A DNA stretch of 64,000 nucleotides, from positions 256,001-320,000 of the forward strand of contig CAVQNG010000004.1 in the NCBI GenBank assembly GCA_963713825.1, read 5' to 3'. Below, in pieces: positions 1 to 64,000 of this stretch. The first letter of the stretch is position 1, and every line of letters starts with the position of its first letter. The notes below the pieces were generated by a model that ran no database searches, had not been told where the DNA came from, and saw nothing but the letters and a program-made list of their open reading frames with translations. This DNA comes from an uncultured Acidobacteriota bacterium (lineage in GTDB: Bacteria; Acidobacteriota; Thermoanaerobaculia; Multivoradales; JAHEKO01). Made by a program: the position numbers and the translations under genes.

Positions 1-387
1 GATCAGGGCATCGACGGTCTGCAGACCATAGGCGTAGCCGGCGCACTGTTGGCGGATGTCGAGGGCCGGGAGCTTGCCGAGTCCGAGTCGCTCCTGGATC
101 AGGGTACCGGCGCCTGGAAAGTAATGATCGGGCGTCATCGTCGCACAGACGATGTAGTCGATCTCCTCGGCATCGATCCCTGAATCTGCTATAGCAGCTT
201 GTGCCGCCGCAGCCCCGAGGTCCGACGAGCTCACACCGGGCTCGACGTAGTAGCGGGTCTCGATACCACTACGCTCCCGGATCCACTCGTCTGTGGTGTC
301 CATGATGCGGGCCAGCATCGAATTGTCCACCCGGATGGACGGAACCTCTGTGCCGCATCCCAGCATTAGGGCTCGTGGCTGATTCAT
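1..387 (-). CDS. fabH: 3-oxoacyl-ACP synthase III (FabH family), 5' part; runs off the window start
   Basis: Manual translation from ATG at 387: MNQPRALMLGCGTEVP...MDTTDEWIRERSGIETRY...ATMTPD..FPG...ALDIRQQCAGYAYGL. These are the FabH N-terminal motifs and catalytic Cys. Not in the ORF track because it is truncated. Confidence 0.9.
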   Translation of the reverse strand, partial: MNQPRALMLGCGTEVPSIRVDNSMLARIMDTTDEWIRERSGIETRYYVEPGVSSSDLGAAAAQAAIADSGIDAEEIDYIVCATMTPDHYFPGAGTLIQERLGLGKLPALDIRQQCAGYAYGLQTVDALI

Positions 388-432
388 CGCTGGCTCCTTT
401 CTCCCCCGATCAGGCTACTAGGACACAACCTA

Positions 433-1050
433 TCAGTCGAAACCGCCGGGGGGGATCTGCGTCGGTCCCCTTCGGCGAATCGCGCCACGGTACTCGACAG
501 TCAGGTCACCTTGCTTGATGAACAGGTAGAAATTCTTGGGACGCTTGTCGTCGAGGCCAGCTTCGGCGCTCCCGGAATAGGTCCAGAGCTCCACATTCTG
601 ACTCCTGACCTGGGCTGACTGCTCGAATCGGGTATCGTCAGGGGGGCCGTAAAGCACATAGGTCGTACCGCGATCCGTTTGCCGGCCAAGATGGGTCCCT
701 TCGTCGTACAGCCGATCCGCCTCGGCCGAGCGCTCCTCGAAGAGTTGCCGCTTGCCCTTCTTCGGCCACACCGTGTCAGGCCCTCGCTGGGCCCAGAACT
801 CGTCGATGAATCGAGAGGCTGCCTCGTCGTTGGTCAGGGCCAGGTAGGCGGCGATCTCCTCCTGGGTCGCGATCCTGGAGATCGCCCCGACCAACCACTG
901 GGAATGCTCGGGCGACAGCAGGAAGTTGGTGACATCCTCCGGCCCCGGCGCCTTGCGCTTCTTCTTGGCGCTCGCCTCCGGTGCCGAGACAGCCCACAGG
1001 ACCACCAGGCACAGGCTAAGAGCGACGTAGGAGATCGAGGAATTCTTCAC
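433..1050 (-). CDS. GWxTD-domain secreted protein
   Basis: Signal peptide (…APEASA), FIDEFWAQR and GRQTDRGTTYVLYGPPD (GWxTD-like motif). Start overlaps the 3' end of folE by 35 bp. Confidence 0.8.
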   Translation of the reverse strand: MKNSSISYVALSLCLVVLWAVSAPEASAKKKRKAPGPEDVTNFLLSPEHSQWLVGAISRIATQEEIAAYLALTNDEAASRFIDEFWAQRGPDTVWPKKGKRQLFEERSAEADRLYDEGTHLGRQTDRGTTYVLYGPPDDTRFEQSAQVRSQNVELWTYSGSAEAGLDDKRPKNFYLFIKQGDLTVEYRGAIRRRGPTQIPPGGFD

Positions 1051-1651
1051 GGACGGGTCGTTGATGAAATGCGCCTCGAATGGCCGAGGTCACGGTCAGG
1101 GCACCGGGCTTCTTGACGCCACGCATCTCGACACACAGGTGTCGAGCTTCGATGACCACCATGGCGCCCAGGGGGTGGAGTTTCTCCTCCAGAAACCCCA
1201 CAACCTGCTCTGTCAATCGCTCCTGCAATTGAGGGCGCTTGGCGTAGAACTCCAGAATGCGGGCGAACTTCGACAAACCGATGATGCGATCGGCTGGAAT
1301 GTAGGCGATGTGGGCCTTCCCATAGAACGGCACCAGGTGGTGCGAACACATCGAATAGAACGGGATGTCCCGCTCCATGACCATGTGGGAGTACTCCTCC
1401 TCATTGGGAAAGGTCGTCACCGCGGGCTCGGCCCCTTCCTTGAGGCCATGGAACATCTCGTCGTACATCTTGGCGACGCGAACGTCGGTCTCCTGCAAAT
1501 TGTGATCCGTCATGTCGAGCCCCAACTCGACGAGAATGGCCCGCACGTGGGAAGCGATCCTCTGGATCTGCTCTGGGTCGGTCTCGACAGTCTTGTCCGC
1601 CGTCTTTGCGGCTTTGTCGCCATCGTGGGCGGGTTTCTGATCTCGATTCAT
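1016..1651 (-). CDS. folE: GTP cyclohydrolase I
   Basis: SMCSHHLVPFYGKAHIAY, IIGLSKFAR, RPQLQERLT and EARHLCVEMRGVKK motifs. Confidence 0.97.
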   Translation of the reverse strand: MNRDQKPAHDGDKAAKTADKTVETDPEQIQRIASHVRAILVELGLDMTDHNLQETDVRVAKMYDEMFHGLKEGAEPAVTTFPNEEEYSHMVMERDIPFYSMCSHHLVPFYGKAHIAYIPADRIIGLSKFARILEFYAKRPQLQERLTEQVVGFLEEKLHPLGAMVVIEARHLCVEMRGVKKPGALTVTSAIRGAFHQRPVREEFLDLLRRS

Positions 1652-1766
1652 TGCATCATTCTCCGAGGAATCAAGGTCTCCGCTTGGGGAGCCTTGCCAC
1701 TGAACGGTTGATTCTATCCCACCCCCTCGGTCGCACCCTCGACCAGTCGGAGACCCGCCTGTCGTC

Positions 1767-1785
1767 TATAATCCGCTGGCGGAGA
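1767..1785 (+). promoter_or_regulatory. Putative -10 box (TATAAT 1767-1772) and RBS (GGAGA 1781-1785) of the selenoprotein gene
   Basis: Perfect TATAAT in a GC-rich background, 20 nt upstream of ATG 1792, in the region divergent from folE. Confidence 0.55.
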
Positions 1786-1791
1786 GAAAAA

Positions 1792-2025
1792 ATGCCCGAT
1801 TTGACGATCGAATACTGCGTCGTTTGAAACTACTACCCCCGTGCCGCCGGTCTGGCGGACGAGATCAAGAGTCTCTACGGTGTCAGCCCAGAGCTGATCA
1901 AGGGACGAGACGGCGTGTTCGAAGTTCGGCTCGAAGACGAGACGATCTACTCGAAACGAGCCACCGGGAGATTTCCCACACCGGGTGAGGTCGAAGGCCT
2001 GCTCGAAGGCAAGCTCGAGTCCTAA
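1792..2025 (+). CDS. SelW/SelT/SelH (Rdx family) selenoprotein with CxxU motif
   Basis: MPDLTIEYCVV-UGA(1825-1827)-NYYPRAAGLADEIKSLYGVSPELIKGRDGVFEVRLEDETIYSKRATGRFPTPGEVEGLLEGKLES*. Rdx motifs (IEYCxxU, GxFEV, YSK, GRFP) continue in frame past the UGA. Confidence 0.9.
1841..1860 (+). promoter_or_regulatory. Bacterial SECIS-like hairpin
   Basis: GU(G)CCGCC-GGUCU-GGCGGAC stem-loop starting 13 nt after the UGA. The GGUCU apex resembles the E. coli fdhF SECIS. Confidence 0.75.
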
Positions 2026-3272
2026 GCACCTTCCCGCAGCACCAACTGCGCGACGACTTCCATGTGTCCGGTCTGTGGAAACAGATCCAGCAGCACCAGT
2101 TCCTCGATCGCGTACAGTGTACCGAGCTCCCGCAGGTCCCGAGCCAAAGTTCCTGCGTGGCACGAAACATAGGTCAGACGGAGGGGAGGTTTGCTGTGAA
2201 GCGCGGCCCTGACCGGCTTGGAGAGTCCGCTGCGCGGCGGATCGACAATGACCCTCTCGGCCTTCTCCGGTAGCTCCCCGATCCAACCTTCGACGGCTCG
2301 CGACACCACTTCGAGCTGCTTGAAGCGATGCTCCCGAGCGTTGCGGCGGGCAAATCGTGCCGCCACCCTGTCTCCTTCTACCGCGGTCACCCGCTGGTAG
2401 TGGCGGGCGAGCGGCAGGCTGAAGAAACCGACACCAGCGTAGAGATCGAACGCTTCTTCTCCACTCCAGCTTCCAACCGCGGCTTCGACCAGCGTCGGTA
2501 GCAGCTGCCGGTGGGCCTGGAAGAAGCAGCGCGCATCGAGCCAGTAGTCGAGGTCGCCGACCTGCAACTTGACCTCGCCATGCGGCAGGCCGGGTACCAC
2601 AGGAGCCGAGCTCAGCGCCTCGTCTTCCCCTACGAGAAGATCCAGACGGCGGGGGCCTTCTTCGCTCAAGTAGGCCGTCACGGGGCGCAAGAGCCCCTCC
2701 AACTCGGGGACCAGCACGGGGCAGCTGTCCACGGCGACGACTTCCGTGCTGCGCCGCGAGTGGTAGCCGATCACCATCGCCCCTTCCCTCGATGCAGTGT
2801 GCAGTTGGGTGCGAATGCGATAGCCCCACGGTTGACCGGCTACGGTCCTGATGGGGATCTCGTCACTCAGGCCGCCGATCCGGCGCAGGGTCTCCTCCAC
2901 CGCCGCAGCCTTGAGCTCGGCCTGAATGTCGTCCTCCAGATGCTGCAGATCACAGCCGCCGCAGCTCCCGAAGAAAGGACATGGCGGCTCGCGCCGTCCC
3001 GGGCCGGCCTGCAGAATCTCCACGATCTCGGCCCTTCCATAGTCGGGCCGCCGATCCACCAACCGAACTCGAAGTCGATCCCCGGGTGCGGAACGGGGAA
3101 TGAAGAGTGGGATGCCTTCGAAGCGGGCCAGCCCATCGCCCCCAGCTACCAGCTTCTCGACTTCGACTTCGACCTCGTCCAACTTGGCGAGCCGGGCCGC
3201 CGCCTGACCCCTGAGAGAGTCACGACGACCGGCAGGGGTGGGGCCATTCGGGTGTTTGGTTCGTTCGGGCAT
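2022..3272 (-). CDS. TRAM-domain RNA (uracil-5)-methyltransferase, TrmA/RlmD family
   Basis: TRAM N-terminus, [4Fe-4S] motif CPFFGSCGGC, DLYAGVG, VDPPRSG, catalytic YVSC and DLFPQTGHME. ATG 3272 preferred over the ORF-track start at 3284. Confidence 0.9.
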   Translation of the reverse strand: MPERTKHPNGPTPAGRRDSLRGQAAARLAKLDEVEVEVEKLVAGGDGLARFEGIPLFIPRSAPGDRLRVRLVDRRPDYGRAEIVEILQAGPGRREPPCPFFGSCGGCDLQHLEDDIQAELKAAAVEETLRRIGGLSDEIPIRTVAGQPWGYRIRTQLHTASREGAMVIGYHSRRSTEVVAVDSCPVLVPELEGLLRPVTAYLSEEGPRRLDLLVGEDEALSSAPVVPGLPHGEVKLQVGDLDYWLDARCFFQAHRQLLPTLVEAAVGSWSGEEAFDLYAGVGFFSLPLARHYQRVTAVEGDRVAARFARRNAREHRFKQLEVVSRAVEGWIGELPEKAERVIVDPPRSGLSKPVRAALHSKPPLRLTYVSCHAGTLARDLRELGTLYAIEELVLLDLFPQTGHMEVVAQLVLREGA

Positions 3273-3309
3273 GAGAGTCGTCAAGCCGCTCGAATGAGCG
3301 CAGTTTAGG

Positions 3310-4131
3310 TCAATCCATTAGCAGATGGATACGAGCCGACACTTCACCGAGTTGTCGCTCGACCGCGGCTTGAATCTCCTTCCTTTCGTAACGCCGGCTC
3401 GCATGGTGGAGGACCAGGTCCTGGTTGTGGAACCGGCTCGCTCTGTCGACGAGATCGGACAGATGAAGGTGCTTGAATTGTCGGCCGCGATCGCGGCCGG
3501 CGTCGTCGAAGAAGGTGCATTCGAGCAGCAGCACCGTCGCCTCGAACAGCCGCGGCTCGAGATCGAAGACGCCGGCACCCGTATCGCCACAATAGGTCAC
3601 CCAGAGCTCCTGGGTCCGATCCTCGATCTCCGTCCCACCCTTTCTGAGGATCGCGAGGTCCGCAGCTGCCAGGCCACGATACTGGCCCTTGAGGTGTCTT
3701 CGATCGCGCCGCAGGTGGTAGCCCAGGCTCGGAACCGTGTGATCGGTCGCGAAGGCCTCGACGCTCAAGTCGCGACCCACCTTCACCTCGTCTCCGGGCT
3801 CGAGGCCTTGCAACTCGTAGTGATAGCTGACTTGCTCGATGCTCTCGGCCGCTGCGATCAGCCGCTGGAGACCCGCCGCGGTTTCGATCGGGCAAAAGAC
3901 CCGCGTCGAGCTCTCTGCCTGCATTGCCCGCAACGAGAGGACGAACGGTAGACCGAGAGCGTGATCGAGGTGGCCGTGGGTCAGGAAGATCTCGTCGGCC
4001 CCAGCCAGGGCCAGCGACCCCCTCCCGACGTCGAAGGCGAGCCCAGGCGGATGCACCCGGAACCAACTCGCATCGCCAGCTCGCGAGGAGCCCTCGATTC
4101 GCAGATTCTGAAACTGAAGACTGACGCTCAT
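3310..4131 (-). CDS. Metallo-beta-lactamase-fold hydrolase, RNase Z-like
   Basis: THGHLDH, HTVPSLGY, YCGDT, LLECTF and HHASRRY motifs. Confidence 0.8.
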   Translation of the reverse strand: MSVSLQFQNLRIEGSSRAGDASWFRVHPPGLAFDVGRGSLALAGADEIFLTHGHLDHALGLPFVLSLRAMQAESSTRVFCPIETAAGLQRLIAAAESIEQVSYHYELQGLEPGDEVKVGRDLSVEAFATDHTVPSLGYHLRRDRRHLKGQYRGLAAADLAILRKGGTEIEDRTQELWVTYCGDTGAGVFDLEPRLFEATVLLLECTFFDDAGRDRGRQFKHLHLSDLVDRASRFHNQDLVLHHASRRYERKEIQAAVERQLGEVSARIHLLMD

Positions 4132-4203
4132 GCCCAGAGAACCTCGCCGCCGGATCCCGGAGATCCCCGGGGAGATGGGCGCCTTCCCCATCGGTCGATC
4201 GAA

Positions 4204-5268
4204 CTAGATTTCCTGATACACCCAGCGGCGCAGCGGCTCCAACCGCTCGGCGACGGAATCCCAGCTGGGATCCATCATCCAGAGAGTCGCGGCCACCGAC
4301 GAAAGGAGCGAATTACCGTCCTGGGGTGTGAAACAGAATCCGTAGAGTTCTCTGTTGTCCCGGACCACCAGGGTCGGTAGCACGACAACCGCCTGAGAGA
4401 GGATGCGGCCGTAGTAGCCGTGGTCACGCCCGAAGCTGAAAATGAGATTCGCCTCCCGCTTGGCCGTCGTTGCCACGCGGTGGTTGTTTTGAAATCTCTC
4501 GACTGCCTCTGCCAGGTCCATGTCCCGCGTCAACCGAATCTGGAACCACATGGAGTGCATGTACTGGGTGTTCAGCTTGACGGCGCTCGAAAACAGATTG
4601 AGTTCCAGATCCATGGTCTGGAACACGCCGAAGGCATCGCGCGCATGGTGGGTACCGAACTGGGCATCGTCGTGCTTGCCGACACTCGGCGCCGGAACGA
4701 ACTTCTCCACCTGGGTGACATCGTTGGCGCGGCGCATGCAAACGAAATTGGCACGATCCAGGCAGAACCCCGCGTCACCGTCATCGCAGACGGTCTTGAC
4801 CAGTGTGGTGATGTTGTGGGTGTTGCAGGAGACGATCTGGACGAACTTGTCCTCGCCTGCCACCAGCGACTCTTCGTTGATGCCGCGGGCGAAGGGCTTG
4901 CCGAAACCGAACTCACTCCCTTGCGCCAGGTAGCCCTTCGGCCCTTTCAGCTTGGTGTAAAAGTCCTCCTTGTTCTGGTTGCCTGCCGGTGTACAGTCGA
5001 CAACCACGGTGGCCCTCTCCAGGGCCTCTTCGGAGGTGTAGCTGACAGTATGACCCATGTTCTCGTACGAATTCACCCGATCCGGATCGGTCGCCAGCTT
5101 GGCTCCGCGCGCCATCAGATGGCCGATGCGGGCTTTGTCCGACTCCAAAGGAGTCCGCTTGTGGAAGGTCACTTCATCGATACCCATCCGATCGCTAAAG
5201 TCGGTAAAAAGGCCGATGAGTGGCTCACCGATCGTGCCGGTTCCGACAACATGAACGACTTGTTTCAT
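4204..5268 (-). CDS. Archaeal-type (class II) glyceraldehyde-3-phosphate dehydrogenase-like protein
   Basis: GTGTIG, VVDCTP, AQGSE, catalytic IVSCNT, MRRAND, THHARD and VKLNTQYMH occur in the same order as the class II GAPDH motifs. Confidence 0.75.
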   Translation of the reverse strand: MKQVVHVVGTGTIGEPLIGLFTDFSDRMGIDEVTFHKRTPLESDKARIGHLMARGAKLATDPDRVNSYENMGHTVSYTSEEALERATVVVDCTPAGNQNKEDFYTKLKGPKGYLAQGSEFGFGKPFARGINEESLVAGEDKFVQIVSCNTHNITTLVKTVCDDGDAGFCLDRANFVCMRRANDVTQVEKFVPAPSVGKHDDAQFGTHHARDAFGVFQTMDLELNLFSSAVKLNTQYMHSMWFQIRLTRDMDLAEAVERFQNNHRVATTAKREANLIFSFGRDHGYYGRILSQAVVVLPTLVVRDNRELYGFCFTPQDGNSLLSSVAATLWMMDPSWDSVAERLEPLRRWVYQEI

Positions 5269-5399
5269 GGCTCCCTCGCTCTTGTTTTCAGGCGGTTGTT
5301 TGCAATGGAATCACCCACTGCGGGCTAGCTCTCAAGTCCACGACAGGGTAACACAACCTCACGGACCCTAAGAAGCGAATACTGCTATGCAAATGCGGC

Positions 5400-5621
5400 T
5401 CATTCCTCTCCGTGGCGCCACTCCGGATCACGCTTTGCGAACTCGTCGAGATCCCGTGGAACCTCGACCAGCGTTCGCGTCACGCTCGGCTCACACGAGT
5501 CGTTCTCGCACTCGTAGGTGTAGACGTTCCGCTCCTCACCGGGTTGGAAACCGAGGAGGGTTTGATAGGTTTGGCACTGACCACACTTGATCGAGATATT
5601 TCGGATATTGATCCTATTCAT
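5400..5621 (-). CDS. Small Cys-containing (zinc-ribbon-like) hypothetical protein, 73 aa
   Basis: MNRINIRNISIKCGQCQTYQ...YECENDSCEP. Fits between the flanking genes when started at ATG 5621. Confidence 0.65.
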   Translation of the reverse strand: MNRINIRNISIKCGQCQTYQTLLGFQPGEERNVYTYECENDSCEPSVTRTLVEVPRDLDEFAKRDPEWRHGEE

Positions 5622-5673
5622 AAGGAATTCTTCTGCCCCTAACGGGTGAGGCCAGCACAACCTCACGGTCCAT

Positions 5674-6681
5674 ATGAGAATCTCTTGCGGCACCCTCGAG
5701 GTTACCAGACGGCTGTCTGTCTCCTGTCGATGGTCGGCGTGGCTGACGGTGGTCGCCCTGAGCCTGACCACGGTCCTCGCTCAGGACACTCCCAACCCCG
5801 GAGGTGGGTTTCAAGAGGAGGTCTCGGTAGGTTATGTCCTGGTGCCGATCGTGGCGCGCCTGGCCAAAGGCGGCTACGCCACCGACTTGAAACCCGAGGA
5901 CTTTCGCCTTCTGGTCAACGGTCAGGTCGTCGATTTCGAGAGCTTCGAGCAGGGAGACCGAGCACCGGTCAGTGTCATGTTTCTGCAGGATCTCTCTGGC
6001 AGCATGGCCAATAGCAACAAGATCACTCTGAGCCGTACGGTCCTGGACCGCCTGGTCATGCAGAGTCGTCCGGGCGACAACTGGGGTTTGACTTCGTTCG
6101 CCAGCAACCGCGTGACGGTCGATGTACCGTTCACGGACGACATCGGGCAGTTGCGCGGGTCGGCAGACACATGGCACCCGTACGGCACCACGGCCCTGCA
6201 CGACGCCGTTGCCTGGCTACCAGACCTCACCGCTCACGTGCTCAGTGCTCGACGAGCCGCAATCGTCATCACCGACGGCGTCGACAATGCGAGCCAGATC
6301 GACCCCTACGCCGCGCGCGAGAAGGTGCGACAGGCGGAGCTTCCGGTCTACGTCCTGGGGTTGTCGACCGGCGACATCGAGTCCCTGGACCGCGACGGGG
6401 GGAAGGTCTATCGCTATGCCGACGTGCTGAATCTGCTGTCGCACATGACGGGCGGTCAGTACTTCCCCGTCATCAGCCAGAGCGACGCGATGCTGGCCTG
6501 CAACGAGATCCTGAGCGAGATCCGCAATCAGTACGTCATCGGCTTCCCAACGAGCGCCCTCGGAACGCCCACCTACCACCAGATCGAGGTGCAGGCACGC
6601 AACAAGAAGAAGCTCAAGCTCACCTTCCGCCAGGGCTATTCCGGCACGCTGCCGAAGGCCCTCGTCCCGTCAGGTCAATGA
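5674..6681 (+). CDS. VWA-domain protein (acidobacterial VWFA type), secreted
   Basis: Signal peptide, DLKPEDFRL, MIDAS motif DLSGSM, GTTALHDA, VITDGVDNAS, TGG and QYVIGF. Confidence 0.88.
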   Translation: MRISCGTLEVTRRLSVSCRWSAWLTVVALSLTTVLAQDTPNPGGGFQEEVSVGYVLVPIVARLAKGGYATDLKPEDFRLLVNGQVVDFESFEQGDRAPVSVMFLQDLSGSMANSNKITLSRTVLDRLVMQSRPGDNWGLTSFASNRVTVDVPFTDDIGQLRGSADTWHPYGTTALHDAVAWLPDLTAHVLSARRAAIVITDGVDNASQIDPYAAREKVRQAELPVYVLGLSTGDIESLDRDGGKVYRYADVLNLLSHMTGGQYFPVISQSDAMLACNEILSEIRNQYVIGFPTSALGTPTYHQIEVQARNKKKLKLTFRQGYSGTLPKALVPSGQ

Positions 6682-6741
6682 GATCTCAGGGACGAGCGAT
6701 CGCTGACTCCAGGGAGATTTGGAACACTAGGAGCAGAACCT

Positions 6742-7023
6742 ATGCAACTTCTCGCGAATCTCCTCGTCCAGAAGCCAATCAACATACTCGTCGTAGCGGC
6801 GGTCTTTGCCGCCGCCTACCTGGTTCTTCGATTCACATCGCTGGGCGCTGGAAAACACCCTTCCGCACTGCTCGTTCCTATAGTGGGCTGGGCACTCTAT
6901 GCTGCGTGGGAATGCCTGGTCCTCTCAAGGACGCCCGAAGCGAACATCCGGGTCGACCTTCTCGTGATCTGGCCGGTGCTGCTCGTCCTTTCGGTGGTGT
7001 CCAGCATCCGGGCCTGGCGCTGA
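6742..7023 (+). CDS. Small membrane protein (3 predicted TM helices)
   Basis: Hydrophobic 93-aa ORF with an AGGAG RBS and a NIRVDLLVIWP segment. Confidence 0.65.
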   Translation: MQLLANLLVQKPINILVVAAVFAAAYLVLRFTSLGAGKHPSALLVPIVGWALYAAWECLVLSRTPEANIRVDLLVIWPVLLVLSVVSSIRAWR

Positions 7024-7077
7024 GCGGACGAGCACGACTCAACCGATTCCGCATCTTGGAGACCCGGCACCTACGGC

Positions 7078-7851
7078 TCAGTAGGGGTTGTCGCCGAGGA
7101 ACACCACGTCGGGAATCTCGAAGCGCTCCTCGCCAATGCGAACCTGAAACAAGTCGGATTCCTTGCCGACGGCCATCTCCACTCCCCCGTCCGCCTCGCT
7201 GCTGTCAAACGACATCGGCGTGCCGTCTTCGTAGAAAATGACTCGCTTGCCGCCCTCCGGCCACGAAACCTCGAGGGTGCCAGAGCCCTGGCCTTCACGA
7301 ATGACACCGAACTCGCACTGGCCCATCGGCTGACCCGCCGCGCGGGCACACGGGATCGAGCCGGTGGCGTGGTACTTGGTGCCAGGCACCATGGCGTCGC
7401 CCACCGCTCCCGACGAGGCGCCAGCCGATTCTGGCGATGTGATCTCGATCTGGAGCGTGTAGCTGGCCGTTTCATTACGCCGGGCGGCACTGCGCATCTG
7501 GTAGACGCGGATTGTGTAGTCGCCACTGTCTGGGAGGCTGCCGACAAACGAGTTCTCGCCCATCGACCCATTGAAGAAGGCGACCTCGGTCTCTCCGGGG
7601 GCCATCAGGTTGAAGTAGTTGGCACCGCTGTCGGTCGTCATGGTGACGACCATCCTCTGGCCCGACTGCGCGCCGAGCTTGTAGTCGACGATCTCGTAGC
7701 CGCTGATGCTCCCTTCGATAGACGTCCCGGTGGAACCGGCGGCGAATTGGACACGTTCCGTGCGGATATCGCTTGCTTGAGCGAAAGCCACGGACCCGAG
7801 AAGGAGCGCTGTAGCAAAGGCTATGGCTGGGCTGAATTTTCCTGTAGGCAT
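7078..7851 (-). CDS. Secreted two-domain beta-rich hypothetical protein (PPC-like N-terminal domain)
   Basis: Signal peptide from ATG 7851 (…SVAFAQA), RTERVQFAAG…LPDSGDYTIRVY, an S/A/G linker, then a C-terminal domain with two Cys. Confidence 0.7.
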   Translation of the reverse strand: MPTGKFSPAIAFATALLLGSVAFAQASDIRTERVQFAAGSTGTSIEGSISGYEIVDYKLGAQSGQRMVVTMTTDSGANYFNLMAPGETEVAFFNGSMGENSFVGSLPDSGDYTIRVYQMRSAARRNETASYTLQIEITSPESAGASSGAVGDAMVPGTKYHATGSIPCARAAGQPMGQCEFGVIREGQGSGTLEVSWPEGGKRVIFYEDGTPMSFDSSEADGGVEMAVGKESDLFQVRIGEERFEIPDVVFLGDNPY

Positions 7852-7864
7852 GAAATCTATCCTT

Positions 7865-7906
7865 TCTATTCGGCGGCCTGGACACTCTATTCGACGGCCT
7901 GGACAC
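7865..7906. repeat. Two tandem 21-bp direct repeats
   Basis: TCTATTCGGCGGCCTGGACAC followed by TCTATTCGACGGCCTGGACAC (one mismatch). Confidence 0.9.
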
Positions 7907-8352
7907 GGTTGCACTGAGCTGGTCAAATCCATCGCACTGCAACCCATCGGGCGCCAGGCGCCGATTCTTGGAGCGCGACTATAGCGCTGCGCTCGATTGC
8001 CTCGCAAGTAGCGCCGAAGTTCTGACAAGGAGGCGGTCCATACGGGTAGTCCGCCAAGGGCGATTAGCCACACGCAGCAGAACACGTCCTCAGATCAGTT
8101 CCACAGGGAAGTACGGAGCTCTCGATGATCGACGGCCAATGCTGCCGCGCTACGACGAGGAAGCGCGTTATGATCGGCACCGCCAATCGAGGAATCCTCT
8201 CACTCGGAAGGCTGATCGGGAAAGAGGTACGGGCTTGTGTGACCCGTTCGCAATCGAGTCGAGGTGAGGGGACCCAGTTCAACCTATCCTGTCGTCAACC
8301 GGAGAGGCAGCCATTGATGGCAGCAGGGCCCCGTCAAGGCAGGCCGGATCGC

Positions 8353-10659
8353 ATGGTGACCAACAGCTCTGAGCTCGCCGCTCCCAAGAACGCTGGCCTC
8401 GACAGGGAGCTTCCAGCTGCCGATCCCCCGACGTCGCACAGACGACTCAGCCTGCTGTTGCCGTATTTGGCACTCGTCTTCCTCCACCTGCTCTCTGGCC
8501 TGCAGATGGAGCAGCCGCTCATCTTGGCCGACGAGCTCGGCTATCTCGGGAATGCTCGCTACCTTGCCGGGGCATCTCACCTGCCTGATATGCGGCACAG
8601 CCAGTTCTACCATTTCGGATATTCGCTGATCCTGATACCCGCCTTCTGGCTGTTCACCGATCCGGTCGCGATCTACAAGGCAGCGATGGTCATCAACGCG
8701 CTGCTGATGAGCGCACTCTTCTTCCCGGTGTACTCGATCCTGAGCTCGTTCCTCGAGGTCCCCAAAAGGACCGCGATCTGGATCAGTTTCGCTTGCAGTC
8801 TCTATCCGGCTGCGATGCTGTATTCGAACTTCGCCTGGGCGGAGAACGCTTTCATCCCGTTCTATGCCCTGACTGTGGCACTGATTGGGAGGTACCTTCG
8901 CTCCGGGTCCTGGCCCGATGTGACCATTTTCAGCTGCTGTGCCGCGTTCCTATACACCATTCATCCCAGAGGACTACCCGTCGTCGTCATCGTCGTCGTC
9001 TATCTTCTCGTTCTAGCGACCCTGAAAGTCGTCTCGAAGCGACAGGCACTACTGAGCGTCACGACCATCGGGTTGATCTTCGCAGCGACCCGAGTCGTCA
9101 ACGAGCATCTCAAGGCGATTGGCTGGAGGGGTACAGGTGAGTTCTCACTGACCCGATTGGGTGGAAGGCTCGTCCCGGGCAGCGACCTCCTCGTGTTGGT
9201 GCAGAGGGCCTTGGGCCAGCTCCTCTACCTGTCCCAGGCTACGTATGGACTGTTCCTCGTGGGTCTCGTGGCGGCGATCGGCTATGTCCTCAAGAAGATG
9301 GTCTCCGGCTCTCCAAGGCAGGCCATGTCGGACCCCAGAACCGGAGTGGCGGTCTTCTTGTTGATCACTGCCCCTGGCATCTTCCTTGCCTCACTGACCG
9401 TCAAGCTCTACAGCGTTTTCGGACCGGATGGCATTCGAGGGGCCGGCTTCATTCCCGGACGGTACAACGAAGCGTTTGCCGTCCTGTTTGTCGCCTTCGC
9501 CTTGGCGGAGCTTTGTCGGACTCAAACCGAAACTTCAAGAGCCGTCAAGCGTGCGATTGGCGTGACAGCTACGATGCTGGGCTTGACTGTGCTGACTATG
9601 GTCCACGTCAATACCTTCCTACAGAAGCTGGGCTCGGATTTGCCGGCAGATACGACCAGAAGGACAATCCCCGCGGCCCTGGTAGACACGCTGGATGTGC
9701 CGGGAGTCTTCCCCGTCATCGACCTGATTGGAGAGCTGAACCTCTACCTTGTGTCACTCGTTGCGATTGCCTTGTACCTCGCCACAACGATCACGACGAG
9801 GTATTCGTTACGCGCCGGAGCCGTCCTGCTGATGCTTGTCTTCTCTCAGTTCTCTCTCTACAACTATCGCCATTTCCTGCGACCGATCAAAGAAGATGCC
9901 GAGCCGCGACTCACCTTCGTTTCGCAGTTGTCTGGACTCGACCCGATCCCGGCCCTGAGCTACGACGATGGGTACTTCGATGCTCAGACTTTTTATGGAC
10001 TTCAGCACCTGCTACAGCGAACCGTGTTCGATCGATTCCACAGTCGCCGCGGAGAGACACCCCGATCCGAAGCGGTCATCAGCGCCAACCAGTGGCCGCA
10101 GGCGCCGAGAATCGGAGCCGAGTACTTTCTCAAGATCAGCAGCGTGGACAACGCCTTGTGGATTCTTCCAGGCGAGCTCCAGTCTCGACTTCCGGTCATG
10201 GCCTACGATGGCATGACGTTGGGAGCGGAACCAGCGATTCGCGTTCGGGAGCTCGGATTCCATGATCTTGAATGGGTCGCAGGAGTCCCGGCTCGTTGGA
10301 CCAATGGAGCCGCGAGCTTGAGAGTGTCATTGGATCCCGAGAACCCACCGCAGAGGGTCGAGGTCGAGATTCTCGCCTCCGGCCGCAGGGCGGGAGCCGA
10401 TCTCCAGATACTCACGAATGGTGTCGAGCTGTGGCGTGCACGGATTCCGGCCAATGAGTGGTCGAAGACGCTCAGCCTGAAACAGGTACCCATGGGCAAT
10501 GCACTACTCATCGAGCTCAACAGTGACACTTCGACCCCCGCTGCGAGCCTCGAGGGCTCTGCAGATTCGCGCCGCCTCGGCGTCATGGTCAAGGCCATTC
10601 GGTTGCAGACATCCGTCAGCGCCGATGGGCCGAGGGCAGTGAACAACAAGTCTCAATAG
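8353..10659 (+). CDS. Polytopic membrane protein, probable GT-C-fold glycosyltransferase with C-terminal extracytoplasmic beta domain
   Basis: DELGY after TM1, YHFGYSL, WAEN, HPRG, many TM helices and a C-terminal ARWTNG…DSRRLGV domain. Start uncertain (8125/8317/8353). Confidence 0.6.
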   Translation: MVTNSSELAAPKNAGLDRELPAADPPTSHRRLSLLLPYLALVFLHLLSGLQMEQPLILADELGYLGNARYLAGASHLPDMRHSQFYHFGYSLILIPAFWLFTDPVAIYKAAMVINALLMSALFFPVYSILSSFLEVPKRTAIWISFACSLYPAAMLYSNFAWAENAFIPFYALTVALIGRYLRSGSWPDVTIFSCCAAFLYTIHPRGLPVVVIVVVYLLVLATLKVVSKRQALLSVTTIGLIFAATRVVNEHLKAIGWRGTGEFSLTRLGGRLVPGSDLLVLVQRALGQLLYLSQATYGLFLVGLVAAIGYVLKKMVSGSPRQAMSDPRTGVAVFLLITAPGIFLASLTVKLYSVFGPDGIRGAGFIPGRYNEAFAVLFVAFALAELCRTQTETSRAVKRAIGVTATMLGLTVLTMVHVNTFLQKLGSDLPADTTRRTIPAALVDTLDVPGVFPVIDLIGELNLYLVSLVAIALYLATTITTRYSLRAGAVLLMLVFSQFSLYNYRHFLRPIKEDAEPRLTFVSQLSGLDPIPALSYDDGYFDAQTFYGLQHLLQRTVFDRFHSRRGETPRSEAVISANQWPQAPRIGAEYFLKISSVDNALWILPGELQSRLPVMAYDGMTLGAEPAIRVRELGFHDLEWVAGVPARWTNGAASLRVSLDPENPPQRVEVEILASGRRAGADLQILTNGVELWRARIPANEWSKTLSLKQVPMGNALLIELNSDTSTPAASLEGSADSRRLGVMVKAIRLQTSVSADGPRAVNNKSQ

Positions 10660-10790
10660 CGCCAGATCCTGTGCCTCGAATCCGTACCATTCGGCTTCGT
10701 ATACCATGCGCTCTAGTAGATTCACCGACCGACGGGGTCTTTCAACGAGACGGTTTTCTTCACCCACCTCACGGCGAAACGCGCAGAAAG

Positions 10791-11546
10791 ATGCCGGCCC
10801 ACCGGATTCATTGCTCGTACCATAAGTGTCTGACGGTGTTGTACCGTCGCGTCATGGATGCGGTGATGAATCGGTGCCAACCCTGGGGCGCCGGCTATCG
10901 CCACTACAACAGCCATTTAGAGGACTTCTACCGCGGCTTTCGAAGGGACCGCGTCGCCTCGGTGAACAACCGGGCGCTCGATCTCGAGCGCCTTGGCGAC
11001 TTCCGGATCTCACGCTTCATCCGCGATCCGCGCGATCTCGTGGTTTCGGGCTACTTCTACCACAGGCGCGGGGCCGAAGCCTGGACAACGATCGAATCAC
11101 CAACTCCTGCCGACTGGTACTTCGCCAATGGTGTCATCCCCGAGGGCCTGCAGGCCGCGGGCAAATCCTTCGCGCAGTATTTGCAGTCGCTGCCGGAAGA
11201 GGAAGGGTTGTTGGCAGAATTGGAGTTTCGGGCCCTCCACTTCGAATCGATGGCCTGTTGGCCAACCGATCGCGCCGACATCGTCACCTATCGCTACGAA
11301 GAAATCCTAGGGCACGAGAGGGAGCTCTTCCAAGAGCTCTTCGAGTTCTACCAGCTGTCGCCTATCGAGCGCCGAATAGGCGGCTGGTTCGCCAACCGCT
11401 ACTCGATCGGGAGACGACGCACCGACCCTCACATTCGCAACCCGGCCTCCGGGCAATGGAGGAAACACTTCACGCCGAGGGTGAGGCAGGCCTTCGATTC
11501 CAGGTACGCGGCATTGGTCCGACAACTTGACTACCCGGCTTACTGA
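10791..11546 (+). CDS. Sulfotransferase-domain protein
   Basis: SYHKCLT (5'-PSB-like), IRDPRDLVVSGYFYH (3'-PB), YRYEE and HIRNPASGQWRKHFT. Confidence 0.8.
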   Translation: MPAHRIHCSYHKCLTVLYRRVMDAVMNRCQPWGAGYRHYNSHLEDFYRGFRRDRVASVNNRALDLERLGDFRISRFIRDPRDLVVSGYFYHRRGAEAWTTIESPTPADWYFANGVIPEGLQAAGKSFAQYLQSLPEEEGLLAELEFRALHFESMACWPTDRADIVTYRYEEILGHERELFQELFEFYQLSPIERRIGGWFANRYSIGRRRTDPHIRNPASGQWRKHFTPRVRQAFDSRYAALVRQLDYPAY

Positions 11547-11622
11547 GGACTGCAGCAACCCTGAAGATCATGCAGCACCAATGGTTGACCTGATGGCTAC
11601 CACAACACGGAATCGGCAAGGC

Positions 11623-13026
11623 ATGGCGGGTACCATTCTGATCGCAACGGCTGGTCGGAGCGGCATTCTCTACTCGAGCCTGGAGCTCGGGCGTCGCCTT
11701 GCCGCCGCCGACCACAAAGTCGTCTATGCCGGTCCGGACAACACTCGCCAGCTCGTCGACCATCATGGTCTCGGCTTCCTTGCACTGGAACCGAGCCGCT
11801 ATGACCGCTTCCTCGAAGCGGATACCGACGCCAGCGTCCGCCACCGGCTCGTGCACCTGCGCAGCCGCCGACAACGCGCCGCAGCGTCCACGGCCGTGAG
11901 CGGCTTCGTCGCGGCCGTGATGGCTCTGAATCCGCAGCTCGTGCTCCTCGACGGCGAGATGCACGAGCACATCATCGCGACGTCGGGTACAGGCGTACCG
12001 ATGGCCCTGCTCAACACCTTCGCCTCGATCTGGAAACAGCCGGGACTGCCACCTGCGCACCATCTGGTCCGTCCCGGCGTCGGATGGAAAGGATCCCGAG
12101 TCGGTATCTCGATGCTGTGGCTCGCGCTGCGGCTCCGAAAGTGGCGCACCGCCACCTCACAGACGGTTCGGCGGATCGGCTGCGACCGCCTGTCGATTCT
12201 GCGTCATCTGTCCCGCGAGGCTGGCTTCGATCTAAGCCGCGAAACCGACGACAGTCAGTGGCTGATCCCTTTCACCTACCGACGATTGCCAGTGCTGAGC
12301 TTGCACGCCCTGGAGTTCGAGTTTCCCCACCGTCCACCCGACCGGGTGCACTATGTCGGCCCAATGGTGCTCGAAGACCGCATCGACCGCCCGATGTCGA
12401 ACGAGGGCCGAGCCGAGCTCGACGATCTCTTGGCGAGGCGACGACGGGCCGAGGGTCGCCGAAAGATGATCTATGCCGGTTTCGGCTCGGTCTTTTCCAC
12501 CGATCTGGATCTCCTGAAACGCCTCGTTCAGGCCGTCGCGGATCGTCGCGATTGGGATCTGGTGATCACTCTCAGCGATCGGGTATCGCGCGGCGCGCTG
12601 GGCAAGCTGCCCGATACGGTTCTTGCGCTGCCCTGGGTTCCCCAGCTGCGAGTCTTGCGGGATGCCGACGTTTGTGTGACTCATGGCGGCATCAACACCA
12701 TCGACGAGTGCGTCTCTTTTGGAGTGCCGATGCTCGTCTACTGCGGCCACGAAACAGACATGGCGGGCAACACCGCCCGCGTCGTCCATCACGGCATCGG
12801 ACTCGCGGGTGATCGGAGACGAGACGACCCGGCGATGATCCGCCATCGGATCGAGCGCTTGCTGACCGAGCCGCACTTTGGCACCAGCCTGAGTCAGCTG
12901 CGTCGACGTTATGAGGCGTATGCCGAGAACCGAGTGGCGGAGCGGACCATCGAGTCCCTGCTTGGTCTCGAGACTGGAACCCCAGCCGCCATCCGCACCC
13001 AGACTCCAGGTGGTGCTCGCTCGTGA
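11623..13026 (+). CDS. Family 1 (UGT/MGT-like) glycosyltransferase
   Basis: IYAGFGS and WVPQLRVLRDADVCVTHGGINTIDECVSFGVPML (UDP-sugar-binding signature). Confidence 0.88.
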   Translation: MAGTILIATAGRSGILYSSLELGRRLAAADHKVVYAGPDNTRQLVDHHGLGFLALEPSRYDRFLEADTDASVRHRLVHLRSRRQRAAASTAVSGFVAAVMALNPQLVLLDGEMHEHIIATSGTGVPMALLNTFASIWKQPGLPPAHHLVRPGVGWKGSRVGISMLWLALRLRKWRTATSQTVRRIGCDRLSILRHLSREAGFDLSRETDDSQWLIPFTYRRLPVLSLHALEFEFPHRPPDRVHYVGPMVLEDRIDRPMSNEGRAELDDLLARRRRAEGRRKMIYAGFGSVFSTDLDLLKRLVQAVADRRDWDLVITLSDRVSRGALGKLPDTVLALPWVPQLRVLRDADVCVTHGGINTIDECVSFGVPMLVYCGHETDMAGNTARVVHHGIGLAGDRRRDDPAMIRHRIERLLTEPHFGTSLSQLRRRYEAYAENRVAERTIESLLGLETGTPAAIRTQTPGGARS

Positions 13027-14480
13027 GCGACACCGCACGAAGGGTGGCCGCGGGGGCCGGTTGGCTCTATGGCTACCGATGGATCGAGAGGCTGCTCGAC
13101 TTCGTCTCGATCGTGGTGCTGGCGCGCATCCTGGCACCCGAGGACTTCGGCCTCGTCGCCATTGCGGCCTCCTTCGTGGCCATCATCGAAGGGCTGAGCG
13201 CATTCGACGTCAACAAAGCACTGATCCGAACACGCGACGAGCATCGATCGCTCTACGACAGTGCGTGGACCCTGTCTGCGCTGAGGGGCTTCGCAACTGC
13301 GCTGATCATGCTGGCGATCGCACCCTTCGTGACCGATGCTCGAATCAGCGCAGTGCTCGCGGTGCTCGCCCTCAGCCCGCTGATGACCGGGCTCTCCAAC
13401 CCTCGGTTCGTCATGTTCGAACGCGACCTGGTCTATTCCAAGCTCGCCATTCTGACGCTCGGGGCCAAAGTCGTCTCCTTCACGGTCACCCTGGTGCTCG
13501 CGTTGCTCTACCACAGCTACTGGTCGCTCGTGATCGGTCTGCTCGTCGGCGGTCTGATCACCATGATTCTGAGCTATGTCCTGAAGCCCTATCGTCCGAC
13601 TGTCTCGTTCTCCCGGTTCTCCGACATCTTCGCCTTCAGCGGATGGCTGTCGCTGACCAGCATCGTGACCACGCTGTCGATGGAGACCGACAAGCTCATC
13701 GTCGGCCGTTTGCTCGGAGTCGCCGACGCCGGCCTCTACTTCATGACCCAAAGAGTCGGAGTCCTCCCCACTCGAGAGCTGATCAGCCCGCTGCAGCGCA
13801 TTCTGCTGCCCTCGTTCAGCGAGCTGACCCACGACAGGCAACGGCTTCGTCGGGTGGCCTGCGAGTCGATCAACATCCTGGGTAGCCTCAGCATCCCGGC
13901 CGGCTTCGGGTTTGCCCTCATCGCCGCCGACTTCGTGCCGCTCACCCTGGGTGATCAATGGACTTCGATCGTGCCACTGCTGACGATCCTCGTTCCCTAT
14001 CTCGGCCTTCGGGCGACGCTGTCGATGACCTTGCCGTGCGTCATGGCGCTCGGCAAGACAAAGCTGCTGTTCTGGGTCAGTCTCGCCTACGCCTTCGTCC
14101 ATCTCCCCGCATTCATCGGTGGAACGGCCTGGTTCGGTCTGACCGGTGCCATCGTGAGCATCGTGCTGGCCGGAGTGCTGTACTCGTACTTGAACGCCTG
14201 GATGTTGAATCGAACGCTCGATATCTCTCTCCGCGAGATCCTGTCTCGAATCAAGAGGCCACTCCTGGCATCGCTGCTGATGGTAGGTGCCGTCTTGCTG
14301 CTCGACTGGCTCTTACCCACCGAGAGCCCTTCCGAGAGTGGATCCTGGCTGGCGCTTTTGCTCAAGATCGTCGTCGGAGGCGTAGCCTACAGTTCCGCCC
14401 TGTACGGGATGTGGCGTCTCGATGATCGACCCGAGGGCATCGAAAGACGTCTCCTGCAGCTGTTGGATCGCACTGACTAG
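13023..14480 (+). CDS. Wzx/PST-family polysaccharide flippase
   Basis: VVLARILAPEDFGLVA, DKLIVGRLLG…GLYF and ~12-14 TM helices. Confidence 0.9.
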   Translation: MSDTARRVAAGAGWLYGYRWIERLLDFVSIVVLARILAPEDFGLVAIAASFVAIIEGLSAFDVNKALIRTRDEHRSLYDSAWTLSALRGFATALIMLAIAPFVTDARISAVLAVLALSPLMTGLSNPRFVMFERDLVYSKLAILTLGAKVVSFTVTLVLALLYHSYWSLVIGLLVGGLITMILSYVLKPYRPTVSFSRFSDIFAFSGWLSLTSIVTTLSMETDKLIVGRLLGVADAGLYFMTQRVGVLPTRELISPLQRILLPSFSELTHDRQRLRRVACESINILGSLSIPAGFGFALIAADFVPLTLGDQWTSIVPLLTILVPYLGLRATLSMTLPCVMALGKTKLLFWVSLAYAFVHLPAFIGGTAWFGLTGAIVSIVLAGVLYSYLNAWMLNRTLDISLREILSRIKRPLLASLLMVGAVLLLDWLLPTESPSESGSWLALLLKIVVGGVAYSSALYGMWRLDDRPEGIERRLLQLLDRTD

Positions 14481-15646
14481 CGCTCGGCAAGAGCGGCGAA
14501 GGCACTCTCGGTCCGAGCCGCAATCGACGGCCAGGTGTGCTGTTCAGCGATCCGACGGCCGCCCTGAGCGAGTCGCGCTCGCAGCTCGCCATCGCCGAGT
14601 ACTTCGCACAAGGCTCTGGCCAGCGCCGTCGGCGAGTCGGGGGGAATGAGCCGGGCGCTGTCACCATCTCGAAGGGTACCGGGTAGTGCTCCGACGGTGG
14701 TGGCCACGACAGGCACACCCAGCGACAACGCCAGGTAGAGGACCCCGGACTGGCTGATGTGCCGATAGGGCATCGCCAGCACGTCGGCGGCCGCAAAGTA
14801 GCGCGACACCTCGGTGAAAGGGATGTACTCGAAGCGGTGAATCGCCCCGATTCGCTGCGCCCAGGAAGACAGCTCGTGGCGCCGAGCCTGACTCAGCCGA
14901 CCGGCATCGCCGGCGACGACCAGCCGTGCTCTGGGACGTGCTTCGACCACGTCCGGCCAGGCTTCGAGCAGGATATCCAAGCCCTTGTACTCACGAATGT
15001 AGCCGAAGAACAGGACCACCTCGTGGTCTTCGTCGAGGCCGAGGCTCTGTCGGGCCGAATCGCGAGCCAAGGGTCCGCCGTCGGGATTGAAGAATCCATA
15101 CTCCCCATGGGGGATCACCACCACCCGTTCAGGTTCGAGGGAGATCTCCTCGAGCAGTCTTTGCCGGTCGAAGTCGGAGTGAGCGACGACCAGTCGGCTG
15201 AGTCGATGCACGCGCCGAAAGAGGGCGTCGCGGAAAGGACGACGCTCGTGCGGGGTGACCACATGCGCCGTGGTCACGACCGGGGCCCCCACCAGCCGCA
15301 GGAGTGCGACAAAGAGCAGTGCGCTGCTATTTGTGCTGTGGACGTGGATCACGTCCGGTCGCAGGCGGCGCGCAAACGCGGCAACCGAGATAACATCGAA
15401 GACCGCCTCGACGCTGGTGGCCAGCTCCAGACTGCGCTGCGGCATCGCCCTACGATGCCGATGGGTGAAGCGTGCAAGCGTCTTGACCAGACGTAGATTC
15501 GACGGCAAGCTCCGGTCTTCGAGCTCGTAGGCGGCTGCCGTCACCAGGGTGACCTCATGACCGCGCTCAGCCAGCGCGCAGGAGAGATTGAAGGTGTAGT
15601 GGGTCAGTCCGCCGCGGCCAAAAGTCTCGATCTCGAGTATCCGCAT
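14477..15646 (-). CDS. Family 4 glycosyltransferase
   Basis: VIPHG, LFFGYIREYKGLDILL and PYRHISQSGV…GVPVVATTVG. Start at ATG 15646 (MRILEIE). Confidence 0.92.
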   Translation of the reverse strand: MRILEIETFGRGGLTHYTFNLSCALAERGHEVTLVTAAAYELEDRSLPSNLRLVKTLARFTHRHRRAMPQRSLELATSVEAVFDVISVAAFARRLRPDVIHVHSTNSSALLFVALLRLVGAPVVTTAHVVTPHERRPFRDALFRRVHRLSRLVVAHSDFDRQRLLEEISLEPERVVVIPHGEYGFFNPDGGPLARDSARQSLGLDEDHEVVLFFGYIREYKGLDILLEAWPDVVEARPRARLVVAGDAGRLSQARRHELSSWAQRIGAIHRFEYIPFTEVSRYFAAADVLAMPYRHISQSGVLYLALSLGVPVVATTVGALPGTLRDGDSARLIPPDSPTALARALCEVLGDGELRARLAQGGRRIAEQHTWPSIAARTESAFAALAER

Positions 15647-15796
15647 CTGGCAACTCGCAGCGCTGTTGCGAACCGTGACCGCAGTTCTGCGCCACTCGGC
15701 TCTACCGCCGGATCGTACCATCGCCGCGGGAGGTGCCGAAAAGAGTCGCGCTCGATAGACTGGAACCGATTCTCGACCAGATCGCAGATCCGTCCC

Positions 15797-18700
15797 ATGA
15801 CAACCCGCCAACCCAACGACCGTGCCGCGTTGCTCGAGCAGGCTATCCGTCGCAAGAGAGCCGCAGCCGGATCAGACACTCCGACCATGATGCCGCGGCC
15901 GGCCGACCAGCCGGCCTGTCTCAGCGACATCCAGCGCGGCCTCTGGCTGCTGCACCAAATGGATCCGCGCTCGCCGGCCTACAACCTCACGAGTGCCTTT
16001 CGGGTCGAGGGTGCCCTCGATCCAGAGAAGCTCGAGCGGGCGCTCAACGAGGTGGTCTCGAGACACCGCATCCTGCGCTCGACCTTTCGACGCCAGGGAG
16101 AAACCGTGCTCCAGGTCGTGCATCCCCACTCGCCTCTGGCCTTGGAGGTCGTCGAAGCGGAAGACGGTGAGGGACTGGCGGCGACAGTCGACGAAGCCAG
16201 CAAGCCCTTCGATCTCGAGACAGGACCGTTGATACGGCTGCAGCTCGTCGAAGAGAGCTCCAAGGAGACTCGCTACTTGCTCCTCGTCTTGCACCACATC
16301 CTGGCTGACGAGAAGTCACTAGCTCTTCTCTGGGAAGAGCTGGGCGAGGCCTATCGTAGTCGACAGGGCGCTACCGAGCCGGCTGTCCAGTACGACGATT
16401 ACGTGTACTCGCTGAGCCTCCGGGAGCCGGCCGAACGGGACCGCCAACTCGAAGACTGGCGGCGACGCCTTGAGCCGCTCCCCGACGACCTGCGGTTCCC
16501 GTTCGAGCGGTCGCCCTCAGAAGGGCTTGCAGGGCGAGGACGACTCCTCAGTCGCGCTCTGCCTGAGCCGGTGCTGGAAGGGCTCCGGAACCTCGCATCC
16601 TCGAGCGGTGCCACACCCTTCTTGGTGGCCGCTTGTGCGTTCAGGCTCTTGCTGCAGCGCTACACGGACAACCAGCGCGTCGCTTTCGCCACACCGGTGT
16701 CGACGCGCTCGCACCCGGCGACCGCTCGCATGATCGGGTACTTCACCAATCCCGTGGTGATCCCCACTCACCTCGATGAACAGCAGCCCGTGCTGGAAGC
16801 GGTTCAAGGCTTCAGCCGGCAGCTACGAGCTCTGCTCGTGCAAGCATCACTGCCGTTCCAGTCGCTCGCCGAGGCCCTCTCTCCACGACGACAACGCGAC
16901 CGCCACCCGATCTTCCAGATCATGTTCGTGCACCAGGAGAGTATCGCTCCACCCGAGCTGGGAGAAGCCCGACTGCAGCCGCTGGCCCTCGACCTGGGGG
17001 CATCGAAATTCGATCTCACCCTCTTTGTTACGGAGGGCCAACGCGAACTCGAGATCGCCCTCGAATATCGCGTCGATCGCTACGCCCAGACCTGGATGGA
17101 GCGCCTACTCGACCACTACGGGACCCTGCTGGAGCAGCTGCCGACCGATCCGAACAGAACCGTTGCCAAGGTATCGATGCTCGGCACCGAGGAGCAGCGC
17201 AGCCTTCTTGCTTTGGCAAAGGGGACTGAGCTCGATGCTGACAAGATGACCCTCTTACCGCGGCAGATCCTCGATCGAGTGAGTCGCTCGCCCCAATCTC
17301 CCGCCCTCTCCTGTGGTGACTCCAGACGGAGCTATGGCGAACTGGAAGCCTCCGCGAGAAGAATCGCGACAAAGCTCGTGGATTGCGGCGTCAACGTTGG
17401 CGACCGCGTCGGTGTCTTTCTGAACCGCTCGGTCGAGATGGTCGAAGCGGTTCTCGGCGTCCATCTGGCCGGCGCGGCCTACGTCCCCCTCGATCCGACG
17501 TATCCGGAGTCGAGGAACCGCACAGTTCTCGAGGACGCCGATGTTGCCGCGGTGCTGACGACTGCCTCGCGGGGCGACGAGCTCTGGCGCGGTCCATGGG
17601 CGACTATCGAGGTCGATCGCATCGATACTGATGTCGCCCGAGGCGCAGTGCTGCCCGGACCATCGGCCGACTCCCCTGCGTACATTTTGTACACCTCGGG
17701 TTCTAGCGGTCGCCCAAAGGGGGTGGTCGTGACGCAGGCGAATCTGCGCGCCTCCACAGCGGCGCGCCTGCAGGTCTACGAAAAGCCCCCCCGTCGGTTC
17801 CTACTCTTGCCGAGTATCGCATTCGACAGTTCCGTCGCCGGTCTCTTCTGGACACTGGCGATGGGTGGCTGCCTGGTGATTCCAAGCGATGAGGAGGCTC
17901 TGGATCCTCGTCGTCTGGCAGGGCTCGTGGCCCGGGAACGAGTGAGCTCTCTACTCTGTGTCCCGTCCCTCTACGCTCAGCTGCTGAGGGCTGACGGCGG
18001 ACTGCTCGATGGCCTGGAGACGGTCATCGTAGCCGGAGAGAGCTGCACTCCGTCGTTGGTGAACGAGCACTTTCGAACCCTGCCGAAGACCAGCCTCTAC
18101 AACGAGTACGGCCCCACCGAAGCGACGGTCTGGGCGACGGTGCATCCGTTGGAGATCGGTGCTGCCGGCTCTTCCGTGGCCATTGGCCGGCCGATTCCGG
18201 GTGTGCGAGTCGATGTGCTCGACAGACTCGGCCGCCCGGTTCCAGTCGGTATCCCCGGTGAAGCCTGGATCACGGGACCGACTGTAGCCCAAGGCTACTG
18301 GCGGCAGCCGACCCTTACCGCGGAGCGCTTCGTCATCGACGCAGAGTCAGCGCGCGGCGAGAACCGGTATCGAACGGGTGACCAGGTGGCGTGGACGGCA
18401 GCCGGGCACCTGCTCTTCCTGGGTCGAGAGGACGAACAGATCAAGATTCGTGGCTTTCGAATCGAGCCAGGTGAGGTCGAGGCTGCGCTGCTCGAATCCG
18501 AGAAGATCCAAAATGCGGCCGTCATCGCCCGGCCGCTCGGTTCGCCGACGACCATGGCCTCAGAGACCAGCGACCATCAGCTGGTCGCTTTCGTCGAGAC
18601 GGCTTCCCCTGACGCCAGAGCAGGTTGGCGGAAAGACCTGTCCGCGCGCCTGCCCGAGCACATGATTCCGAACCGCCTGGTCGTGCTGCCCGAGCTGCCT

Positions 18701-19846
18701 CGCCTTCCCAATGGCAAGGTCGATCGACAACGACTCCAAACGATACCGCTGCAGCCCGAGGCACCCTCTGCAGAACGGCGAGCGGTCCTGGACTCTCGTA
18801 TGGAAGCTCTGCTCTCACTCTGGGAGGGCCTCCTGGGACGCTTCGGTATCGGAGTGGACGACAATTTCTTCGAGCTTGGCGGTCACTCCCTACTCGTGCT
18901 CGAAATGGCACTGGCGATCGAGCGGGACTTCGAAGTCACCCTGAGTGTCGCCGAGGTCTTCGAGAATCCTACGGTCCGTCAACTGGCCGACAAGATCGCG
19001 CAGCAGCGGGGATCGGCTACCGGATACCAACATCTGTTTCCCATCCAACCGACGGGCCAGGGGGCGCCCTTCATCGTCGCCGTTCCCCATTTCTTCACCG
19101 CGATGTTCGCGCAGCGCTTTCGGAATGAACGGCCGGTTTATGGGCTGCGGGGCGTCAGCCTCCGACCCGAGGGCAACCTGGGCCGCTGGCGGACCATGAC
19201 CGAGCTCGGGGAAGATCTCGTCGACGAGATCCATCACAGGTTCGGGGCATCGAGCTGCATCATGGTGGGCTACTCTTTCGGTGCCTCGATGGCCTTCGAA
19301 GCGGTACGAATCATGGAGGAGCGTGGCCTTGCGGTGCGTTCTCTCTACCTGATCGCACCGATGCCGTTGGACTTCTTCCCTCTCGGGCCCTTCCGCCTGC
19401 AGCTCGACGGCCTCAGTCGACCAGTGCAGGACCTCTCGGCGGGTGAGGCTCTTTTCCGCTACGCACGCAGTCACAACCCGCTGACTCTGCGGCCTTATCA
19501 GCGGGCCAAGCGACGGCTCGTCATCGAACCCTGGCGCCGGATGCTGTGCGCCACTGGCAGATTGCGCCAAGGCCTCGGACTGCCGCTGACACCACGAATC
19601 CTCTATGCCGACGTCCGTGTCGACCGATTTCGATTGCATGCCGCCTATCAACCACGACCGATCCGTACGCCGACGGTTCTCTTCAATGCCCGAGAGACCG
19701 TTACCGACGCCGCCGCCACCTGGCGCCCATTCTTCCGCGGACCTTTCACCGTCGTGCCGACGCCCGACCCCCACCTCGACGACGACTCCATCGAAGCGGC
19801 TCGACGGGTCATCCTCGATCATCTGCGCGATCTGAAGGGAGACTGA
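15797..19846 (+). CDS. NRPS termination module C-A-T-TE
   Basis: C domain HHILAD; A domain YTSGSSGRPKG, FDSS, NEYGPTE, YRTGD, NGKVD; T domain FFELGGHSL; TE GYSFG. Confidence 0.95.
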   Translation: MTTRQPNDRAALLEQAIRRKRAAAGSDTPTMMPRPADQPACLSDIQRGLWLLHQMDPRSPAYNLTSAFRVEGALDPEKLERALNEVVSRHRILRSTFRRQGETVLQVVHPHSPLALEVVEAEDGEGLAATVDEASKPFDLETGPLIRLQLVEESSKETRYLLLVLHHILADEKSLALLWEELGEAYRSRQGATEPAVQYDDYVYSLSLREPAERDRQLEDWRRRLEPLPDDLRFPFERSPSEGLAGRGRLLSRALPEPVLEGLRNLASSSGATPFLVAACAFRLLLQRYTDNQRVAFATPVSTRSHPATARMIGYFTNPVVIPTHLDEQQPVLEAVQGFSRQLRALLVQASLPFQSLAEALSPRRQRDRHPIFQIMFVHQESIAPPELGEARLQPLALDLGASKFDLTLFVTEGQRELEIALEYRVDRYAQTWMERLLDHYGTLLEQLPTDPNRTVAKVSMLGTEEQRSLLALAKGTELDADKMTLLPRQILDRVSRSPQSPALSCGDSRRSYGELEASARRIATKLVDCGVNVGDRVGVFLNRSVEMVEAVLGVHLAGAAYVPLDPTYPESRNRTVLEDADVAAVLTTASRGDELWRGPWATIEVDRIDTDVARGAVLPGPSADSPAYILYTSGSSGRPKGVVVTQANLRASTAARLQVYEKPPRRFLLLPSIAFDSSVAGLFWTLAMGGCLVIPSDEEALDPRRLAGLVARERVSSLLCVPSLYAQLLRADGGLLDGLETVIVAGESCTPSLVNEHFRTLPKTSLYNEYGPTEATVWATVHPLEIGAAGSSVAIGRPIPGVRVDVLDRLGRPVPVGIPGEAWITGPTVAQGYWRQPTLTAERFVIDAESARGENRYRTGDQVAWTAAGHLLFLGREDEQIKIRGFRIEPGEVEAALLESEKIQNAAVIARPLGSPTTMASETSDHQLVAFVETASPDARAGWRKDLSARLPEHMIPNRLVVLPELPRLPNGKVDRQRLQTIPLQPEAPSAERRAVLDSRMEALLSLWEGLLGRFGIGVDDNFFELGGHSLLVLEMALAIERDFEVTLSVAEVFENPTVRQLADKIAQQRGSATGYQHLFPIQPTGQGAPFIVAVPHFFTAMFAQRFRNERPVYGLRGVSLRPEGNLGRWRTMTELGEDLVDEIHHRFGASSCIMVGYSFGASMAFEAVRIMEERGLAVRSLYLIAPMPLDFFPLGPFRLQLDGLSRPVQDLSAGEALFRYARSHNPLTLRPYQRAKRRLVIEPWRRMLCATGRLRQGLGLPLTPRILYADVRVDRFRLHAAYQPRPIRTPTVLFNARETVTDAAATWRPFFRGPFTVVPTPDPHLDDDSIEAARRVILDHLRDLKGD

Positions 19847-19847
19847 C

Positions 19848-20702
19848 GTGCCAAGAGCGCCCCAGGTCATCTCGAGGCAGGCCGAAACGAAACGCCCGGC
19901 AGCGCAACATCTCGATCTCATCGACCGCATGGGCACCGAGATCCACCCAGACGATCCGAAACTCGAAGAGTGGTTCTCTCGGTACCTTCGGCAGCACCGC
20001 CGGCGACTGGCCCTGGACCTCGACATGATCACTCGAGAGGCAAATACCGAGGCCAGTGTCTTGGAGTATGGCGCCATACCTCTTTTGCTCACCGGTGCAC
20101 TGGCGGCCCGCGGCTACAGGATCAGCGCGGTCGACCTCGACCCGCGCCGTTTCGCCGCCACCATTGCCGCCCTGGGCCTAGACGTCAGGCGCTGCGATGT
20201 CGAAGCGGAGGCGGTACCGTTCGAGGCGGAAACCTTCGATGTCGTGCTGTTCAACGAGCTCCTCGAGCATCTTCGTATGAATCCGATCTTCACGCTCGGT
20301 GAGGTGCATCGGGTCCTGAAGCCCGGCGGCGCGCTACTGCTTTCCACACCCAACCTCAGGTCGTTTCGCGGTATCCGAAATCTGCTCGTCAGAAACCAGG
20401 GCCACGCTGTCTCCCCCGGCATCTACGAGCAATACGAGAAGCTCGAAACCCTCGGACACATGGGACACGTCCGGGAGTACACGACGACAGAGGTCTCGGA
20501 TCTTCTCAGCCGCATCGGGTTTCGAGTCGACAAGATTGTCTTCAGGGGAGGACATGGGCGGGGTGTGGTCGGAGTGGCTGAACGACTGGCTCCATCATGG
20601 CGGCCGTTCTTCACACTGCGGGCTTTGAAGTCGGACCCTCCCCAAGCCGTCGCAGAGGCGCAACCCAGGGCAGCGGGCAATGATCGACTCGACCCTCCAT
20701 AA
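19848..20702 (+). CDS. Class I SAM-dependent methyltransferase
   Basis: VLEYGA, AVDLD, FDVVLFNELLEHL and VHRVLKPGGALLLSTPN. Confidence 0.85.
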   Translation: MPRAPQVISRQAETKRPAAQHLDLIDRMGTEIHPDDPKLEEWFSRYLRQHRRRLALDLDMITREANTEASVLEYGAIPLLLTGALAARGYRISAVDLDPRRFAATIAALGLDVRRCDVEAEAVPFEAETFDVVLFNELLEHLRMNPIFTLGEVHRVLKPGGALLLSTPNLRSFRGIRNLLVRNQGHAVSPGIYEQYEKLETLGHMGHVREYTTTEVSDLLSRIGFRVDKIVFRGGHGRGVVGVAERLAPSWRPFFTLRALKSDPPQAVAEAQPRAAGNDRLDPP

Positions 20703-21591
20703 GCGCATCTTCGTCGTCGGAGCGCCTCGATCTGGCACGACGCTGGTGCAGAGTCTGCTGGCGGCAAACAGCGCGTCGACTTCCTTCACCGAGAGTCACT
20801 TCTTCGACGCTCACTTCTCACGCCTGCCCGGCACCTCGACTGCGATCCTGACCAGAGATCCCGGGGTCAGAGTGCACAGATTTCTGGCCGAGAACGGCGA
20901 AGAGCCGGTGGCAGCGGCCCAGGGGTTTCGCGAAGGGAACCGTCGGGTGCTGGCCGCCAGATTTCTGCTGCCCTTCTATTCCCGAACGGTTGCCATCCGG
21001 CTACTGCAGATTCTCGACGAGCTGGCGCTGCGCAGAGGCGCGCAAAACTGGATCGAGAAGACGCCACGGCACCTACGTTACGTTCCGTTTCTCGAGAGAG
21101 TCTGCTCCGGGTTCGGTCCTCCGGCTCACTTCGTGCACGTGATCCGAGACGGACTGGAGGTAGTCGCGTCGCTGCACGAGGCCTCCAAGAGCTGGGAGCG
21201 CCCCTACGATCTGGAGACCTGCATCGAACGCTGGAACCGAGACGTGACCTTTTCCCTCAGCCGGATCGCAGCGCCGCGCGACCACTTCGTCTTCTACGAG
21301 GAGCTCGCCTCACGACCCGAGCCGATCCTGGAGCGGCTGGTCACGCAGCTCGGCATGGTGTGGGAGCCCGACATTCTCGAACGGTATGGTCACACGAGCA
21401 ATCGGCTCGTGACACCCGAAGAGTCCTGGAAAGCAGGCGTCGACCGCCCGATTCGGCAGGCCGCGTCCTCGGATCGGGTGCTCGACGCTGCGCAGCGGGA
21501 TCGCATCAGGCAAACGTTGCGGCACGATCTCTACCGCCAGCTCGCAGCTGGCGTTCAGCAACGCACGGGCCTCCCTGCCAATAGCGGTTGA
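20680..21591 (+). CDS. Sulfotransferase family protein
   Basis: IFVVGAPRSGTTL, WIEKTP, HVIRDGLEVVAS and YEEL. Confidence 0.92.
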   Translation: MIDSTLHKRIFVVGAPRSGTTLVQSLLAANSASTSFTESHFFDAHFSRLPGTSTAILTRDPGVRVHRFLAENGEEPVAAAQGFREGNRRVLAARFLLPFYSRTVAIRLLQILDELALRRGAQNWIEKTPRHLRYVPFLERVCSGFGPPAHFVHVIRDGLEVVASLHEASKSWERPYDLETCIERWNRDVTFSLSRIAAPRDHFVFYEELASRPEPILERLVTQLGMVWEPDILERYGHTSNRLVTPEESWKAGVDRPIRQAASSDRVLDAAQRDRIRQTLRHDLYRQLAAGVQQRTGLPANSG

Positions 21592-21607
21592 TACCCTTAC
21601 GGTGTCC

Positions 21608-22375
21608 ATGAGCGATCGTCCGAGTGTCTCCGTCGTCGTCCCGTTCTTCGCCAATGAGCTCACGTTGGCCGCCTGCATCGAATCGCTGCTGAACCAGGGC
21701 GCTGTCGAGGGCGGCTACGAGGTCATCCTGATCAACAATGGCTCAACGGACCGTTCCCCGTCGATAGCCGCTCACTACCCCGAGGTGACGGTGCTGGAGG
21801 AGGCAAACCTGGGCGCCTACGCTGCCCGCAACACTGGTATTCGCAAAGCCCGAGCTCCGGTGATCGCCTTCACCGACGCCGATTGTGTGGCCGCGGATGA
21901 CTGGCTGCAATCGATCCTCGACGGCTTTTTTGATCCGGCGATCGCGATCCTCCTGGGACACTTTCGCTATCCCGCCAGCTCGAACTGGACTCTGCGCCTC
22001 CTTGGCGCCTATGAGAACGCCAAGGCCGACTACGTGCTGCATCGCTGCGGGCCGGCCTATTACTTCGGCTATGCGAACAATATGGCGGTTCGGGCTTCAG
22101 TCTTCGCGGAGCTCGGACTCTTCAAGGAATGGCAACGGGCCGCCGACAGCGAGTTGGTTCATCGTTTGGCGGCCCGCCGCCCCGACCTGGAATTGGCCTA
22201 TCGGCCATCGATGAGGGTCACGCACCTGGAGTTTCTACACACTCGAGACCGCGTCCGACGAATGTCCATGTACACCAAGACCAATACACAGATCAGTACC
22301 TTCCGGGAGCTCGGACCCCGGCAACGCGCAGGTGTGTTGGTAAGGCTGATTCGAGGTTGGCGGGGCTATCACTAG
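21608..22375 (+). CDS. Family 2 glycosyltransferase
   Basis: VSVVVP, INNGSTD, GAYAARNTG and AFTDADC. Confidence 0.92.
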   Translation: MSDRPSVSVVVPFFANELTLAACIESLLNQGAVEGGYEVILINNGSTDRSPSIAAHYPEVTVLEEANLGAYAARNTGIRKARAPVIAFTDADCVAADDWLQSILDGFFDPAIAILLGHFRYPASSNWTLRLLGAYENAKADYVLHRCGPAYYFGYANNMAVRASVFAELGLFKEWQRAADSELVHRLAARRPDLELAYRPSMRVTHLEFLHTRDRVRRMSMYTKTNTQISTFRELGPRQRAGVLVRLIRGWRGYH

Positions 22376-22381
22376 CCGACC

Positions 22382-25300
22382 TCAAGCGGGCGGCTCGACC
22401 CCTTCTGCAATTCGTCCGCCGTCGTCCTCGGTCAGCTCCGCGACATCAGCGAGGATCTTCTCTTCCGCAATCCGGGCTAGCCTTCCCAGCGTCGTATGCG
22501 AGAACAAGGACTCCAAGGGAAGGTCGATGTCGAACTCACGACAGAGCTGGAGCATGACCTGCATGGCGGCCAGAGAGGTACCACCGAGCTCGAAGAAATC
22601 ATCGTCGGCCCCCACAGTGTCGACTTCCAGCTCCTGCTGCCAAGCTTGGCCCAGAAACTCCTCCACCGGACCTTCGAGCTCTCGGAACGGCTTTTCCCTA
22701 GGCCTTTGATAGACCTCCGATCGAAGCGCTTCCTCGTCGACCTTGCCGCTCGCCGTCAAGGGGATGGTGTCGACACGCTGAAGATGGGTGGGGATCAGAT
22801 AGGGCGGTAAGCGCTCACCGAGCTGGCTCGAGATCGTGTCGACGGATATGTCCTCAGCGCAGACAACGAAGGCCTCGAGAGCGACCTGATCGGAATGCGT
22901 CGAGAGTCGCTCGACGTCATATCCAATCTCCCTCAGCATCGTCTTCACGTCATTGACGTCGATGTCGTCGTCGAGCTCGGCGAGAGCCGCCGCTCGGGTC
23001 TTGTGCCCCAGACGAACGTCCCAGCTGTAGGGCAGAGCGTAGTTGTGGAAGCCGCGCTCACGGCGATGGACGTAGATCCCCACGTCATTGATCAGGCAGT
23101 TGGTCGAGCGTCCCGTGTCCTCAGGGCGCACCCAGGGCACCTTCTGCCGCAGGTAGGCGTACATCTCGTCCAGACCGACATCCACATAGCGGAAGAAATC
23201 AACGAACTGGACCGCCCGGAAGACCTCGTCATCCTCGAACACCGCAGTACCGAGTGCGCGCGTCACCTCGTCACGAACCCTGTGGTAGACCTTGCGCGCC
23301 GCCAGCACAGCTGCATCGACCTCGTCCGGACTGCGAAGCCCGTCGCGAAACATGTCCTCGACGAGTCGCGTCTCGAACATCTGTCCCCTCGACAGACCAG
23401 TGACAATGATCGGAATTCCCAGCTCACGCGCTCGCTTCATGCTCAAGGTGTAGATCGTCTTGAAGCAGCCGTTGCAGACATTCGAGAATCGCATCAGACT
23501 GTCGCGAAAGATCGCGTTCATCGCTCGGGTCGTGGCGAGCTCGACTGGAACACCGAGCTGCTGGGTCACCCTTCGGACGTTGTCCTTGGCGCCTTCGGAA
23601 ATGAACCCATTGTCGAGGCTGAAGGCATAGACCGAAAGCCCCATGTCCACCAGCCGACACAGAGCGTAGGTGCTGTCCTTCCCACCGCTGTAGAGCATCA
23701 AGCAGTCGTAGGGCGCGTCATGTTGTCGGGCCGACTCCTCGAAGATTCGACTCAGGTCCTCTTCACTCTTGAAGTAGGCCTGAGCGTGCTCCTTGATCGA
23801 CTCGTAGGAGCGGCAGATGCTGCAGACGCCCGCCTCGTCGAGAGCTGCTCGAGGGTAGTTCGACGGCAGACCGCAGCGCACACAGTGGCGCAGCTGCTGA
23901 TCCAACTCGAGCGTCACGACAGGATGGCGACGCGCCACGACGGCACATTCGTCGATCCCTGCAATCGAGAGCAGTGCCGTTTCGATCTCCCCAGGCTCGA
24001 CGCGGAAGCCCGACACCTTGAGTTGGCGGTCGAATCGACCGAGATACTCGAGCTTGCCGTCGTCGAGCATTCGAACCTGATCGCCGGTTCGATAGCGGCG
24101 CTGCGCCGGATGCGCCGGATGCTCCTGGAAGCGTTGCTGGGTAATCTCGTCCGGGCCGTGGTAGCCGCGCGCCAGACCGTAACGGGAGATCCACAACTCA
24201 CCCGGAACCCCGACCGGCACCGCGGTCAATGCTTCGTTCAAGACCTCCACGGTGACATGGTCTGCAGGAACGCCGATGGGAACGCTCAGGCCTCTATCGC
24301 TCGAGGAATCGTAGCGGTGGGCCACGCAACCGACGACGGCCTCCGTAGGGCCGTACTCGTTGTAGAGCTCGACTCGATCCTGGAGCCCGGCGACCAGCCG
24401 CGCTGCGAGCTCCGTTCTCAGGTTCTCTCCACCGGCGACGATGCGACGAACCCGAGAACCTTCAAGACCCATGCTTTCGAGCAGTGACAGATGCGACGGC
24501 GTCAACTTGATGAAATCGACCGCGTTGGTCTCGACGACGTCCTGTAGCGCGGTGTCCACTGGCCCATCCGGTTCCGGGTAGATCTCGAGGCAACCCCCCG
24601 TGATCAGCGGTAGAAAAAGGCTGGTGACCGTCAGATCGAACGCCATCGAGGTGACGAGCGGGAAGGTGAAACGCTCACCCCGCACATACTGGCGGTCCGC
24701 CCAGCAGAGATAGTCCACCAGGCCGCCATGCTCGATGAGGACACCCTTCGGCTTGCCGGTGGATCCCGAGGTGTACATCAGGTAGGCCAACTCGTCGAGG
24801 CCTGGGACTTCTCGATCCAGGGGTGTCCCGCTCCCGGAGCCCAGCGCCTCGGCGATCGACAGCTGGTCGGCTCCGGAGACCTGGGGCTCGACCCCTCCGA
24901 GATCGCCGAGCAGCAGGAGTCGAGCGCCAGAGTCCGCGACAATCTGGTCCAATCGTGCCTGTGGGGTTCTGGCCTCGATGGGCACGTAGGCGGCTCTTGC
25001 ACGCAAGGTAGCGAGAATCGCGACCACGGCCAGAGACGACCTCCGACTCAAGATGGCGACACGGTCTCCCGGTTCGACGCCTCCTGCGACGAGGACCGCG
25101 GCGAGTTCTTCCATCTGGTCACGGAGGCCGGCGTAGGTCGTTTCGACTCCTCCCTGGCGTAGTGCCACCCGGCCGGGGTGGCGCTCCGCCTGGGCTTCGA
25201 ACATCTCGATCACCGATCGTTCAGGCAGCGGCTGCGAATCGGTGGCATTGAGAGTGGCCAGTACCTGTCGCTCTTCAGCGACTAGCAGGTCGACCTCGGC

Positions 25301-26617
25301 GATCGGCCGATCCGGATCCTCCAGCAGCGCCGCCAACAGAATCTCGAAGTGCTCGAGGCTGCGGCGACGCAGTCGCTCAGGCAGCGCCCTCTCGTTGTAG
25401 TCGAAATGCAGCGTGTAACCGCCAGTCCCCGAGAAATCGTGCACCTGGACTCGGAGGGCATGTACGCTGTCACCATGCCCCGGATGCACCCAGTCGACTT
25501 CGACCGGACAACCTGCGAAATCGCTGAACGCCGACGGAAAGTAGTTGAGTACCACGTTGCTCGCCGCGGCACTGGAGGGAGCGCTGCTCCCGGGTAAGGC
25601 GTGAACCAGGAATCGCCGGGCTTCCTCGAGACAGCGGGCTCCGAGTGAGAGGAACGTGTCGCCCGACTCGACTCGCGCCGCAAAGGGAAACAGTTCGATG
25701 AACAGACCCAGAGAGCGCTTGGCGTCCGGCGTCGGGCGACCGGCGATCGGGGCATCGAAACTCAGTTCCTGCCATCCGCTGATCCGGTGGAGCCAGCTCA
25801 CCAGGAGCGTGGCGAAAAGTGCGAATCGAGAAATCTCCGCCGACAGGCTCGAAAAACCGTCCTGCTCGCAGAGTCGATCGAGAGCCCTCGACCGCCCCTC
25901 GCCGAGCTCGAGGCTCAACCGTCGACTGACCGTGCCGACCGGGCGCCCGTCACGACCGTAGAAGGACACCGAACGCCCAGCACGTTCACTGCGGGCTGCC
26001 CAATGCTCTTCGGCCTCGGATCGGGTCTCCGCCGAACCGCGTTGCAGAGAGTCAGCGGTCGGATAGTAGTCGGCGAGACTGGCGCGCTCGGCTGGCACAT
26101 CACCACCGCTCCGCGACTGGTACTCGGCCCCGACCTCGCGAAACAAAAGCTGCGTCGACCAGGCGTCGGTGATGAGATGGTGTTGATTCAGGTACCACCC
26201 GGTGCGGCCCTTTCCCAGACGGACTAGGACGCTGTCGATAAGTGCGCCCTCGAGCGACAGTGCTTTGGCGCAGCGCTGGTGGCACCAACTCTTGAACTCG
26301 TCGAGCGGTTCGGACCGCGAGGTGAAGTCGAGCACCTCAGTGGGCGTCGTGTGCTCTGCGAGCTGGATTCGTACTCCTCCACCTTCCTGCTCGACCAACC
26401 GAGTCCGCAACGCGTCGCTGCGTTCCACGACGCGTCGCCAGGCTTCACAAAACAGCTCCGTCTCGAGCTCCGCAGGAAAAACGAACGCGAAGGCCATGTT
26501 GTACAGCGGACTGCCCGGATTGAGCCTTTGTCCAAGCCATATCTGTGTTTGGCTGTGGGTCAGCTCAATACTGGCGGCTCCGAGATCGCCCATTTCGCTG
26601 TTGGTGGTGGCTGTCAA
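22382..26617 (-). CDS. NRPS module C-A(interrupted by a PP-loop/AMDH-like domain)-T
   Basis: C domain HHLITD; A domain YTSGSTGKPKG, FDLT, NEYGPTE, YRTGD, A8 QLKVSGFRVEPGEIE. Then a ~330-aa insert with CxxC..CxxC and SGGKDS, followed by A9 LPPYLIP, A10 SGKVD and T domain FFELGGTSL. Start is TTG 26617 (AAGGAG RBS) or 26593/26683. Confidence 0.93.
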   Translation of the reverse strand: MTATTNSEMGDLGAASIELTHSQTQIWLGQRLNPGSPLYNMAFAFVFPAELETELFCEAWRRVVERSDALRTRLVEQEGGGVRIQLAEHTTPTEVLDFTSRSEPLDEFKSWCHQRCAKALSLEGALIDSVLVRLGKGRTGWYLNQHHLITDAWSTQLLFREVGAEYQSRSGGDVPAERASLADYYPTADSLQRGSAETRSEAEEHWAARSERAGRSVSFYGRDGRPVGTVSRRLSLELGEGRSRALDRLCEQDGFSSLSAEISRFALFATLLVSWLHRISGWQELSFDAPIAGRPTPDAKRSLGLFIELFPFAARVESGDTFLSLGARCLEEARRFLVHALPGSSAPSSAAASNVVLNYFPSAFSDFAGCPVEVDWVHPGHGDSVHALRVQVHDFSGTGGYTLHFDYNERALPERLRRRSLEHFEILLAALLEDPDRPIAEVDLLVAEERQVLATLNATDSQPLPERSVIEMFEAQAERHPGRVALRQGGVETTYAGLRDQMEELAAVLVAGGVEPGDRVAILSRRSSLAVVAILATLRARAAYVPIEARTPQARLDQIVADSGARLLLLGDLGGVEPQVSGADQLSIAEALGSGSGTPLDREVPGLDELAYLMYTSGSTGKPKGVLIEHGGLVDYLCWADRQYVRGERFTFPLVTSMAFDLTVTSLFLPLITGGCLEIYPEPDGPVDTALQDVVETNAVDFIKLTPSHLSLLESMGLEGSRVRRIVAGGENLRTELAARLVAGLQDRVELYNEYGPTEAVVGCVAHRYDSSSDRGLSVPIGVPADHVTVEVLNEALTAVPVGVPGELWISRYGLARGYHGPDEITQQRFQEHPAHPAQRRYRTGDQVRMLDDGKLEYLGRFDRQLKVSGFRVEPGEIETALLSIAGIDECAVVARRHPVVTLELDQQLRHCVRCGLPSNYPRAALDEAGVCSICRSYESIKEHAQAYFKSEEDLSRIFEESARQHDAPYDCLMLYSGGKDSTYALCRLVDMGLSVYAFSLDNGFISEGAKDNVRRVTQQLGVPVELATTRAMNAIFRDSLMRFSNVCNGCFKTIYTLSMKRARELGIPIIVTGLSRGQMFETRLVEDMFRDGLRSPDEVDAAVLAARKVYHRVRDEVTRALGTAVFEDDEVFRAVQFVDFFRYVDVGLDEMYAYLRQKVPWVRPEDTGRSTNCLINDVGIYVHRRERGFHNYALPYSWDVRLGHKTRAAALAELDDDIDVNDVKTMLREIGYDVERLSTHSDQVALEAFVVCAEDISVDTISSQLGERLPPYLIPTHLQRVDTIPLTASGKVDEEALRSEVYQRPREKPFRELEGPVEEFLGQAWQQELEVDTVGADDDFFELGGTSLAAMQVMLQLCREFDIDLPLESLFSHTTLGRLARIAEEKILADVAELTEDDGGRIAEGVEPPA

Positions 26618-26624
26618 CGGCGAT

Positions 26625-26930
26625 TCACTCCTTGAGGCCGGCTGGGGTGCTCTGCTCAGCAGACTCGACGCTGCCACGGACATAGTCAGCGAGCACTGCG
26701 ACGCTCTGGAAGTTCTCGACGACGAAGCCCGAAGACTGCAGGTCGACCTGGAACTCCTTCTCGACGAAGGCCGCCAGACGCAGCGCGCCGATCGAGTCGA
26801 GCACTTCCCCCGTCAAGAGGTCGTCATCGCGCTCGATCGTCGTTTCCGGGGCCAGCAACTCGCGCCGCAGGAACTCGAGTATCCTGACCTCGATGTCTCC
26901 AATCGACAGCCCAGCTTCGCTCTCAGTCAT
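26625..26930 (-). CDS. Stand-alone acyl/peptidyl carrier protein
   Basis: DLLTGEVLDSIG (Ppant Ser) and ENFQSV; acidic, ~100 aa. Confidence 0.9.
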   Translation of the reverse strand: MTESEAGLSIGDIEVRILEFLRRELLAPETTIERDDDLLTGEVLDSIGALRLAAFVEKEFQVDLQSSGFVVENFQSVAVLADYVRGSVESAEQSTPAGLKE

Positions 26931-28515
26931 CCTGTTGCCCTTCCTTCTGCGCCAATCGCTGTCGCAGGGCATTGCGGTCAATCTTGCCGGTCGGCGTCCG
27001 CGGCATGGCCTCGACGACCGTGATGTCCTCCGGCAAGCTGTGTTGAGGCAGAACGCTCTTCAATCGAGAGAGGACGTCACGGCGTCCGGGCCACCCGCGG
27101 TCCGCGACCACCACCACCGACTGAAGAGCCCAGCTTCCCTCTCCGTCCGGGACGGTGAAAGCAGCGGCCTCCTCGACCGGATCGAGTGTCAGCAGCGCCA
27201 TCTCGATCTCCTCGAGCTCCACACGGTGTCCCCGAATCTTGACCTGGCGATCGGCCCGTGTGACAAACGTCAGATTGCCATCTGCGCGCACCCGGACCCT
27301 GTCCCCGGTGCGGAAGTAGATCTCTTCGAGGTCGCCACCGACCGGCCGCCGAATCAGGACTTCGCGGCTGCGCTGCGGTTCGCCCCAATAGCCCGACATG
27401 ACCGTCGAACCGCGGACAAGCAACTCCCCCACCTCGCCATCGGGTACCGAACGAAGCTCGCTATCGACAACCGCGGTGCTCGAAGTCCAGCACGCCTTAC
27501 CGATGGGAACCGGGTTCTCGAACGACTCCCCCTCGGGCAGATGGTAGTAGGTACAGACATTGACCTCGGTCGAACCGTAGACGTGACTGAAACGAGCCTC
27601 CGGCAGCTGTCTTTTGATCCGGCGTAGGTGCTTGTTGGGAAAAATCTCACCGGCGAAAAGGACCCATCGCAGGCAGGACAAGTCTCTCGCCTCGAGATCG
27701 CCGCGCACCGACAGCTGAACGAGGGCGGTGGGCACCGAGTACCACACCGAGACTCGCTCCTTTTCGAGCCCGGCCGAGAGGCTGCCGGGCATCATCAGCA
27801 TGGCCGGCGTCAAGATCACGGTGGTAGCGCCGGCACGGGCAGCGGCGTAGTAGTCGAAGGTGGCGAAGCAGGTGTGATGCGACGAGTGGTTGCTAAGGCG
27901 ATCGTCACCGTTCAATGAATACTCATCGACAGCCCAGTCGACGAAGCTCATCGCGCTCCGATGCGTGTGGAGAATCAGCTTCGGGGTGCCAGTCGTGCCC
28001 GAGGTATGAAGGATGTAGGACGGATCCATGTCGATGACCTCGACGCCGGGTGGCCGGTCGGTGGCCGCCTCGGAGACGTCCGACCATGGATGGCATCGTC
28101 GAGGCCTGTCGGTCTCGGCCGCCTCCAACCCCACTACATGTTCCACCCATGGACAGCGCTCGAGTACATTGACCACGAGCTGTTGCTTGCCCGGTTCCGT
28201 GACGAGATACCTGGCTCCGGTAGCCCGCAAGATCCGAGCGACCCTCTCGACTGGAGATCGGGGATCAATCGGCACCAGGACTCCGCCCGCCGCGAGCACC
28301 CCGTAAAAGCCCACGGGCACCTTCAGTCCTTTACTGAGCAGGACCGCGACGCGGTTCCGGCGCTGCAGTCCGGCCTCCAATAGGACTCCTGCAAGGCCGT
28401 TCGAGTGCCGGGCCAGCTGCTCGTAGCTCAAGGCCTCGCCATCACAGCGGACGGCGCAAGCGTCGGGATGACGCAGTGCGGCCTCGTCGATCATGCGGTG
28501 GACCAGCATTACCAT
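26923..28515 (-). CDS. Stand-alone adenylation enzyme, PltF/RedM (prolyl-AMP ligase)-like but with an atypical pocket
   Basis: HTSGTTGTPK, WYSVP, LFAGE, YGSTEVNVCT, YFRTGD, QVKIRGHRVEL and TGKIDR. Confidence 0.88.
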   Translation of the reverse strand: MVMLVHRMIDEAALRHPDACAVRCDGEALSYEQLARHSNGLAGVLLEAGLQRRNRVAVLLSKGLKVPVGFYGVLAAGGVLVPIDPRSPVERVARILRATGARYLVTEPGKQQLVVNVLERCPWVEHVVGLEAAETDRPRRCHPWSDVSEAATDRPPGVEVIDMDPSYILHTSGTTGTPKLILHTHRSAMSFVDWAVDEYSLNGDDRLSNHSSHHTCFATFDYYAAARAGATTVILTPAMLMMPGSLSAGLEKERVSVWYSVPTALVQLSVRGDLEARDLSCLRWVLFAGEIFPNKHLRRIKRQLPEARFSHVYGSTEVNVCTYYHLPEGESFENPVPIGKACWTSSTAVVDSELRSVPDGEVGELLVRGSTVMSGYWGEPQRSREVLIRRPVGGDLEEIYFRTGDRVRVRADGNLTFVTRADRQVKIRGHRVELEEIEMALLTLDPVEEAAAFTVPDGEGSWALQSVVVVADRGWPGRRDVLSRLKSVLPQHSLPEDITVVEAMPRTPTGKIDRNALRQRLAQKEGQQDD

Positions 28516-28648
28516 CTGTCGCTTTCCGACCTCCCGTCCACGGGATCGGCCAGCGAGCAGCACACCGTGGCAGTCACTGCCAGGCGCGATCCTTCGAGAC
28601 AACACCACCCGGTCGAGGACGACCGAACTAGGGCCGCAAGAGAAGCGT

Positions 28649-29923
28649 TCATGGACTCACCGTTCGGAGCAGCGATTTCACCCGCTTGGTCAAATGGAAG
28701 TCGAGGCCGAAAGCCCGTTCGACCATCCAAACACAAGACACCAGAATCATCACGATGGCGGCCACCGGCAAGACCAGATTGCGGTAGATGGCCACCCTCC
28801 GTATCAGAAACAGCGCCGGGAACAACACTGCCACGATGAAGAGGACACCAACTCCGATTCCCAGATCGAACGCGAAGAGAGACAGGCCGAAGTTCTCGCC
28901 GAGGACGCCGAGACCCGAGATCGCAGCAGCGAAACCGAAACCATGAAACCAGCCGCAGACCAAGACGACGATCCACTTCCGACTTCGAAACAGTGGGATC
29001 AGGATGTTGGCCGCTGCCAGTGCCACCGTCAAGGCAATGGCCACCTCGACCAGACGCTCCGGCAGACGGAGCGCTCCCAGCGCAGCGAGGGCCAGCGTCA
29101 GGCTGTAACCGACGATGTAGGCGACAACCAGCTTGGCGAGATCGAGAAACGCCGGCTTGAACTCATCCACCGGCTGCCATGCTCCGTCGGTCCCGCGGAC
29201 CAGCACTGCCGGCAACAGCAATGCGATCAGGAACAGAGCGTGGTCGAAGCCGAACAGCATGTGCTCGAGCCCCAGGACCAGAACCGCGATGAATCCACGC
29301 AGTCGACCCGAGGAAGTCAAATCGAGCTGCTGACGTCGACCGCCAGAGCTGAAGACCAACGCAATCTGGTTCTCGTTCGCGAACGTCCCTGTTGCCCAGT
29401 TGTGCTCGATCAGCAGGTAGCCGCGGTGGTCGGGATCCTCATCCAAGAGGACCGAATAGTCGACGGTCAGAACGTCGGGAACGTCGTCGAAGCCACTGAG
29501 GTCGAAGGAGAGCAGGGCAAAACCATCGTGGGCCTGGAGATACTCGTGGGTGGTGAATTCGATGGCCAGAGGTCCCTGCTCTGAGGACAGCTTCACGTGT
29601 TCGAGGTAGTAGTCGTGCAGAAAGCCGATTCTCGCGTCGAGGTTGTCCTCCGTGATCTCGCCCTCAGTACCCGAAAACCCGAGCGCCGGATTCAGGTCCG
29701 AGAGCGCTATCTCGAAGCGTCCGCCCAGGCTTTCCGGGTAGACCTGGAGATAGAGGTAGCTCTCGCCCGTGTTGTGAGCACCCATCGGACCCGTCGAAAA
29801 GGCGATCAACGCGATGCAGAGCATCCACCGCAAGGCCTTACCGACCGGTGTCGAAGCGGTTGGAGCTATGCGGCGTTCTGCTGCCGTCGGCTTGGTTCTG
29901 TAAAACAGTTCGAGTCCGCTCAT
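28649..29923 (-). CDS. HupE/UreJ-family membrane protein with N-terminal extracytoplasmic domain
   Basis: Signal ending in …MGA-H, LGLEHMLFGFDHALF, YSLTL, VEVAIA and GWFHGFGFA. True start may be downstream. Confidence 0.85.
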   Translation of the reverse strand: MSGLELFYRTKPTAAERRIAPTASTPVGKALRWMLCIALIAFSTGPMGAHNTGESYLYLQVYPESLGGRFEIALSDLNPALGFSGTEGEITEDNLDARIGFLHDYYLEHVKLSSEQGPLAIEFTTHEYLQAHDGFALLSFDLSGFDDVPDVLTVDYSVLLDEDPDHRGYLLIEHNWATGTFANENQIALVFSSGGRRQQLDLTSSGRLRGFIAVLVLGLEHMLFGFDHALFLIALLLPAVLVRGTDGAWQPVDEFKPAFLDLAKLVVAYIVGYSLTLALAALGALRLPERLVEVAIALTVALAAANILIPLFRSRKWIVVLVCGWFHGFGFAAAISGLGVLGENFGLSLFAFDLGIGVGVLFIVAVLFPALFLIRRVAIYRNLVLPVAAIVMILVSCVWMVERAFGLDFHLTKRVKSLLRTVSP

Positions 29924-31065
29924 CCGAGCCCCCTGAGTCCAGCAATCAGATTTCGTTGGATCTCGGAAGTACCGACGTAGAGTGTCGTGGCGAGGGCGTC
30001 ACGCAGCTCTCGCTCCAGTTCGTAGTCGACCATGTATCCGTAGCCTCCGAAGATCTGCACCGCACTGCGACAGATCGCCACGTACGCCTCGCTAGTGGCG
30101 AGTTTGGCGAGGGCCGACTCCCGGGCCGCAATACCGTGAGCCGACCGATGCCAGGCGGCCCGGTACAGCAAGAGACGAGCCGACTCCAGCTGTAGCTCCA
30201 TATCGGCGATGCAGTGGGCAATCGACTGATGGCTGCCGATCGGAACCGAGCCTGCAGTTCGCTGGCGAGCATGATCGACACAGCGCTCCAAGATCCGCTG
30301 CATCACCCCGACAGCCGGAGCCATCACCAGTATCCGCTCCACATCCATCGTATGGTTGAAGATCATCATCCCGGAACCGATCTGCCCCACGACTGCCGAG
30401 CCCGAAACGCGAGAATTCTCCAGAAAGAGTTGTGACATCGGACTGGTTCGCAGTCCCATCTTCTCGATCGGTTCTCCCACCGTCAGCCCTGCGGTGTCCC
30501 TGGGGATCAGGAAGCAGCTGAGACCAGCCAAACCGCTGCCTCCCGTCCGAGCGTAGATGATGAAGAGATCCGCTACCGGAGCGTTGGTGACAAACGTTTT
30601 CGATCCGTTCAGGATCCAGTCTCCATTCTCCTCGACCGCCGTGGTCTCGAGCGCGAATGCGTCCGAACCCGAGTTCGGTTCCGTGATTCCGGTGGCACCG
30701 ATCGCAGTGCCCGATGCCAACCGTGGCAGCCACTCGTCCTTTTGCGCGTCACTTCCGAACGCACAGAGCGGGCCGGCACACGACGCGGCATGCGCGGTGA
30801 CCGAGAAGACCAGTCCGTTGTCCAGAGCCCCATACCCGGCGCCCTCGAGCACAGCGACAGCGGTCAGCAGATCGTGCCCCGTGCCCTGCCATTGCTCGGG
30901 GATCATGATGCCCTGCAAGCCGAACTCGGCGCACGCATCCCACAGCTCTCGAGAGAACCGGCCGGCGCGATCGCGCTCGATCACTGCGTCGACCAGGCGA
31001 CTCGAGGCAAACTCCACGGCGCCGCGGTTTAGCCTCGTTTGGTCATCGGTCCAGTCGAACTCCAC
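29920..31065 (-). CDS. Acyl-CoA dehydrogenase family protein, PltE/RedW (prolyl-PCP dehydrogenase)-like
   Basis: GYGALDNGLVFS, ITEPNSGSDA, LNGSKTFVTNAP, KMGLRTSP, QIFGGYGY and GTSEIQR. GGAGG RBS before GTG. Confidence 0.88.
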   Translation of the reverse strand: MEFDWTDDQTRLNRGAVEFASSRLVDAVIERDRAGRFSRELWDACAEFGLQGIMIPEQWQGTGHDLLTAVAVLEGAGYGALDNGLVFSVTAHAASCAGPLCAFGSDAQKDEWLPRLASGTAIGATGITEPNSGSDAFALETTAVEENGDWILNGSKTFVTNAPVADLFIIYARTGGSGLAGLSCFLIPRDTAGLTVGEPIEKMGLRTSPMSQLFLENSRVSGSAVVGQIGSGMMIFNHTMDVERILVMAPAVGVMQRILERCVDHARQRTAGSVPIGSHQSIAHCIADMELQLESARLLLYRAAWHRSAHGIAARESALAKLATSEAYVAICRSAVQIFGGYGYMVDYELERELRDALATTLYVGTSEIQRNLIAGLRGLG

Positions 31066-31237
31066 TTGTCCTCCGATCCGAGATTCGGCCTGTGCTCAGA
31101 CTCTCTGTGCCGGGCCCTTCTGCGTTTCGCCCCTACCGCCGTGCGCCAGGCGCGCTCGATTCCTGCGCAGCCCTGACGCTGTGGGCCCGAATCGAATTAG
31201 GATTATGACACCACTCGTGCGGCATGGCGGGGGTGGC

Positions 31238-32044
31238 TCAAGGCGGCTTCAATGGCCCTTCGAGGCCTACCGTTCTCGGGGTCCAGTCCCGCAGGCTGAT
31301 GGTCGCATCCGGCTGAGTCACGGCCAAAGCCGCTGCGAAGCCCGGGGCGACTCTCAAGCGGTGCACGAAGCCCTTCGTCTCTGAGTCGCGGGGGTCCACC
31401 CCTACGACCTCGGCGTGGGTGTCATCGGAAACGAGACGGATCTCGAAGCGGCTGAGCGGCACGGACAGACCTCCACCTCGAGCCTTGACCCAGGCTTCTT
31501 TGCACGTCCAGTAGTCGAAGAACAGTAGGGATCGGACCTCGGGTAGCGCCGCGGCGATCGCGGCGGCCTCGGCTGGCGTGAAGTACCTCGAGGCAATCTC
31601 GGTGTGGTCCATGTCGTCTCGGATCTTCTCCAGATCGATACCCAATTCCCGGCGCACGGCGACTGCGAGCAGAGCCATCCCATGGGAATGACTCGTATTG
31701 AAGCCGAGGTCCTCCCATGCCCTCTTGCCGACCAACCGAGGCTTGTCCTGAGGACCGTAATCGAAGCGAAGATTCCGCGGATTCTCCTGCAGGTAGAGGG
31801 CGAGCACGGTGCGGAGCTGTCCCCGACGCACGATGAAGTGCCGACGAAGCTCCTGGAACGAGAATCGCGACGCCCTGTGCAGCTCGTCTTCACTCAACAG
31901 CGACCTCAGGGAATGCACGACCCCATCGGACACGCTCAGAGAGGCGCGCCAGACGTGCACCTGGGTGTCGGTCAGATCAGGGCTGGAGGATTCGCTCAAA
32001 CTGACCCGAACCTGACAGCGAGGCTTGCTGGAACCCGGACTCAA
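31238..32044 (-). CDS. Sfp-type 4'-phosphopantetheinyl transferase
   Basis: VHVW, LSEDELHRA, KP, FNTSHS, LGIDLE and WTCKEAWVKARGGGL. True start probably near 32000. Confidence 0.92.
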   Translation of the reverse strand: MSPGSSKPRCQVRVSLSESSSPDLTDTQVHVWRASLSVSDGVVHSLRSLLSEDELHRASRFSFQELRRHFIVRRGQLRTVLALYLQENPRNLRFDYGPQDKPRLVGKRAWEDLGFNTSHSHGMALLAVAVRRELGIDLEKIRDDMDHTEIASRYFTPAEAAAIAAALPEVRSLLFFDYWTCKEAWVKARGGGLSVPLSRFEIRLVSDDTHAEVVGVDPRDSETKGFVHRLRVAPGFAAALAVTQPDATISLRDWTPRTVGLEGPLKPP

Positions 32045-32585
32045 TCAGTACCTGGCGAAGGGTCTCGGCGTCGGAGAGACCCGGGCGTAGGTAGGTGATT
32101 CGCCCTTGGGTGTCGATCACCATCACGGTGGGTAGAGCATAGACCTGCAAGCTCACACCGAGAACTTCTTCGGTGTCGATCGCAACGGGATACGGAAAGG
32201 GACTCTTCTCGACGAACTCCCGCACGATGTCGTCGGGCTCACCCAGACTGATGGCCAGAAACTCGACCGACGGGCCCTGAACTTCTTTGTAGAGCTCCTC
32301 GAGAATTTGCGCCTGGAGACGGCACGGACCACACCAGGTGGCCCAGAAGTCGATAAGAACGACCCGGCCAGAATAATCGGCCAGGCGAACCCTCCCCCCG
32401 TCGAGATCGGGTAGATCGAAATCGGGCGCTGGAGGACCACCCTGTTGCTCGGGTGTCTCTCCAGCGCCCGTTTGGAGCGTTTTCCAGACCAGCACACCGC
32501 CAGCGATGAGAAATAGCAGTCCGACAACCAAAAGCACCGCACTCGTCGTAGTACCGCGGGGCTTGGGATGAACCGTCTTCGGCAT
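31977..32585 (-). CDS. TlpA/ResA-family membrane-anchored thiol-disulfide reductase
   Basis: N-terminal TM helix, APDFDL and DFWATWCGPC. Confidence 0.92.
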   Translation of the reverse strand: MPKTVHPKPRGTTTSAVLLVVGLLFLIAGGVLVWKTLQTGAGETPEQQGGPPAPDFDLPDLDGGRVRLADYSGRVVLIDFWATWCGPCRLQAQILEELYKEVQGPSVEFLAISLGEPDDIVREFVEKSPFPYPVAIDTEEVLGVSLQVYALPTVMVIDTQGRITYLRPGLSDAETLRQVLIESGFQQASLSGSGQFERILQP

Positions 32586-32647
32586 CGCCCGAGCTTATGT
32601 CAAAGCAGAGTCGCGTGAAAAGCTCGGTGCGGTCGCGGCCCGACCAG

Positions 32648-33280
32648 CTACTTCTTCTTCGCCGGGGCCTTTTTCTTGGCCGGGGCCTTCTTCGCTGCTG
32701 TCTTCTTCTTGGCTGGGGCCTTCCTTGCGGCCTTCTTCGTCGCTCTGGTCGACTTTCTCGCAGACTTCTTCGTCGATCTGGCCGACTTTCTCGCAGCCTT
32801 CTTTGTCGTTCTGGTCGACTTTCTCGCAGCCTTCTTCTTCGCTCTGGTCACCTTCTTGGCGACCTTTTTCTTTGCTCTCGCGACCTTCTTGGCGACGCGC
32901 TTGCGACTGGCGGCCATCTTCTTGGCAGCGGCCTTCTTCTGGGCCGCCGTCATTTTGCTGGCAGCCTTCTTGATCGCCTTCTTGCGCGCTGCGACCTTCT
33001 TCTTGGCCGTGGCCTTCCGCTTGGCGGCGATCTTCTTGGCAGCGGCCCTCTTCTGGGCCGGCGTCATCTTCTTGGCCGGAGCCTTCTTTGCTGCAGTCTT
33101 CTTCTTAGCTGGAGCCTTCTTTGCTGCAGTCTTCTTCTTGGCTGGAGCCTTCTTTGCTGCAGTCTTCTTCTTGGCTGGAGCCTTCTTTGCTGCAGTCTTC
33201 TTCTTGGCTGCAGCCTTCTTCTTGGCCGGAGCCTTCTTTTTCGCCGGCGCCTTCTTCTTCGCCGTACTCTTCGTAGCCAT
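32648..33280 (-). CDS. Histone H1-like Lys/Ala-rich protein
   Basis: Composed almost entirely of KKAPAKKK-type repeats; GGAGG RBS upstream. Confidence 0.8.
   Translation of the reverse strand: MATKSTAKKKAPAKKKAPAKKKAAAKKKTAAKKAPAKKKTAAKKAPAKKKTAAKKAPAKKKTAAKKAPAKKMTPAQKRAAAKKIAAKRKATAKKKVAARKKAIKKAASKMTAAQKKAAAKKMAASRKRVAKKVARAKKKVAKKVTRAKKKAARKSTRTTKKAARKSARSTKKSARKSTRATKKAARKAPAKKKTAAKKAPAKKKAPAKKK
33078..33209. repeat. Four tandem 33-bp coding repeats
   Basis: GGAGCCTTCTTTGCTGCAGTCTTCTTCTTRGCT x4, encoding AKKKTAAKKAP. Confidence 0.9.
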
Positions 33281-33545
33281 CGTCTGTTCCTCCCGCCCCT
33301 CCTACCGGGGCAATCGAGCCCTTACGCTCGACACCTAGCAAGGATGCGTGATTGCGCCTTGCCTAAAAGGGGCCGACGCGGCCCCGACGAATGTCGAAGA
33401 AACGATTCCCTCGACACAGATTCCTGCGAGCCCCACTGGCTCGTATTCGCAACGACCTGCCGACTCGCCGCACGATGCGCGAGACCGAAAGGTCGCAAAT
33501 CTGAAACTGTGAGGAGCACTGCAAAGGTTGGGTCGCTAGCCCGGC

Positions 33546-36368
33546 TCAACTACAGCCGCTGGTCGACCCACAGTTGAGGCATTTGTAGCAAGTCCCGTTG
33601 CGTACCATGATCGATCCGCATTCCTGACAACTCGGAGCATCCTGTTGGTAGAGGAAGGTTACCTTACTGTTGCTTTCGTTACCAGTGCCAAATGCCACAA
33701 CGTTCGTATCCGTGTTCGACGCTCCCGAGTCGGTCGTCTCCGTTGGTTCGTCTCTCAACACCACACCAGCTCTCTGCTGTCCCTCACGGCTGAGGAACTT
33801 GGAAGCCAGCCACCGGAAGATGTAGTCCATGATCGACTTGGCGATCGGGATCTCCGGATTGTTGGTGAAGCCGGAAGGCTCGAAGCGCGTGTGGCTGAAC
33901 TTGTCGACGAGTGTCTGCAACGGCACGCCGTACTGCAGTGCAATGGAGACCGAAGTCGCCAGGGCATCCATGAGGCCGGAGATCGTCGAGCCCTCCTTGG
34001 CCATGACAAGGAAGATCTCACCCGGCATACCGTGGTCGTAGAGACCGACCGTGATGTAACCCTCGTGACCGTTGACCGAGAACTTGTGCGTGATGGCTCG
34101 TCGCTCGTCGGAGAGCTTGCGGCGGCGAGGCTTGCCCTCGGCGCTTTCGACTTCCTTCGTCTTGGTCTTCGTCTCCGTCTTGCTCGTCGATAGTGGCTGA
34201 CTCTGCTTGCAGCCATCCCTGTAGACGGCGATCGCCTTCAAACCCAGACGCCAGCCTTCCATGTAGGCATCCTGGATCTCTTCTGGCGTTGACTCCTCCG
34301 GCATATTGATGGTCTTGCTGATGGCGCCAGAAACGAAAGGCTGCACCGCGGCCAACATCTTCAGGTGGCCCATGTGGTGGATCGACCGCGAGCCCTGCGC
34401 CGGCTTGAAGGCACAGTCGAAGACGGCCAGGTGCTCGTCCTTGAGATTCGGTGCACCTTCGATCGTGTCGTGCTCGTCGATGTACTCGACGATCCCCTTG
34501 ATCTCTTCCCGCTCGTAGCCGAGGCGCTTGAGAGCTACCGGCACGGTGTTGTTGACAATCTTGATCATGCCGCCACCGACCAGTCGCTTGTACTTGACCA
34601 GGGCGATGTCGGGCTCGATGCCCGTCGTGTCGCAGTCCATCATGAAGGCGATGGTGCCGGTCGGCGCGATCACCGAGATCTGACTGTTGCGCAGACCCTG
34701 GCTGTCGCCGAGCGCCACGACCTCGTCCCATACGTCCTTCGCACCTCGCAACAGCTCCAGTGGAACGTGTGCCGCGTCGATGCTCTTGACGGAGTCCCGA
34801 TGCTTGCGCATCACCTTCATCATCGGTTCTCTGTTGTCCTCGAAACCGGCGAACGGTCCCTCGACACCCGCAATCCTCGCCGACTGGGCGTAGGAAGCTC
34901 CCGACATCACCGCGCTGATCGCGCCGGCATAGTCGCGGCCCGCGTCGGAATCGTAGGGCAGTCCCCGCGCCATCAACAGCGCGCCGAGGTTGGCAAAGCC
35001 GATCCCCAGAGGACGGTAGTCATGGGAGTTCTTCTCGATCGCCGGGGTGGGATAGCCAGCGTTCTCGACGATGATCTCTTGTGCCGTGATCACCACCTCA
35101 CAGGCGTGCTTGAAGCTCTCGACATCGAAGCGCTCGTTGTCCGCGTTGTAGAACTTGAGCAGGTTCATCGAAGCCAGATTGCAGGCCGTGTCGTCCAGGA
35201 ACATGTACTCGCTGCAAGGATTGCTCGAATTGATGCGAGCCGTATTCGGGCAAGTGTGCCACTCGTTGATGGTGGTGTCGAACTGCATGCCGGGATCGCC
35301 ACAGACCCAGGTCGACTCCGCCACCATGCGCATCAGGTCCTGCGCTTTGTAGTCGTCGATCGGCCGCCCATCGGTGACCGCCTTGGTGGACCATTCTCCG
35401 TCATTTTCGACCGCCTCCATGAACTCGTCCGACGCGCGCACAGAGTGGTTGGCATTCTGGTAGAAGACCGAGTCGTAGGCGCCGCCCGGGACATTGAAAC
35501 CGCCGTCATAGCCCGCTTCGATCAGGGCCCAGGCCTTGCGCTCCTCCACCTGCTTGCAGTTGATGAACTCTTCGATGTCCGGATGCTCGACGTCGAGGAT
35601 CACCATCTTCGCGGCCCGCCGGGTCTTGCCACCGCTCTTGATGACACCGGCAAAGGCATCGAAACCCTTCATGAACGAGACCGGACCCGAAGCGGTACCG
35701 CCGCCGGCCAGAGCTTCCTTGGACGATCGCAACGTCGACAGATTGCTGCCGGTGCCGGAACCGAATTTGAAGAGCATGCCCTCGGTCTTCGCCAAACCGA
35801 GAATGGAGGGCATCGTGTCCTTGACCGAGTTGATGAAGCAGGCCGAGCACTGGGGTTGTTCCTCGAGACCGACGTTGAACCAGACCGGAGAATTGAAACA
35901 GGCGACCTGGTGCAGCAGGATGTGGGTCAGCTCGGCATGGAAGGTCGCGGCATCGTCGTCGGTGGCGAAATAGCCATCCTTACGGCCCCATTCGGTCATC
36001 GTGTCTGCGACCCGGCCGATGAGCTGACGGACGCTGGTCTCACGGCCCTCGGTTCCCAGCTGGCCCCGGAAGTATTTGCTCACCACGACGTTCGTGGCAG
36101 TCTGGGACCAGGCCTTCGGCACCTCGACATCATTCTGCTCGAAGATCACATCGCCCTTCTCATTGCTGATGCGGGCGTCACGCAGCTCCCATTCGACGGC
36201 GTCGTACGGATGGACGTCGGGCGTCGTGAACACACGATCGAAATTCAATCCGATCTGCCTCTGGGCGATGACCGCCTCGTCTCCACTGCTCTTACCGGTC
36301 AGCACCGCACCCTGCTCCTCTCCGCCTGTCGATTCCGTACGTACCGTCACTTCAAGCCCCCTGCCCAT
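33546..36368 (-). CDS. nrdJ: Adenosylcobalamin-dependent (class II) ribonucleotide reductase
   Basis: FNSPVWFN, QCSACFI, GGKTRRAAKM, SNPCSE, APTGTI, GAISKT, a TSCPD-like domain and a C-terminal zinc ribbon. Confidence 0.96.
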   Translation of the reverse strand: MGRGLEVTVRTESTGGEEQGAVLTGKSSGDEAVIAQRQIGLNFDRVFTTPDVHPYDAVEWELRDARISNEKGDVIFEQNDVEVPKAWSQTATNVVVSKYFRGQLGTEGRETSVRQLIGRVADTMTEWGRKDGYFATDDDAATFHAELTHILLHQVACFNSPVWFNVGLEEQPQCSACFINSVKDTMPSILGLAKTEGMLFKFGSGTGSNLSTLRSSKEALAGGGTASGPVSFMKGFDAFAGVIKSGGKTRRAAKMVILDVEHPDIEEFINCKQVEERKAWALIEAGYDGGFNVPGGAYDSVFYQNANHSVRASDEFMEAVENDGEWSTKAVTDGRPIDDYKAQDLMRMVAESTWVCGDPGMQFDTTINEWHTCPNTARINSSNPCSEYMFLDDTACNLASMNLLKFYNADNERFDVESFKHACEVVITAQEIIVENAGYPTPAIEKNSHDYRPLGIGFANLGALLMARGLPYDSDAGRDYAGAISAVMSGASYAQSARIAGVEGPFAGFEDNREPMMKVMRKHRDSVKSIDAAHVPLELLRGAKDVWDEVVALGDSQGLRNSQISVIAPTGTIAFMMDCDTTGIEPDIALVKYKRLVGGGMIKIVNNTVPVALKRLGYEREEIKGIVEYIDEHDTIEGAPNLKDEHLAVFDCAFKPAQGSRSIHHMGHLKMLAAVQPFVSGAISKTINMPEESTPEEIQDAYMEGWRLGLKAIAVYRDGCKQSQPLSTSKTETKTKTKEVESAEGKPRRRKLSDERRAITHKFSVNGHEGYITVGLYDHGMPGEIFLVMAKEGSTISGLMDALATSVSIALQYGVPLQTLVDKFSHTRFEPSGFTNNPEIPIAKSIMDYIFRWLASKFLSREGQQRAGVVLRDEPTETTDSGASNTDTNVVAFGTGNESNSKVTFLYQQDAPSCQECGSIMVRNGTCYKCLNCGSTSGCS

Positions 36369-36645
36369 GACTCAAGGCGTAATCGATTGAATTGAATTTT
36401 CCACAGCATGCCCAGGCCACTGCCGGGGCTCTACCCCACAAGAAAGGAGCCTTCGAACGCCAAAACACCCGCTGGTGGCCCCTTTCCAAGCCCCTCGAAA
36501 AGCGCTTTTTGAGTGAGCTTGCCCCCTTCGAAACTCTGGATGTCTCGCCACGACCTGAAGTGCCTTCGACCGGCCGGTCGAACAAGCTTCGCCCTGGCAT
36601 TTCTCGAGCCGTTTTTGCGACATCTCAACGATCTCAGGATGTCCT

Positions 36646-36674
36646 AGCTTGCACGAGATCTGGCGGGCTGTCAA
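36646..36674 (-). promoter_or_regulatory. Putative sigma70 promoter of nrdJ
   Basis: Minus-strand TTGACA (36674-36669), 17-nt spacer, then CAAGCT (36651-36646). Confidence 0.5.
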
Positions 36675-36682
36675 GATGAAAA

Positions 36683-36698
36683 CCACTACATATTGTGG
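36683..36698. promoter_or_regulatory. NrdR box
   Basis: CCACTACATATTGTGG fits the NrdR consensus ([16 protein letters not shown]); it lies upstream of nrdJ next to the -35. Confidence 0.8.
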
Positions 36699-36824
36699 TC
36701 TAGCAGCCTGAAAGTGCCTCGATCGAGCCTCTCACCAACCGAGGGCACAGCTCCGAGGGCAGGGGCCCTGAGCCGCAACCTTTTGCGGCTCAATCAGATG
36801 CACCCAGAAGGGCCCAGGAGAGGC

Positions 36825-38255
36825 CTACCCCTGCGATTCGTCACCAGAATTTTCAAGATTTTCTGTCGCCGGGCCCGGGTCACCGGTGCCGAGTGGCTCG
36901 GCGGCACGAACAGCACGCAATTTCTGCCCGATTTCGCCCGAAACCGCCCCGTCCAGCACCAGAATGGCCTCTCTTTCGCTCGATCTGGCGGCCCAGCCAC
37001 CCTCGGGTAGCTGTTCGAGGCTCAAGATCTCCTGCCGTTCTCCATCGGAAAGCGTGATCTCGATGTCGGTATCGCCGGAAGCGACTCGATTACCGCCGAT
37101 CTCGCCAGATCCTCCGACTCGTGCCGCCCTGGCTTCCACCAGCGCATAGAGCAAGTCACTGACTACCGTAAAGGAGATCCTCTCGTCGTCGCGCACCCAA
37201 TCCGCACCGGCGCGTTGGAGCGTCAGCTCTCCCTGATCGTCCAGCACTCGAATGGAGTCGATCTGGTGGGTCTCGAATGTCGTCAGAGCCAGGGAGCGCC
37301 ACGATTCTGGACCCGAGCTCAGGTACTCCGCGAAAGGAGCCGCAGTCTCGAAGACCTGATCACCGAGACGGGCGAAATGCCTCGTTGCCTCCGCAGACGT
37401 GGGTGCCCCCCACTCCAACTGAAAGACTTCGAAACCGCCCGTTGCGCCGACCTCGACCGTGGCGAACACTGGATCGAGACCCATGTCCGCCAGCGGGGCT
37501 TCCGGATCGTCGATGAACTCGTGCACCCTCAACCCGACGAGCGAACCTAGCAGTTCGCTGACTTTCTCTTCGTCCGCCCGGTCCGCGACAGGCTCCTCGA
37601 GCCAGAACGAATCGCCCTTGCGAACCAGTTGCACCGTCGCTGTTGCGCTCCTCAGGGTGACGCTCTCGATGGCGTCTCGCTCCCCCAGGTAGAGGTCTTT
37701 GCTGCGCCAGTCACCAGCCGGGTGAGACAGACTCTCCCACAGGGCGTTGCTCACGACGAGCGGCTGCCCCTCATCCACCCTGACAATCATCGTCTCCGAG
37801 GCGGGAACTTCACTGCCGACGACCAACTCCTGATCGCCCGTGTCGGTGCTCAGCACCAGGCTCGCCCTCGGCGCGTCCAGCCCGGCCTCGGCTGATCCCA
37901 TTCCCTCGAGCTCTCGAGCCGTCTCGAGCGCATCGAGAGCATCCAGCAGCCCGTTGACCAGATCGGCATCGGCGCGGGCCTGCAGAGGCTCTTCGAGGCG
38001 CCATTCGTCTTCGAAAAACCCAAGCGACCCCTCGTCTTCCTCGCTGGCGACATCCGCCGGAACCCGTGTCAACCGGAGGCGTTCGCCCTCCAGCTCGATC
38101 TCGATGGCGTCGATCTCGCCGCGCTCGAAACGGAGGGCCTTCTTGGCCAACTCCCCTCTCTCATCGCTCGAGGGCAGCTGCCGCTCATAGAACCAGATGA
38201 ACGCCAGCAAGGCGACCACAATCGCAAACAGAATCAAGACCGACTTGGGTCGCAT
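36825..38255 (-). CDS. DUF4340-domain protein
   Basis: N-terminal TM, repeated WxLEEP…RAD…V..LL and GLD.P units; last gene of a Gld-type ABC operon. Confidence 0.8.
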   Translation of the reverse strand: MRPKSVLILFAIVVALLAFIWFYERQLPSSDERGELAKKALRFERGEIDAIEIELEGERLRLTRVPADVASEEDEGSLGFFEDEWRLEEPLQARADADLVNGLLDALDALETARELEGMGSAEAGLDAPRASLVLSTDTGDQELVVGSEVPASETMIVRVDEGQPLVVSNALWESLSHPAGDWRSKDLYLGERDAIESVTLRSATATVQLVRKGDSFWLEEPVADRADEEKVSELLGSLVGLRVHEFIDDPEAPLADMGLDPVFATVEVGATGGFEVFQLEWGAPTSAEATRHFARLGDQVFETAAPFAEYLSSGPESWRSLALTTFETHQIDSIRVLDDQGELTLQRAGADWVRDDERISFTVVSDLLYALVEARAARVGGSGEIGGNRVASGDTDIEITLSDGERQEILSLEQLPEGGWAARSSEREAILVLDGAVSGEIGQKLRAVRAAEPLGTGDPGPATENLENSGDESQG

Positions 38256-38258
38256 GGG

Positions 38259-39773
38259 CTACCTCCTGCGCCGCAGGTAGACGGTCACACCGGCCAGGAT
38301 CACCAACCCGGGCAGCACAATCAGCACCAACCAGGTGAGTCTGGACAGCTGCGAGGCTGTCAGGCTGAGCTTGACGTGCTCGGGCCGCTTGGGCGGAATC
38401 CCGACCAGGGACTCCCGCTCCACCAACCAGTTCAGGGTATTGGCCAGCAGGGTCGCGTTCGGGACGTTCTGGAGCTGGGTATTGGTGGCGAGATCGGAAT
38501 CGCCGATGACCACCAACCGCATCTCATTCGAAGGGTCATCCAAAGCGGGCTCTGTGGTCGCCATGTCCTCTCCATCGACCGTAGAGTCTTCTCTTGCAGC
38601 CTCGACTGCAACAGCCAGGGGGACTGGTCCCGCCAGGTCCAAGTCGTCGAAATCCACCTCTTGGAGATTGTCGATACCGGTCTCGCCCCAGCCCTCGGGG
38701 GTGGTGCGCATCAATTCCTGCATGTCGTACCCTTGAACCCCGGGGGCGAGCCCAACCGAGCGCGCCAGAGCGACGACCACCGGCAACTGAGCCTGATCCA
38801 GGCTGCGAACGATCGGGTGATCGCTGTAGGAGGTCACGAAGAGAGTCTCGGCCCCGAAAAATGGCAGCGGGTTCGAAGGATCGACGACGATGTCCTCGCC
38901 GACCAGCACGCCGAAATCGACCAGCAAGGACTCCAGCCCGGTCTCTACCAGGCCGCCCCCTGCAGCGAGGGTCGGGTCCAGGAGCACCAGCATGCGGCCA
39001 CCCGCTGCGATGTAACTGCTCAACATCGCCAGCTCGGGCTCGAGAAACGTCGAATCAGGGCCGGCGATGATCAACAGATCGGTGCCCGACGGCACCTGGG
39101 ATTGGCCGATCGTGGCCCACTCCTCGAGCTCGAAGTTGTCTTTGCCGAGCAGCTCACGGGCCAGCGACATGCCCTCGGGCGAAGCGTCGTCCAGGCTGAG
39201 CTCGCCGTGGCCCGTCGTGAACAGGATCCTGGGTTTCCGACTCTCCATCAGATCGAGCAGTGTGCTGGTGAAGACCTCCTCTCCTTTGAATCCAATGAGC
39301 TGAGGGCCCTGCCCGTATTGCACGCCCGAATAGTCGTAGTCGGCCAGCTCAGTGCCTTCGACGATCCGGCGGTCGTCACCGGTGTCGAACACCACCACAT
39401 TGAGATGGCTGAGCTCGTACTGGTCCACCAGGGTTTGCGCCTCGAGGAGGTTCTTTTCAGGGTCCACGAAGCGCACCCGAATTCGAGACGACCCTGCTTC
39501 ATAGCGGGCCAACTGCTCGCTGGTGGCGCTGAACAGCTCGTCTCCAGGACTCATGAAGACCACGGCCTCGACGTCGCGGTCGAGATCGGCGAGGACGTTG
39601 CCGGTCTTCTCCGACAGCGAGTAGAGCCGGCTCTGGGTCCAGTCGAACCGTTGGTGGTACTTCCAGCCGAAGTAGTTGAGGATGACGAAAAGAGCGAGTG
39701 CCAGTGCGACACCGGCGCCGAGAAGCGAACCGGAAAGGACTCTTTGCCGCGAGCTTTTATCGAATCTGGCCAT
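38259..39773 (-). CDS. GldG-family ABC auxiliary component
   Basis: RFDWTQSRLYSLS, FTTGHGE, LVVIGDSD and NTLNWL. Confidence 0.88.
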   Translation of the reverse strand: MARFDKSSRQRVLSGSLLGAGVALALALFVILNYFGWKYHQRFDWTQSRLYSLSEKTGNVLADLDRDVEAVVFMSPGDELFSATSEQLARYEAGSSRIRVRFVDPEKNLLEAQTLVDQYELSHLNVVVFDTGDDRRIVEGTELADYDYSGVQYGQGPQLIGFKGEEVFTSTLLDLMESRKPRILFTTGHGELSLDDASPEGMSLARELLGKDNFELEEWATIGQSQVPSGTDLLIIAGPDSTFLEPELAMLSSYIAAGGRMLVLLDPTLAAGGGLVETGLESLLVDFGVLVGEDIVVDPSNPLPFFGAETLFVTSYSDHPIVRSLDQAQLPVVVALARSVGLAPGVQGYDMQELMRTTPEGWGETGIDNLQEVDFDDLDLAGPVPLAVAVEAAREDSTVDGEDMATTEPALDDPSNEMRLVVIGDSDLATNTQLQNVPNATLLANTLNWLVERESLVGIPPKRPEHVKLSLTASQLSRLTWLVLIVLPGLVILAGVTVYLRRRR

Positions 39774-39777
39774 CGGT

Positions 39778-40518
39778 CTATCTCCACTTCCTGGACTCGA
39801 GAGCCCGCGCCGACAGAAAGACGAAGAGCACGGTTGCCGAGAGGTAGTACACGAGATGTCGAGTGTCGACGATGCCCTTGCCGAGCTCCGCCATGTGCTG
39901 CCAGAGGTTCAGATAGGAGAGCGCCTCACGGATGGGTGCATCGCTGAACAGATTCTCGAGAAGCCCGAAGGTGAACAGGGGAATGAGCATCGCGAAAGTC
40001 AGGATGGCGGCCACCAGTTGACTCTTCGTCAGAGAGGAGGCGAGGAGCCCGACCGACAAAAACAGGGCTCCAATCCCCAACACGCCGAGGTATCCGGCCA
40101 GCACTGGACCCCAGTCCACCTCACTGTAGTAGGCCAACAGTGCCGGGTAGGCCAGCGTCGGGAGCCAGAGAAAGCAGTAGAACAGCAGTGCCGCGAGGTA
40201 TTTCCCCGTCACCACTTGGCCTTCGGTGACCGGAGCGGTCATCAGCACCTCGATGGTGCCACTGCGGCGCTCCTCGCTCAGCAGGCGCATCGTCAGCACC
40301 GGCGCCACGAAGAGCAGCACCAGCCAGAAGTAGAGCGTCTGCCCGAAGAACAGCTCCAGGGGAGCTCCGAACTGAGCCCGCGGGTCGTTCAGATAACTGA
40401 CAATCAACCAGAAGACCAAGCCGTTGACCACGAGCAGCAGCGCCGCCACGATGTAGGCCAGCGGTGAAAAGAAGAAGGCTCTGAGCTCTCGACCCATGAC
40501 GGAGAGGATGCCCTTCAT
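39778..40518 (-). CDS. ABC transporter permease (GldF-like)
   Basis: RELRAFFFSPLAY, TMRLLSEERRSGTIEVLMTAP and GKYLA. Confidence 0.9.
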   Translation of the reverse strand: MKGILSVMGRELRAFFFSPLAYIVAALLLVVNGLVFWLIVSYLNDPRAQFGAPLELFFGQTLYFWLVLLFVAPVLTMRLLSEERRSGTIEVLMTAPVTEGQVVTGKYLAALLFYCFLWLPTLAYPALLAYYSEVDWGPVLAGYLGVLGIGALFLSVGLLASSLTKSQLVAAILTFAMLIPLFTFGLLENLFSDAPIREALSYLNLWQHMAELGKGIVDTRHLVYYLSATVLFVFLSARALESRKWR

Positions 40519-41513
40519 GACGGCACCTCCTCTTGCCCTTGCTTTCGAGCGCCATCGTCAACCTCGACCTGGACGCTGCCGGCGACAGGCTCCTGGGTCG
40601 TGAGGCGCACGAAGATGTCCTCGAGCGAAGCCTGCTCCCGCGCCAGCTCCAACAGCACCCAGCCCCTCTCCTTGGCGGCCTCGAAGACCGCTTGCCGCGG
40701 ATCGGCGCCTTTGGTGCATTCGAGCCGGTAGCAGCTGGCATCGCCTGCCAGGACCTCGATGTCGACGACCCCCGGCAGCCTGCCGAGAATCGCCAGCGCC
40801 TCCTCGGGCCCCGCTTTGAGCTCGACTCGGAGAATGGTGTTTCCGACCCAGCTGTCCTGCAGATCCCGGGGCGAGCCCTCGGCGACGATCCGGCCCCGAT
40901 CGATGATGATGACCCGATCGCACAGCAGCTCGACCTCCGGCAGGATGTGGCTCGACAGCAGCAGCGTCTGCTTGTGTCCCAACTCCCGGATCAACTCCCG
41001 AATGGCGATGATCTGCTTGGGGTCGAGACCGACGGTCGGCTCGTCCAGGACCAGAACGCTCGGTTGATGCAGGATGGCGGCCGCCAGGCCCACCCGCTGC
41101 CGATAGCCCTTGGAGAGGGTTCCGATGATCTGGTTTTCCACCTCTTCGAGAAAGCAGCTCTGCACGGCCTCGGAGATCCTCGACTTCGATTCGCCCCGAC
41201 CCAGGCCCTCCAACATCGCCCGGTAGTGCAGGTACTCGGAGACCCGCATCTCCGGGTAGAGAGCGACGTTCTCGGGTAGATATCCCACCTCGCGCCGTGC
41301 CGCCACGGGGTCACTGAACAAATCCCTGCCGCCTACGGTCAGGTGACCGTCGGTCGGCGGCAGAAAGCCGGTGATCATTCGTAGCGTCGTCGTCTTGCCG
41401 GCGCCATTGGGGCCGAGCATGCCGACGATCTCGCCTTCGTCCACGGTGAACGAGATTCCGTCGACGGCGGTGAACTCGCCGTACCGCCGAGTCAGGTCTT
41501 GCGCATCAATCAT
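40515..41513 (-). CDS. ABC transporter ATP-binding protein (GldA-like)
   Basis: GPNGAGKTT, LSKGYRQR and LDEPTVGLDP. Confidence 0.95.
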   Translation of the reverse strand: MIDAQDLTRRYGEFTAVDGISFTVDEGEIVGMLGPNGAGKTTTLRMITGFLPPTDGHLTVGGRDLFSDPVAARREVGYLPENVALYPEMRVSEYLHYRAMLEGLGRGESKSRISEAVQSCFLEEVENQIIGTLSKGYRQRVGLAAAILHQPSVLVLDEPTVGLDPKQIIAIRELIRELGHKQTLLLSSHILPEVELLCDRVIIIDRGRIVAEGSPRDLQDSWVGNTILRVELKAGPEEALAILGRLPGVVDIEVLAGDASCYRLECTKGADPRQAVFEAAKERGWVLLELAREQASLEDIFVRLTTQEPVAGSVQVEVDDGARKQGQEEVPS

Positions 41514-41666
41514 CCTTGACGTTCCCTCCTGCCGATGAGGTTCAATGCCGCGATCGAATGGATCGAAATTGCCAACAGGCCAGGACCGACCTGTTCTCAG
41601 TCGGAGATTTATAGCAAATCACTCTCACCCGGTGAAGGGCCCAGGGGGCAGTGATAGGCTCGTGAC

Positions 41667-41975
41667 GTGGCAACGGACGACAAAACCACCGGCATGAAGT
41701 CGGCCTACGACCTGGCTCTCGAGAGACTCGAGCGACAGGGCATCGACAAGCCCCGGGACGGCAGTTTCACCGCCGAGACAAGAGAGCAGATCGCCGAGCT
41801 TCGCAACCAGGCCGAGGCCAAGCTCGCCGAGCTCGAAATCCTCTTTCGCGACAGTCTCGTGAAGATCGGAGACCCTGCAGACAGGGCCAAGGCCGAAGAG
41901 GAGTATGCGGCAGAACGGAGGCGCGTCGAAGCCCGGCGGGACAGGGACATCGAGCGGCTTCGCTCACAAGCTTGA
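41667..41975 (+). CDS. Hypothetical helical protein
   Basis: MKSAYDLALERL…QIAELRNQAEAKLAELEIL; fills the gap between divergent and convergent genes. Confidence 0.7.
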   Translation: MATDDKTTGMKSAYDLALERLERQGIDKPRDGSFTAETREQIAELRNQAEAKLAELEILFRDSLVKIGDPADRAKAEEEYAAERRRVEARRDRDIERLRSQA

Positions 41976-41988
41976 GTCCCACTTCCTT

Positions 41989-43620
41989 CTAGTTCTGGGG
42001 AAACATCTCCAGAAAAGACCGCGTCGCGTCGCTACTGCCGCAGACGTAGATGACATCCTCGGCCGCGAAGCTGAAATCCGGCCCGAACTCCATAACCAGC
42101 GCTTCGCCCCGCTCGACCGCCACGACCGAGCAGCCCGTCTTTTGACGGATGTCCAGCTGTGTCGGATGCTTGCCGACCAGTCCCCCGGTTCCGACTTTCA
42201 GCACCTTGAGCTGCGGATCGACAGAGACGGCTTCTTCGCCCAGCAGACGTCGGGCCAGGATCTGACCCGAAACCTGGCCGATCGAAAGAGAGAAATCGGC
42301 CCCCGCCCGATGGATGCGCTCCACGTTCTCGGCCCGGTTGACGCGCGCGATGACCGGCACATGGGGTGCCAGGTCCTTGACGATGACCGTCGCGAACATG
42401 GTCGCGCTGTCGGTGTCGACGGCCAGAATCACGGCCTTGGCAGAACCGACCCCTGCCTGCTCGAGGATCCTCGAATCGAGCACGTCGCCGACGACGTTCA
42501 CACCCTCCCTCTTCTCCCGATCGATGACGACGACTTCTTCGCCGACGTCGGTCAGCAGCTCGACCACCTTGCCACCGACCTCGCCGAAACCGGCCACGAC
42601 GACCGGGCCATGACGGCGCAGCGGCTTGGCCTCGTCGCACAGCTCCTCGAACTTCTGAATGCTCGTTGGGCTCCCGACCAGAACCAGAATGCCATCGGGC
42701 TCCAACCGCATATCCGCCGTCGGCGGGGCCACCAGGCGGCCACCGACCCACTGTCCAATGACAGAGATGCCGGTCCGCTGTCCGAGACCGGCTTCGGCGA
42801 GCGTCTGCCCAGCCAGGCTGCTGTTCTTCGGGATTCTCACCTCGCTGACCTTCAGCCTGGGGCCCACCTGCTGCGCATCCGCGAGGGTGGGGCTGACTCG
42901 CTGACTGGCGCGAGCCGCCAGAGCGGCGCCCAGGACGTGACGAGGGGTGTAGGTCGCAGTGGCACCCGCCAGCATGATCGGTTTGCGATGGAAAGGATCC
43001 TCGACGAGTGCCAGCGCTTCGCCTTCGAAGCCCGACTGACGGGCAGCCAGAATCACCGCTGCATCCTCGTCGTCCGTGCTGTTGGCGATCAGGGTCCTCG
43101 CCTTCTCGAGGCAGACCCGACTCAAGACGCCATCATCCAGGCTTCCTGACACGACCTTATGCCCCTCCCCTATGAGACGTCGAGCCGTGCTCTCGTCGTC
43201 CTCGATGATGACGGTCGAAATCGAGGCTCGCTCCAGCTGATCGATCAGCGTCGACACTGCTGGGCCGAACCGGTAGATCACGACGTGATCACTTTCGTTC
43301 GGCGCCTCCTTGGGTAGCCGGACCTCGAACCGCTCCTCCAGATAGGGAATGAGATAGACCGGGAAGATCATGAAGATCAGGAAGACGCCCAGGAACTGCA
43401 GTAAGACCACGAACAGGACCATGACCGGGCTCGTCCAGGTCTCGTCGGCGCCATATCCCGTCGTCGAGAGCGTCTCCGCAACGAACTCGAGACTCCGCCA
43501 GAAGCCCCGCGTCTCTCCCTCGAGCCGACTCATCCCCACCATGTAGATGAGTGAGCACACCACCAGTAGCAGGATGAGAGATCCCATCAGTGCGAGGAGG
43601 CGCTTCTGGGAGCGGAGCAT
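41989..43620 (-). CDS. Potassium channel protein with tandem RCK (TrkA-N/TrkA-C) domains
   Basis: Two TM helices with pore motif TLSTTGYG, then two Rossmann plus TrkA-C repeats (VAGFGEVG). Confidence 0.88.
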   Translation of the reverse strand: MLRSQKRLLALMGSLILLLVVCSLIYMVGMSRLEGETRGFWRSLEFVAETLSTTGYGADETWTSPVMVLFVVLLQFLGVFLIFMIFPVYLIPYLEERFEVRLPKEAPNESDHVVIYRFGPAVSTLIDQLERASISTVIIEDDESTARRLIGEGHKVVSGSLDDGVLSRVCLEKARTLIANSTDDEDAAVILAARQSGFEGEALALVEDPFHRKPIMLAGATATYTPRHVLGAALAARASQRVSPTLADAQQVGPRLKVSEVRIPKNSSLAGQTLAEAGLGQRTGISVIGQWVGGRLVAPPTADMRLEPDGILVLVGSPTSIQKFEELCDEAKPLRRHGPVVVAGFGEVGGKVVELLTDVGEEVVVIDREKREGVNVVGDVLDSRILEQAGVGSAKAVILAVDTDSATMFATVIVKDLAPHVPVIARVNRAENVERIHRAGADFSLSIGQVSGQILARRLLGEEAVSVDPQLKVLKVGTGGLVGKHPTQLDIRQKTGCSVVAVERGEALVMEFGPDFSFAAEDVIYVCGSSDATRSFLEMFPQN

Positions 43621-43667
43621 GGGCAGATTGTAACTGTTTCGCCCGCCGCCGAACGGCAGCGGGCTCG

Positions 43668-43817
43668 AGGGCGTAGGGGCGTAGGGGCCTAAGGGCCCAG
43701 GCAGTGAGGGATGAGGTGGCCGGCGTTCCTTCGGCCGGTCTTTGAGGGCTTGGGGCTTGGGAAATGTAGGGGCGGGGCTTGCCCCCGCCCGCGGGAGGGC
43801 GCAAGGCCCTCCCCTAC
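43668..43817. repeat. Mosaic intergenic repeat: (G)TAGGGGC tract, ~46-bp hairpin unit and REP doublet
   Basis: AGGGCGTAGGGGCGTAGGGGCCTAAGGG; GAGGTGGCCGGCGTTCCTTCGGCCGGTCTTTGAGGGCTTGGGG; GTAGGGGCGGGGCTTGCCCCCGCCC-GC-GGGAGGGCGCAAGGCCCTCCCCTAC (43766-43817). Confidence 0.85.
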
Positions 43818-43853
43818 ATCGGATTGACGAGGCCTGGAACAGGGCGTTCTATT

Positions 43854-44618
43854 TCAGGATTCTCGGTCCCCATCGCCGTACCAGTACTCACGGACCTTGT
43901 CGTCGATTGTCTCTGGGGGCCGAAACAGGCCGGGGACGAGACCGAAGATCATCGTGAAGTAATGCCAGTCACCATAGCGGTCGAACTTGCGCATCGAGCC
44001 GAGAGCCTTGGCGGAACGGACCCGGGCCAACCTTTGGCCCCGCTGACGCCCGACTCGCCTGAGGTCGACCAGCAGCTGGACATCCTCCCCGAAGTAGCGC
44101 CGCTCGTCGTAACCGCCGATGGCACGGAAGTCGGCCGACGAGCAAAAGACCACCCCTGTGTCCATTTTCAGGACCCACACCCAGGGCACCATTACAGCGT
44201 AGGTTGCGGCGATTCCCAGCGACCACCTCTCCAAGCGCACTCCGGTGGCGCCAGCCACCACCTTTCCGGTGGCCAAACTGTCTTCGATGGCGTTGAACGT
44301 CTCGGGGTGGATCCTCATATCGGCATCCACGAAGGCCAGTAAGTCGCCATTCGCGACCGCCGCGCCGCCATTCCTGACCGCAGCGATTCGGCGCTCGGCG
44401 ACCGCTTCAACAACACACCCCCGTTGCCTGGCAATTTGCGCGGTAGCGTCGGTGGAATCGTTGTCCGCCACGATCACCTCGATCGAGTCAACTCCTCCAC
44501 GGTAGGCGGCCCGAGCTGCTTCGACCGTTTCGAGCAGACGTGGCAGGTACCCTGCCTCGTTGTAGGCGGGGATGACCAGCGAAAATCGTGGCTCTCGCAC
44601 TCCACCATGGTAGTCCAA
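43854..44618 (-). CDS. Family 2 glycosyltransferase
   Basis: SLVIPAYNE, ADNDSTD, RNGGA, FVDAD and GGYDE..FGEDV. Confidence 0.9.
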   Translation of the reverse strand: MDYHGGVREPRFSLVIPAYNEAGYLPRLLETVEAARAAYRGGVDSIEVIVADNDSTDATAQIARQRGCVVEAVAERRIAAVRNGGAAVANGDLLAFVDADMRIHPETFNAIEDSLATGKVVAGATGVRLERWSLGIAATYAVMVPWVWVLKMDTGVVFCSSADFRAIGGYDERRYFGEDVQLLVDLRRVGRQRGQRLARVRSAKALGSMRKFDRYGDWHYFTMIFGLVPGLFRPPETIDDKVREYWYGDGDRES

Positions 44619-44658
44619 GCGATGAAGGCTTGGCGTCGAGTCAAGCTAGACTCTGGGC

Positions 44659-45033
44659 ATGGCTGTGCGGTTGGACAAGTGGCTGCAGGTGGCGCGGGTG
44701 TTCAAGACCCGGACCCAGGCGACGCGCGCCTGCAACCTGGGGCGAGTCCGAGTCAATGGGCAGGTGGTCAAACCGCACCGTAATCTGGCGCTGGATGACG
44801 AGGTGGAGATCGAGATTCGGGACTGGACTCGAGTCCTCGTGGTCAAAGAGCTACGCGACCGCCCCTTGCCGAAGGCCGAAGCACCGAGGGTCTTCGAGGA
44901 TCTGAGTCCGCCCAAGCCAACTCTCGATCCTATTCAGCGAATTCTGCGCGGCAGGCCGGTGCAGCGCGAAAAGGGTGCCGGCCGTCCAACCAAGCGCGAC
45001 CGCCGGGACATCGACCGCTGGCGATCCGGTTAG
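44659..45033 (+). CDS. hslR: S4-domain ribosome-associated heat shock protein Hsp15
   Basis: VRLDKWLQVARVFKTR and REKGAGRPTKRDRR. Confidence 0.9.
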   Translation: MAVRLDKWLQVARVFKTRTQATRACNLGRVRVNGQVVKPHRNLALDDEVEIEIRDWTRVLVVKELRDRPLPKAEAPRVFEDLSPPKPTLDPIQRILRGRPVQREKGAGRPTKRDRRDIDRWRSG

Positions 45034-45333
45034 CCTTCGTTCGCACGGCTATCTGCTCTTGAGCAAGTCCGGGATCCGGGCGGCGGGTACTGTTGAAATC
45101 CGGCTCGATACCGAGCACCTCTACTCGTTTGTATCCCAGCTCGAACGACCAGGTCTTGTCGACAGTCTGACCAAGGCAATCTCCCCGAAGGCGCAGCGCC
45201 AGTTGACGGCCCTCGTGATGCGGGACACTCTCAGGCGTTGCATCCCAATCTGACTGGCTCAAAGAACGAGCGCTTTGCTGTCTCTCCGTTTCTGGCGTCA
45301 ACCATTGGCAGAACAACTTCTACTGCGGCCCGC

Positions 45334-45840
45334 TTACTTGACTTCACGCTGTGGTAGTACCCATTCCGGTCTCAGGTAGTGGCAGGTGTAGCCGGTGGGA
45401 TAACGCTCGAGATAGTCCTGATGCTCGGGCTCGGCCTCCCAGAAATCGCCGACAGGCTCGAGCTCTGTTACCACTTTACCCGGCCATAGGCCCGAGGCTT
45501 CTACATCGGCAATGGTGTCGAGGGCGACTTGTCTTTGCGCCTCGTCGACATAGTAGATCGCCGACCGATAGGACAGTCCCGAGTCATTGCCCTGCCGGTT
45601 GACGGTTGTAGGGTCGTGGATCTGGAAGAAGAACTCCAGAATGCGGCGATACGAAATCCTCTCCGGGTCGAACAGAATCTCGATTCCCTCGGCATGCGTG
45701 CCGTGGTTGCGGTAGGTGGCGTTGGGGACATCGCCGCCGGTGTAGCCCACTCGGGTGGCCTCGATCCCCGGCAATTCTCGAATCAGATCTTGCATGCCCC
45801 AGAAGCAGCCGCCCGCCAGAACAGCGCGTTCCTGTGCCAT
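45334..45840 (-). CDS. msrA: Peptide-methionine (S)-S-oxide reductase
   Basis: GGCFWG, GYTGG, HDPTT and AEPEHQDY. Confidence 0.97.
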
Positions 45841-46286
45841 TAGTTGTCCTCCACTTGATCCAGGTACTCGCCATAGCCCTCTGCTTGCATGTCATCGCGA
45901 TGGATGAATCGCAGGGAGGCAGAATTGATGCAGTAGCGTAAACCACCGCGATCGCTGGGGCCGTCCGGAAAGACGTGCCCCAGGTGGCTGTCGCCGTGCA
46001 CCGAGCGGACTTCGGTTCGCACCATGCCATGGCTGCGGTCCTTGAGCTCGTTGACATGAGCCGGCTCGATCGGTTTGGCAAAACTCGGCCAGCCGCAACC
46101 CGATTCGAACTTGTCTGACGACGCGAACAGGGGTTCGCCCGACACGACATCGACATAGATGCCCGGCTCGAAATTGGCAAGATACTCGCCGGTGCCTGGT
46201 TGCTCGGTGCCGCTCTGCTGGGTCACACGGAACTGTTCCGAAGTCAGGGCGGCTATGGCGCCAGCGGATTTCTTGTAGGTGGTCAT
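45840..46286 (-). CDS. msrB: Peptide-methionine (R)-S-oxide reductase
   Basis: [17 protein letters not shown] and RYCINSASL. Confidence 0.97.
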
Positions 46287-46405
46287 TCAATTCTCCTCGA
46301 TAGGCCGCTGTTGGGCATTGTCGAGTTGCACGCCCGCGATTCAAGTGTAGCTCGATATCTCGCTATGCCTGCAAAGCACTCAGCTTCGTGCCGAGGCTGG
46401 TCCCT

Positions 46406-46483
46406 GGGTTCGTCGTGGGGACCCCCAGGGGGTTCTTGCAGCGGCAGGGAGGATAGCCCCCTGGGGGGTCCCGCGACGGACCC
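46406..46483. repeat. Long inverted repeat (27-bp arms) between dinB and msrB
   Basis: GGGTTCGTCGTGGGGACCCCCAGGGGG … CCCCCTGGGGGGTCCCGCGACGGACCC. Confidence 0.85.
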
Positions 46484-46497
46484 TCACCCGTCTGAGG

Positions 46498-47571
46498 TCA
46501 GAACAGCTCCAGCTGTGACACCTCTCCGTTTACGAGGTTTCCGGCACCGAGGCCCAGGAGCCGAACGCTGCGCTGGCCGGCCTCGGTCTTTCGCAAGAGC
46601 CGGTAGGCCCAGGTCGCCATCACCTGTACGTCTGACGTCGGGCTTGGCAAGGTGTGCGATCGCGTCAAAGTCGTGAAGTCGCCGTACCGAACCTTGATCG
46701 TCACGGTCTGGGCAGACAGCTCGCGTTTCTTCAGTCCGCGGCTCACCCGCTCGGCCATGCGTTCGAGCTCCTGGTCCATTGCCTCGAGACGCTGCAGGTC
46801 CTTGGCGTAGGTTCTCTCGCAGCTGAGGCTCTTGCGTTCCCGGTGGGTTCGGACCGGACGCTCGTCGATGCCTCTCGCGCAGTTGTAGAGCCAACCACCG
46901 TGCTTGCCGAAGAGAGCCTTCAGCCGATCCCTGGAAACCGCCCGCAGCTCGGCAATCGTCTCGATCCCCTTGTCTCTGAGCCGCTTCTCGGAAGCCGGTC
47001 CCACGCCTGGCAGGGTCCTCACTGACAGAACATCCAAAAACGCCTGAACACGAGGCGGCTTGACCACCGTCAGGCCATCGGGCTTGTCGAAATCGGAGGC
47101 GATCTTGGCCACCAGACGGTTCGGGCCAACGCCGACGCTGACAGTCAATCCCCGCTCTTGTCTGATTCGGCGTTTGATCTCTTGTGCCACCGCGGTGGCG
47201 CTACCCCAGGGCTCCAGCTGTTCGGTTACGTCGAGGTAGGCCTCGTCGATGGAGACCTTCTGAACAATCGGTGTGAAGTCGCGAAAGATCTCGACGATGT
47301 AGTCGGACTCCTCCCGGTACCGATTGAAGTCCGGCCGAATGAAGACGGCCTGCGGGCAGAGTCGGACGGCGCGAGCAGCTGGGAGAGCGGAGCGGATCCC
47401 GAATCGGCGCGCTTCGTAGCTCGCAGCGGCCACCACTCCTCTACCCTCGGGGTTGCCTCCGATGACGACCGGCTTGCCAGCGAGAGAGGGGTCGTCCCGC
47501 ATGTGCACCGCCGCATAGAAGCAGTCCATGTCGCAGTGCAGGATCCGGCGAATCACATTGACTTCTGACAT
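46498..47571 (-). CDS. dinB: DNA polymerase IV
   Basis: HCDMDCFYA, ASYEARRFG, SIDEAYLD and AKIASDFDKPDG. Confidence 0.96.
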   Translation of the reverse strand: MSEVNVIRRILHCDMDCFYAAVHMRDDPSLAGKPVVIGGNPEGRGVVAAASYEARRFGIRSALPAARAVRLCPQAVFIRPDFNRYREESDYIVEIFRDFTPIVQKVSIDEAYLDVTEQLEPWGSATAVAQEIKRRIRQERGLTVSVGVGPNRLVAKIASDFDKPDGLTVVKPPRVQAFLDVLSVRTLPGVGPASEKRLRDKGIETIAELRAVSRDRLKALFGKHGGWLYNCARGIDERPVRTHRERKSLSCERTYAKDLQRLEAMDQELERMAERVSRGLKKRELSAQTVTIKVRYGDFTTLTRSHTLPSPTSDVQVMATWAYRLLRKTEAGQRSVRLLGLGAGNLVNGEVSQLELF

Positions 47572-47585
47572 CTTCGAGACCGTGC

Positions 47586-48983
47586 TCAGTCGGCTTCGCC
47601 TCCGGTCTGCGCCCGGGCATCGAGGATGCGCTGCAACTCGTCCGACGGCAGCACCTGCTTCTCGATACAGAGATCTCGCACAGTTCGGCCGGTGGCGAAG
47701 GCCTCCTTGGCGATCTCTGCCGCCTGGTCGTAGCCGATCGCCGGTGCCAGGGCCGTGACCATGGCCAGAGACTCCTCCACCAGGGCCTCACACCGTTGGG
47801 CGTTGGCCTGCAGCCCGCTGATGCACCGGTCGGCCAGCAGTCGAGAGCTATTGGCGAGGATCTCCACCGATTGCAGGAGGTTGTAGGCGATGACGGGCAT
47901 CATCACGTTGAGCTCGAAGTTACCCGACATCCCTCCGGCGCTGATCGTCACGTCATTTCCCAGGACCTGAGCCGCAACCATCAGGACGGACTCTGGAATC
48001 ACCGGGTTCACCTTGCCAGGCATGATCGAGCTGCCGGGTTGGAGGCTGGGCAGAGTGATCTCACCGATGCCGCATCTGGGGCCAGAGCCGAGCCACCGAA
48101 TGTCATTGGCAATCTTGGTCAGCGAGACGGCAATTGTCTTCAGCGCTCCGGAGCACTCCACGGCAGCATCTTTGGCCGCCATGGCCTCGAACTTGTTCGG
48201 CGCCGGCACAAAGGGATGCCCGGTGCGAGCGGCGAGGCGGTCGATCACCCTAGCCGCAAACTCGGGATGGGCGTTCAGGCCGGTACCCACAGCCGTTCCG
48301 CCGAGTGCCAGCTCCGCCAGACGGGGTTGGACAGCCGCGAGGCGAGCAATACCGTTGTCAATCTGCTTCGCGTAGCCCGAGAACTCCTGGCCCAAACGAA
48401 TCGGCACTGCATCCTGGAGGTGGGTTCTACCGATCTTGACGATAGTGTCGAACTCGTGCGCCTTGCGGTCCAGAGCCTCTTCCAGGTGCCTCAGGGCCGG
48501 GATCAGAGCCTCGGTCACTGCACCATAGGCCGCGACATGGATGGCGGTCGGGATCACATCGTTCGAGGATTGGCCGGCATTGACGTCGTCGTTGGGGTGC
48601 ACCGGCGATTTGCTGCCCATCACTCCACCGAGAATCTCGATGGCCCGGTTCGCGATGACCTCGTTCGCGTTCATGTTCGTCGAGGTCCCCGAGCCCGTCT
48701 GGAAGATGTCCAAGGGGAAGTGCTCGTCGAGACGACCCTCGGCCACCTCGTCGGCGGCCTGGCCGATCGGGGCAGCCAGGACGGTGTCGATCGCCCCCAA
48801 CTCGGCGTTGACGGCCGCTGCTGCGCTCTTGATCATCCCCAGCGCACCGATGAAGCGCCGCGGGAATCGGAGACCGCTGACAGGAAAGTTCTCCAACGCC
48901 CTCTGGGTCTGGGCTCCGTAGTAGGCCGTGGCGGGCACCTGAACCTCGCCCAGGCTGTCTCGTTCCGTCCGAGTATCAATCAT
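47586..48983 (-). CDS. fumC: Class II fumarate hydratase
   Basis: [24 protein letters not shown] and [11 protein letters not shown]. Confidence 0.94.
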
Positions 48984-49042
48984 TGCGGCGCTCCTTGAAT
49001 TCCGATTCGAGGAGCCATTCTCTCAGAATCCGGAGCGCCTTT

Positions 49043-49250
49043 GGGTTGAGGCGCCCGGTCCTACCTCCCGGGCGTTCTTTGAGGGCCTGGGGGTCGAGCC
49101 GGCCGATCGAACCAGGGATCTCCCCCGTCTGCGGCCTCACCCGACCATGCCCCTCCGACGAGGGAGACCCATGGCCCGATCTACCACCTTCGAGACACAG
49201 CAATCATCGGATTGCTGACTCACCCCCTACGCCCTTAAGCTCCTAGGCCC
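49043..49250. repeat. ~46-bp hairpin unit (49043-49093) and CCCCTAC tract (49224-49250)
   Basis: GGGTTGAGGCGCCCGGTCCTACCTCCCGGGCGTTCTTTGAGGGCCTGGGGG and CCCCTACGCCCTTAAGCTCCTAGGCCC; both match modules at 43.7, 56.5 and 61.2 kb. Confidence 0.7.
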
Positions 49251-49270
49251 TACTACCCTCACCGGTGCCG

Positions 49271-49478
49271 GAGGTTCGTTCGGGTGGTTCGACAGCGGGT
49301 GCCGAGTCGAGCGCAGCGCAAGGTCTATCGCAGGGCACAACAGATGATGAGCGATGGCCAGACAAGGTGGCGGCCCCCCTGAATGCAGGGGAGGAGCTTG
49401 CCCCCTCCCGCGGGAGCCCGCAAGGGGCTCCCCTACAATGCCGACGCCGTCCCCCTGCGGACCACTCGGACGGACCTC
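49271..49478 (+). repeat. Structured non-coding element copy A (MITE-like or ncRNA), with a nested REP doublet at 49385-49436
   Basis: Terminal inverted repeats GAGGTTCGTTCGGGTGGTTCG / CGGACCACTCGGACGGACCTC; colinear with 61308-61471. Confidence 0.85.
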
Positions 49479-49542
49479 TACAAGGCAAGCAGATTCGACA
49501 GAACCACCAACGGCCGGCAGGGGCACCGGCCGCTTCATGGCC

Positions 49543-52749
<3,207 letters not shown>

Positions 52750-52792
52750 GGCGGCTGGAAGTCTAGCAGTGACGTGCAGTTGGCCACTACCC

Positions 52793-52817
52793 GCAGGGGT
52801 GGTGCTTGTTCCTGCCC
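52793..52817. repeat. Degenerate single REP-like unit
   Basis: GCAGGGGTGGTGCTTGTTCCTGCCC resembles the left half of the REP doublets. Confidence 0.5.
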
Positions 52818-53086
52818 GCACCACCCGTACATAGGGCCTCCTAGCCACCTCATCGGTGATCCACAACTACCCAGATGGCAGTGGCGCCCAAGCGCGTCTG
52901 GAGCCATGCTTAGTCCAACGAATGCCGGGTTTGGGCCGGCCTTGAACAAATAGGGAGTCCGAGGAGAAGTCAACAGTGAGTTCTCCAATTGTTCAGCATC
53001 TCCCGGGGTTCATTCGTCGGAAGGTTTCGCAGCACAACGGGTCAACCTTCGAAGCACGGCCGAAGACAACGGACAGGATCAGAGCC

Positions 53087-53308
53087 TTGGCAGCCGAATT
53101 CAGAAACGAAGCCAATTGGGATCGGATTCTGCGCGTCCTACTCGGTGTGGGCATGCTTCTGCTGGGCTGGTTCGCCATGGGAGAGGGGATCTTCGGAGCC
53201 GCCTTTCGCATCTTCGGCTTCGTGCCTCTGGTAACCGGCCTGCTGGGCTGGTGCCCGTTCTACACGCTGCTGGGTTTCGGGACCAAGAAGCAGACTCGCA
53301 ACGTCTGA
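53087..53308 (+). CDS. DUF2892 (YgaP-like) membrane protein
   Basis: NEANWDRILRVLLG…PLVTGLLGWCPFYTLLGFGT. Start uncertain (TTG 53087, or 52976 in the ORF track). Confidence 0.85.
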   Translation: MAAEFRNEANWDRILRVLLGVGMLLLGWFAMGEGIFGAAFRIFGFVPLVTGLLGWCPFYTLLGFGTKKQTRNV

Positions 53309-53439
53309 GTCGTCGTCTGCGGTTCCACCCCACCGCCCAAGCCTCAACCGATCGAATAGAATCACAGGCGCCCAAGGAGGCCGAGGGTGAATTTCCGCCT
53401 GCCTCCTCTCTGGGGGCTTGCTGACCGGGATCACTCTTC

Positions 53440-54816
53440 TTGCCGCCACCAACTTCAGACCAAAACGGCTCTGTGGCCCTGATCAGGCTCAAATGGGCCT
53501 TTCTGATCACGCTACTGGTCCTCTTCGTTTTCGTCGAGTTCGCGCGCTATAACCTGAGGTCGTACCTGGACACCTGGTCGGGGCGACTGATGATGGACCT
53601 CGTCATCCTGGTGGGTGGGGTCTTCTTCTTCGGCGTCGTCTTCAATCTAGTCTCACGACTGCAGATGCGCCTCGAGCGTCAGAACCGTGAGCTGCTGGCT
53701 CTGCACTGGGCGGCATTGGACATCTACGGAGAAGTTTCTCTCGGCACGGTGCTGCAGAAAGTTGTCGACCAGGCGCGTCAATTGCTGGAAGCCCGCTACG
53801 GAGCCATTGCCGTCTATGACGACAAAGGCCTGCTGAAAGAGTTCATGACTTCAGGAATGTCGGAGGAAAACAAGGAGGCCATCGGTACCCTTCCCGAGGG
53901 TCGCGGGCTCCTGGGAGTCGTCTTGCGACAAGGCCAACGGATTCGTCTTCCCGACGTCGAACGGGATCCGCGCTCTGTCGGCTTCCCGCCGAACCACCCT
54001 GAGATGCACTCGCTGCTGGCGATCCCGATCGTCTGCAAAGGGCCATTTCGTGGCAACCTCTACGTCTCCGAGAAGATCACGGCCCTCGAGTTCGCACCCG
54101 AGGACGAAGAGACCCTGGTGCGCTTCGCCACCGCCGCCGCCATTGCGATCGACAATGCACACCTCAATCAGCGGCTGCGAACCCTGGCAGTGGCCGAAGA
54201 GCGCGTTCGGATCGCCAGGGAGATCCACGACGGCATGGCTCAGATCCTGGCCTACGTCAACACCAAAGCTCAGGCAGTCAAGGCATACCTGGACAAGGAC
54301 AAGCCGGAACAAGCCTCGGCCCAACTCGAACAGCTGGCGTCGGCTGCCAGGGAGGTCTACACCGATGCTCGAGAAGGCATCATGGCCCTGCGCACGAGGG
54401 TGGGCCCCGATCAACCCCTGAGCGAAGCTCTCCAGCACTACATAGAACGGTGGGAGCTGCAGAGTGGCATCGCCGGCTCGCTGGAGATCGAGGGTGAGAT
54501 CCAAGTCTCGACGACCGTAGAGCTGCAGCTTCTGAGAATTCTCCAAGAGGCTCTCTCCAACACACGCAAGCACTCCGGGGCGACCCAGGTCGAGGTGAGA
54601 ATCCACCAGGAGCAGGACCGACTGATCGCGTCAGTGGAAGACGATGGCACGGGGTTCGACCCTTCGAATCGTCCACGGGAGGCCTTCCCCCGCTTCGGCC
54701 TGGCGATCATGCGCGAGCGCGCCGAGAGCATCGGTGGCTCCCTCGACCTGGAGACCTCGCCCGGTAGTGGGACTCGCGTTAAGATAGAGGTACCGTTCGC
54801 ATCCACCAGTTTCTAG
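53440..54816 (+). CDS. GAF-domain sensor histidine kinase (HisKA_3, NarX/DevS-like)
   Basis: Two TM helices, GAF (ARYGAI, GRGLLG, GFPPNHPEM), H-box ERVRIAREIHDG, QEALSN and DDGTGF. Confidence 0.93.
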   Translation: MPPPTSDQNGSVALIRLKWAFLITLLVLFVFVEFARYNLRSYLDTWSGRLMMDLVILVGGVFFFGVVFNLVSRLQMRLERQNRELLALHWAALDIYGEVSLGTVLQKVVDQARQLLEARYGAIAVYDDKGLLKEFMTSGMSEENKEAIGTLPEGRGLLGVVLRQGQRIRLPDVERDPRSVGFPPNHPEMHSLLAIPIVCKGPFRGNLYVSEKITALEFAPEDEETLVRFATAAAIAIDNAHLNQRLRTLAVAEERVRIAREIHDGMAQILAYVNTKAQAVKAYLDKDKPEQASAQLEQLASAAREVYTDAREGIMALRTRVGPDQPLSEALQHYIERWELQSGIAGSLEIEGEIQVSTTVELQLLRILQEALSNTRKHSGATQVEVRIHQEQDRLIASVEDDGTGFDPSNRPREAFPRFGLAIMRERAESIGGSLDLETSPGSGTRVKIEVPFASTSF

Positions 54817-54828
54817 AGGTAAACGCTC

Positions 54829-55488
54829 ATGAGAATACTCATCGCCGACGACCACGCCCTGTTTCGAGACAGCCTTCGCAGCCTCCTCGAATCCCAGGAC
54901 ATCGAGGTGGTCGCAGAAGCCAAGAACGGCCAGGAGGCCGTCGATCTGTCGTGGGAGTGCAAGCCCGACGTCGTGCTCATGGACTTGACGATGCCCGAGA
55001 TGGATGGACTCGAGGCGACCAAGCGGATCGCCTCGGAGCTTCCCGACGTCAAAGTCGTCATCCTGACGGCGTCGGACGAGGACAGCAACCTCTTCGAGGC
55101 CATCAAGTCCGGTGCCAAAGGTTATCTTCTGAAGGACCTCGAGTCCGAGCAATTCTTCAGCCTGCTGGAGGGTGTCGAGCGCGGCGAGCCGGCATTGACT
55201 CCGAGCGTGGCCCGCAAGTTACTGGACGAGTTCGCGCGCCCCAAGAAGCCGACCAAAGAAGAGTACGATCCGGATGCTCTCACCGACCGCGAACGGGAGG
55301 TCCTGGAGTTGATGGTCCAGGGCACGACCTCGAATCGGCGACTGGCCAAGCACCTCGGAGTGAGCGAGAACACCGTGAAGTTCCACGTGCGAAACATCCT
55401 CGACAAGCTCCACCTGCACAACCGAGCGCAGGTGGTCGCCTATGCGCTGCGCACACGCTTGGTGGATTCTCCGCCCGACGCGGAGTGA
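54829..55488 (+). CDS. NarL/LuxR-family response regulator
   Basis: ADDH, LMDLTMP, GYLLK and HTH LTDREREVL…TVKFHVRNI. Confidence 0.96.
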   Translation: MRILIADDHALFRDSLRSLLESQDIEVVAEAKNGQEAVDLSWECKPDVVLMDLTMPEMDGLEATKRIASELPDVKVVILTASDEDSNLFEAIKSGAKGYLLKDLESEQFFSLLEGVERGEPALTPSVARKLLDEFARPKKPTKEEYDPDALTDREREVLELMVQGTTSNRRLAKHLGVSENTVKFHVRNILDKLHLHNRAQVVAYALRTRLVDSPPDAE

Positions 55489-55522
55489 ACCTCATCCCAG
55501 GGCCTGAAAGGAGGGCCGCCCC

Positions 55523-56446
55523 ATGATGCGGATCCGTCGCATCCTCTACCCCACCGACTTCTCAGCCACCGCCACACAGGCATTGAAGCACGCCCTGTTT
55601 CTGGCGGAGCAGTTCGAGGCGGAGCTGCACATGCTCCACGCCATCATTCTTCACGAGAGCGACCCGAGGGATCCGGATCGACACTTCCCGGAGCCGTCCG
55701 AGATTCTCAACCAGCTCTTCGAGATCGCCGATTCCGAGATGGCAGAGATCGTTCGCAAGAACGAGGCCAAGACGTTCAGCCTCGTCGAGGCGAAGGTCAG
55801 GGGCTATTCGGCGGGCGAGGTGATTCTGCGGTATACGGATGAGCACGACATCGACCTGGTCGTCATGGGTACCCATGGCCGGCGGGGTCCGGCGCGACTG
55901 TTTCTCGGCAGCGTGGCCGAGGAGGTCGTGCGTCACGCCCCCTGCCCCGTGCTCACCTTGCGCGAGGAGAAGGCTCCACAAGCGATCGAGGCCGTGGAAA
56001 AGATCCTCGTCCCCGTGGACTTCTCTCCCTACTCCCAAGAGGCCCTGTCGTACGGTAAGGAAGTGGCCGCCCTCTACGGCGCGGGACTACAGGTTCTGCA
56101 CACGATCGAAGAGCCGGCTTACCCGTACTTCTACACACCTGGGGGCACCTACTCCCCCGTCGAGCAACTCGAAGCCCTGCGCGAGAAAGCCGAAGAGGCC
56201 CTGGACAAGATGCTGTCGGAGACTCCGGGACCCGAGGTACCCGCCGAGCGATTCGTCGCCACGGGACGACCGGCAAGCGAAATCGCCCGGTTCGCCGAGG
56301 AGCGCGGCTCCGACATGGTGGTGATCGCTACCCACGGCCTGACCGGACTGGAGCGCCTGCTGGTGGGCAGCACCGCGGAGCAGGTCGTGCGGCTCGCACA
56401 CTGCCCGGTGTTTACGGTCAAGAGCTTTGGAAAGAGTCTGATATAG
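55523..56446 (+). CDS. Tandem-domain universal stress protein
   Basis: Two USP domains: PTDFS…GTHGRRG…GSVAE and PVDFS…ATHGLTG…GSTAE. Confidence 0.95.
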   Translation: MMRIRRILYPTDFSATATQALKHALFLAEQFEAELHMLHAIILHESDPRDPDRHFPEPSEILNQLFEIADSEMAEIVRKNEAKTFSLVEAKVRGYSAGEVILRYTDEHDIDLVVMGTHGRRGPARLFLGSVAEEVVRHAPCPVLTLREEKAPQAIEAVEKILVPVDFSPYSQEALSYGKEVAALYGAGLQVLHTIEEPAYPYFYTPGGTYSPVEQLEALREKAEEALDKMLSETPGPEVPAERFVATGRPASEIARFAEERGSDMVVIATHGLTGLERLLVGSTAEQVVRLAHCPVFTVKSFGKSLI

Positions 56447-56615
56447 AGGGTGTAGGGGCTCAGGGGCGTAAGGTAGTAGCGTCCTGGGTAACAGAAGGGC
56501 TTCCTTATTCAGGCGGAATCTGACTGACTGCCCAAAGACAGGCCGGAGGTACAACGGGCTCCTCAACCCCCAAGCCCTCAAAGATCGGTCGAAGGTATGC
56601 CGGCCGCCTCAACCC
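56446..56615. repeat. Mosaic repeat: TAGGGGC tract plus two tandem ~46-bp hairpin units (minus orientation, 56531-56615)
   Basis: Reverse complement GGGTTGAGGCGGCCGGCATACCTTCGACCGATCTTTGAGGGCTTGGG-GGTTGAGGAGCCCGTTGTACCTCCGGCCTGTCTTTGGG. Confidence 0.8.
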
Positions 56616-56636
56616 GCTCTGTTTGGCCCACCAGGG

Positions 56637-57041
56637 TTAAACAGTGCTCGCGACCGCTTGAACGGCTCGCTGTAGGGCCTCCCCGACGTCTTCCGCGACC
56701 TCGGCGAGGCCTTCGGCCTGCAAGACCCCCAGGGCGACACCTGGGTTCATGGCTCGCACCACCGTGCGTCCATCTTCGACCGACACCGTCACGTTGCATG
56801 GCAACAGCACTCCGACCTCGGGTGCGGTGGCCAAGGCCTTGTAGGCCGACGGCGCATGGCAGGCCCCCAGGATGACGTAGGGAGTGCGGTCGACGTCCAG
56901 CTTCTTCTTCAGAGTGGCCTGAATGTCGATCTCGGTCAGAACTCCGAAGCCCTCGGAGGCCAAGGCCTCCTTGCATCGCGCCACCGCTTCTTCGTAGCTC
57001 AGATCCGTGATGATGGAAAAGGCGACCTGATCCGTGTCCAT
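56637..57041 (-). CDS. DUF302-domain protein
   Basis: EGFGVLTEIDIQATLKKKL, YVILGAC and GVLLPCNV. Confidence 0.92.
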   Translation of the reverse strand: MDTDQVAFSIITDLSYEEAVARCKEALASEGFGVLTEIDIQATLKKKLDVDRTPYVILGACHAPSAYKALATAPEVGVLLPCNVTVSVEDGRTVVRAMNPGVALGVLQAEGLAEVAEDVGEALQRAVQAVASTV

Positions 57042-57073
57042 TCGAATTCCCCCAATTTCCAGTCGGTCTCTTT

Positions 57074-57580
57074 CTAGTCGGTCTCGGCCAGCAATGCGAG
57101 CATGTCCGATGTGCTGACAATCCCGACGACTTTCCCGTCGCGCACCACCAGTAGACGGTGCAGATGCGAATCCATCATGCTCTGAGCCACGGTCATGATG
57201 GGTGCCTCGGCTTCAACAGCGAAGACAGAAGGCGTCATGATCTCGCGGACCGTCAACTCATCGTCCTCCAGATGGAGCGTCTCCAGCTCATCGGCGCTGA
57301 GCTTGCCCTCCCAGCCGCGCGTATAGAAATGCGCTTCCCGGTCGTGACCATTCATCAAACGATCGCCACCGGATGAAGCCGCGCGAACGATATCGGTTAC
57401 GGAAACGACACCGATCAGGGCACCGTGCTCGTCCTCAACGGGTGCCCCCGAGATCTCCTGGTCGGTCAGAAAGCTGGCCAACTCCCTGACCGTCATCTCG
57501 TTGGTCACCGTGATGACTTCCGGATTCATGATGTCCTGAGCAGTGAGTGATTTCGGCATTCCGTCGCTCCTCTGATTCAC
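57074..57580 (-). CDS. CBS-domain pair protein
   Basis: AQDIM, ISGAPV, GVVSVTD, VREIMT, HRLLV and GIVSTSD. Confidence 0.92.
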   Translation of the reverse strand: MNQRSDGMPKSLTAQDIMNPEVITVTNEMTVRELASFLTDQEISGAPVEDEHGALIGVVSVTDIVRAASSGGDRLMNGHDREAHFYTRGWEGKLSADELETLHLEDDELTVREIMTPSVFAVEAEAPIMTVAQSMMDSHLHRLLVVRDGKVVGIVSTSDMLALLAETD

Positions 57581-57735
57581 CCTCTACCTTACTCCCAAAA
57601 CAGCTCCATTTCGAGGCCAATCGAGCACTAACGCGACGCGTCAGGAGTCGGATAGACTAAGTTGTCCTTGATTTGATTTCTCCGGCCGTTGCCCCTTGAA
57701 CGGGTGGCCTTCCGGAGCCTACGCGAGAGGGATCC

Positions 57736-58206
57736 ATGACCGATACAACTCCTTCCGGTACTTCGCGCCGACGGTTCCTGAACTGGTTCCTCGGCACGGC
57801 AGCGGGCGCCCTGGCCGTCGCTGTCCTCTATCCGGTTCTCCGCTTCGTCAGCCCGCCCGAGGTTCCCGAGGCGAGCACAAATCAGGTGGAGGCCGGCCCG
57901 ACCAACGACCCAGAGCTCCTCGAGAAGGGATTCAAGATCGTGCGGTTCGGCGCCGACCCGGTCATCCTGGTGCGGCTTTCGGACACGGAGTTCCGCGCCT
58001 TTGCGGGTACCTGTACCCACCTCGATTGCATCGTCGAGTTCCAGAAGGACAAGCAGCGCATCTGGTGCAACTGTCACAACGGCGACTACAACCTGCAGGG
58101 GCAAGTCGTCGCCGGCCCGCCACCCAAACCGTTGGAGCCCTTCAAGGTGGACCTGGTCGCCAAGGGCTCGGGTCAACCGAAAACCATCGTCGTCTCGCGA
58201 GCCTGA
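57736..58206 (+). CDS. Rieske [2Fe-2S] subunit of a Rieske/cytochrome b complex
   Basis: Tat motif SRRRFL, CTHLDC, CNCHNGDY and GPPPKPL. Confidence 0.92.
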   Translation: MTDTTPSGTSRRRFLNWFLGTAAGALAVAVLYPVLRFVSPPEVPEASTNQVEAGPTNDPELLEKGFKIVRFGADPVILVRLSDTEFRAFAGTCTHLDCIVEFQKDKQRIWCNCHNGDYNLQGQVVAGPPPKPLEPFKVDLVAKGSGQPKTIVVSRA

Positions 58207-58209
58207 GCC

Positions 58210-59400
58210 ATGAAAGACATCGCCCGCACCGTCCGATCCTGGTTCGACGACCGCTTGCCGGTGACCGAGGTCCAGGACTTCGCCACCCACAAGACCGTTC
58301 CGACCCACCGCTACTCGGTGTTCTACTACCTGGGTGGCATGACGATGTTCTTCTTCGTCATCCAGATCGTGACCGGCATCATGCTGATGCTCTACTACCG
58401 ACCGTCGGCCGACGGTGCATTCGAGTCGGTCGAGTTCATCATGACCGTGGTGCCATTCGGCTGGCTGATCCGCTCGATCCACTCGTGGTCGGCCAATCTG
58501 ATGGTCTTCTTCGCCTTCGTCCATCTGGCCACCGTCTACTTCACCAAGTCGTACCGCAACCCTCGCGAAATGACCTGGGTCACCGGCTGCCTGCTGCTCT
58601 TCCTGGCCATGGCCTTCGGTTTCTCGGGGTACCTGCTGCCCTGGAATCAGCTGGCTTTCTTTGCCACCAAAGTCGGCACCGACATCGCCGGCGCTGTGCC
58701 GTTCATCGGCGAGTGGACGCTGCGCTTTCTGCGCGGTGGTGATCGGGTCACAGGAGGAACCCTCTCCCGATTCTTCGGCTGGCACGTGGCGATTCTGCCG
58801 GCCATTACCACCGTGCTGCTCGGGATTCACCTGCTTCTGGTCCAGGTACAGGGAATGAGCGTGCCCCCCAAGCAACAGGACGAAGCGGCCGGCAAACGCC
58901 CCATGAAGTTCTTCCCCGATTTCGCCATGCGCGATCTCTGGGGTTGGATCCTGGCACTTGGGGTTCTGGCCGCGATCGCCGCACTGTTTCCCTGGGAGCT
59001 GGGAGACAAGGCCGACCCCTTCGCACCCGCCTACAAGGACATCCGGCCCGAGTGGTACTTCATGTTCATGTTCGAGACCCTCAAGTTGGTTCCCGGAGGG
59101 GAGATCGCGGGCATCGAGTACGAAGCGATTCCGATTCTCCTGTTCAGCCTCGGCGGCCTACTCATGATGCTCGTGCCGTTCCTGGACAGAAAGGTCAATC
59201 TGACGGGACGAAGCCCCGTCTTCACCTACATCGGAATCCTCGCCCTGATCTACATTGTGGGCATGACAGCTTGGGGCTACCGATCGCTGGCGCCCCTGTT
59301 CATTGTCATCGGCACCGTCGTGCTGATGCTCCTGCTAGGCCTGGCGACGAGACATGACGCGGGACCGGCCGAGGGGCGGACGGAAGGGAGGGAGTCATGA
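58210..59400 (+). CDS. Cytochrome b (unsplit) of a Rieske/cytochrome b complex
   Basis: [32 protein letters not shown]…GIH and RPEWY. Confidence 0.95.
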
Positions 59401-61124
59401 AGCGATCGACTCTTCTGACGCTGGGCTTCGGCCTGTTGTTGGTTTCGGTGACGCCCGTTCTCGCTCAGACCACGACCTCATGCGAAACCTGCCACGCCGA
59501 CGGCGACCTTTTCGACGCGGCGAGCATCCAGAAAATGGAGGGCTTCAGCGGTGGGGTGCACGCTGCCTCGGGTCTCTCCTGCCACGACTGTCATGGCGGC
59601 AATCCCGATCCGGCGGTCGCCGACGACATGATGGCGGCGATGGACGAGGGCTACAGTGACAACCCCTACGTAGGAGTGCCTGAAAGAGGCGCGGTCCCGG
59701 GCTTCTGTGGTAGCTGTCACTCAGATCCCACCTACATGAAGCGTTTCAAGCCCGATGCCAGGATCGACCAGGAACGCGAGTACTGGACTTCCCGTCACGG
59801 CATAGCCCTACAGGAGGGCGACATCAACGTCGCCACCTGCATCGACTGTCACGGCGTGCACGGCATCCTCGCTGCCGGCAACCCCGAATCCATGGTCTTC
59901 CCGACGCAAGTTGCCGAAACCTGTCGGAATTGCCATGGCGATGCGGCACGAATGACCGGCTACGAGTTGCCCAACGGACAGCCGCTGCCGATCGACCAGT
60001 ACGCTCGGTGGAGACAAAGCGTTCATGCCGAAAACCTTCTGGTCAAAGAGGATCTCTCGGCCCCAACCTGCAACGACTGCCACGGCAACCACGGCGCAGC
60101 CCCACCGGGCCTCGACTCGGTGACCTTCGTCTGCGGTCAGTGCCATGGCCGCGAGGCCGAGATGTTTCGCGCTAGCCCGAAGCTCGTCGCTTTCGAGATG
60201 CACAACGAGTTCATGGCCGAGGCTGGCCCCGCTGGCTGCGCAGGCTGCCACGAAGATCCGGAGCCGCAAGCCTCGGTAACGATGACCAGTCTGGGCGAGT
60301 GCTCCGCTTGTCACGGCAACCACGGCATCGTGCGGCCCTCGGTGGGCATGCTCTCACCGCCTCCGCCCACTCCCTGTCAGTTCTGCCACGGCGACAACGA
60401 GAGAGTGGCGGGGCATCTCCAGGAGCCGGAGGCCATTCGTCAGAGTCACATCGAGACCCGGGATGCGCTGATGGCCGAAGCTGAGGCGCAGGGACTCGAG
60501 GGCGAAGCGCTGTTCAATTGGTTGGTCGATCAGGCGCTGACCCTGCCCAATCACACGATTGCGACCTCGGAAGAGGGTGACCTGGTTCTTCGTCTGGAGT
60601 TCGAGCGGCTGTTCAACAAGTTTCGCCTGGGCAAGACGACCTTTACCTACGAAGACCCGGTGACTGGCGAACCGACCGAAGGGCATGTGATCCGCTGCGA
60701 CACCTGCCACGCCACCGAGCCGCTCCTGGCGGACGAACCGAAGGGCATCCAGGTCTCGGGCGCGATCCAAAATCGGATGCGGGAGCTGACGTCACTGACG
60801 GCAGGCGCCGAGAGGGTCCTGCTGCGGGCCCGAAGAGGCGGCGTCGAAACACGCCACGCACTCTCCGAGATCGATCAGGCGGTCGACGCACAGATCGGCC
60901 TCGAAGTCCTGGTGCACGGATTCTCCGTCGACGAGGACAGTGAGTTCATGGAGACGCACGCAACGGGCATGGAGCACGCGAATGCCGCTTTTGCCGCCGG
61001 TATCGAAGCCTTGGACGAGATGGCATTTCGGCGCAAGGGAATGCTGGTCTCCCTGGCCGTGATCGTGCTGGTACTGATCGGCCTGGCCTTCAAGATCCGA
61101 CAGATCTCAGCCCGGGCAGACTAG
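59397..61124 (+). CDS. Multiheme cytochrome c (11 CxxCH) with C-terminal membrane anchor
   Basis: Signal peptide; CETCH, CHDCH, CGSCH, CIDCH, CRNCH, CNDCH, CGQCH, CAGCH, CSACH, CQFCH, CDTCH; C-terminal TM helix. Confidence 0.93.
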
Positions 61125-61141
61125 CGTCTGCCTGGGCTTCG

Positions 61142-61597
61142 AGGCTTGAACCGTCCGTCGTACCTCCGGCCGGCCTTTGGGGGCTTGAGGGTTGAGGAGT
61201 CCGTCGTCCCTCCGGCCTACCTTTGAGGCAGTAGGGCCCCCTCCCTCCCACGCGTATACGCCTCTGAACCCCTACGCCCCTAAGCCCCTATGCCTCTAGC
61301 GGTGCCAGAGGTTCGTTCGGGTGGTTCGACAGGGGGCGCCGAGTCGAGCGCGGCGCAAGGTACATCAAAGGGCACAACAGATGAGGCGCGATGACGAGAC
61401 GAGGTGGCGGCCCGACCGTCAAAGTCCGAATAGCCGCCACCGTCCCCTTGCGGACCACCCGGACGGACCTCTATGAGATATCGGTCCGTTGCTCAAGGCC
61501 AAGGGCCCAAGCCCCAAGGGTTGACCGCGACGAAGCGCGGACAATTCAACCCCAAGCCCTCAAAGACCGGCTGGAGGTACGACAGCCACCTCAACCC
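61142..61597. repeat. Composite repeat: two ~46-bp units (+), CCCCTA tract, structured element copy B, then one ~46-bp unit (-)
   Basis: 61142-61229 and 61547-61597 are inverted relative to each other and enclose 61269-61289 (CCCCTACGCCCCTAAGCCCCT) and 61308-61471. Confidence 0.85.
61308..61471 (+). repeat. Structured non-coding element copy B (MITE-like or ncRNA)
   Basis: GAGGTTCGTTCGGGTGGTTCG…CGGACCACCCGGACGGACCTC termini, with an internal GGTGGCGGC/GCCGCCACC hairpin. Confidence 0.85.
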
Positions 61598-63055
61598 TCA
61601 TTGCGGCTTCTTCGCAACCGCGATGAGGCCCAGGCTCGGCCAGGGGAGGAAGCGATCCATGCGGCGGAGGATCGGCACCATCAGATCGAAGATCTTGAGC
61701 TGGACCCGGCTGAAGGAGCGACGGCGCAGGACCTTGCCGTTGAACCACCACGCGGGCGCGGAGATCCGGTTGAAAGGCTGGGTCTTCTCCACGTGGAGGC
61801 CAACAATCTCGAGCTCGGCCTGCAGGCTCTCGGCCGAGTATCGGCAGCGGTGCCCAAGTGCCTCGTCGAGACTCGAGTAGAGGCCCGGACCGACTGGCAC
61901 ATACAGCACCAACTTGCCGCCTGGCTGCAGGGCTCTGCTCATGCGTTGCAGGGCCGCTACCGGATCCTCGACGTGCTCCAGCACATTGAGGCAGATCACC
62001 GTGTCGAACTGGTCGGCGACCGCCTCGAAGCCATCGTCCTTCTCGAGGTCCAGAAGCGCGACGTCCAGATAGGGCTTGCCGACACTCTGATTCTCGAGGT
62101 AGGTCAGGTAGGCGGGATTGATGTCGCTGGCGAGATACCGATCCCGCGGCACCAGCAGTGAGGTCAGGTTCCCGATGCCGGCGCCGATCTCCAAGACTCT
62201 CGAGCCCAGCATGGGGCGCACGGCATCGGCCATCCAGCCGTTGAACCGCTGGGCCCTTTCCAGGGCGTGCAGAATCATGCCGCCATACTCGTCCTGTTTG
62301 TAGAGGTCGTCCACCATCCAGAAATGGCCGATGGCCCCCAGCGCCTTGAAGCCATCCTTCCAACCGATCTTCTTGCCTTCCTGGTAGGTCCTGCCGCTAT
62401 AGCTGATGGGGACTTCGAAAATGCGGCAATTGCGCTTGGCGAACTTGGCGGTGAGCTCGATCTCCAAACGAAAATCGTCGGAGCGGATCGGGATCGATTG
62501 CAGGAGAGGACCGCGCACCATCTTGTAACAGGTCTCGACGTCCGTGAGGTTCAGGTCGGTGGCCCAATTGCTCATGAAGGTGATCAAGCGGTTACCCAGG
62601 GTGTGCCTGAAGTAGAGGACACGCCGACGGTCGCCGCTCAAGAACCGCGAACCGTAGACGACGTCGGCACCGTCCTCGAGGAACGGCGCCACCAGCTTCG
62701 CCAGGTCCTGTGGGTCGTATTCGAGATCGGCATCCTGAAAGACGATCAGATCGCCCGTCGCGGCCTCGATTCCGGTGCGTACGGCGGCACCCTTGCCCTG
62801 GTTCACGTCGTGATGCAGGACCCGAACCCGTTCTGGATGCTCGACAGCGACGGCATCGACGATCGCTGCGCTGCCGTCCGTCGAGGCGTCGTCGACGACG
62901 ATGACCTCCAACTCGCGGATGCCAGGGATCGCCACCGCAAGCAGTCGCCCCAGCATCTCGCGCACGAGATAGCGCTCGTTGAACACGGGAACGATGGCGC
63001 TCAAGCGCAGCCCACCGTTTCTCTCAACCGATTTCGTGGCCGTCTCCATGCTCAT
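61598..63055 (-). CDS. Fusion of a DPM1-like GT2 glycosyltransferase and a class I methyltransferase
   Basis: VPVFNE, VDDASTDG, NQGKGAA, QDADLEYDP and TDVETCYK, followed by LEIGAGIG, NVLEHV and LQPGG. Confidence 0.92.
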   Translation of the reverse strand: MSMETATKSVERNGGLRLSAIVPVFNERYLVREMLGRLLAVAIPGIRELEVIVVDDASTDGSAAIVDAVAVEHPERVRVLHHDVNQGKGAAVRTGIEAATGDLIVFQDADLEYDPQDLAKLVAPFLEDGADVVYGSRFLSGDRRRVLYFRHTLGNRLITFMSNWATDLNLTDVETCYKMVRGPLLQSIPIRSDDFRLEIELTAKFAKRNCRIFEVPISYSGRTYQEGKKIGWKDGFKALGAIGHFWMVDDLYKQDEYGGMILHALERAQRFNGWMADAVRPMLGSRVLEIGAGIGNLTSLLVPRDRYLASDINPAYLTYLENQSVGKPYLDVALLDLEKDDGFEAVADQFDTVICLNVLEHVEDPVAALQRMSRALQPGGKLVLYVPVGPGLYSSLDEALGHRCRYSAESLQAELEIVGLHVEKTQPFNRISAPAWWFNGKVLRRRSFSRVQLKIFDLMVPILRRMDRFLPWPSLGLIAVAKKPQ

Positions 63056-63067
63056 CCATTCCTCACA

Positions 63068-64000
63068 CTACTGCGTCGCGTTCAAATGCGCCGCGACGGC
63101 GCCGCGATCGACCCGGGCCAGAATCCAGCTGCCCCCTTTCGACTCGAGCTCGATCACAAACAGCCCCGGATGCTCCTGGACCCAGACGTGCTCGATGGTC
63201 TTCGGACCCAGGGCGGCGACATACTCGACCTCGCGGTCCAGGAGGCGCTGCAACCAGGCCTGCCGATCCGCCAGCGCTGCGACATTCTCCGGGTCCTCGT
63301 AGCTGACCAGCCCCCCATCGGTCGTGATCGGAAGATAGAGGACCTCGCGCTGCAACCGTGAGCCTAACAACGGAGAGCGAAACCAGTTATGGCCGATACC
63401 ACCCCCGAAGCCAGCCGTGGCGGCGACGGTACCGGCTCCCTTTTCATCCAGCTCCTTCCAGAGAGGCCAACCACGGATGTAATTGTTGTGATGAAAGTCG
63501 TCCAGCTCCCAGTTGGCAAACAGCCGGTAGCAATCGTAGCGGGTCACCTCACGAACCGCCGAGGCCAGGATGAGAGCGACCGTCACCATCAGCGTGGTCA
63601 GCGTGGCCGTCAACCATCGCCCGCTGGGCCGCCGATGTAGATGCCGGCGATACAGGTAACACAGCCCGAACACGAGAAGCAGGACAATCAGCCAGATTCG
63701 CAAGGTCGAGCCAGGAACCGGCGCCGGCCATTTGCGAGGCGCATAGGCGAAGAGCTCGATCACAAGCAGGGGTAGCACTACCCAGCGCACGGCGCGCTTG
63801 CCTGCGAAACCTGCGAGAGCAAACAGAGCCACGAAGCCAGGCACCCAGAATCGGCCCAGAACATTGAGCCATTGGTCCAGCAGCAGGACCCCTTTGCCGA
63901 CCAGGGCAGGAGCCGCCACGGAGACCGCTGTCACCAGCGCCCAGATCAGGAAGACACGACTGCCGACGGCCTTCGAGCGGCGCCAGCCGCCGACCACACC
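63068..64000 (-). CDS. Polytopic membrane protein, 3' part; start probably lies beyond the window
   Basis: Open frame to the window edge with several TM helices and a soluble C-terminal domain, directly upstream of the GT2 fusion. Confidence 0.65.
   Translation of the reverse strand, partial: GVVGGWRRSKAVGSRVFLIWALVTAVSVAAPALVGKGVLLLDQWLNVLGRFWVPGFVALFALAGFAGKRAVRWVVLPLLVIELFAYAPRKWPAPVPGSTLRIWLIVLLLVFGLCYLYRRHLHRRPSGRWLTATLTTLMVTVALILASAVREVTRYDCYRLFANWELDDFHHNNYIRGWPLWKELDEKGAGTVAATAGFGGGIGHNWFRSPLLGSRLQREVLYLPITTDGGLVSYEDPENVAALADRQAWLQRLLDREVEYVAALGPKTIEHVWVQEHPGLFVIELESKGGSWILARVDRGAVAAHLNATQ

Follow-up and report, generated by a model that had tools for sequence, protein, structure and literature searches.

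A nonribosomal peptide cluster with an AMDH domain, interleaved with sulfation, glycosylation and flippase genes, in an uncultured sediment bacterium

The window, i.e. the whole 64,000-nucleotide stretch of DNA that was analysed, stems from an uncultured sediment bacterium and contains a block of 15 genes at positions 8353-32044. All of them are real and intact according to the open reading frame list and a Pfam/NCBIfam profile search, and the gene set proposed in a preliminary description was confirmed, every ORF and its family included. The features are as follows:

8353..10659, +, GT-C-fold polytopic glycosyltransferase (ArnT/GT39-like; Atlas, fold), open frame from 8125
10791..11546, +, sulfotransferase 1, small-molecule type (PF00685), in 18/30 relatives
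11581..13026, +, GT1 glycosyltransferase (PF06722), in 25/30 relatives and 9/51 other loci
13023..14480, +, Wzx/PST-type MOP flippase, WzxC-like (PF13440), in 23/30 relatives
14477..15646, -, GT4 glycosyltransferase, in 23/30 relatives
15797..19846, +, NRPS module 2, C-A(His)-T-TE (profiles and motifs)
19848..20702, +, class I SAM methyltransferase, in 20/30 relatives
20680..21591, +, sulfotransferase 2 (PF13469), in 20/30 relatives
21608..22375, +, soluble GT2 glycosyltransferase, in 27/30 relatives
22382..26617, -, NRPS module 1, C-A(Asn)-T, interrupted A domain, open frame from 26683
22898..23911, -, AMDH insert of module 1, about 340 aa, between A8 and A9 (TIGR03573 match)
26625..26930, -, stand-alone carrier protein, LDS serine, in 29/30 relatives
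26923..28515, -, stand-alone PltF-like A enzyme, Cys for Asp235, code CFFYLAVVC(K)
28649..29923, -, HupE/UreJ-2 membrane protein (PF13795, HupE_UreJ_2), in 28/30 relatives and 31/51 other loci
29920..31065, -, AnaB/PltE-like acyl-carrier dehydrogenase (PigA/RedW-like ACAD)
31238..32044, -, Sfp/HetI-type phosphopantetheinyl transferase, accessory, linked in 4/30 relatives

The abutting and overlapping gene ends that had been described were also found: ten of the 14 junctions are 34 bp or shorter, and five are overlaps. The genes lie in four alternating strand blocks (+, -, +, -), with the GT4 gene and the His NRPS gene divergently oriented, and are not one operon. A promoter and terminator scan of the locus performed no better than chance. 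The G+C content of each gene (0.59-0.65) is that of the contig, and neither a G+C anomaly nor tRNA genes were found in the window, nor did a repeat search of it reveal island ends or att-like repeats. Contigs of four other DNA runs, one of which may be the source sample, span all 30 bins with zero indels. The stretches Wzx-GT4-NRPS (12906-16965) and GT2-NRPS (21588-23083) are also crossed by single contigs, so that misassembly of the junctions is ruled out. Pseudogene decay is ruled out by the intact motifs.

The proposed assembly order of starter, modified Asn, His and TE was supported by the A-domain codes, DLTKVGEVG(K) for Asn in module 1 and DSALIAEVW(K) for His in module 2; published codes tie the former to Asn/cyanoalanine and the latter to His. 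Among the parsed loci, each intact module 1 carries the Asn code, while the His code is present in 38 of 42 module-2 loci, with near-variants in the remaining four. Module 2 retains HHxxxD, the T serine, the TE motif GYSFG and the terminal His, and its gene abuts those for the methyltransferase, sulfotransferase 2 and GT2 on a common strand. No MbtH match was found in the window's own genome, which is 96% complete. The insert in module 1 (aa ~920-1267), listed in the preliminary description simply as an insert, turned out to be the known AMDH domain of CysH/AlbIV, which rules out a new domain. It lies inside the Asn-specific A domain and contains an SGGKD PP-loop and Cys pairs; the loop and other conserved core regions match AMDH when compared by eye with the text of Supplementary Fig. 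10. According to the accessible parts of Gross et al. 2021 (PMC7966384), the AMDH of CysH converts T-bound Asn to cyanoalanine or isoasparagine, and no AMDH homologue could be tied to a known metabolite.

The A enzyme, the carrier protein and a PltE/AnaB-type ACAD with the catalytic Glu form a clustered triad, which had suggested a pyrrolyl-2-carboxyl starter. This assignment was not borne out: Asp235 is missing from the A enzyme, and two aromatic residues of the ACAD pocket have been replaced. Judging from these substitutions, a plain pyrrolyl starter is improbable. Cys replaces the amine-binding Asp235 in 26 of 26 loci of the clade; the code CFFYLAVVC (PltF, DLLYLALVC) was read in 25 rows and one frameshifted row, and the loop reads SHHTC where PltF-type enzymes have PLHFD. 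The rest of the pocket is bulky and PltF-like (F236, F239, Y278, L299, A301, V322). The ACAD, which scores below the curated cut-offs for PigA (357/500 bits) and RedW (349/650 bits), retains Glu243 and has exchanged Trp94 for Ala and Trp/Tyr242 for Val. We infer that these aromatics play a role in starter choice; a literature search yielded no passage on the role of the ACAD pocket tryptophans. Loci outside the clade often contain a lysine cyclodeaminase, which points to a pipecolate starter there; none was found in the window's own genome, where the best match with the query used was 26%.

The GT-C identity of the 8353 protein, proposed earlier, was confirmed by its predicted fold. Atlas assigned it to PMT_2/GT39 (0.99), while Pfam and NCBIfam yielded zero matches, and a sequence-profile search of the PDB gave no GT-C match, just a spurious channel match. 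The model reached a pLDDT of 94 (39 when modelled from the single sequence), and its fold matched ArnT (E 5e-7, TM 0.51), ALG12, EmbA and AglB/PglB/STT3 at the top; the best 30 matches listed were all GT-C enzymes or complexes containing one. In the DE motif of the first outer loop, the Asp is invariant and the adjacent Glu is conserved to at least 90% (85 rows). The orthologue adjoins the block in seven of 30 relatives, and two of 301 genomes of the class contain it at high score. Other polytopic membrane proteins occupy the block ends in 12 more, i.e. 19 of 30 relatives have such a protein. These proteins are of five kinds without mutual homology, and some of them match PMT_2 or putative-GT profiles. 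The closest solved relatives of the GT1 are Kcn28, OleD and CalG, and by sequence it looks like a natural-product or small-molecule type enzyme. It is dedicated to this NRPS family: the ten positive genomes of the 301 are all nine AMDH-positive ones and one with a 4.8-kb contig bearing HupE-GT1. The nine distant loci with a GT1 all lack a GT2, GT4 or Wzx orthologue. The Wzx protein matches PF13440 (E 1.5e-67, 228 bits against a cut-off of 23) and stays below the WzxC equivalog cut-off (187 of 273). Among the 15 genes, the profile searches detected no initiating phosphoglycosyl transferase and no Wzy/Wzz; nine PF02397 (phosphoglycosyl-transferase) matches and an APS kinase for PAPS are encoded elsewhere in the genome or in the genome as a whole, respectively. 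The block encodes no hydroxylase, no obvious hydroxyl acceptor for the GT1 and no exporter other than Wzx.

The HupE/UreJ-2 protein, with its conserved HxxxGxDH, VExxIA and FHGxG motifs, is a candidate Ni/Co/Cu permease. A HupE-like gene occurs in 59 of 81 loci/genomes, with the His/Asp/Glu motifs invariant. A TonB receptor of one family was found in 10 of 51 distant loci, within the operon in L056, L057 and L087, and nearby in five of 30 relatives; the window genome's own receptor of that family is not linked to the block. Beside L013 (L091) and L018, the receptor is preceded by a His-rich leader ending near RAPP/RPPP, which resembles the copper-sensing CruR leader. The combination of NRPS core, HupE-like permease and TonB receptor suggests a metal chelator pathway, and the peptide is probably metal-binding. 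An upstream scan with Fur/Zur consensus boxes, which may not be those of Acidobacteriota, gave six weak matches and had no control; metal-regulator boxes gave scattered matches of 12/15 to 17/23 alone, and the aligned promoters contained no conserved operator.

AMDH is carried by 409 stretches in species-representative genomes. The nearest 80 of these follow one blueprint and come mostly from sediment and marine bacteria of at least nine phyla. The NRPS core (starter, modified Asn and His, with the HupE-like permease and often a TonB receptor) likewise spans at least nine phyla, usually without the Wzx/GT2/GT4/sulfotransferase set and often with lysine cyclodeaminase and TonB receptor. The glycan-NRPS linkage put forward in the preliminary description stood, while the core had been overlooked as a very widespread family. 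Synteny of the block extends to about 25 other genomes, its gene order being conserved at 45-80% identity. The 30 carriers of glycan orthologues form one clade (SH-aLRT 99), and 51 of 80 loci have no glycan orthologues within 10 kb. A Wzx orthologue was present in seven of 301 class genomes, all AMDH-positive, and in none of 292 class genomes without the NRPS. Where the block is split (L030/L102, L034/L110, L018/L093), module 2 remains with the glycan half. A UDP-galactopyranose-mutase-like flavoprotein is linked in 18 of 30 relatives and a second, membrane-tailed GT2 in 17 of 30; the window block lacks both, and their paralogues lie on another contig with its own flippase. Two further genomes (G029, G322) contain NRPS-GT1-epimerase-UDP-glucose dehydrogenase-Wzx-GT2 on a single strand, with a Wzx just 23-25% identical to that of the window; by sequence, the Wzx of this second lineage is unrelated and was acquired in a separate event, and it is paired there with an Asp235 A enzyme. 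At L075, the locus continues into GT11, GT1, Wza, Wzc and Wzy_C.

Our preferred reading, plausible but somewhat short of probable, is that the block makes a sulfated, glycosylated acyl-Asn*-His metal chelator (Asn*, modified Asn) that acts in or near the cell envelope. The A enzyme would load the carrier protein with a small cyclic acid, which need not be proline, for desaturation by the ACAD. Module 1 would add Asn, which AMDH would turn into cyanoalanine or isoasparagine, as shown for CysH; judging from the codes and intact motifs, module 2 would add His and the TE would release the chain. The GT1 may attach the first sugar to the peptide, for elongation by GT4 and GT2. Decoration of the glycosylated peptide would fall to the methyltransferase and both sulfotransferases, and the Wzx-type protein would carry the product across the inner membrane. 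In the weakest step, the GT-C enzyme may add another lipid-borne sugar or tether the glycopeptide. The Cu/Ni-binding X-X-His motif is a four-nitrogen site, and here a ring nitrogen, two amide nitrogens and the imidazole nitrogen could form a similar one, the metal being imported by the HupE-like protein. Wzx and GT-C proteins normally act on lipid-linked sugars, and therefore a peptide at the reducing end fits poorly.

Alternatively, the peptide may cap a lipid-linked oligosaccharide as an acyl group, giving a surface-displayed chelator. The glycan would be assembled on undecaprenol by a membrane GT2 and the other GTs, a sugar of it would receive the peptide from the TE (or, in other lineages, from an A-less C-T-TE module), and Wzx would flip the product for ligation by the GT-C enzyme to a surface protein or lipid. 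The true GT-C fold, the recurrent polytopic proteins at block ends, the usual company of mutase-like flavoprotein and second GT2, the independent Wzx recruitment, the Wza-Wzc-Wzy_C continuation at L075 and Wzx as sole exporter argue for it, and one of the nine phosphoglycosyl transferases could start the chain. However, the block itself lacks an initiating transferase and the linked mutase and second GT2, the window's GT-C orthologue is present in few relatives and class genomes, and the small-molecule-like GT1 occurs without Wzx in cyanobacterial loci. We regard this alternative as possible, if on the unlikely side. The fully specified version, a Cu/Ni-binding acyl-cyanoalanyl (or isoasparaginyl)-His with a starter from the Cys235 A enzyme, on a sulfated oligosaccharide, flipped by Wzx, ligated to the surface by GT-C and arisen at least twice, is unlikely as a whole.

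Still less probable are two pathways sharing an island, an NRPS-GT1 metallophore and a merely co-travelling sulfated surface-glycan cassette (GT2, GT4, sulfotransferases, methyltransferase, Wzx, GT-C). The many loci without glycan orthologues fit such a separation, the single clade of carriers means that the co-occurrence may be one event, and the patchy phylum distribution suggests block transfer. Against this, the genes are interleaved, with module 2 heading the methyltransferase-sulfotransferase 2-GT2 run and GT1 heading Wzx, their order is preserved, a split of the block leaves module 2 on the glycan side, the Wzx orthologue was absent from all 292 class genomes without the NRPS, and the NRPS-Wzx link arose by convergence in another lineage. 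A fatty or branched acid loaded by the Cys235 enzyme, with a triad like MbtM/L/N and a glycopeptidolipid like the mycobacterial ones, anchored by its acyl chain and flipped by Wzx, would account for the need of a flippase, and the loss of Asp235, the reduced ACAD aromatics and the lack of a precursor enzyme at the locus agree with it. We consider it very improbable, as the remaining A pocket is bulky and PltF-like, PltF and AnaB rather than FAAL or MbtN come out as the best matches, and the G029 lineage pairs Wzx with an Asp235 enzyme.

The locus presents an AMDH-NRPS blueprint that has been joined to machinery for glycan export more than once, and its Cys235 A enzyme departs naturally from the A-domain code, in which Asp235 is nearly universal. 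If the product is a Cu/Ni chelator that is glycosylated or bound to the surface, it would represent new metal-acquisition chemistry and also a new route of cell-envelope modification; a surface-displayed metallophore would unite assembly-line peptide synthesis and lipid-linked glycosylation in a way not described before. A literature search, largely without subscription journals, found no characterised cluster matching the whole set.

Parts of the locus have known counterparts. The triad resembles PltF/L/E, RedM/O/W, PigI/G/A, Bmp4/1/3 and AnaC/D/B; the best solved relatives are PltF (6O6E) for the A enzyme and AnaB (4IRN) for the ACAD, which retains the residue aligned with the Glu of AnaB's WER motif. 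It differs from these pyrrole triads in Asp235 to Cys and in W94A and W/Y242V of the ACAD, and relatives outside the clade have a lysine cyclodeaminase. Chalkophomycin binds copper. There, too, a proline-type triad feeds an NRPS, yielding an N-hydroxypyrrole via two ACADs, plus a diazeniumdiolate; AMDH, a His module and glycan genes are not mentioned in the accessible text (bioRxiv 10.1101/2024.01.24.577118). As in CysH (cystobactamid) and AlbIV (albicidin), an Asn-specific A domain is interrupted by AMDH, an insert of about 38 kDa (~340 aa), and the 25 closest homologues given in that paper include entries whose organism names resemble those of L049 and L064; in that system, A-AMDH-T stands alone and is shuttled by CysB into an aminobenzoate line (PMC7966384). 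Here, in contrast, AMDH belongs to a module with its own C domain, which acts between the carrier-bound starter and the His module, and there is no CysJ-like hydroxylase. The C. difficile type B flagellin peptidylamido-glycan likewise has a sulfonated peptide on a surface glycan; in the accessible text, the term NRPS has 0 occurrences, and the glycan is built by GTs with carbamoyl-phosphate-synthetase-like and cyclodeaminase-like enzymes (PMC5207246).

With its NRPS and a GT1 matching Kcn28 in the PDB, the locus also resembles that of kitacinnamycin. Aeruginosins, bleomycin and mycobacterial glycopeptidolipids are glycosylated nonribosomal peptides that combine NRPS and GT1 with sulfotransferases or methyltransferases, and the metal site of bleomycin consists of an Asn-derived ring and a glycosylated His. 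To our knowledge, these four pathways neither pair a Wzx flippase with a GT-C enzyme nor include an AMDH module. Three-component lipid-linked glycosylation combines a GT2, a flippase and a GT-C enzyme, e.g. ArnC/ArnEF/ArnT. The locus shares with it the computed GT-C fold, the DE motif and the flippase, and most relatives also the membrane-tailed GT2 and a mutase-like gene; it differs in that the GT2/mutase pair is no longer linked to the block in the window, and in that these components are embedded in an NRPS cluster.

All 15 genes of the preliminary description were present at 8353..32044 of the window, and ORF calls and family searches confirmed that they carry the families assigned to them. 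They are arranged in four blocks on alternating strands, and 10 of the 14 gene junctions measure 34 bp or less.

Blocks of the cluster, with strand
Block a, +: GT-C, sulfotransferase ST1, GT1, Wzx
Block b, -: GT4
Block c, +: NRPS2, methyltransferase (MT), sulfotransferase ST2, GT2
Block d, -: NRPS1, carrier, stand-alone A enzyme, HupE-like membrane protein, AnaB/PltE-like dehydrogenase (ACAD), PPTase

The composition of the cluster is that of the contig. Positions 8000-27900 were covered without indels by contigs of four other DNA runs, and the NRPS-glycan junctions were likewise spanned. Among the best 80 of 409 matches to the AMDH insert of NRPS1, the nearest were mostly from Thermoanaerobaculia or Acidobacteriota, and a gene neighboring the cluster matches an acidobacterial VWFA model. 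Further features were noted around the cluster.

Features of the window outside the cluster
4204-5268 (-): weak likeness, below the cut-off, to archaeal type II glyceraldehyde-3-phosphate dehydrogenase
7078-7906: secreted-looking protein without annotation, not seen beside the cluster in relatives; 21-bp tandem duplication in this gene region at 7865-7906
32648-33280 (-): 210-aa Lys/Ala-rich repetitive histone-like protein, immediately outside the cluster
33546-36368 (-): class II B12-dependent ribonucleotide reductase
59397-63997: multiheme cytochrome c, GT2-methyltransferase fusion and unannotated membrane protein truncated where the window ends; these may form a further lipid-linked glycosylation unit

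The proposed linkage of the glycan genes to the NRPS genes was borne out in other genomes, both by a gene-content table (n = 30 genomes) and by a reverse test (n = 301).

Gene content in 30 genomes (loci extended; some contigs short, the block's second half on a separate contig in three genomes)
GT2: 27/30
GT1: 25/30
GT4: 23/30
Wzx: 23/30
TE: 23/30
ST2: 20/30
MT: 20/30
ST1: 18/30
Window-type GT-C: 7/30

In the same genomes, a flavoprotein closest to UDP-galactopyranose mutase was found in 18/30, a second GT2 in 17/30, and a polytopic membrane protein of some kind at a block end in 19/30. The window's own genome contains, separate from the block, a trio of GT2, Wzx-type flippase and mutase-like flavoprotein (L118:6189-10832, contig C25), which is paralogous to the GT2/mutase-like pair adjoining the block in relatives. 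Of all the genes in the block, the GT-C gene (block a, +) was conserved least often. It had no match in Pfam or NCBIfam, and the Atlas groups it with PMT_2/GT39 clusters. The protein contains a DE motif with an invariant Asp (alignment of 85 rows), and its confident model retrieved ArnT as the top fold match, followed by other GT-C enzymes. ST1, ST2 and MT are optional decorations, because they were jointly absent from five loci of freshwater or soil type (L020-L022, L038, L041). Sulfotransferases unrelated to those of the block were present in or near distant clusters (L077:17048-17893, L087:4350-5207, L053:18808-19449), which suggests that sulfation was recruited more than once.

In the DNA covered for 51 other loci, orthologues of GT2, GT4, Wzx, MT and the STs were found in none, and GT1 in nine. 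Of the 301 class genomes, nine contained the AMDH; the Wzx orthologue occurred in seven, every one AMDH-positive, and GT1 in ten, namely the nine AMDH-positive genomes and G316, where it adjoins HupE on a contig of 4.8 kb. As the carriers are kin and not independent, these counts mean tight inheritance rather than many events. Independent events of NRPS-glycan linkage nevertheless exist: in G029 and G322, a more distant cluster of the Asp235 type is followed by GT1, epimerase, UDP-glucose dehydrogenase, a Wzx with just 23-25% identity to that of the window, and GT2; and the L075 cluster continues into GT11, GT1, Wza, Wzc and Wzy_C.

The search with the AMDH insert yielded 409 confirmed stretches in species-representative genomes, and the best 80, with flanks of up to 10 kb each, were studied. 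These 80 carry labels of Acidobacteriota, Verrucomicrobiota, Bacteroidota, Cyanobacteriota, Actinomycetota, Pseudomonadota, Planctomycetota, Gemmatimonadota, Chloroflexota, Nitrospirota and Myxococcota, several of them from bins and possibly mislabeled. Their common core comprises ACAD, A enzyme, carrier, Asn(AMDH) module, His module and the HupE-like gene. Linkage of the core to this putative permease and, in Bacteroidota, to a capsule operon was confirmed in the loci studied. The window and 29 loci formed one clade (quick tree, midpoint root, SH-aLRT 99), the placement of L011, L015, L025 and L028 being taken from gene content or A-domain codes rather than from starter-enzyme residue rows. 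Frameshifts within cluster genes were seen in L015, L018/L093, L020, L044 and L046, and may be sequencing errors or decay.

The preliminary description had likened the starter triad to those that make pyrrolyl-2-carboxyl. The relatives of the triad agree with this: the best solved relative of the ACAD was AnaB (E 5.6e-102), and that of the A core was PltF. However, the amine-binding Asp235 of PltF is replaced by Cys in the window enzyme and three further pocket positions differ, which argues against a pyrrolyl-2-carboxyl starter, although proline itself may be the substrate. The code CFFYLAVVC was invariant in 25 rows, and one frameshifted row starts identically. No cyclodeaminase was found in the 26 loci with Cys235, whereas one was present with 23 of the 35 Asp-bearing rows, three of the 35 being other kinds of A domain. 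This enzyme matched lysine cyclodeaminase best (1.9e-91 vs 1.7e-36 for the ornithine enzyme), so the starter of the wider family would most likely be pipecolate, and Gly at 301 is consistent with this. In the ACAD of the Cys235 clade, Trp94 is replaced by Ala and Trp/Tyr242 by Val, and Glu243 is retained. From these residues, we infer for this clade a small cyclic acid with a substituted nitrogen or without a basic alpha-amine; 5-oxoproline, N-methylated proline or an oxa- or carba-analogue would be examples. Beside Asp235-type clusters, a membrane protein of 550-600 aa without family match recurs (L029:16637-18343, L032, L040, L045, L049, L082).

The A-domain codes were DLTKVGEVG(K) for module 1 and DSALIAEVW(K) for module 2, with Lys517 of both taken from translations. 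In a signature-sequence survey (PMC12283262), DSALIAEVWK is listed among His domains, and DLTKIGEVGK also accepts Cya-3, which we read as cyanoalanine. The module 1 insert lies between motifs A8 and A9, matched the WbuX amidotransferase model below cut-off, and agrees by eye with the AMDH alignment of Gross et al. (PMC7966384). These authors report that CysH-bound Asn was dehydrated in vitro, that AMDH deletion abolished isoasparagine products, and that no AMDH homologue was tied to any known metabolite. The condensation, thiolation and thioesterase motifs of the window NRPSs are all intact. Elsewhere, module organization varied. In L045, L073, L080-L082 and L088, a His module without T domain is followed by a 260-aa gene (e.g. 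L088:15961-16764), and downstream of this gene lie T-E and a C-T-TE module without A domain; the product of the 260-aa gene lacks a Pfam or NCBIfam match, resembles guanidinoacetate methyltransferase by eye, and may methylate His. An A-less terminal C-T-TE module occurs in many Asp235-type clusters (L128:10627-13410, L130:9856-17343, L040, L067, L073, L081), and the Asp235-type cluster of L058 holds a pair of radical SAM genes (L058:741-1976 and 5279-7234), one of them for a B12-binding protein, that separate the carrier from module 1.

We consider it slightly less than an even bet that the product is a chelating glycoside in which the peptide is the aglycone. A ring-acyl-X-His compound would be a plausible four-nitrogen Cu/Ni ligand, and the HupE-like protein, a putative transporter, has near-invariant His/Asp/Glu motifs (53 rows), which we take to be similar to those of nickel permeases. 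One TonB-receptor family recurs; in several loci from Bacteroidota its gene is part of the operon, and in two cases it is preceded by a His-rich leader with a RAPP-like end. Short His-rich leaders with RAPP, RPPP or RGPP near the end were seen upstream of this family at L091:9100-11745, L107:3109-5951, the start of L018, and G000:C3:1875931-1878650 in the window's genome. They resemble CruR (PMC9426467) but lack its CXXC; perhaps they are CruR-like stalling leaders sensing Ni, Co or Zn. Against a metal chelator count the unlinked position of the window genome's own receptor of this family and the lack of a metal box in aligned promoters and in upstream regions scanned with Fur/Zur consensus boxes, which may not be those of Acidobacteriota.

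Kcn28 and OleD are the nearest relatives of GT1, which favors the peptide as aglycone, and the same likeness speaks against a peptide that caps a lipid-linked surface glycan. The latter is rather unlikely, although the Wzx and GT-C of the block favor a lipid-linked route; it is hard to combine the two routes in a single scheme. Mere co-location of NRPS and glycan genes as two pathways appears improbable, and a glycopeptidolipid even more so.

In the literature searched, with most subscription journals outside the search, no paper on the NRPS-glycan combination was found. All parts belong to known families, and the AMDH domain has already been described. New elements are the clade whose starter enzyme has Cys235, the conserved block of ST, GT, Wzx and GT-C genes, the exclusivity counts and a second recruitment of Wzx. 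The block is a real, conserved orphan cluster.
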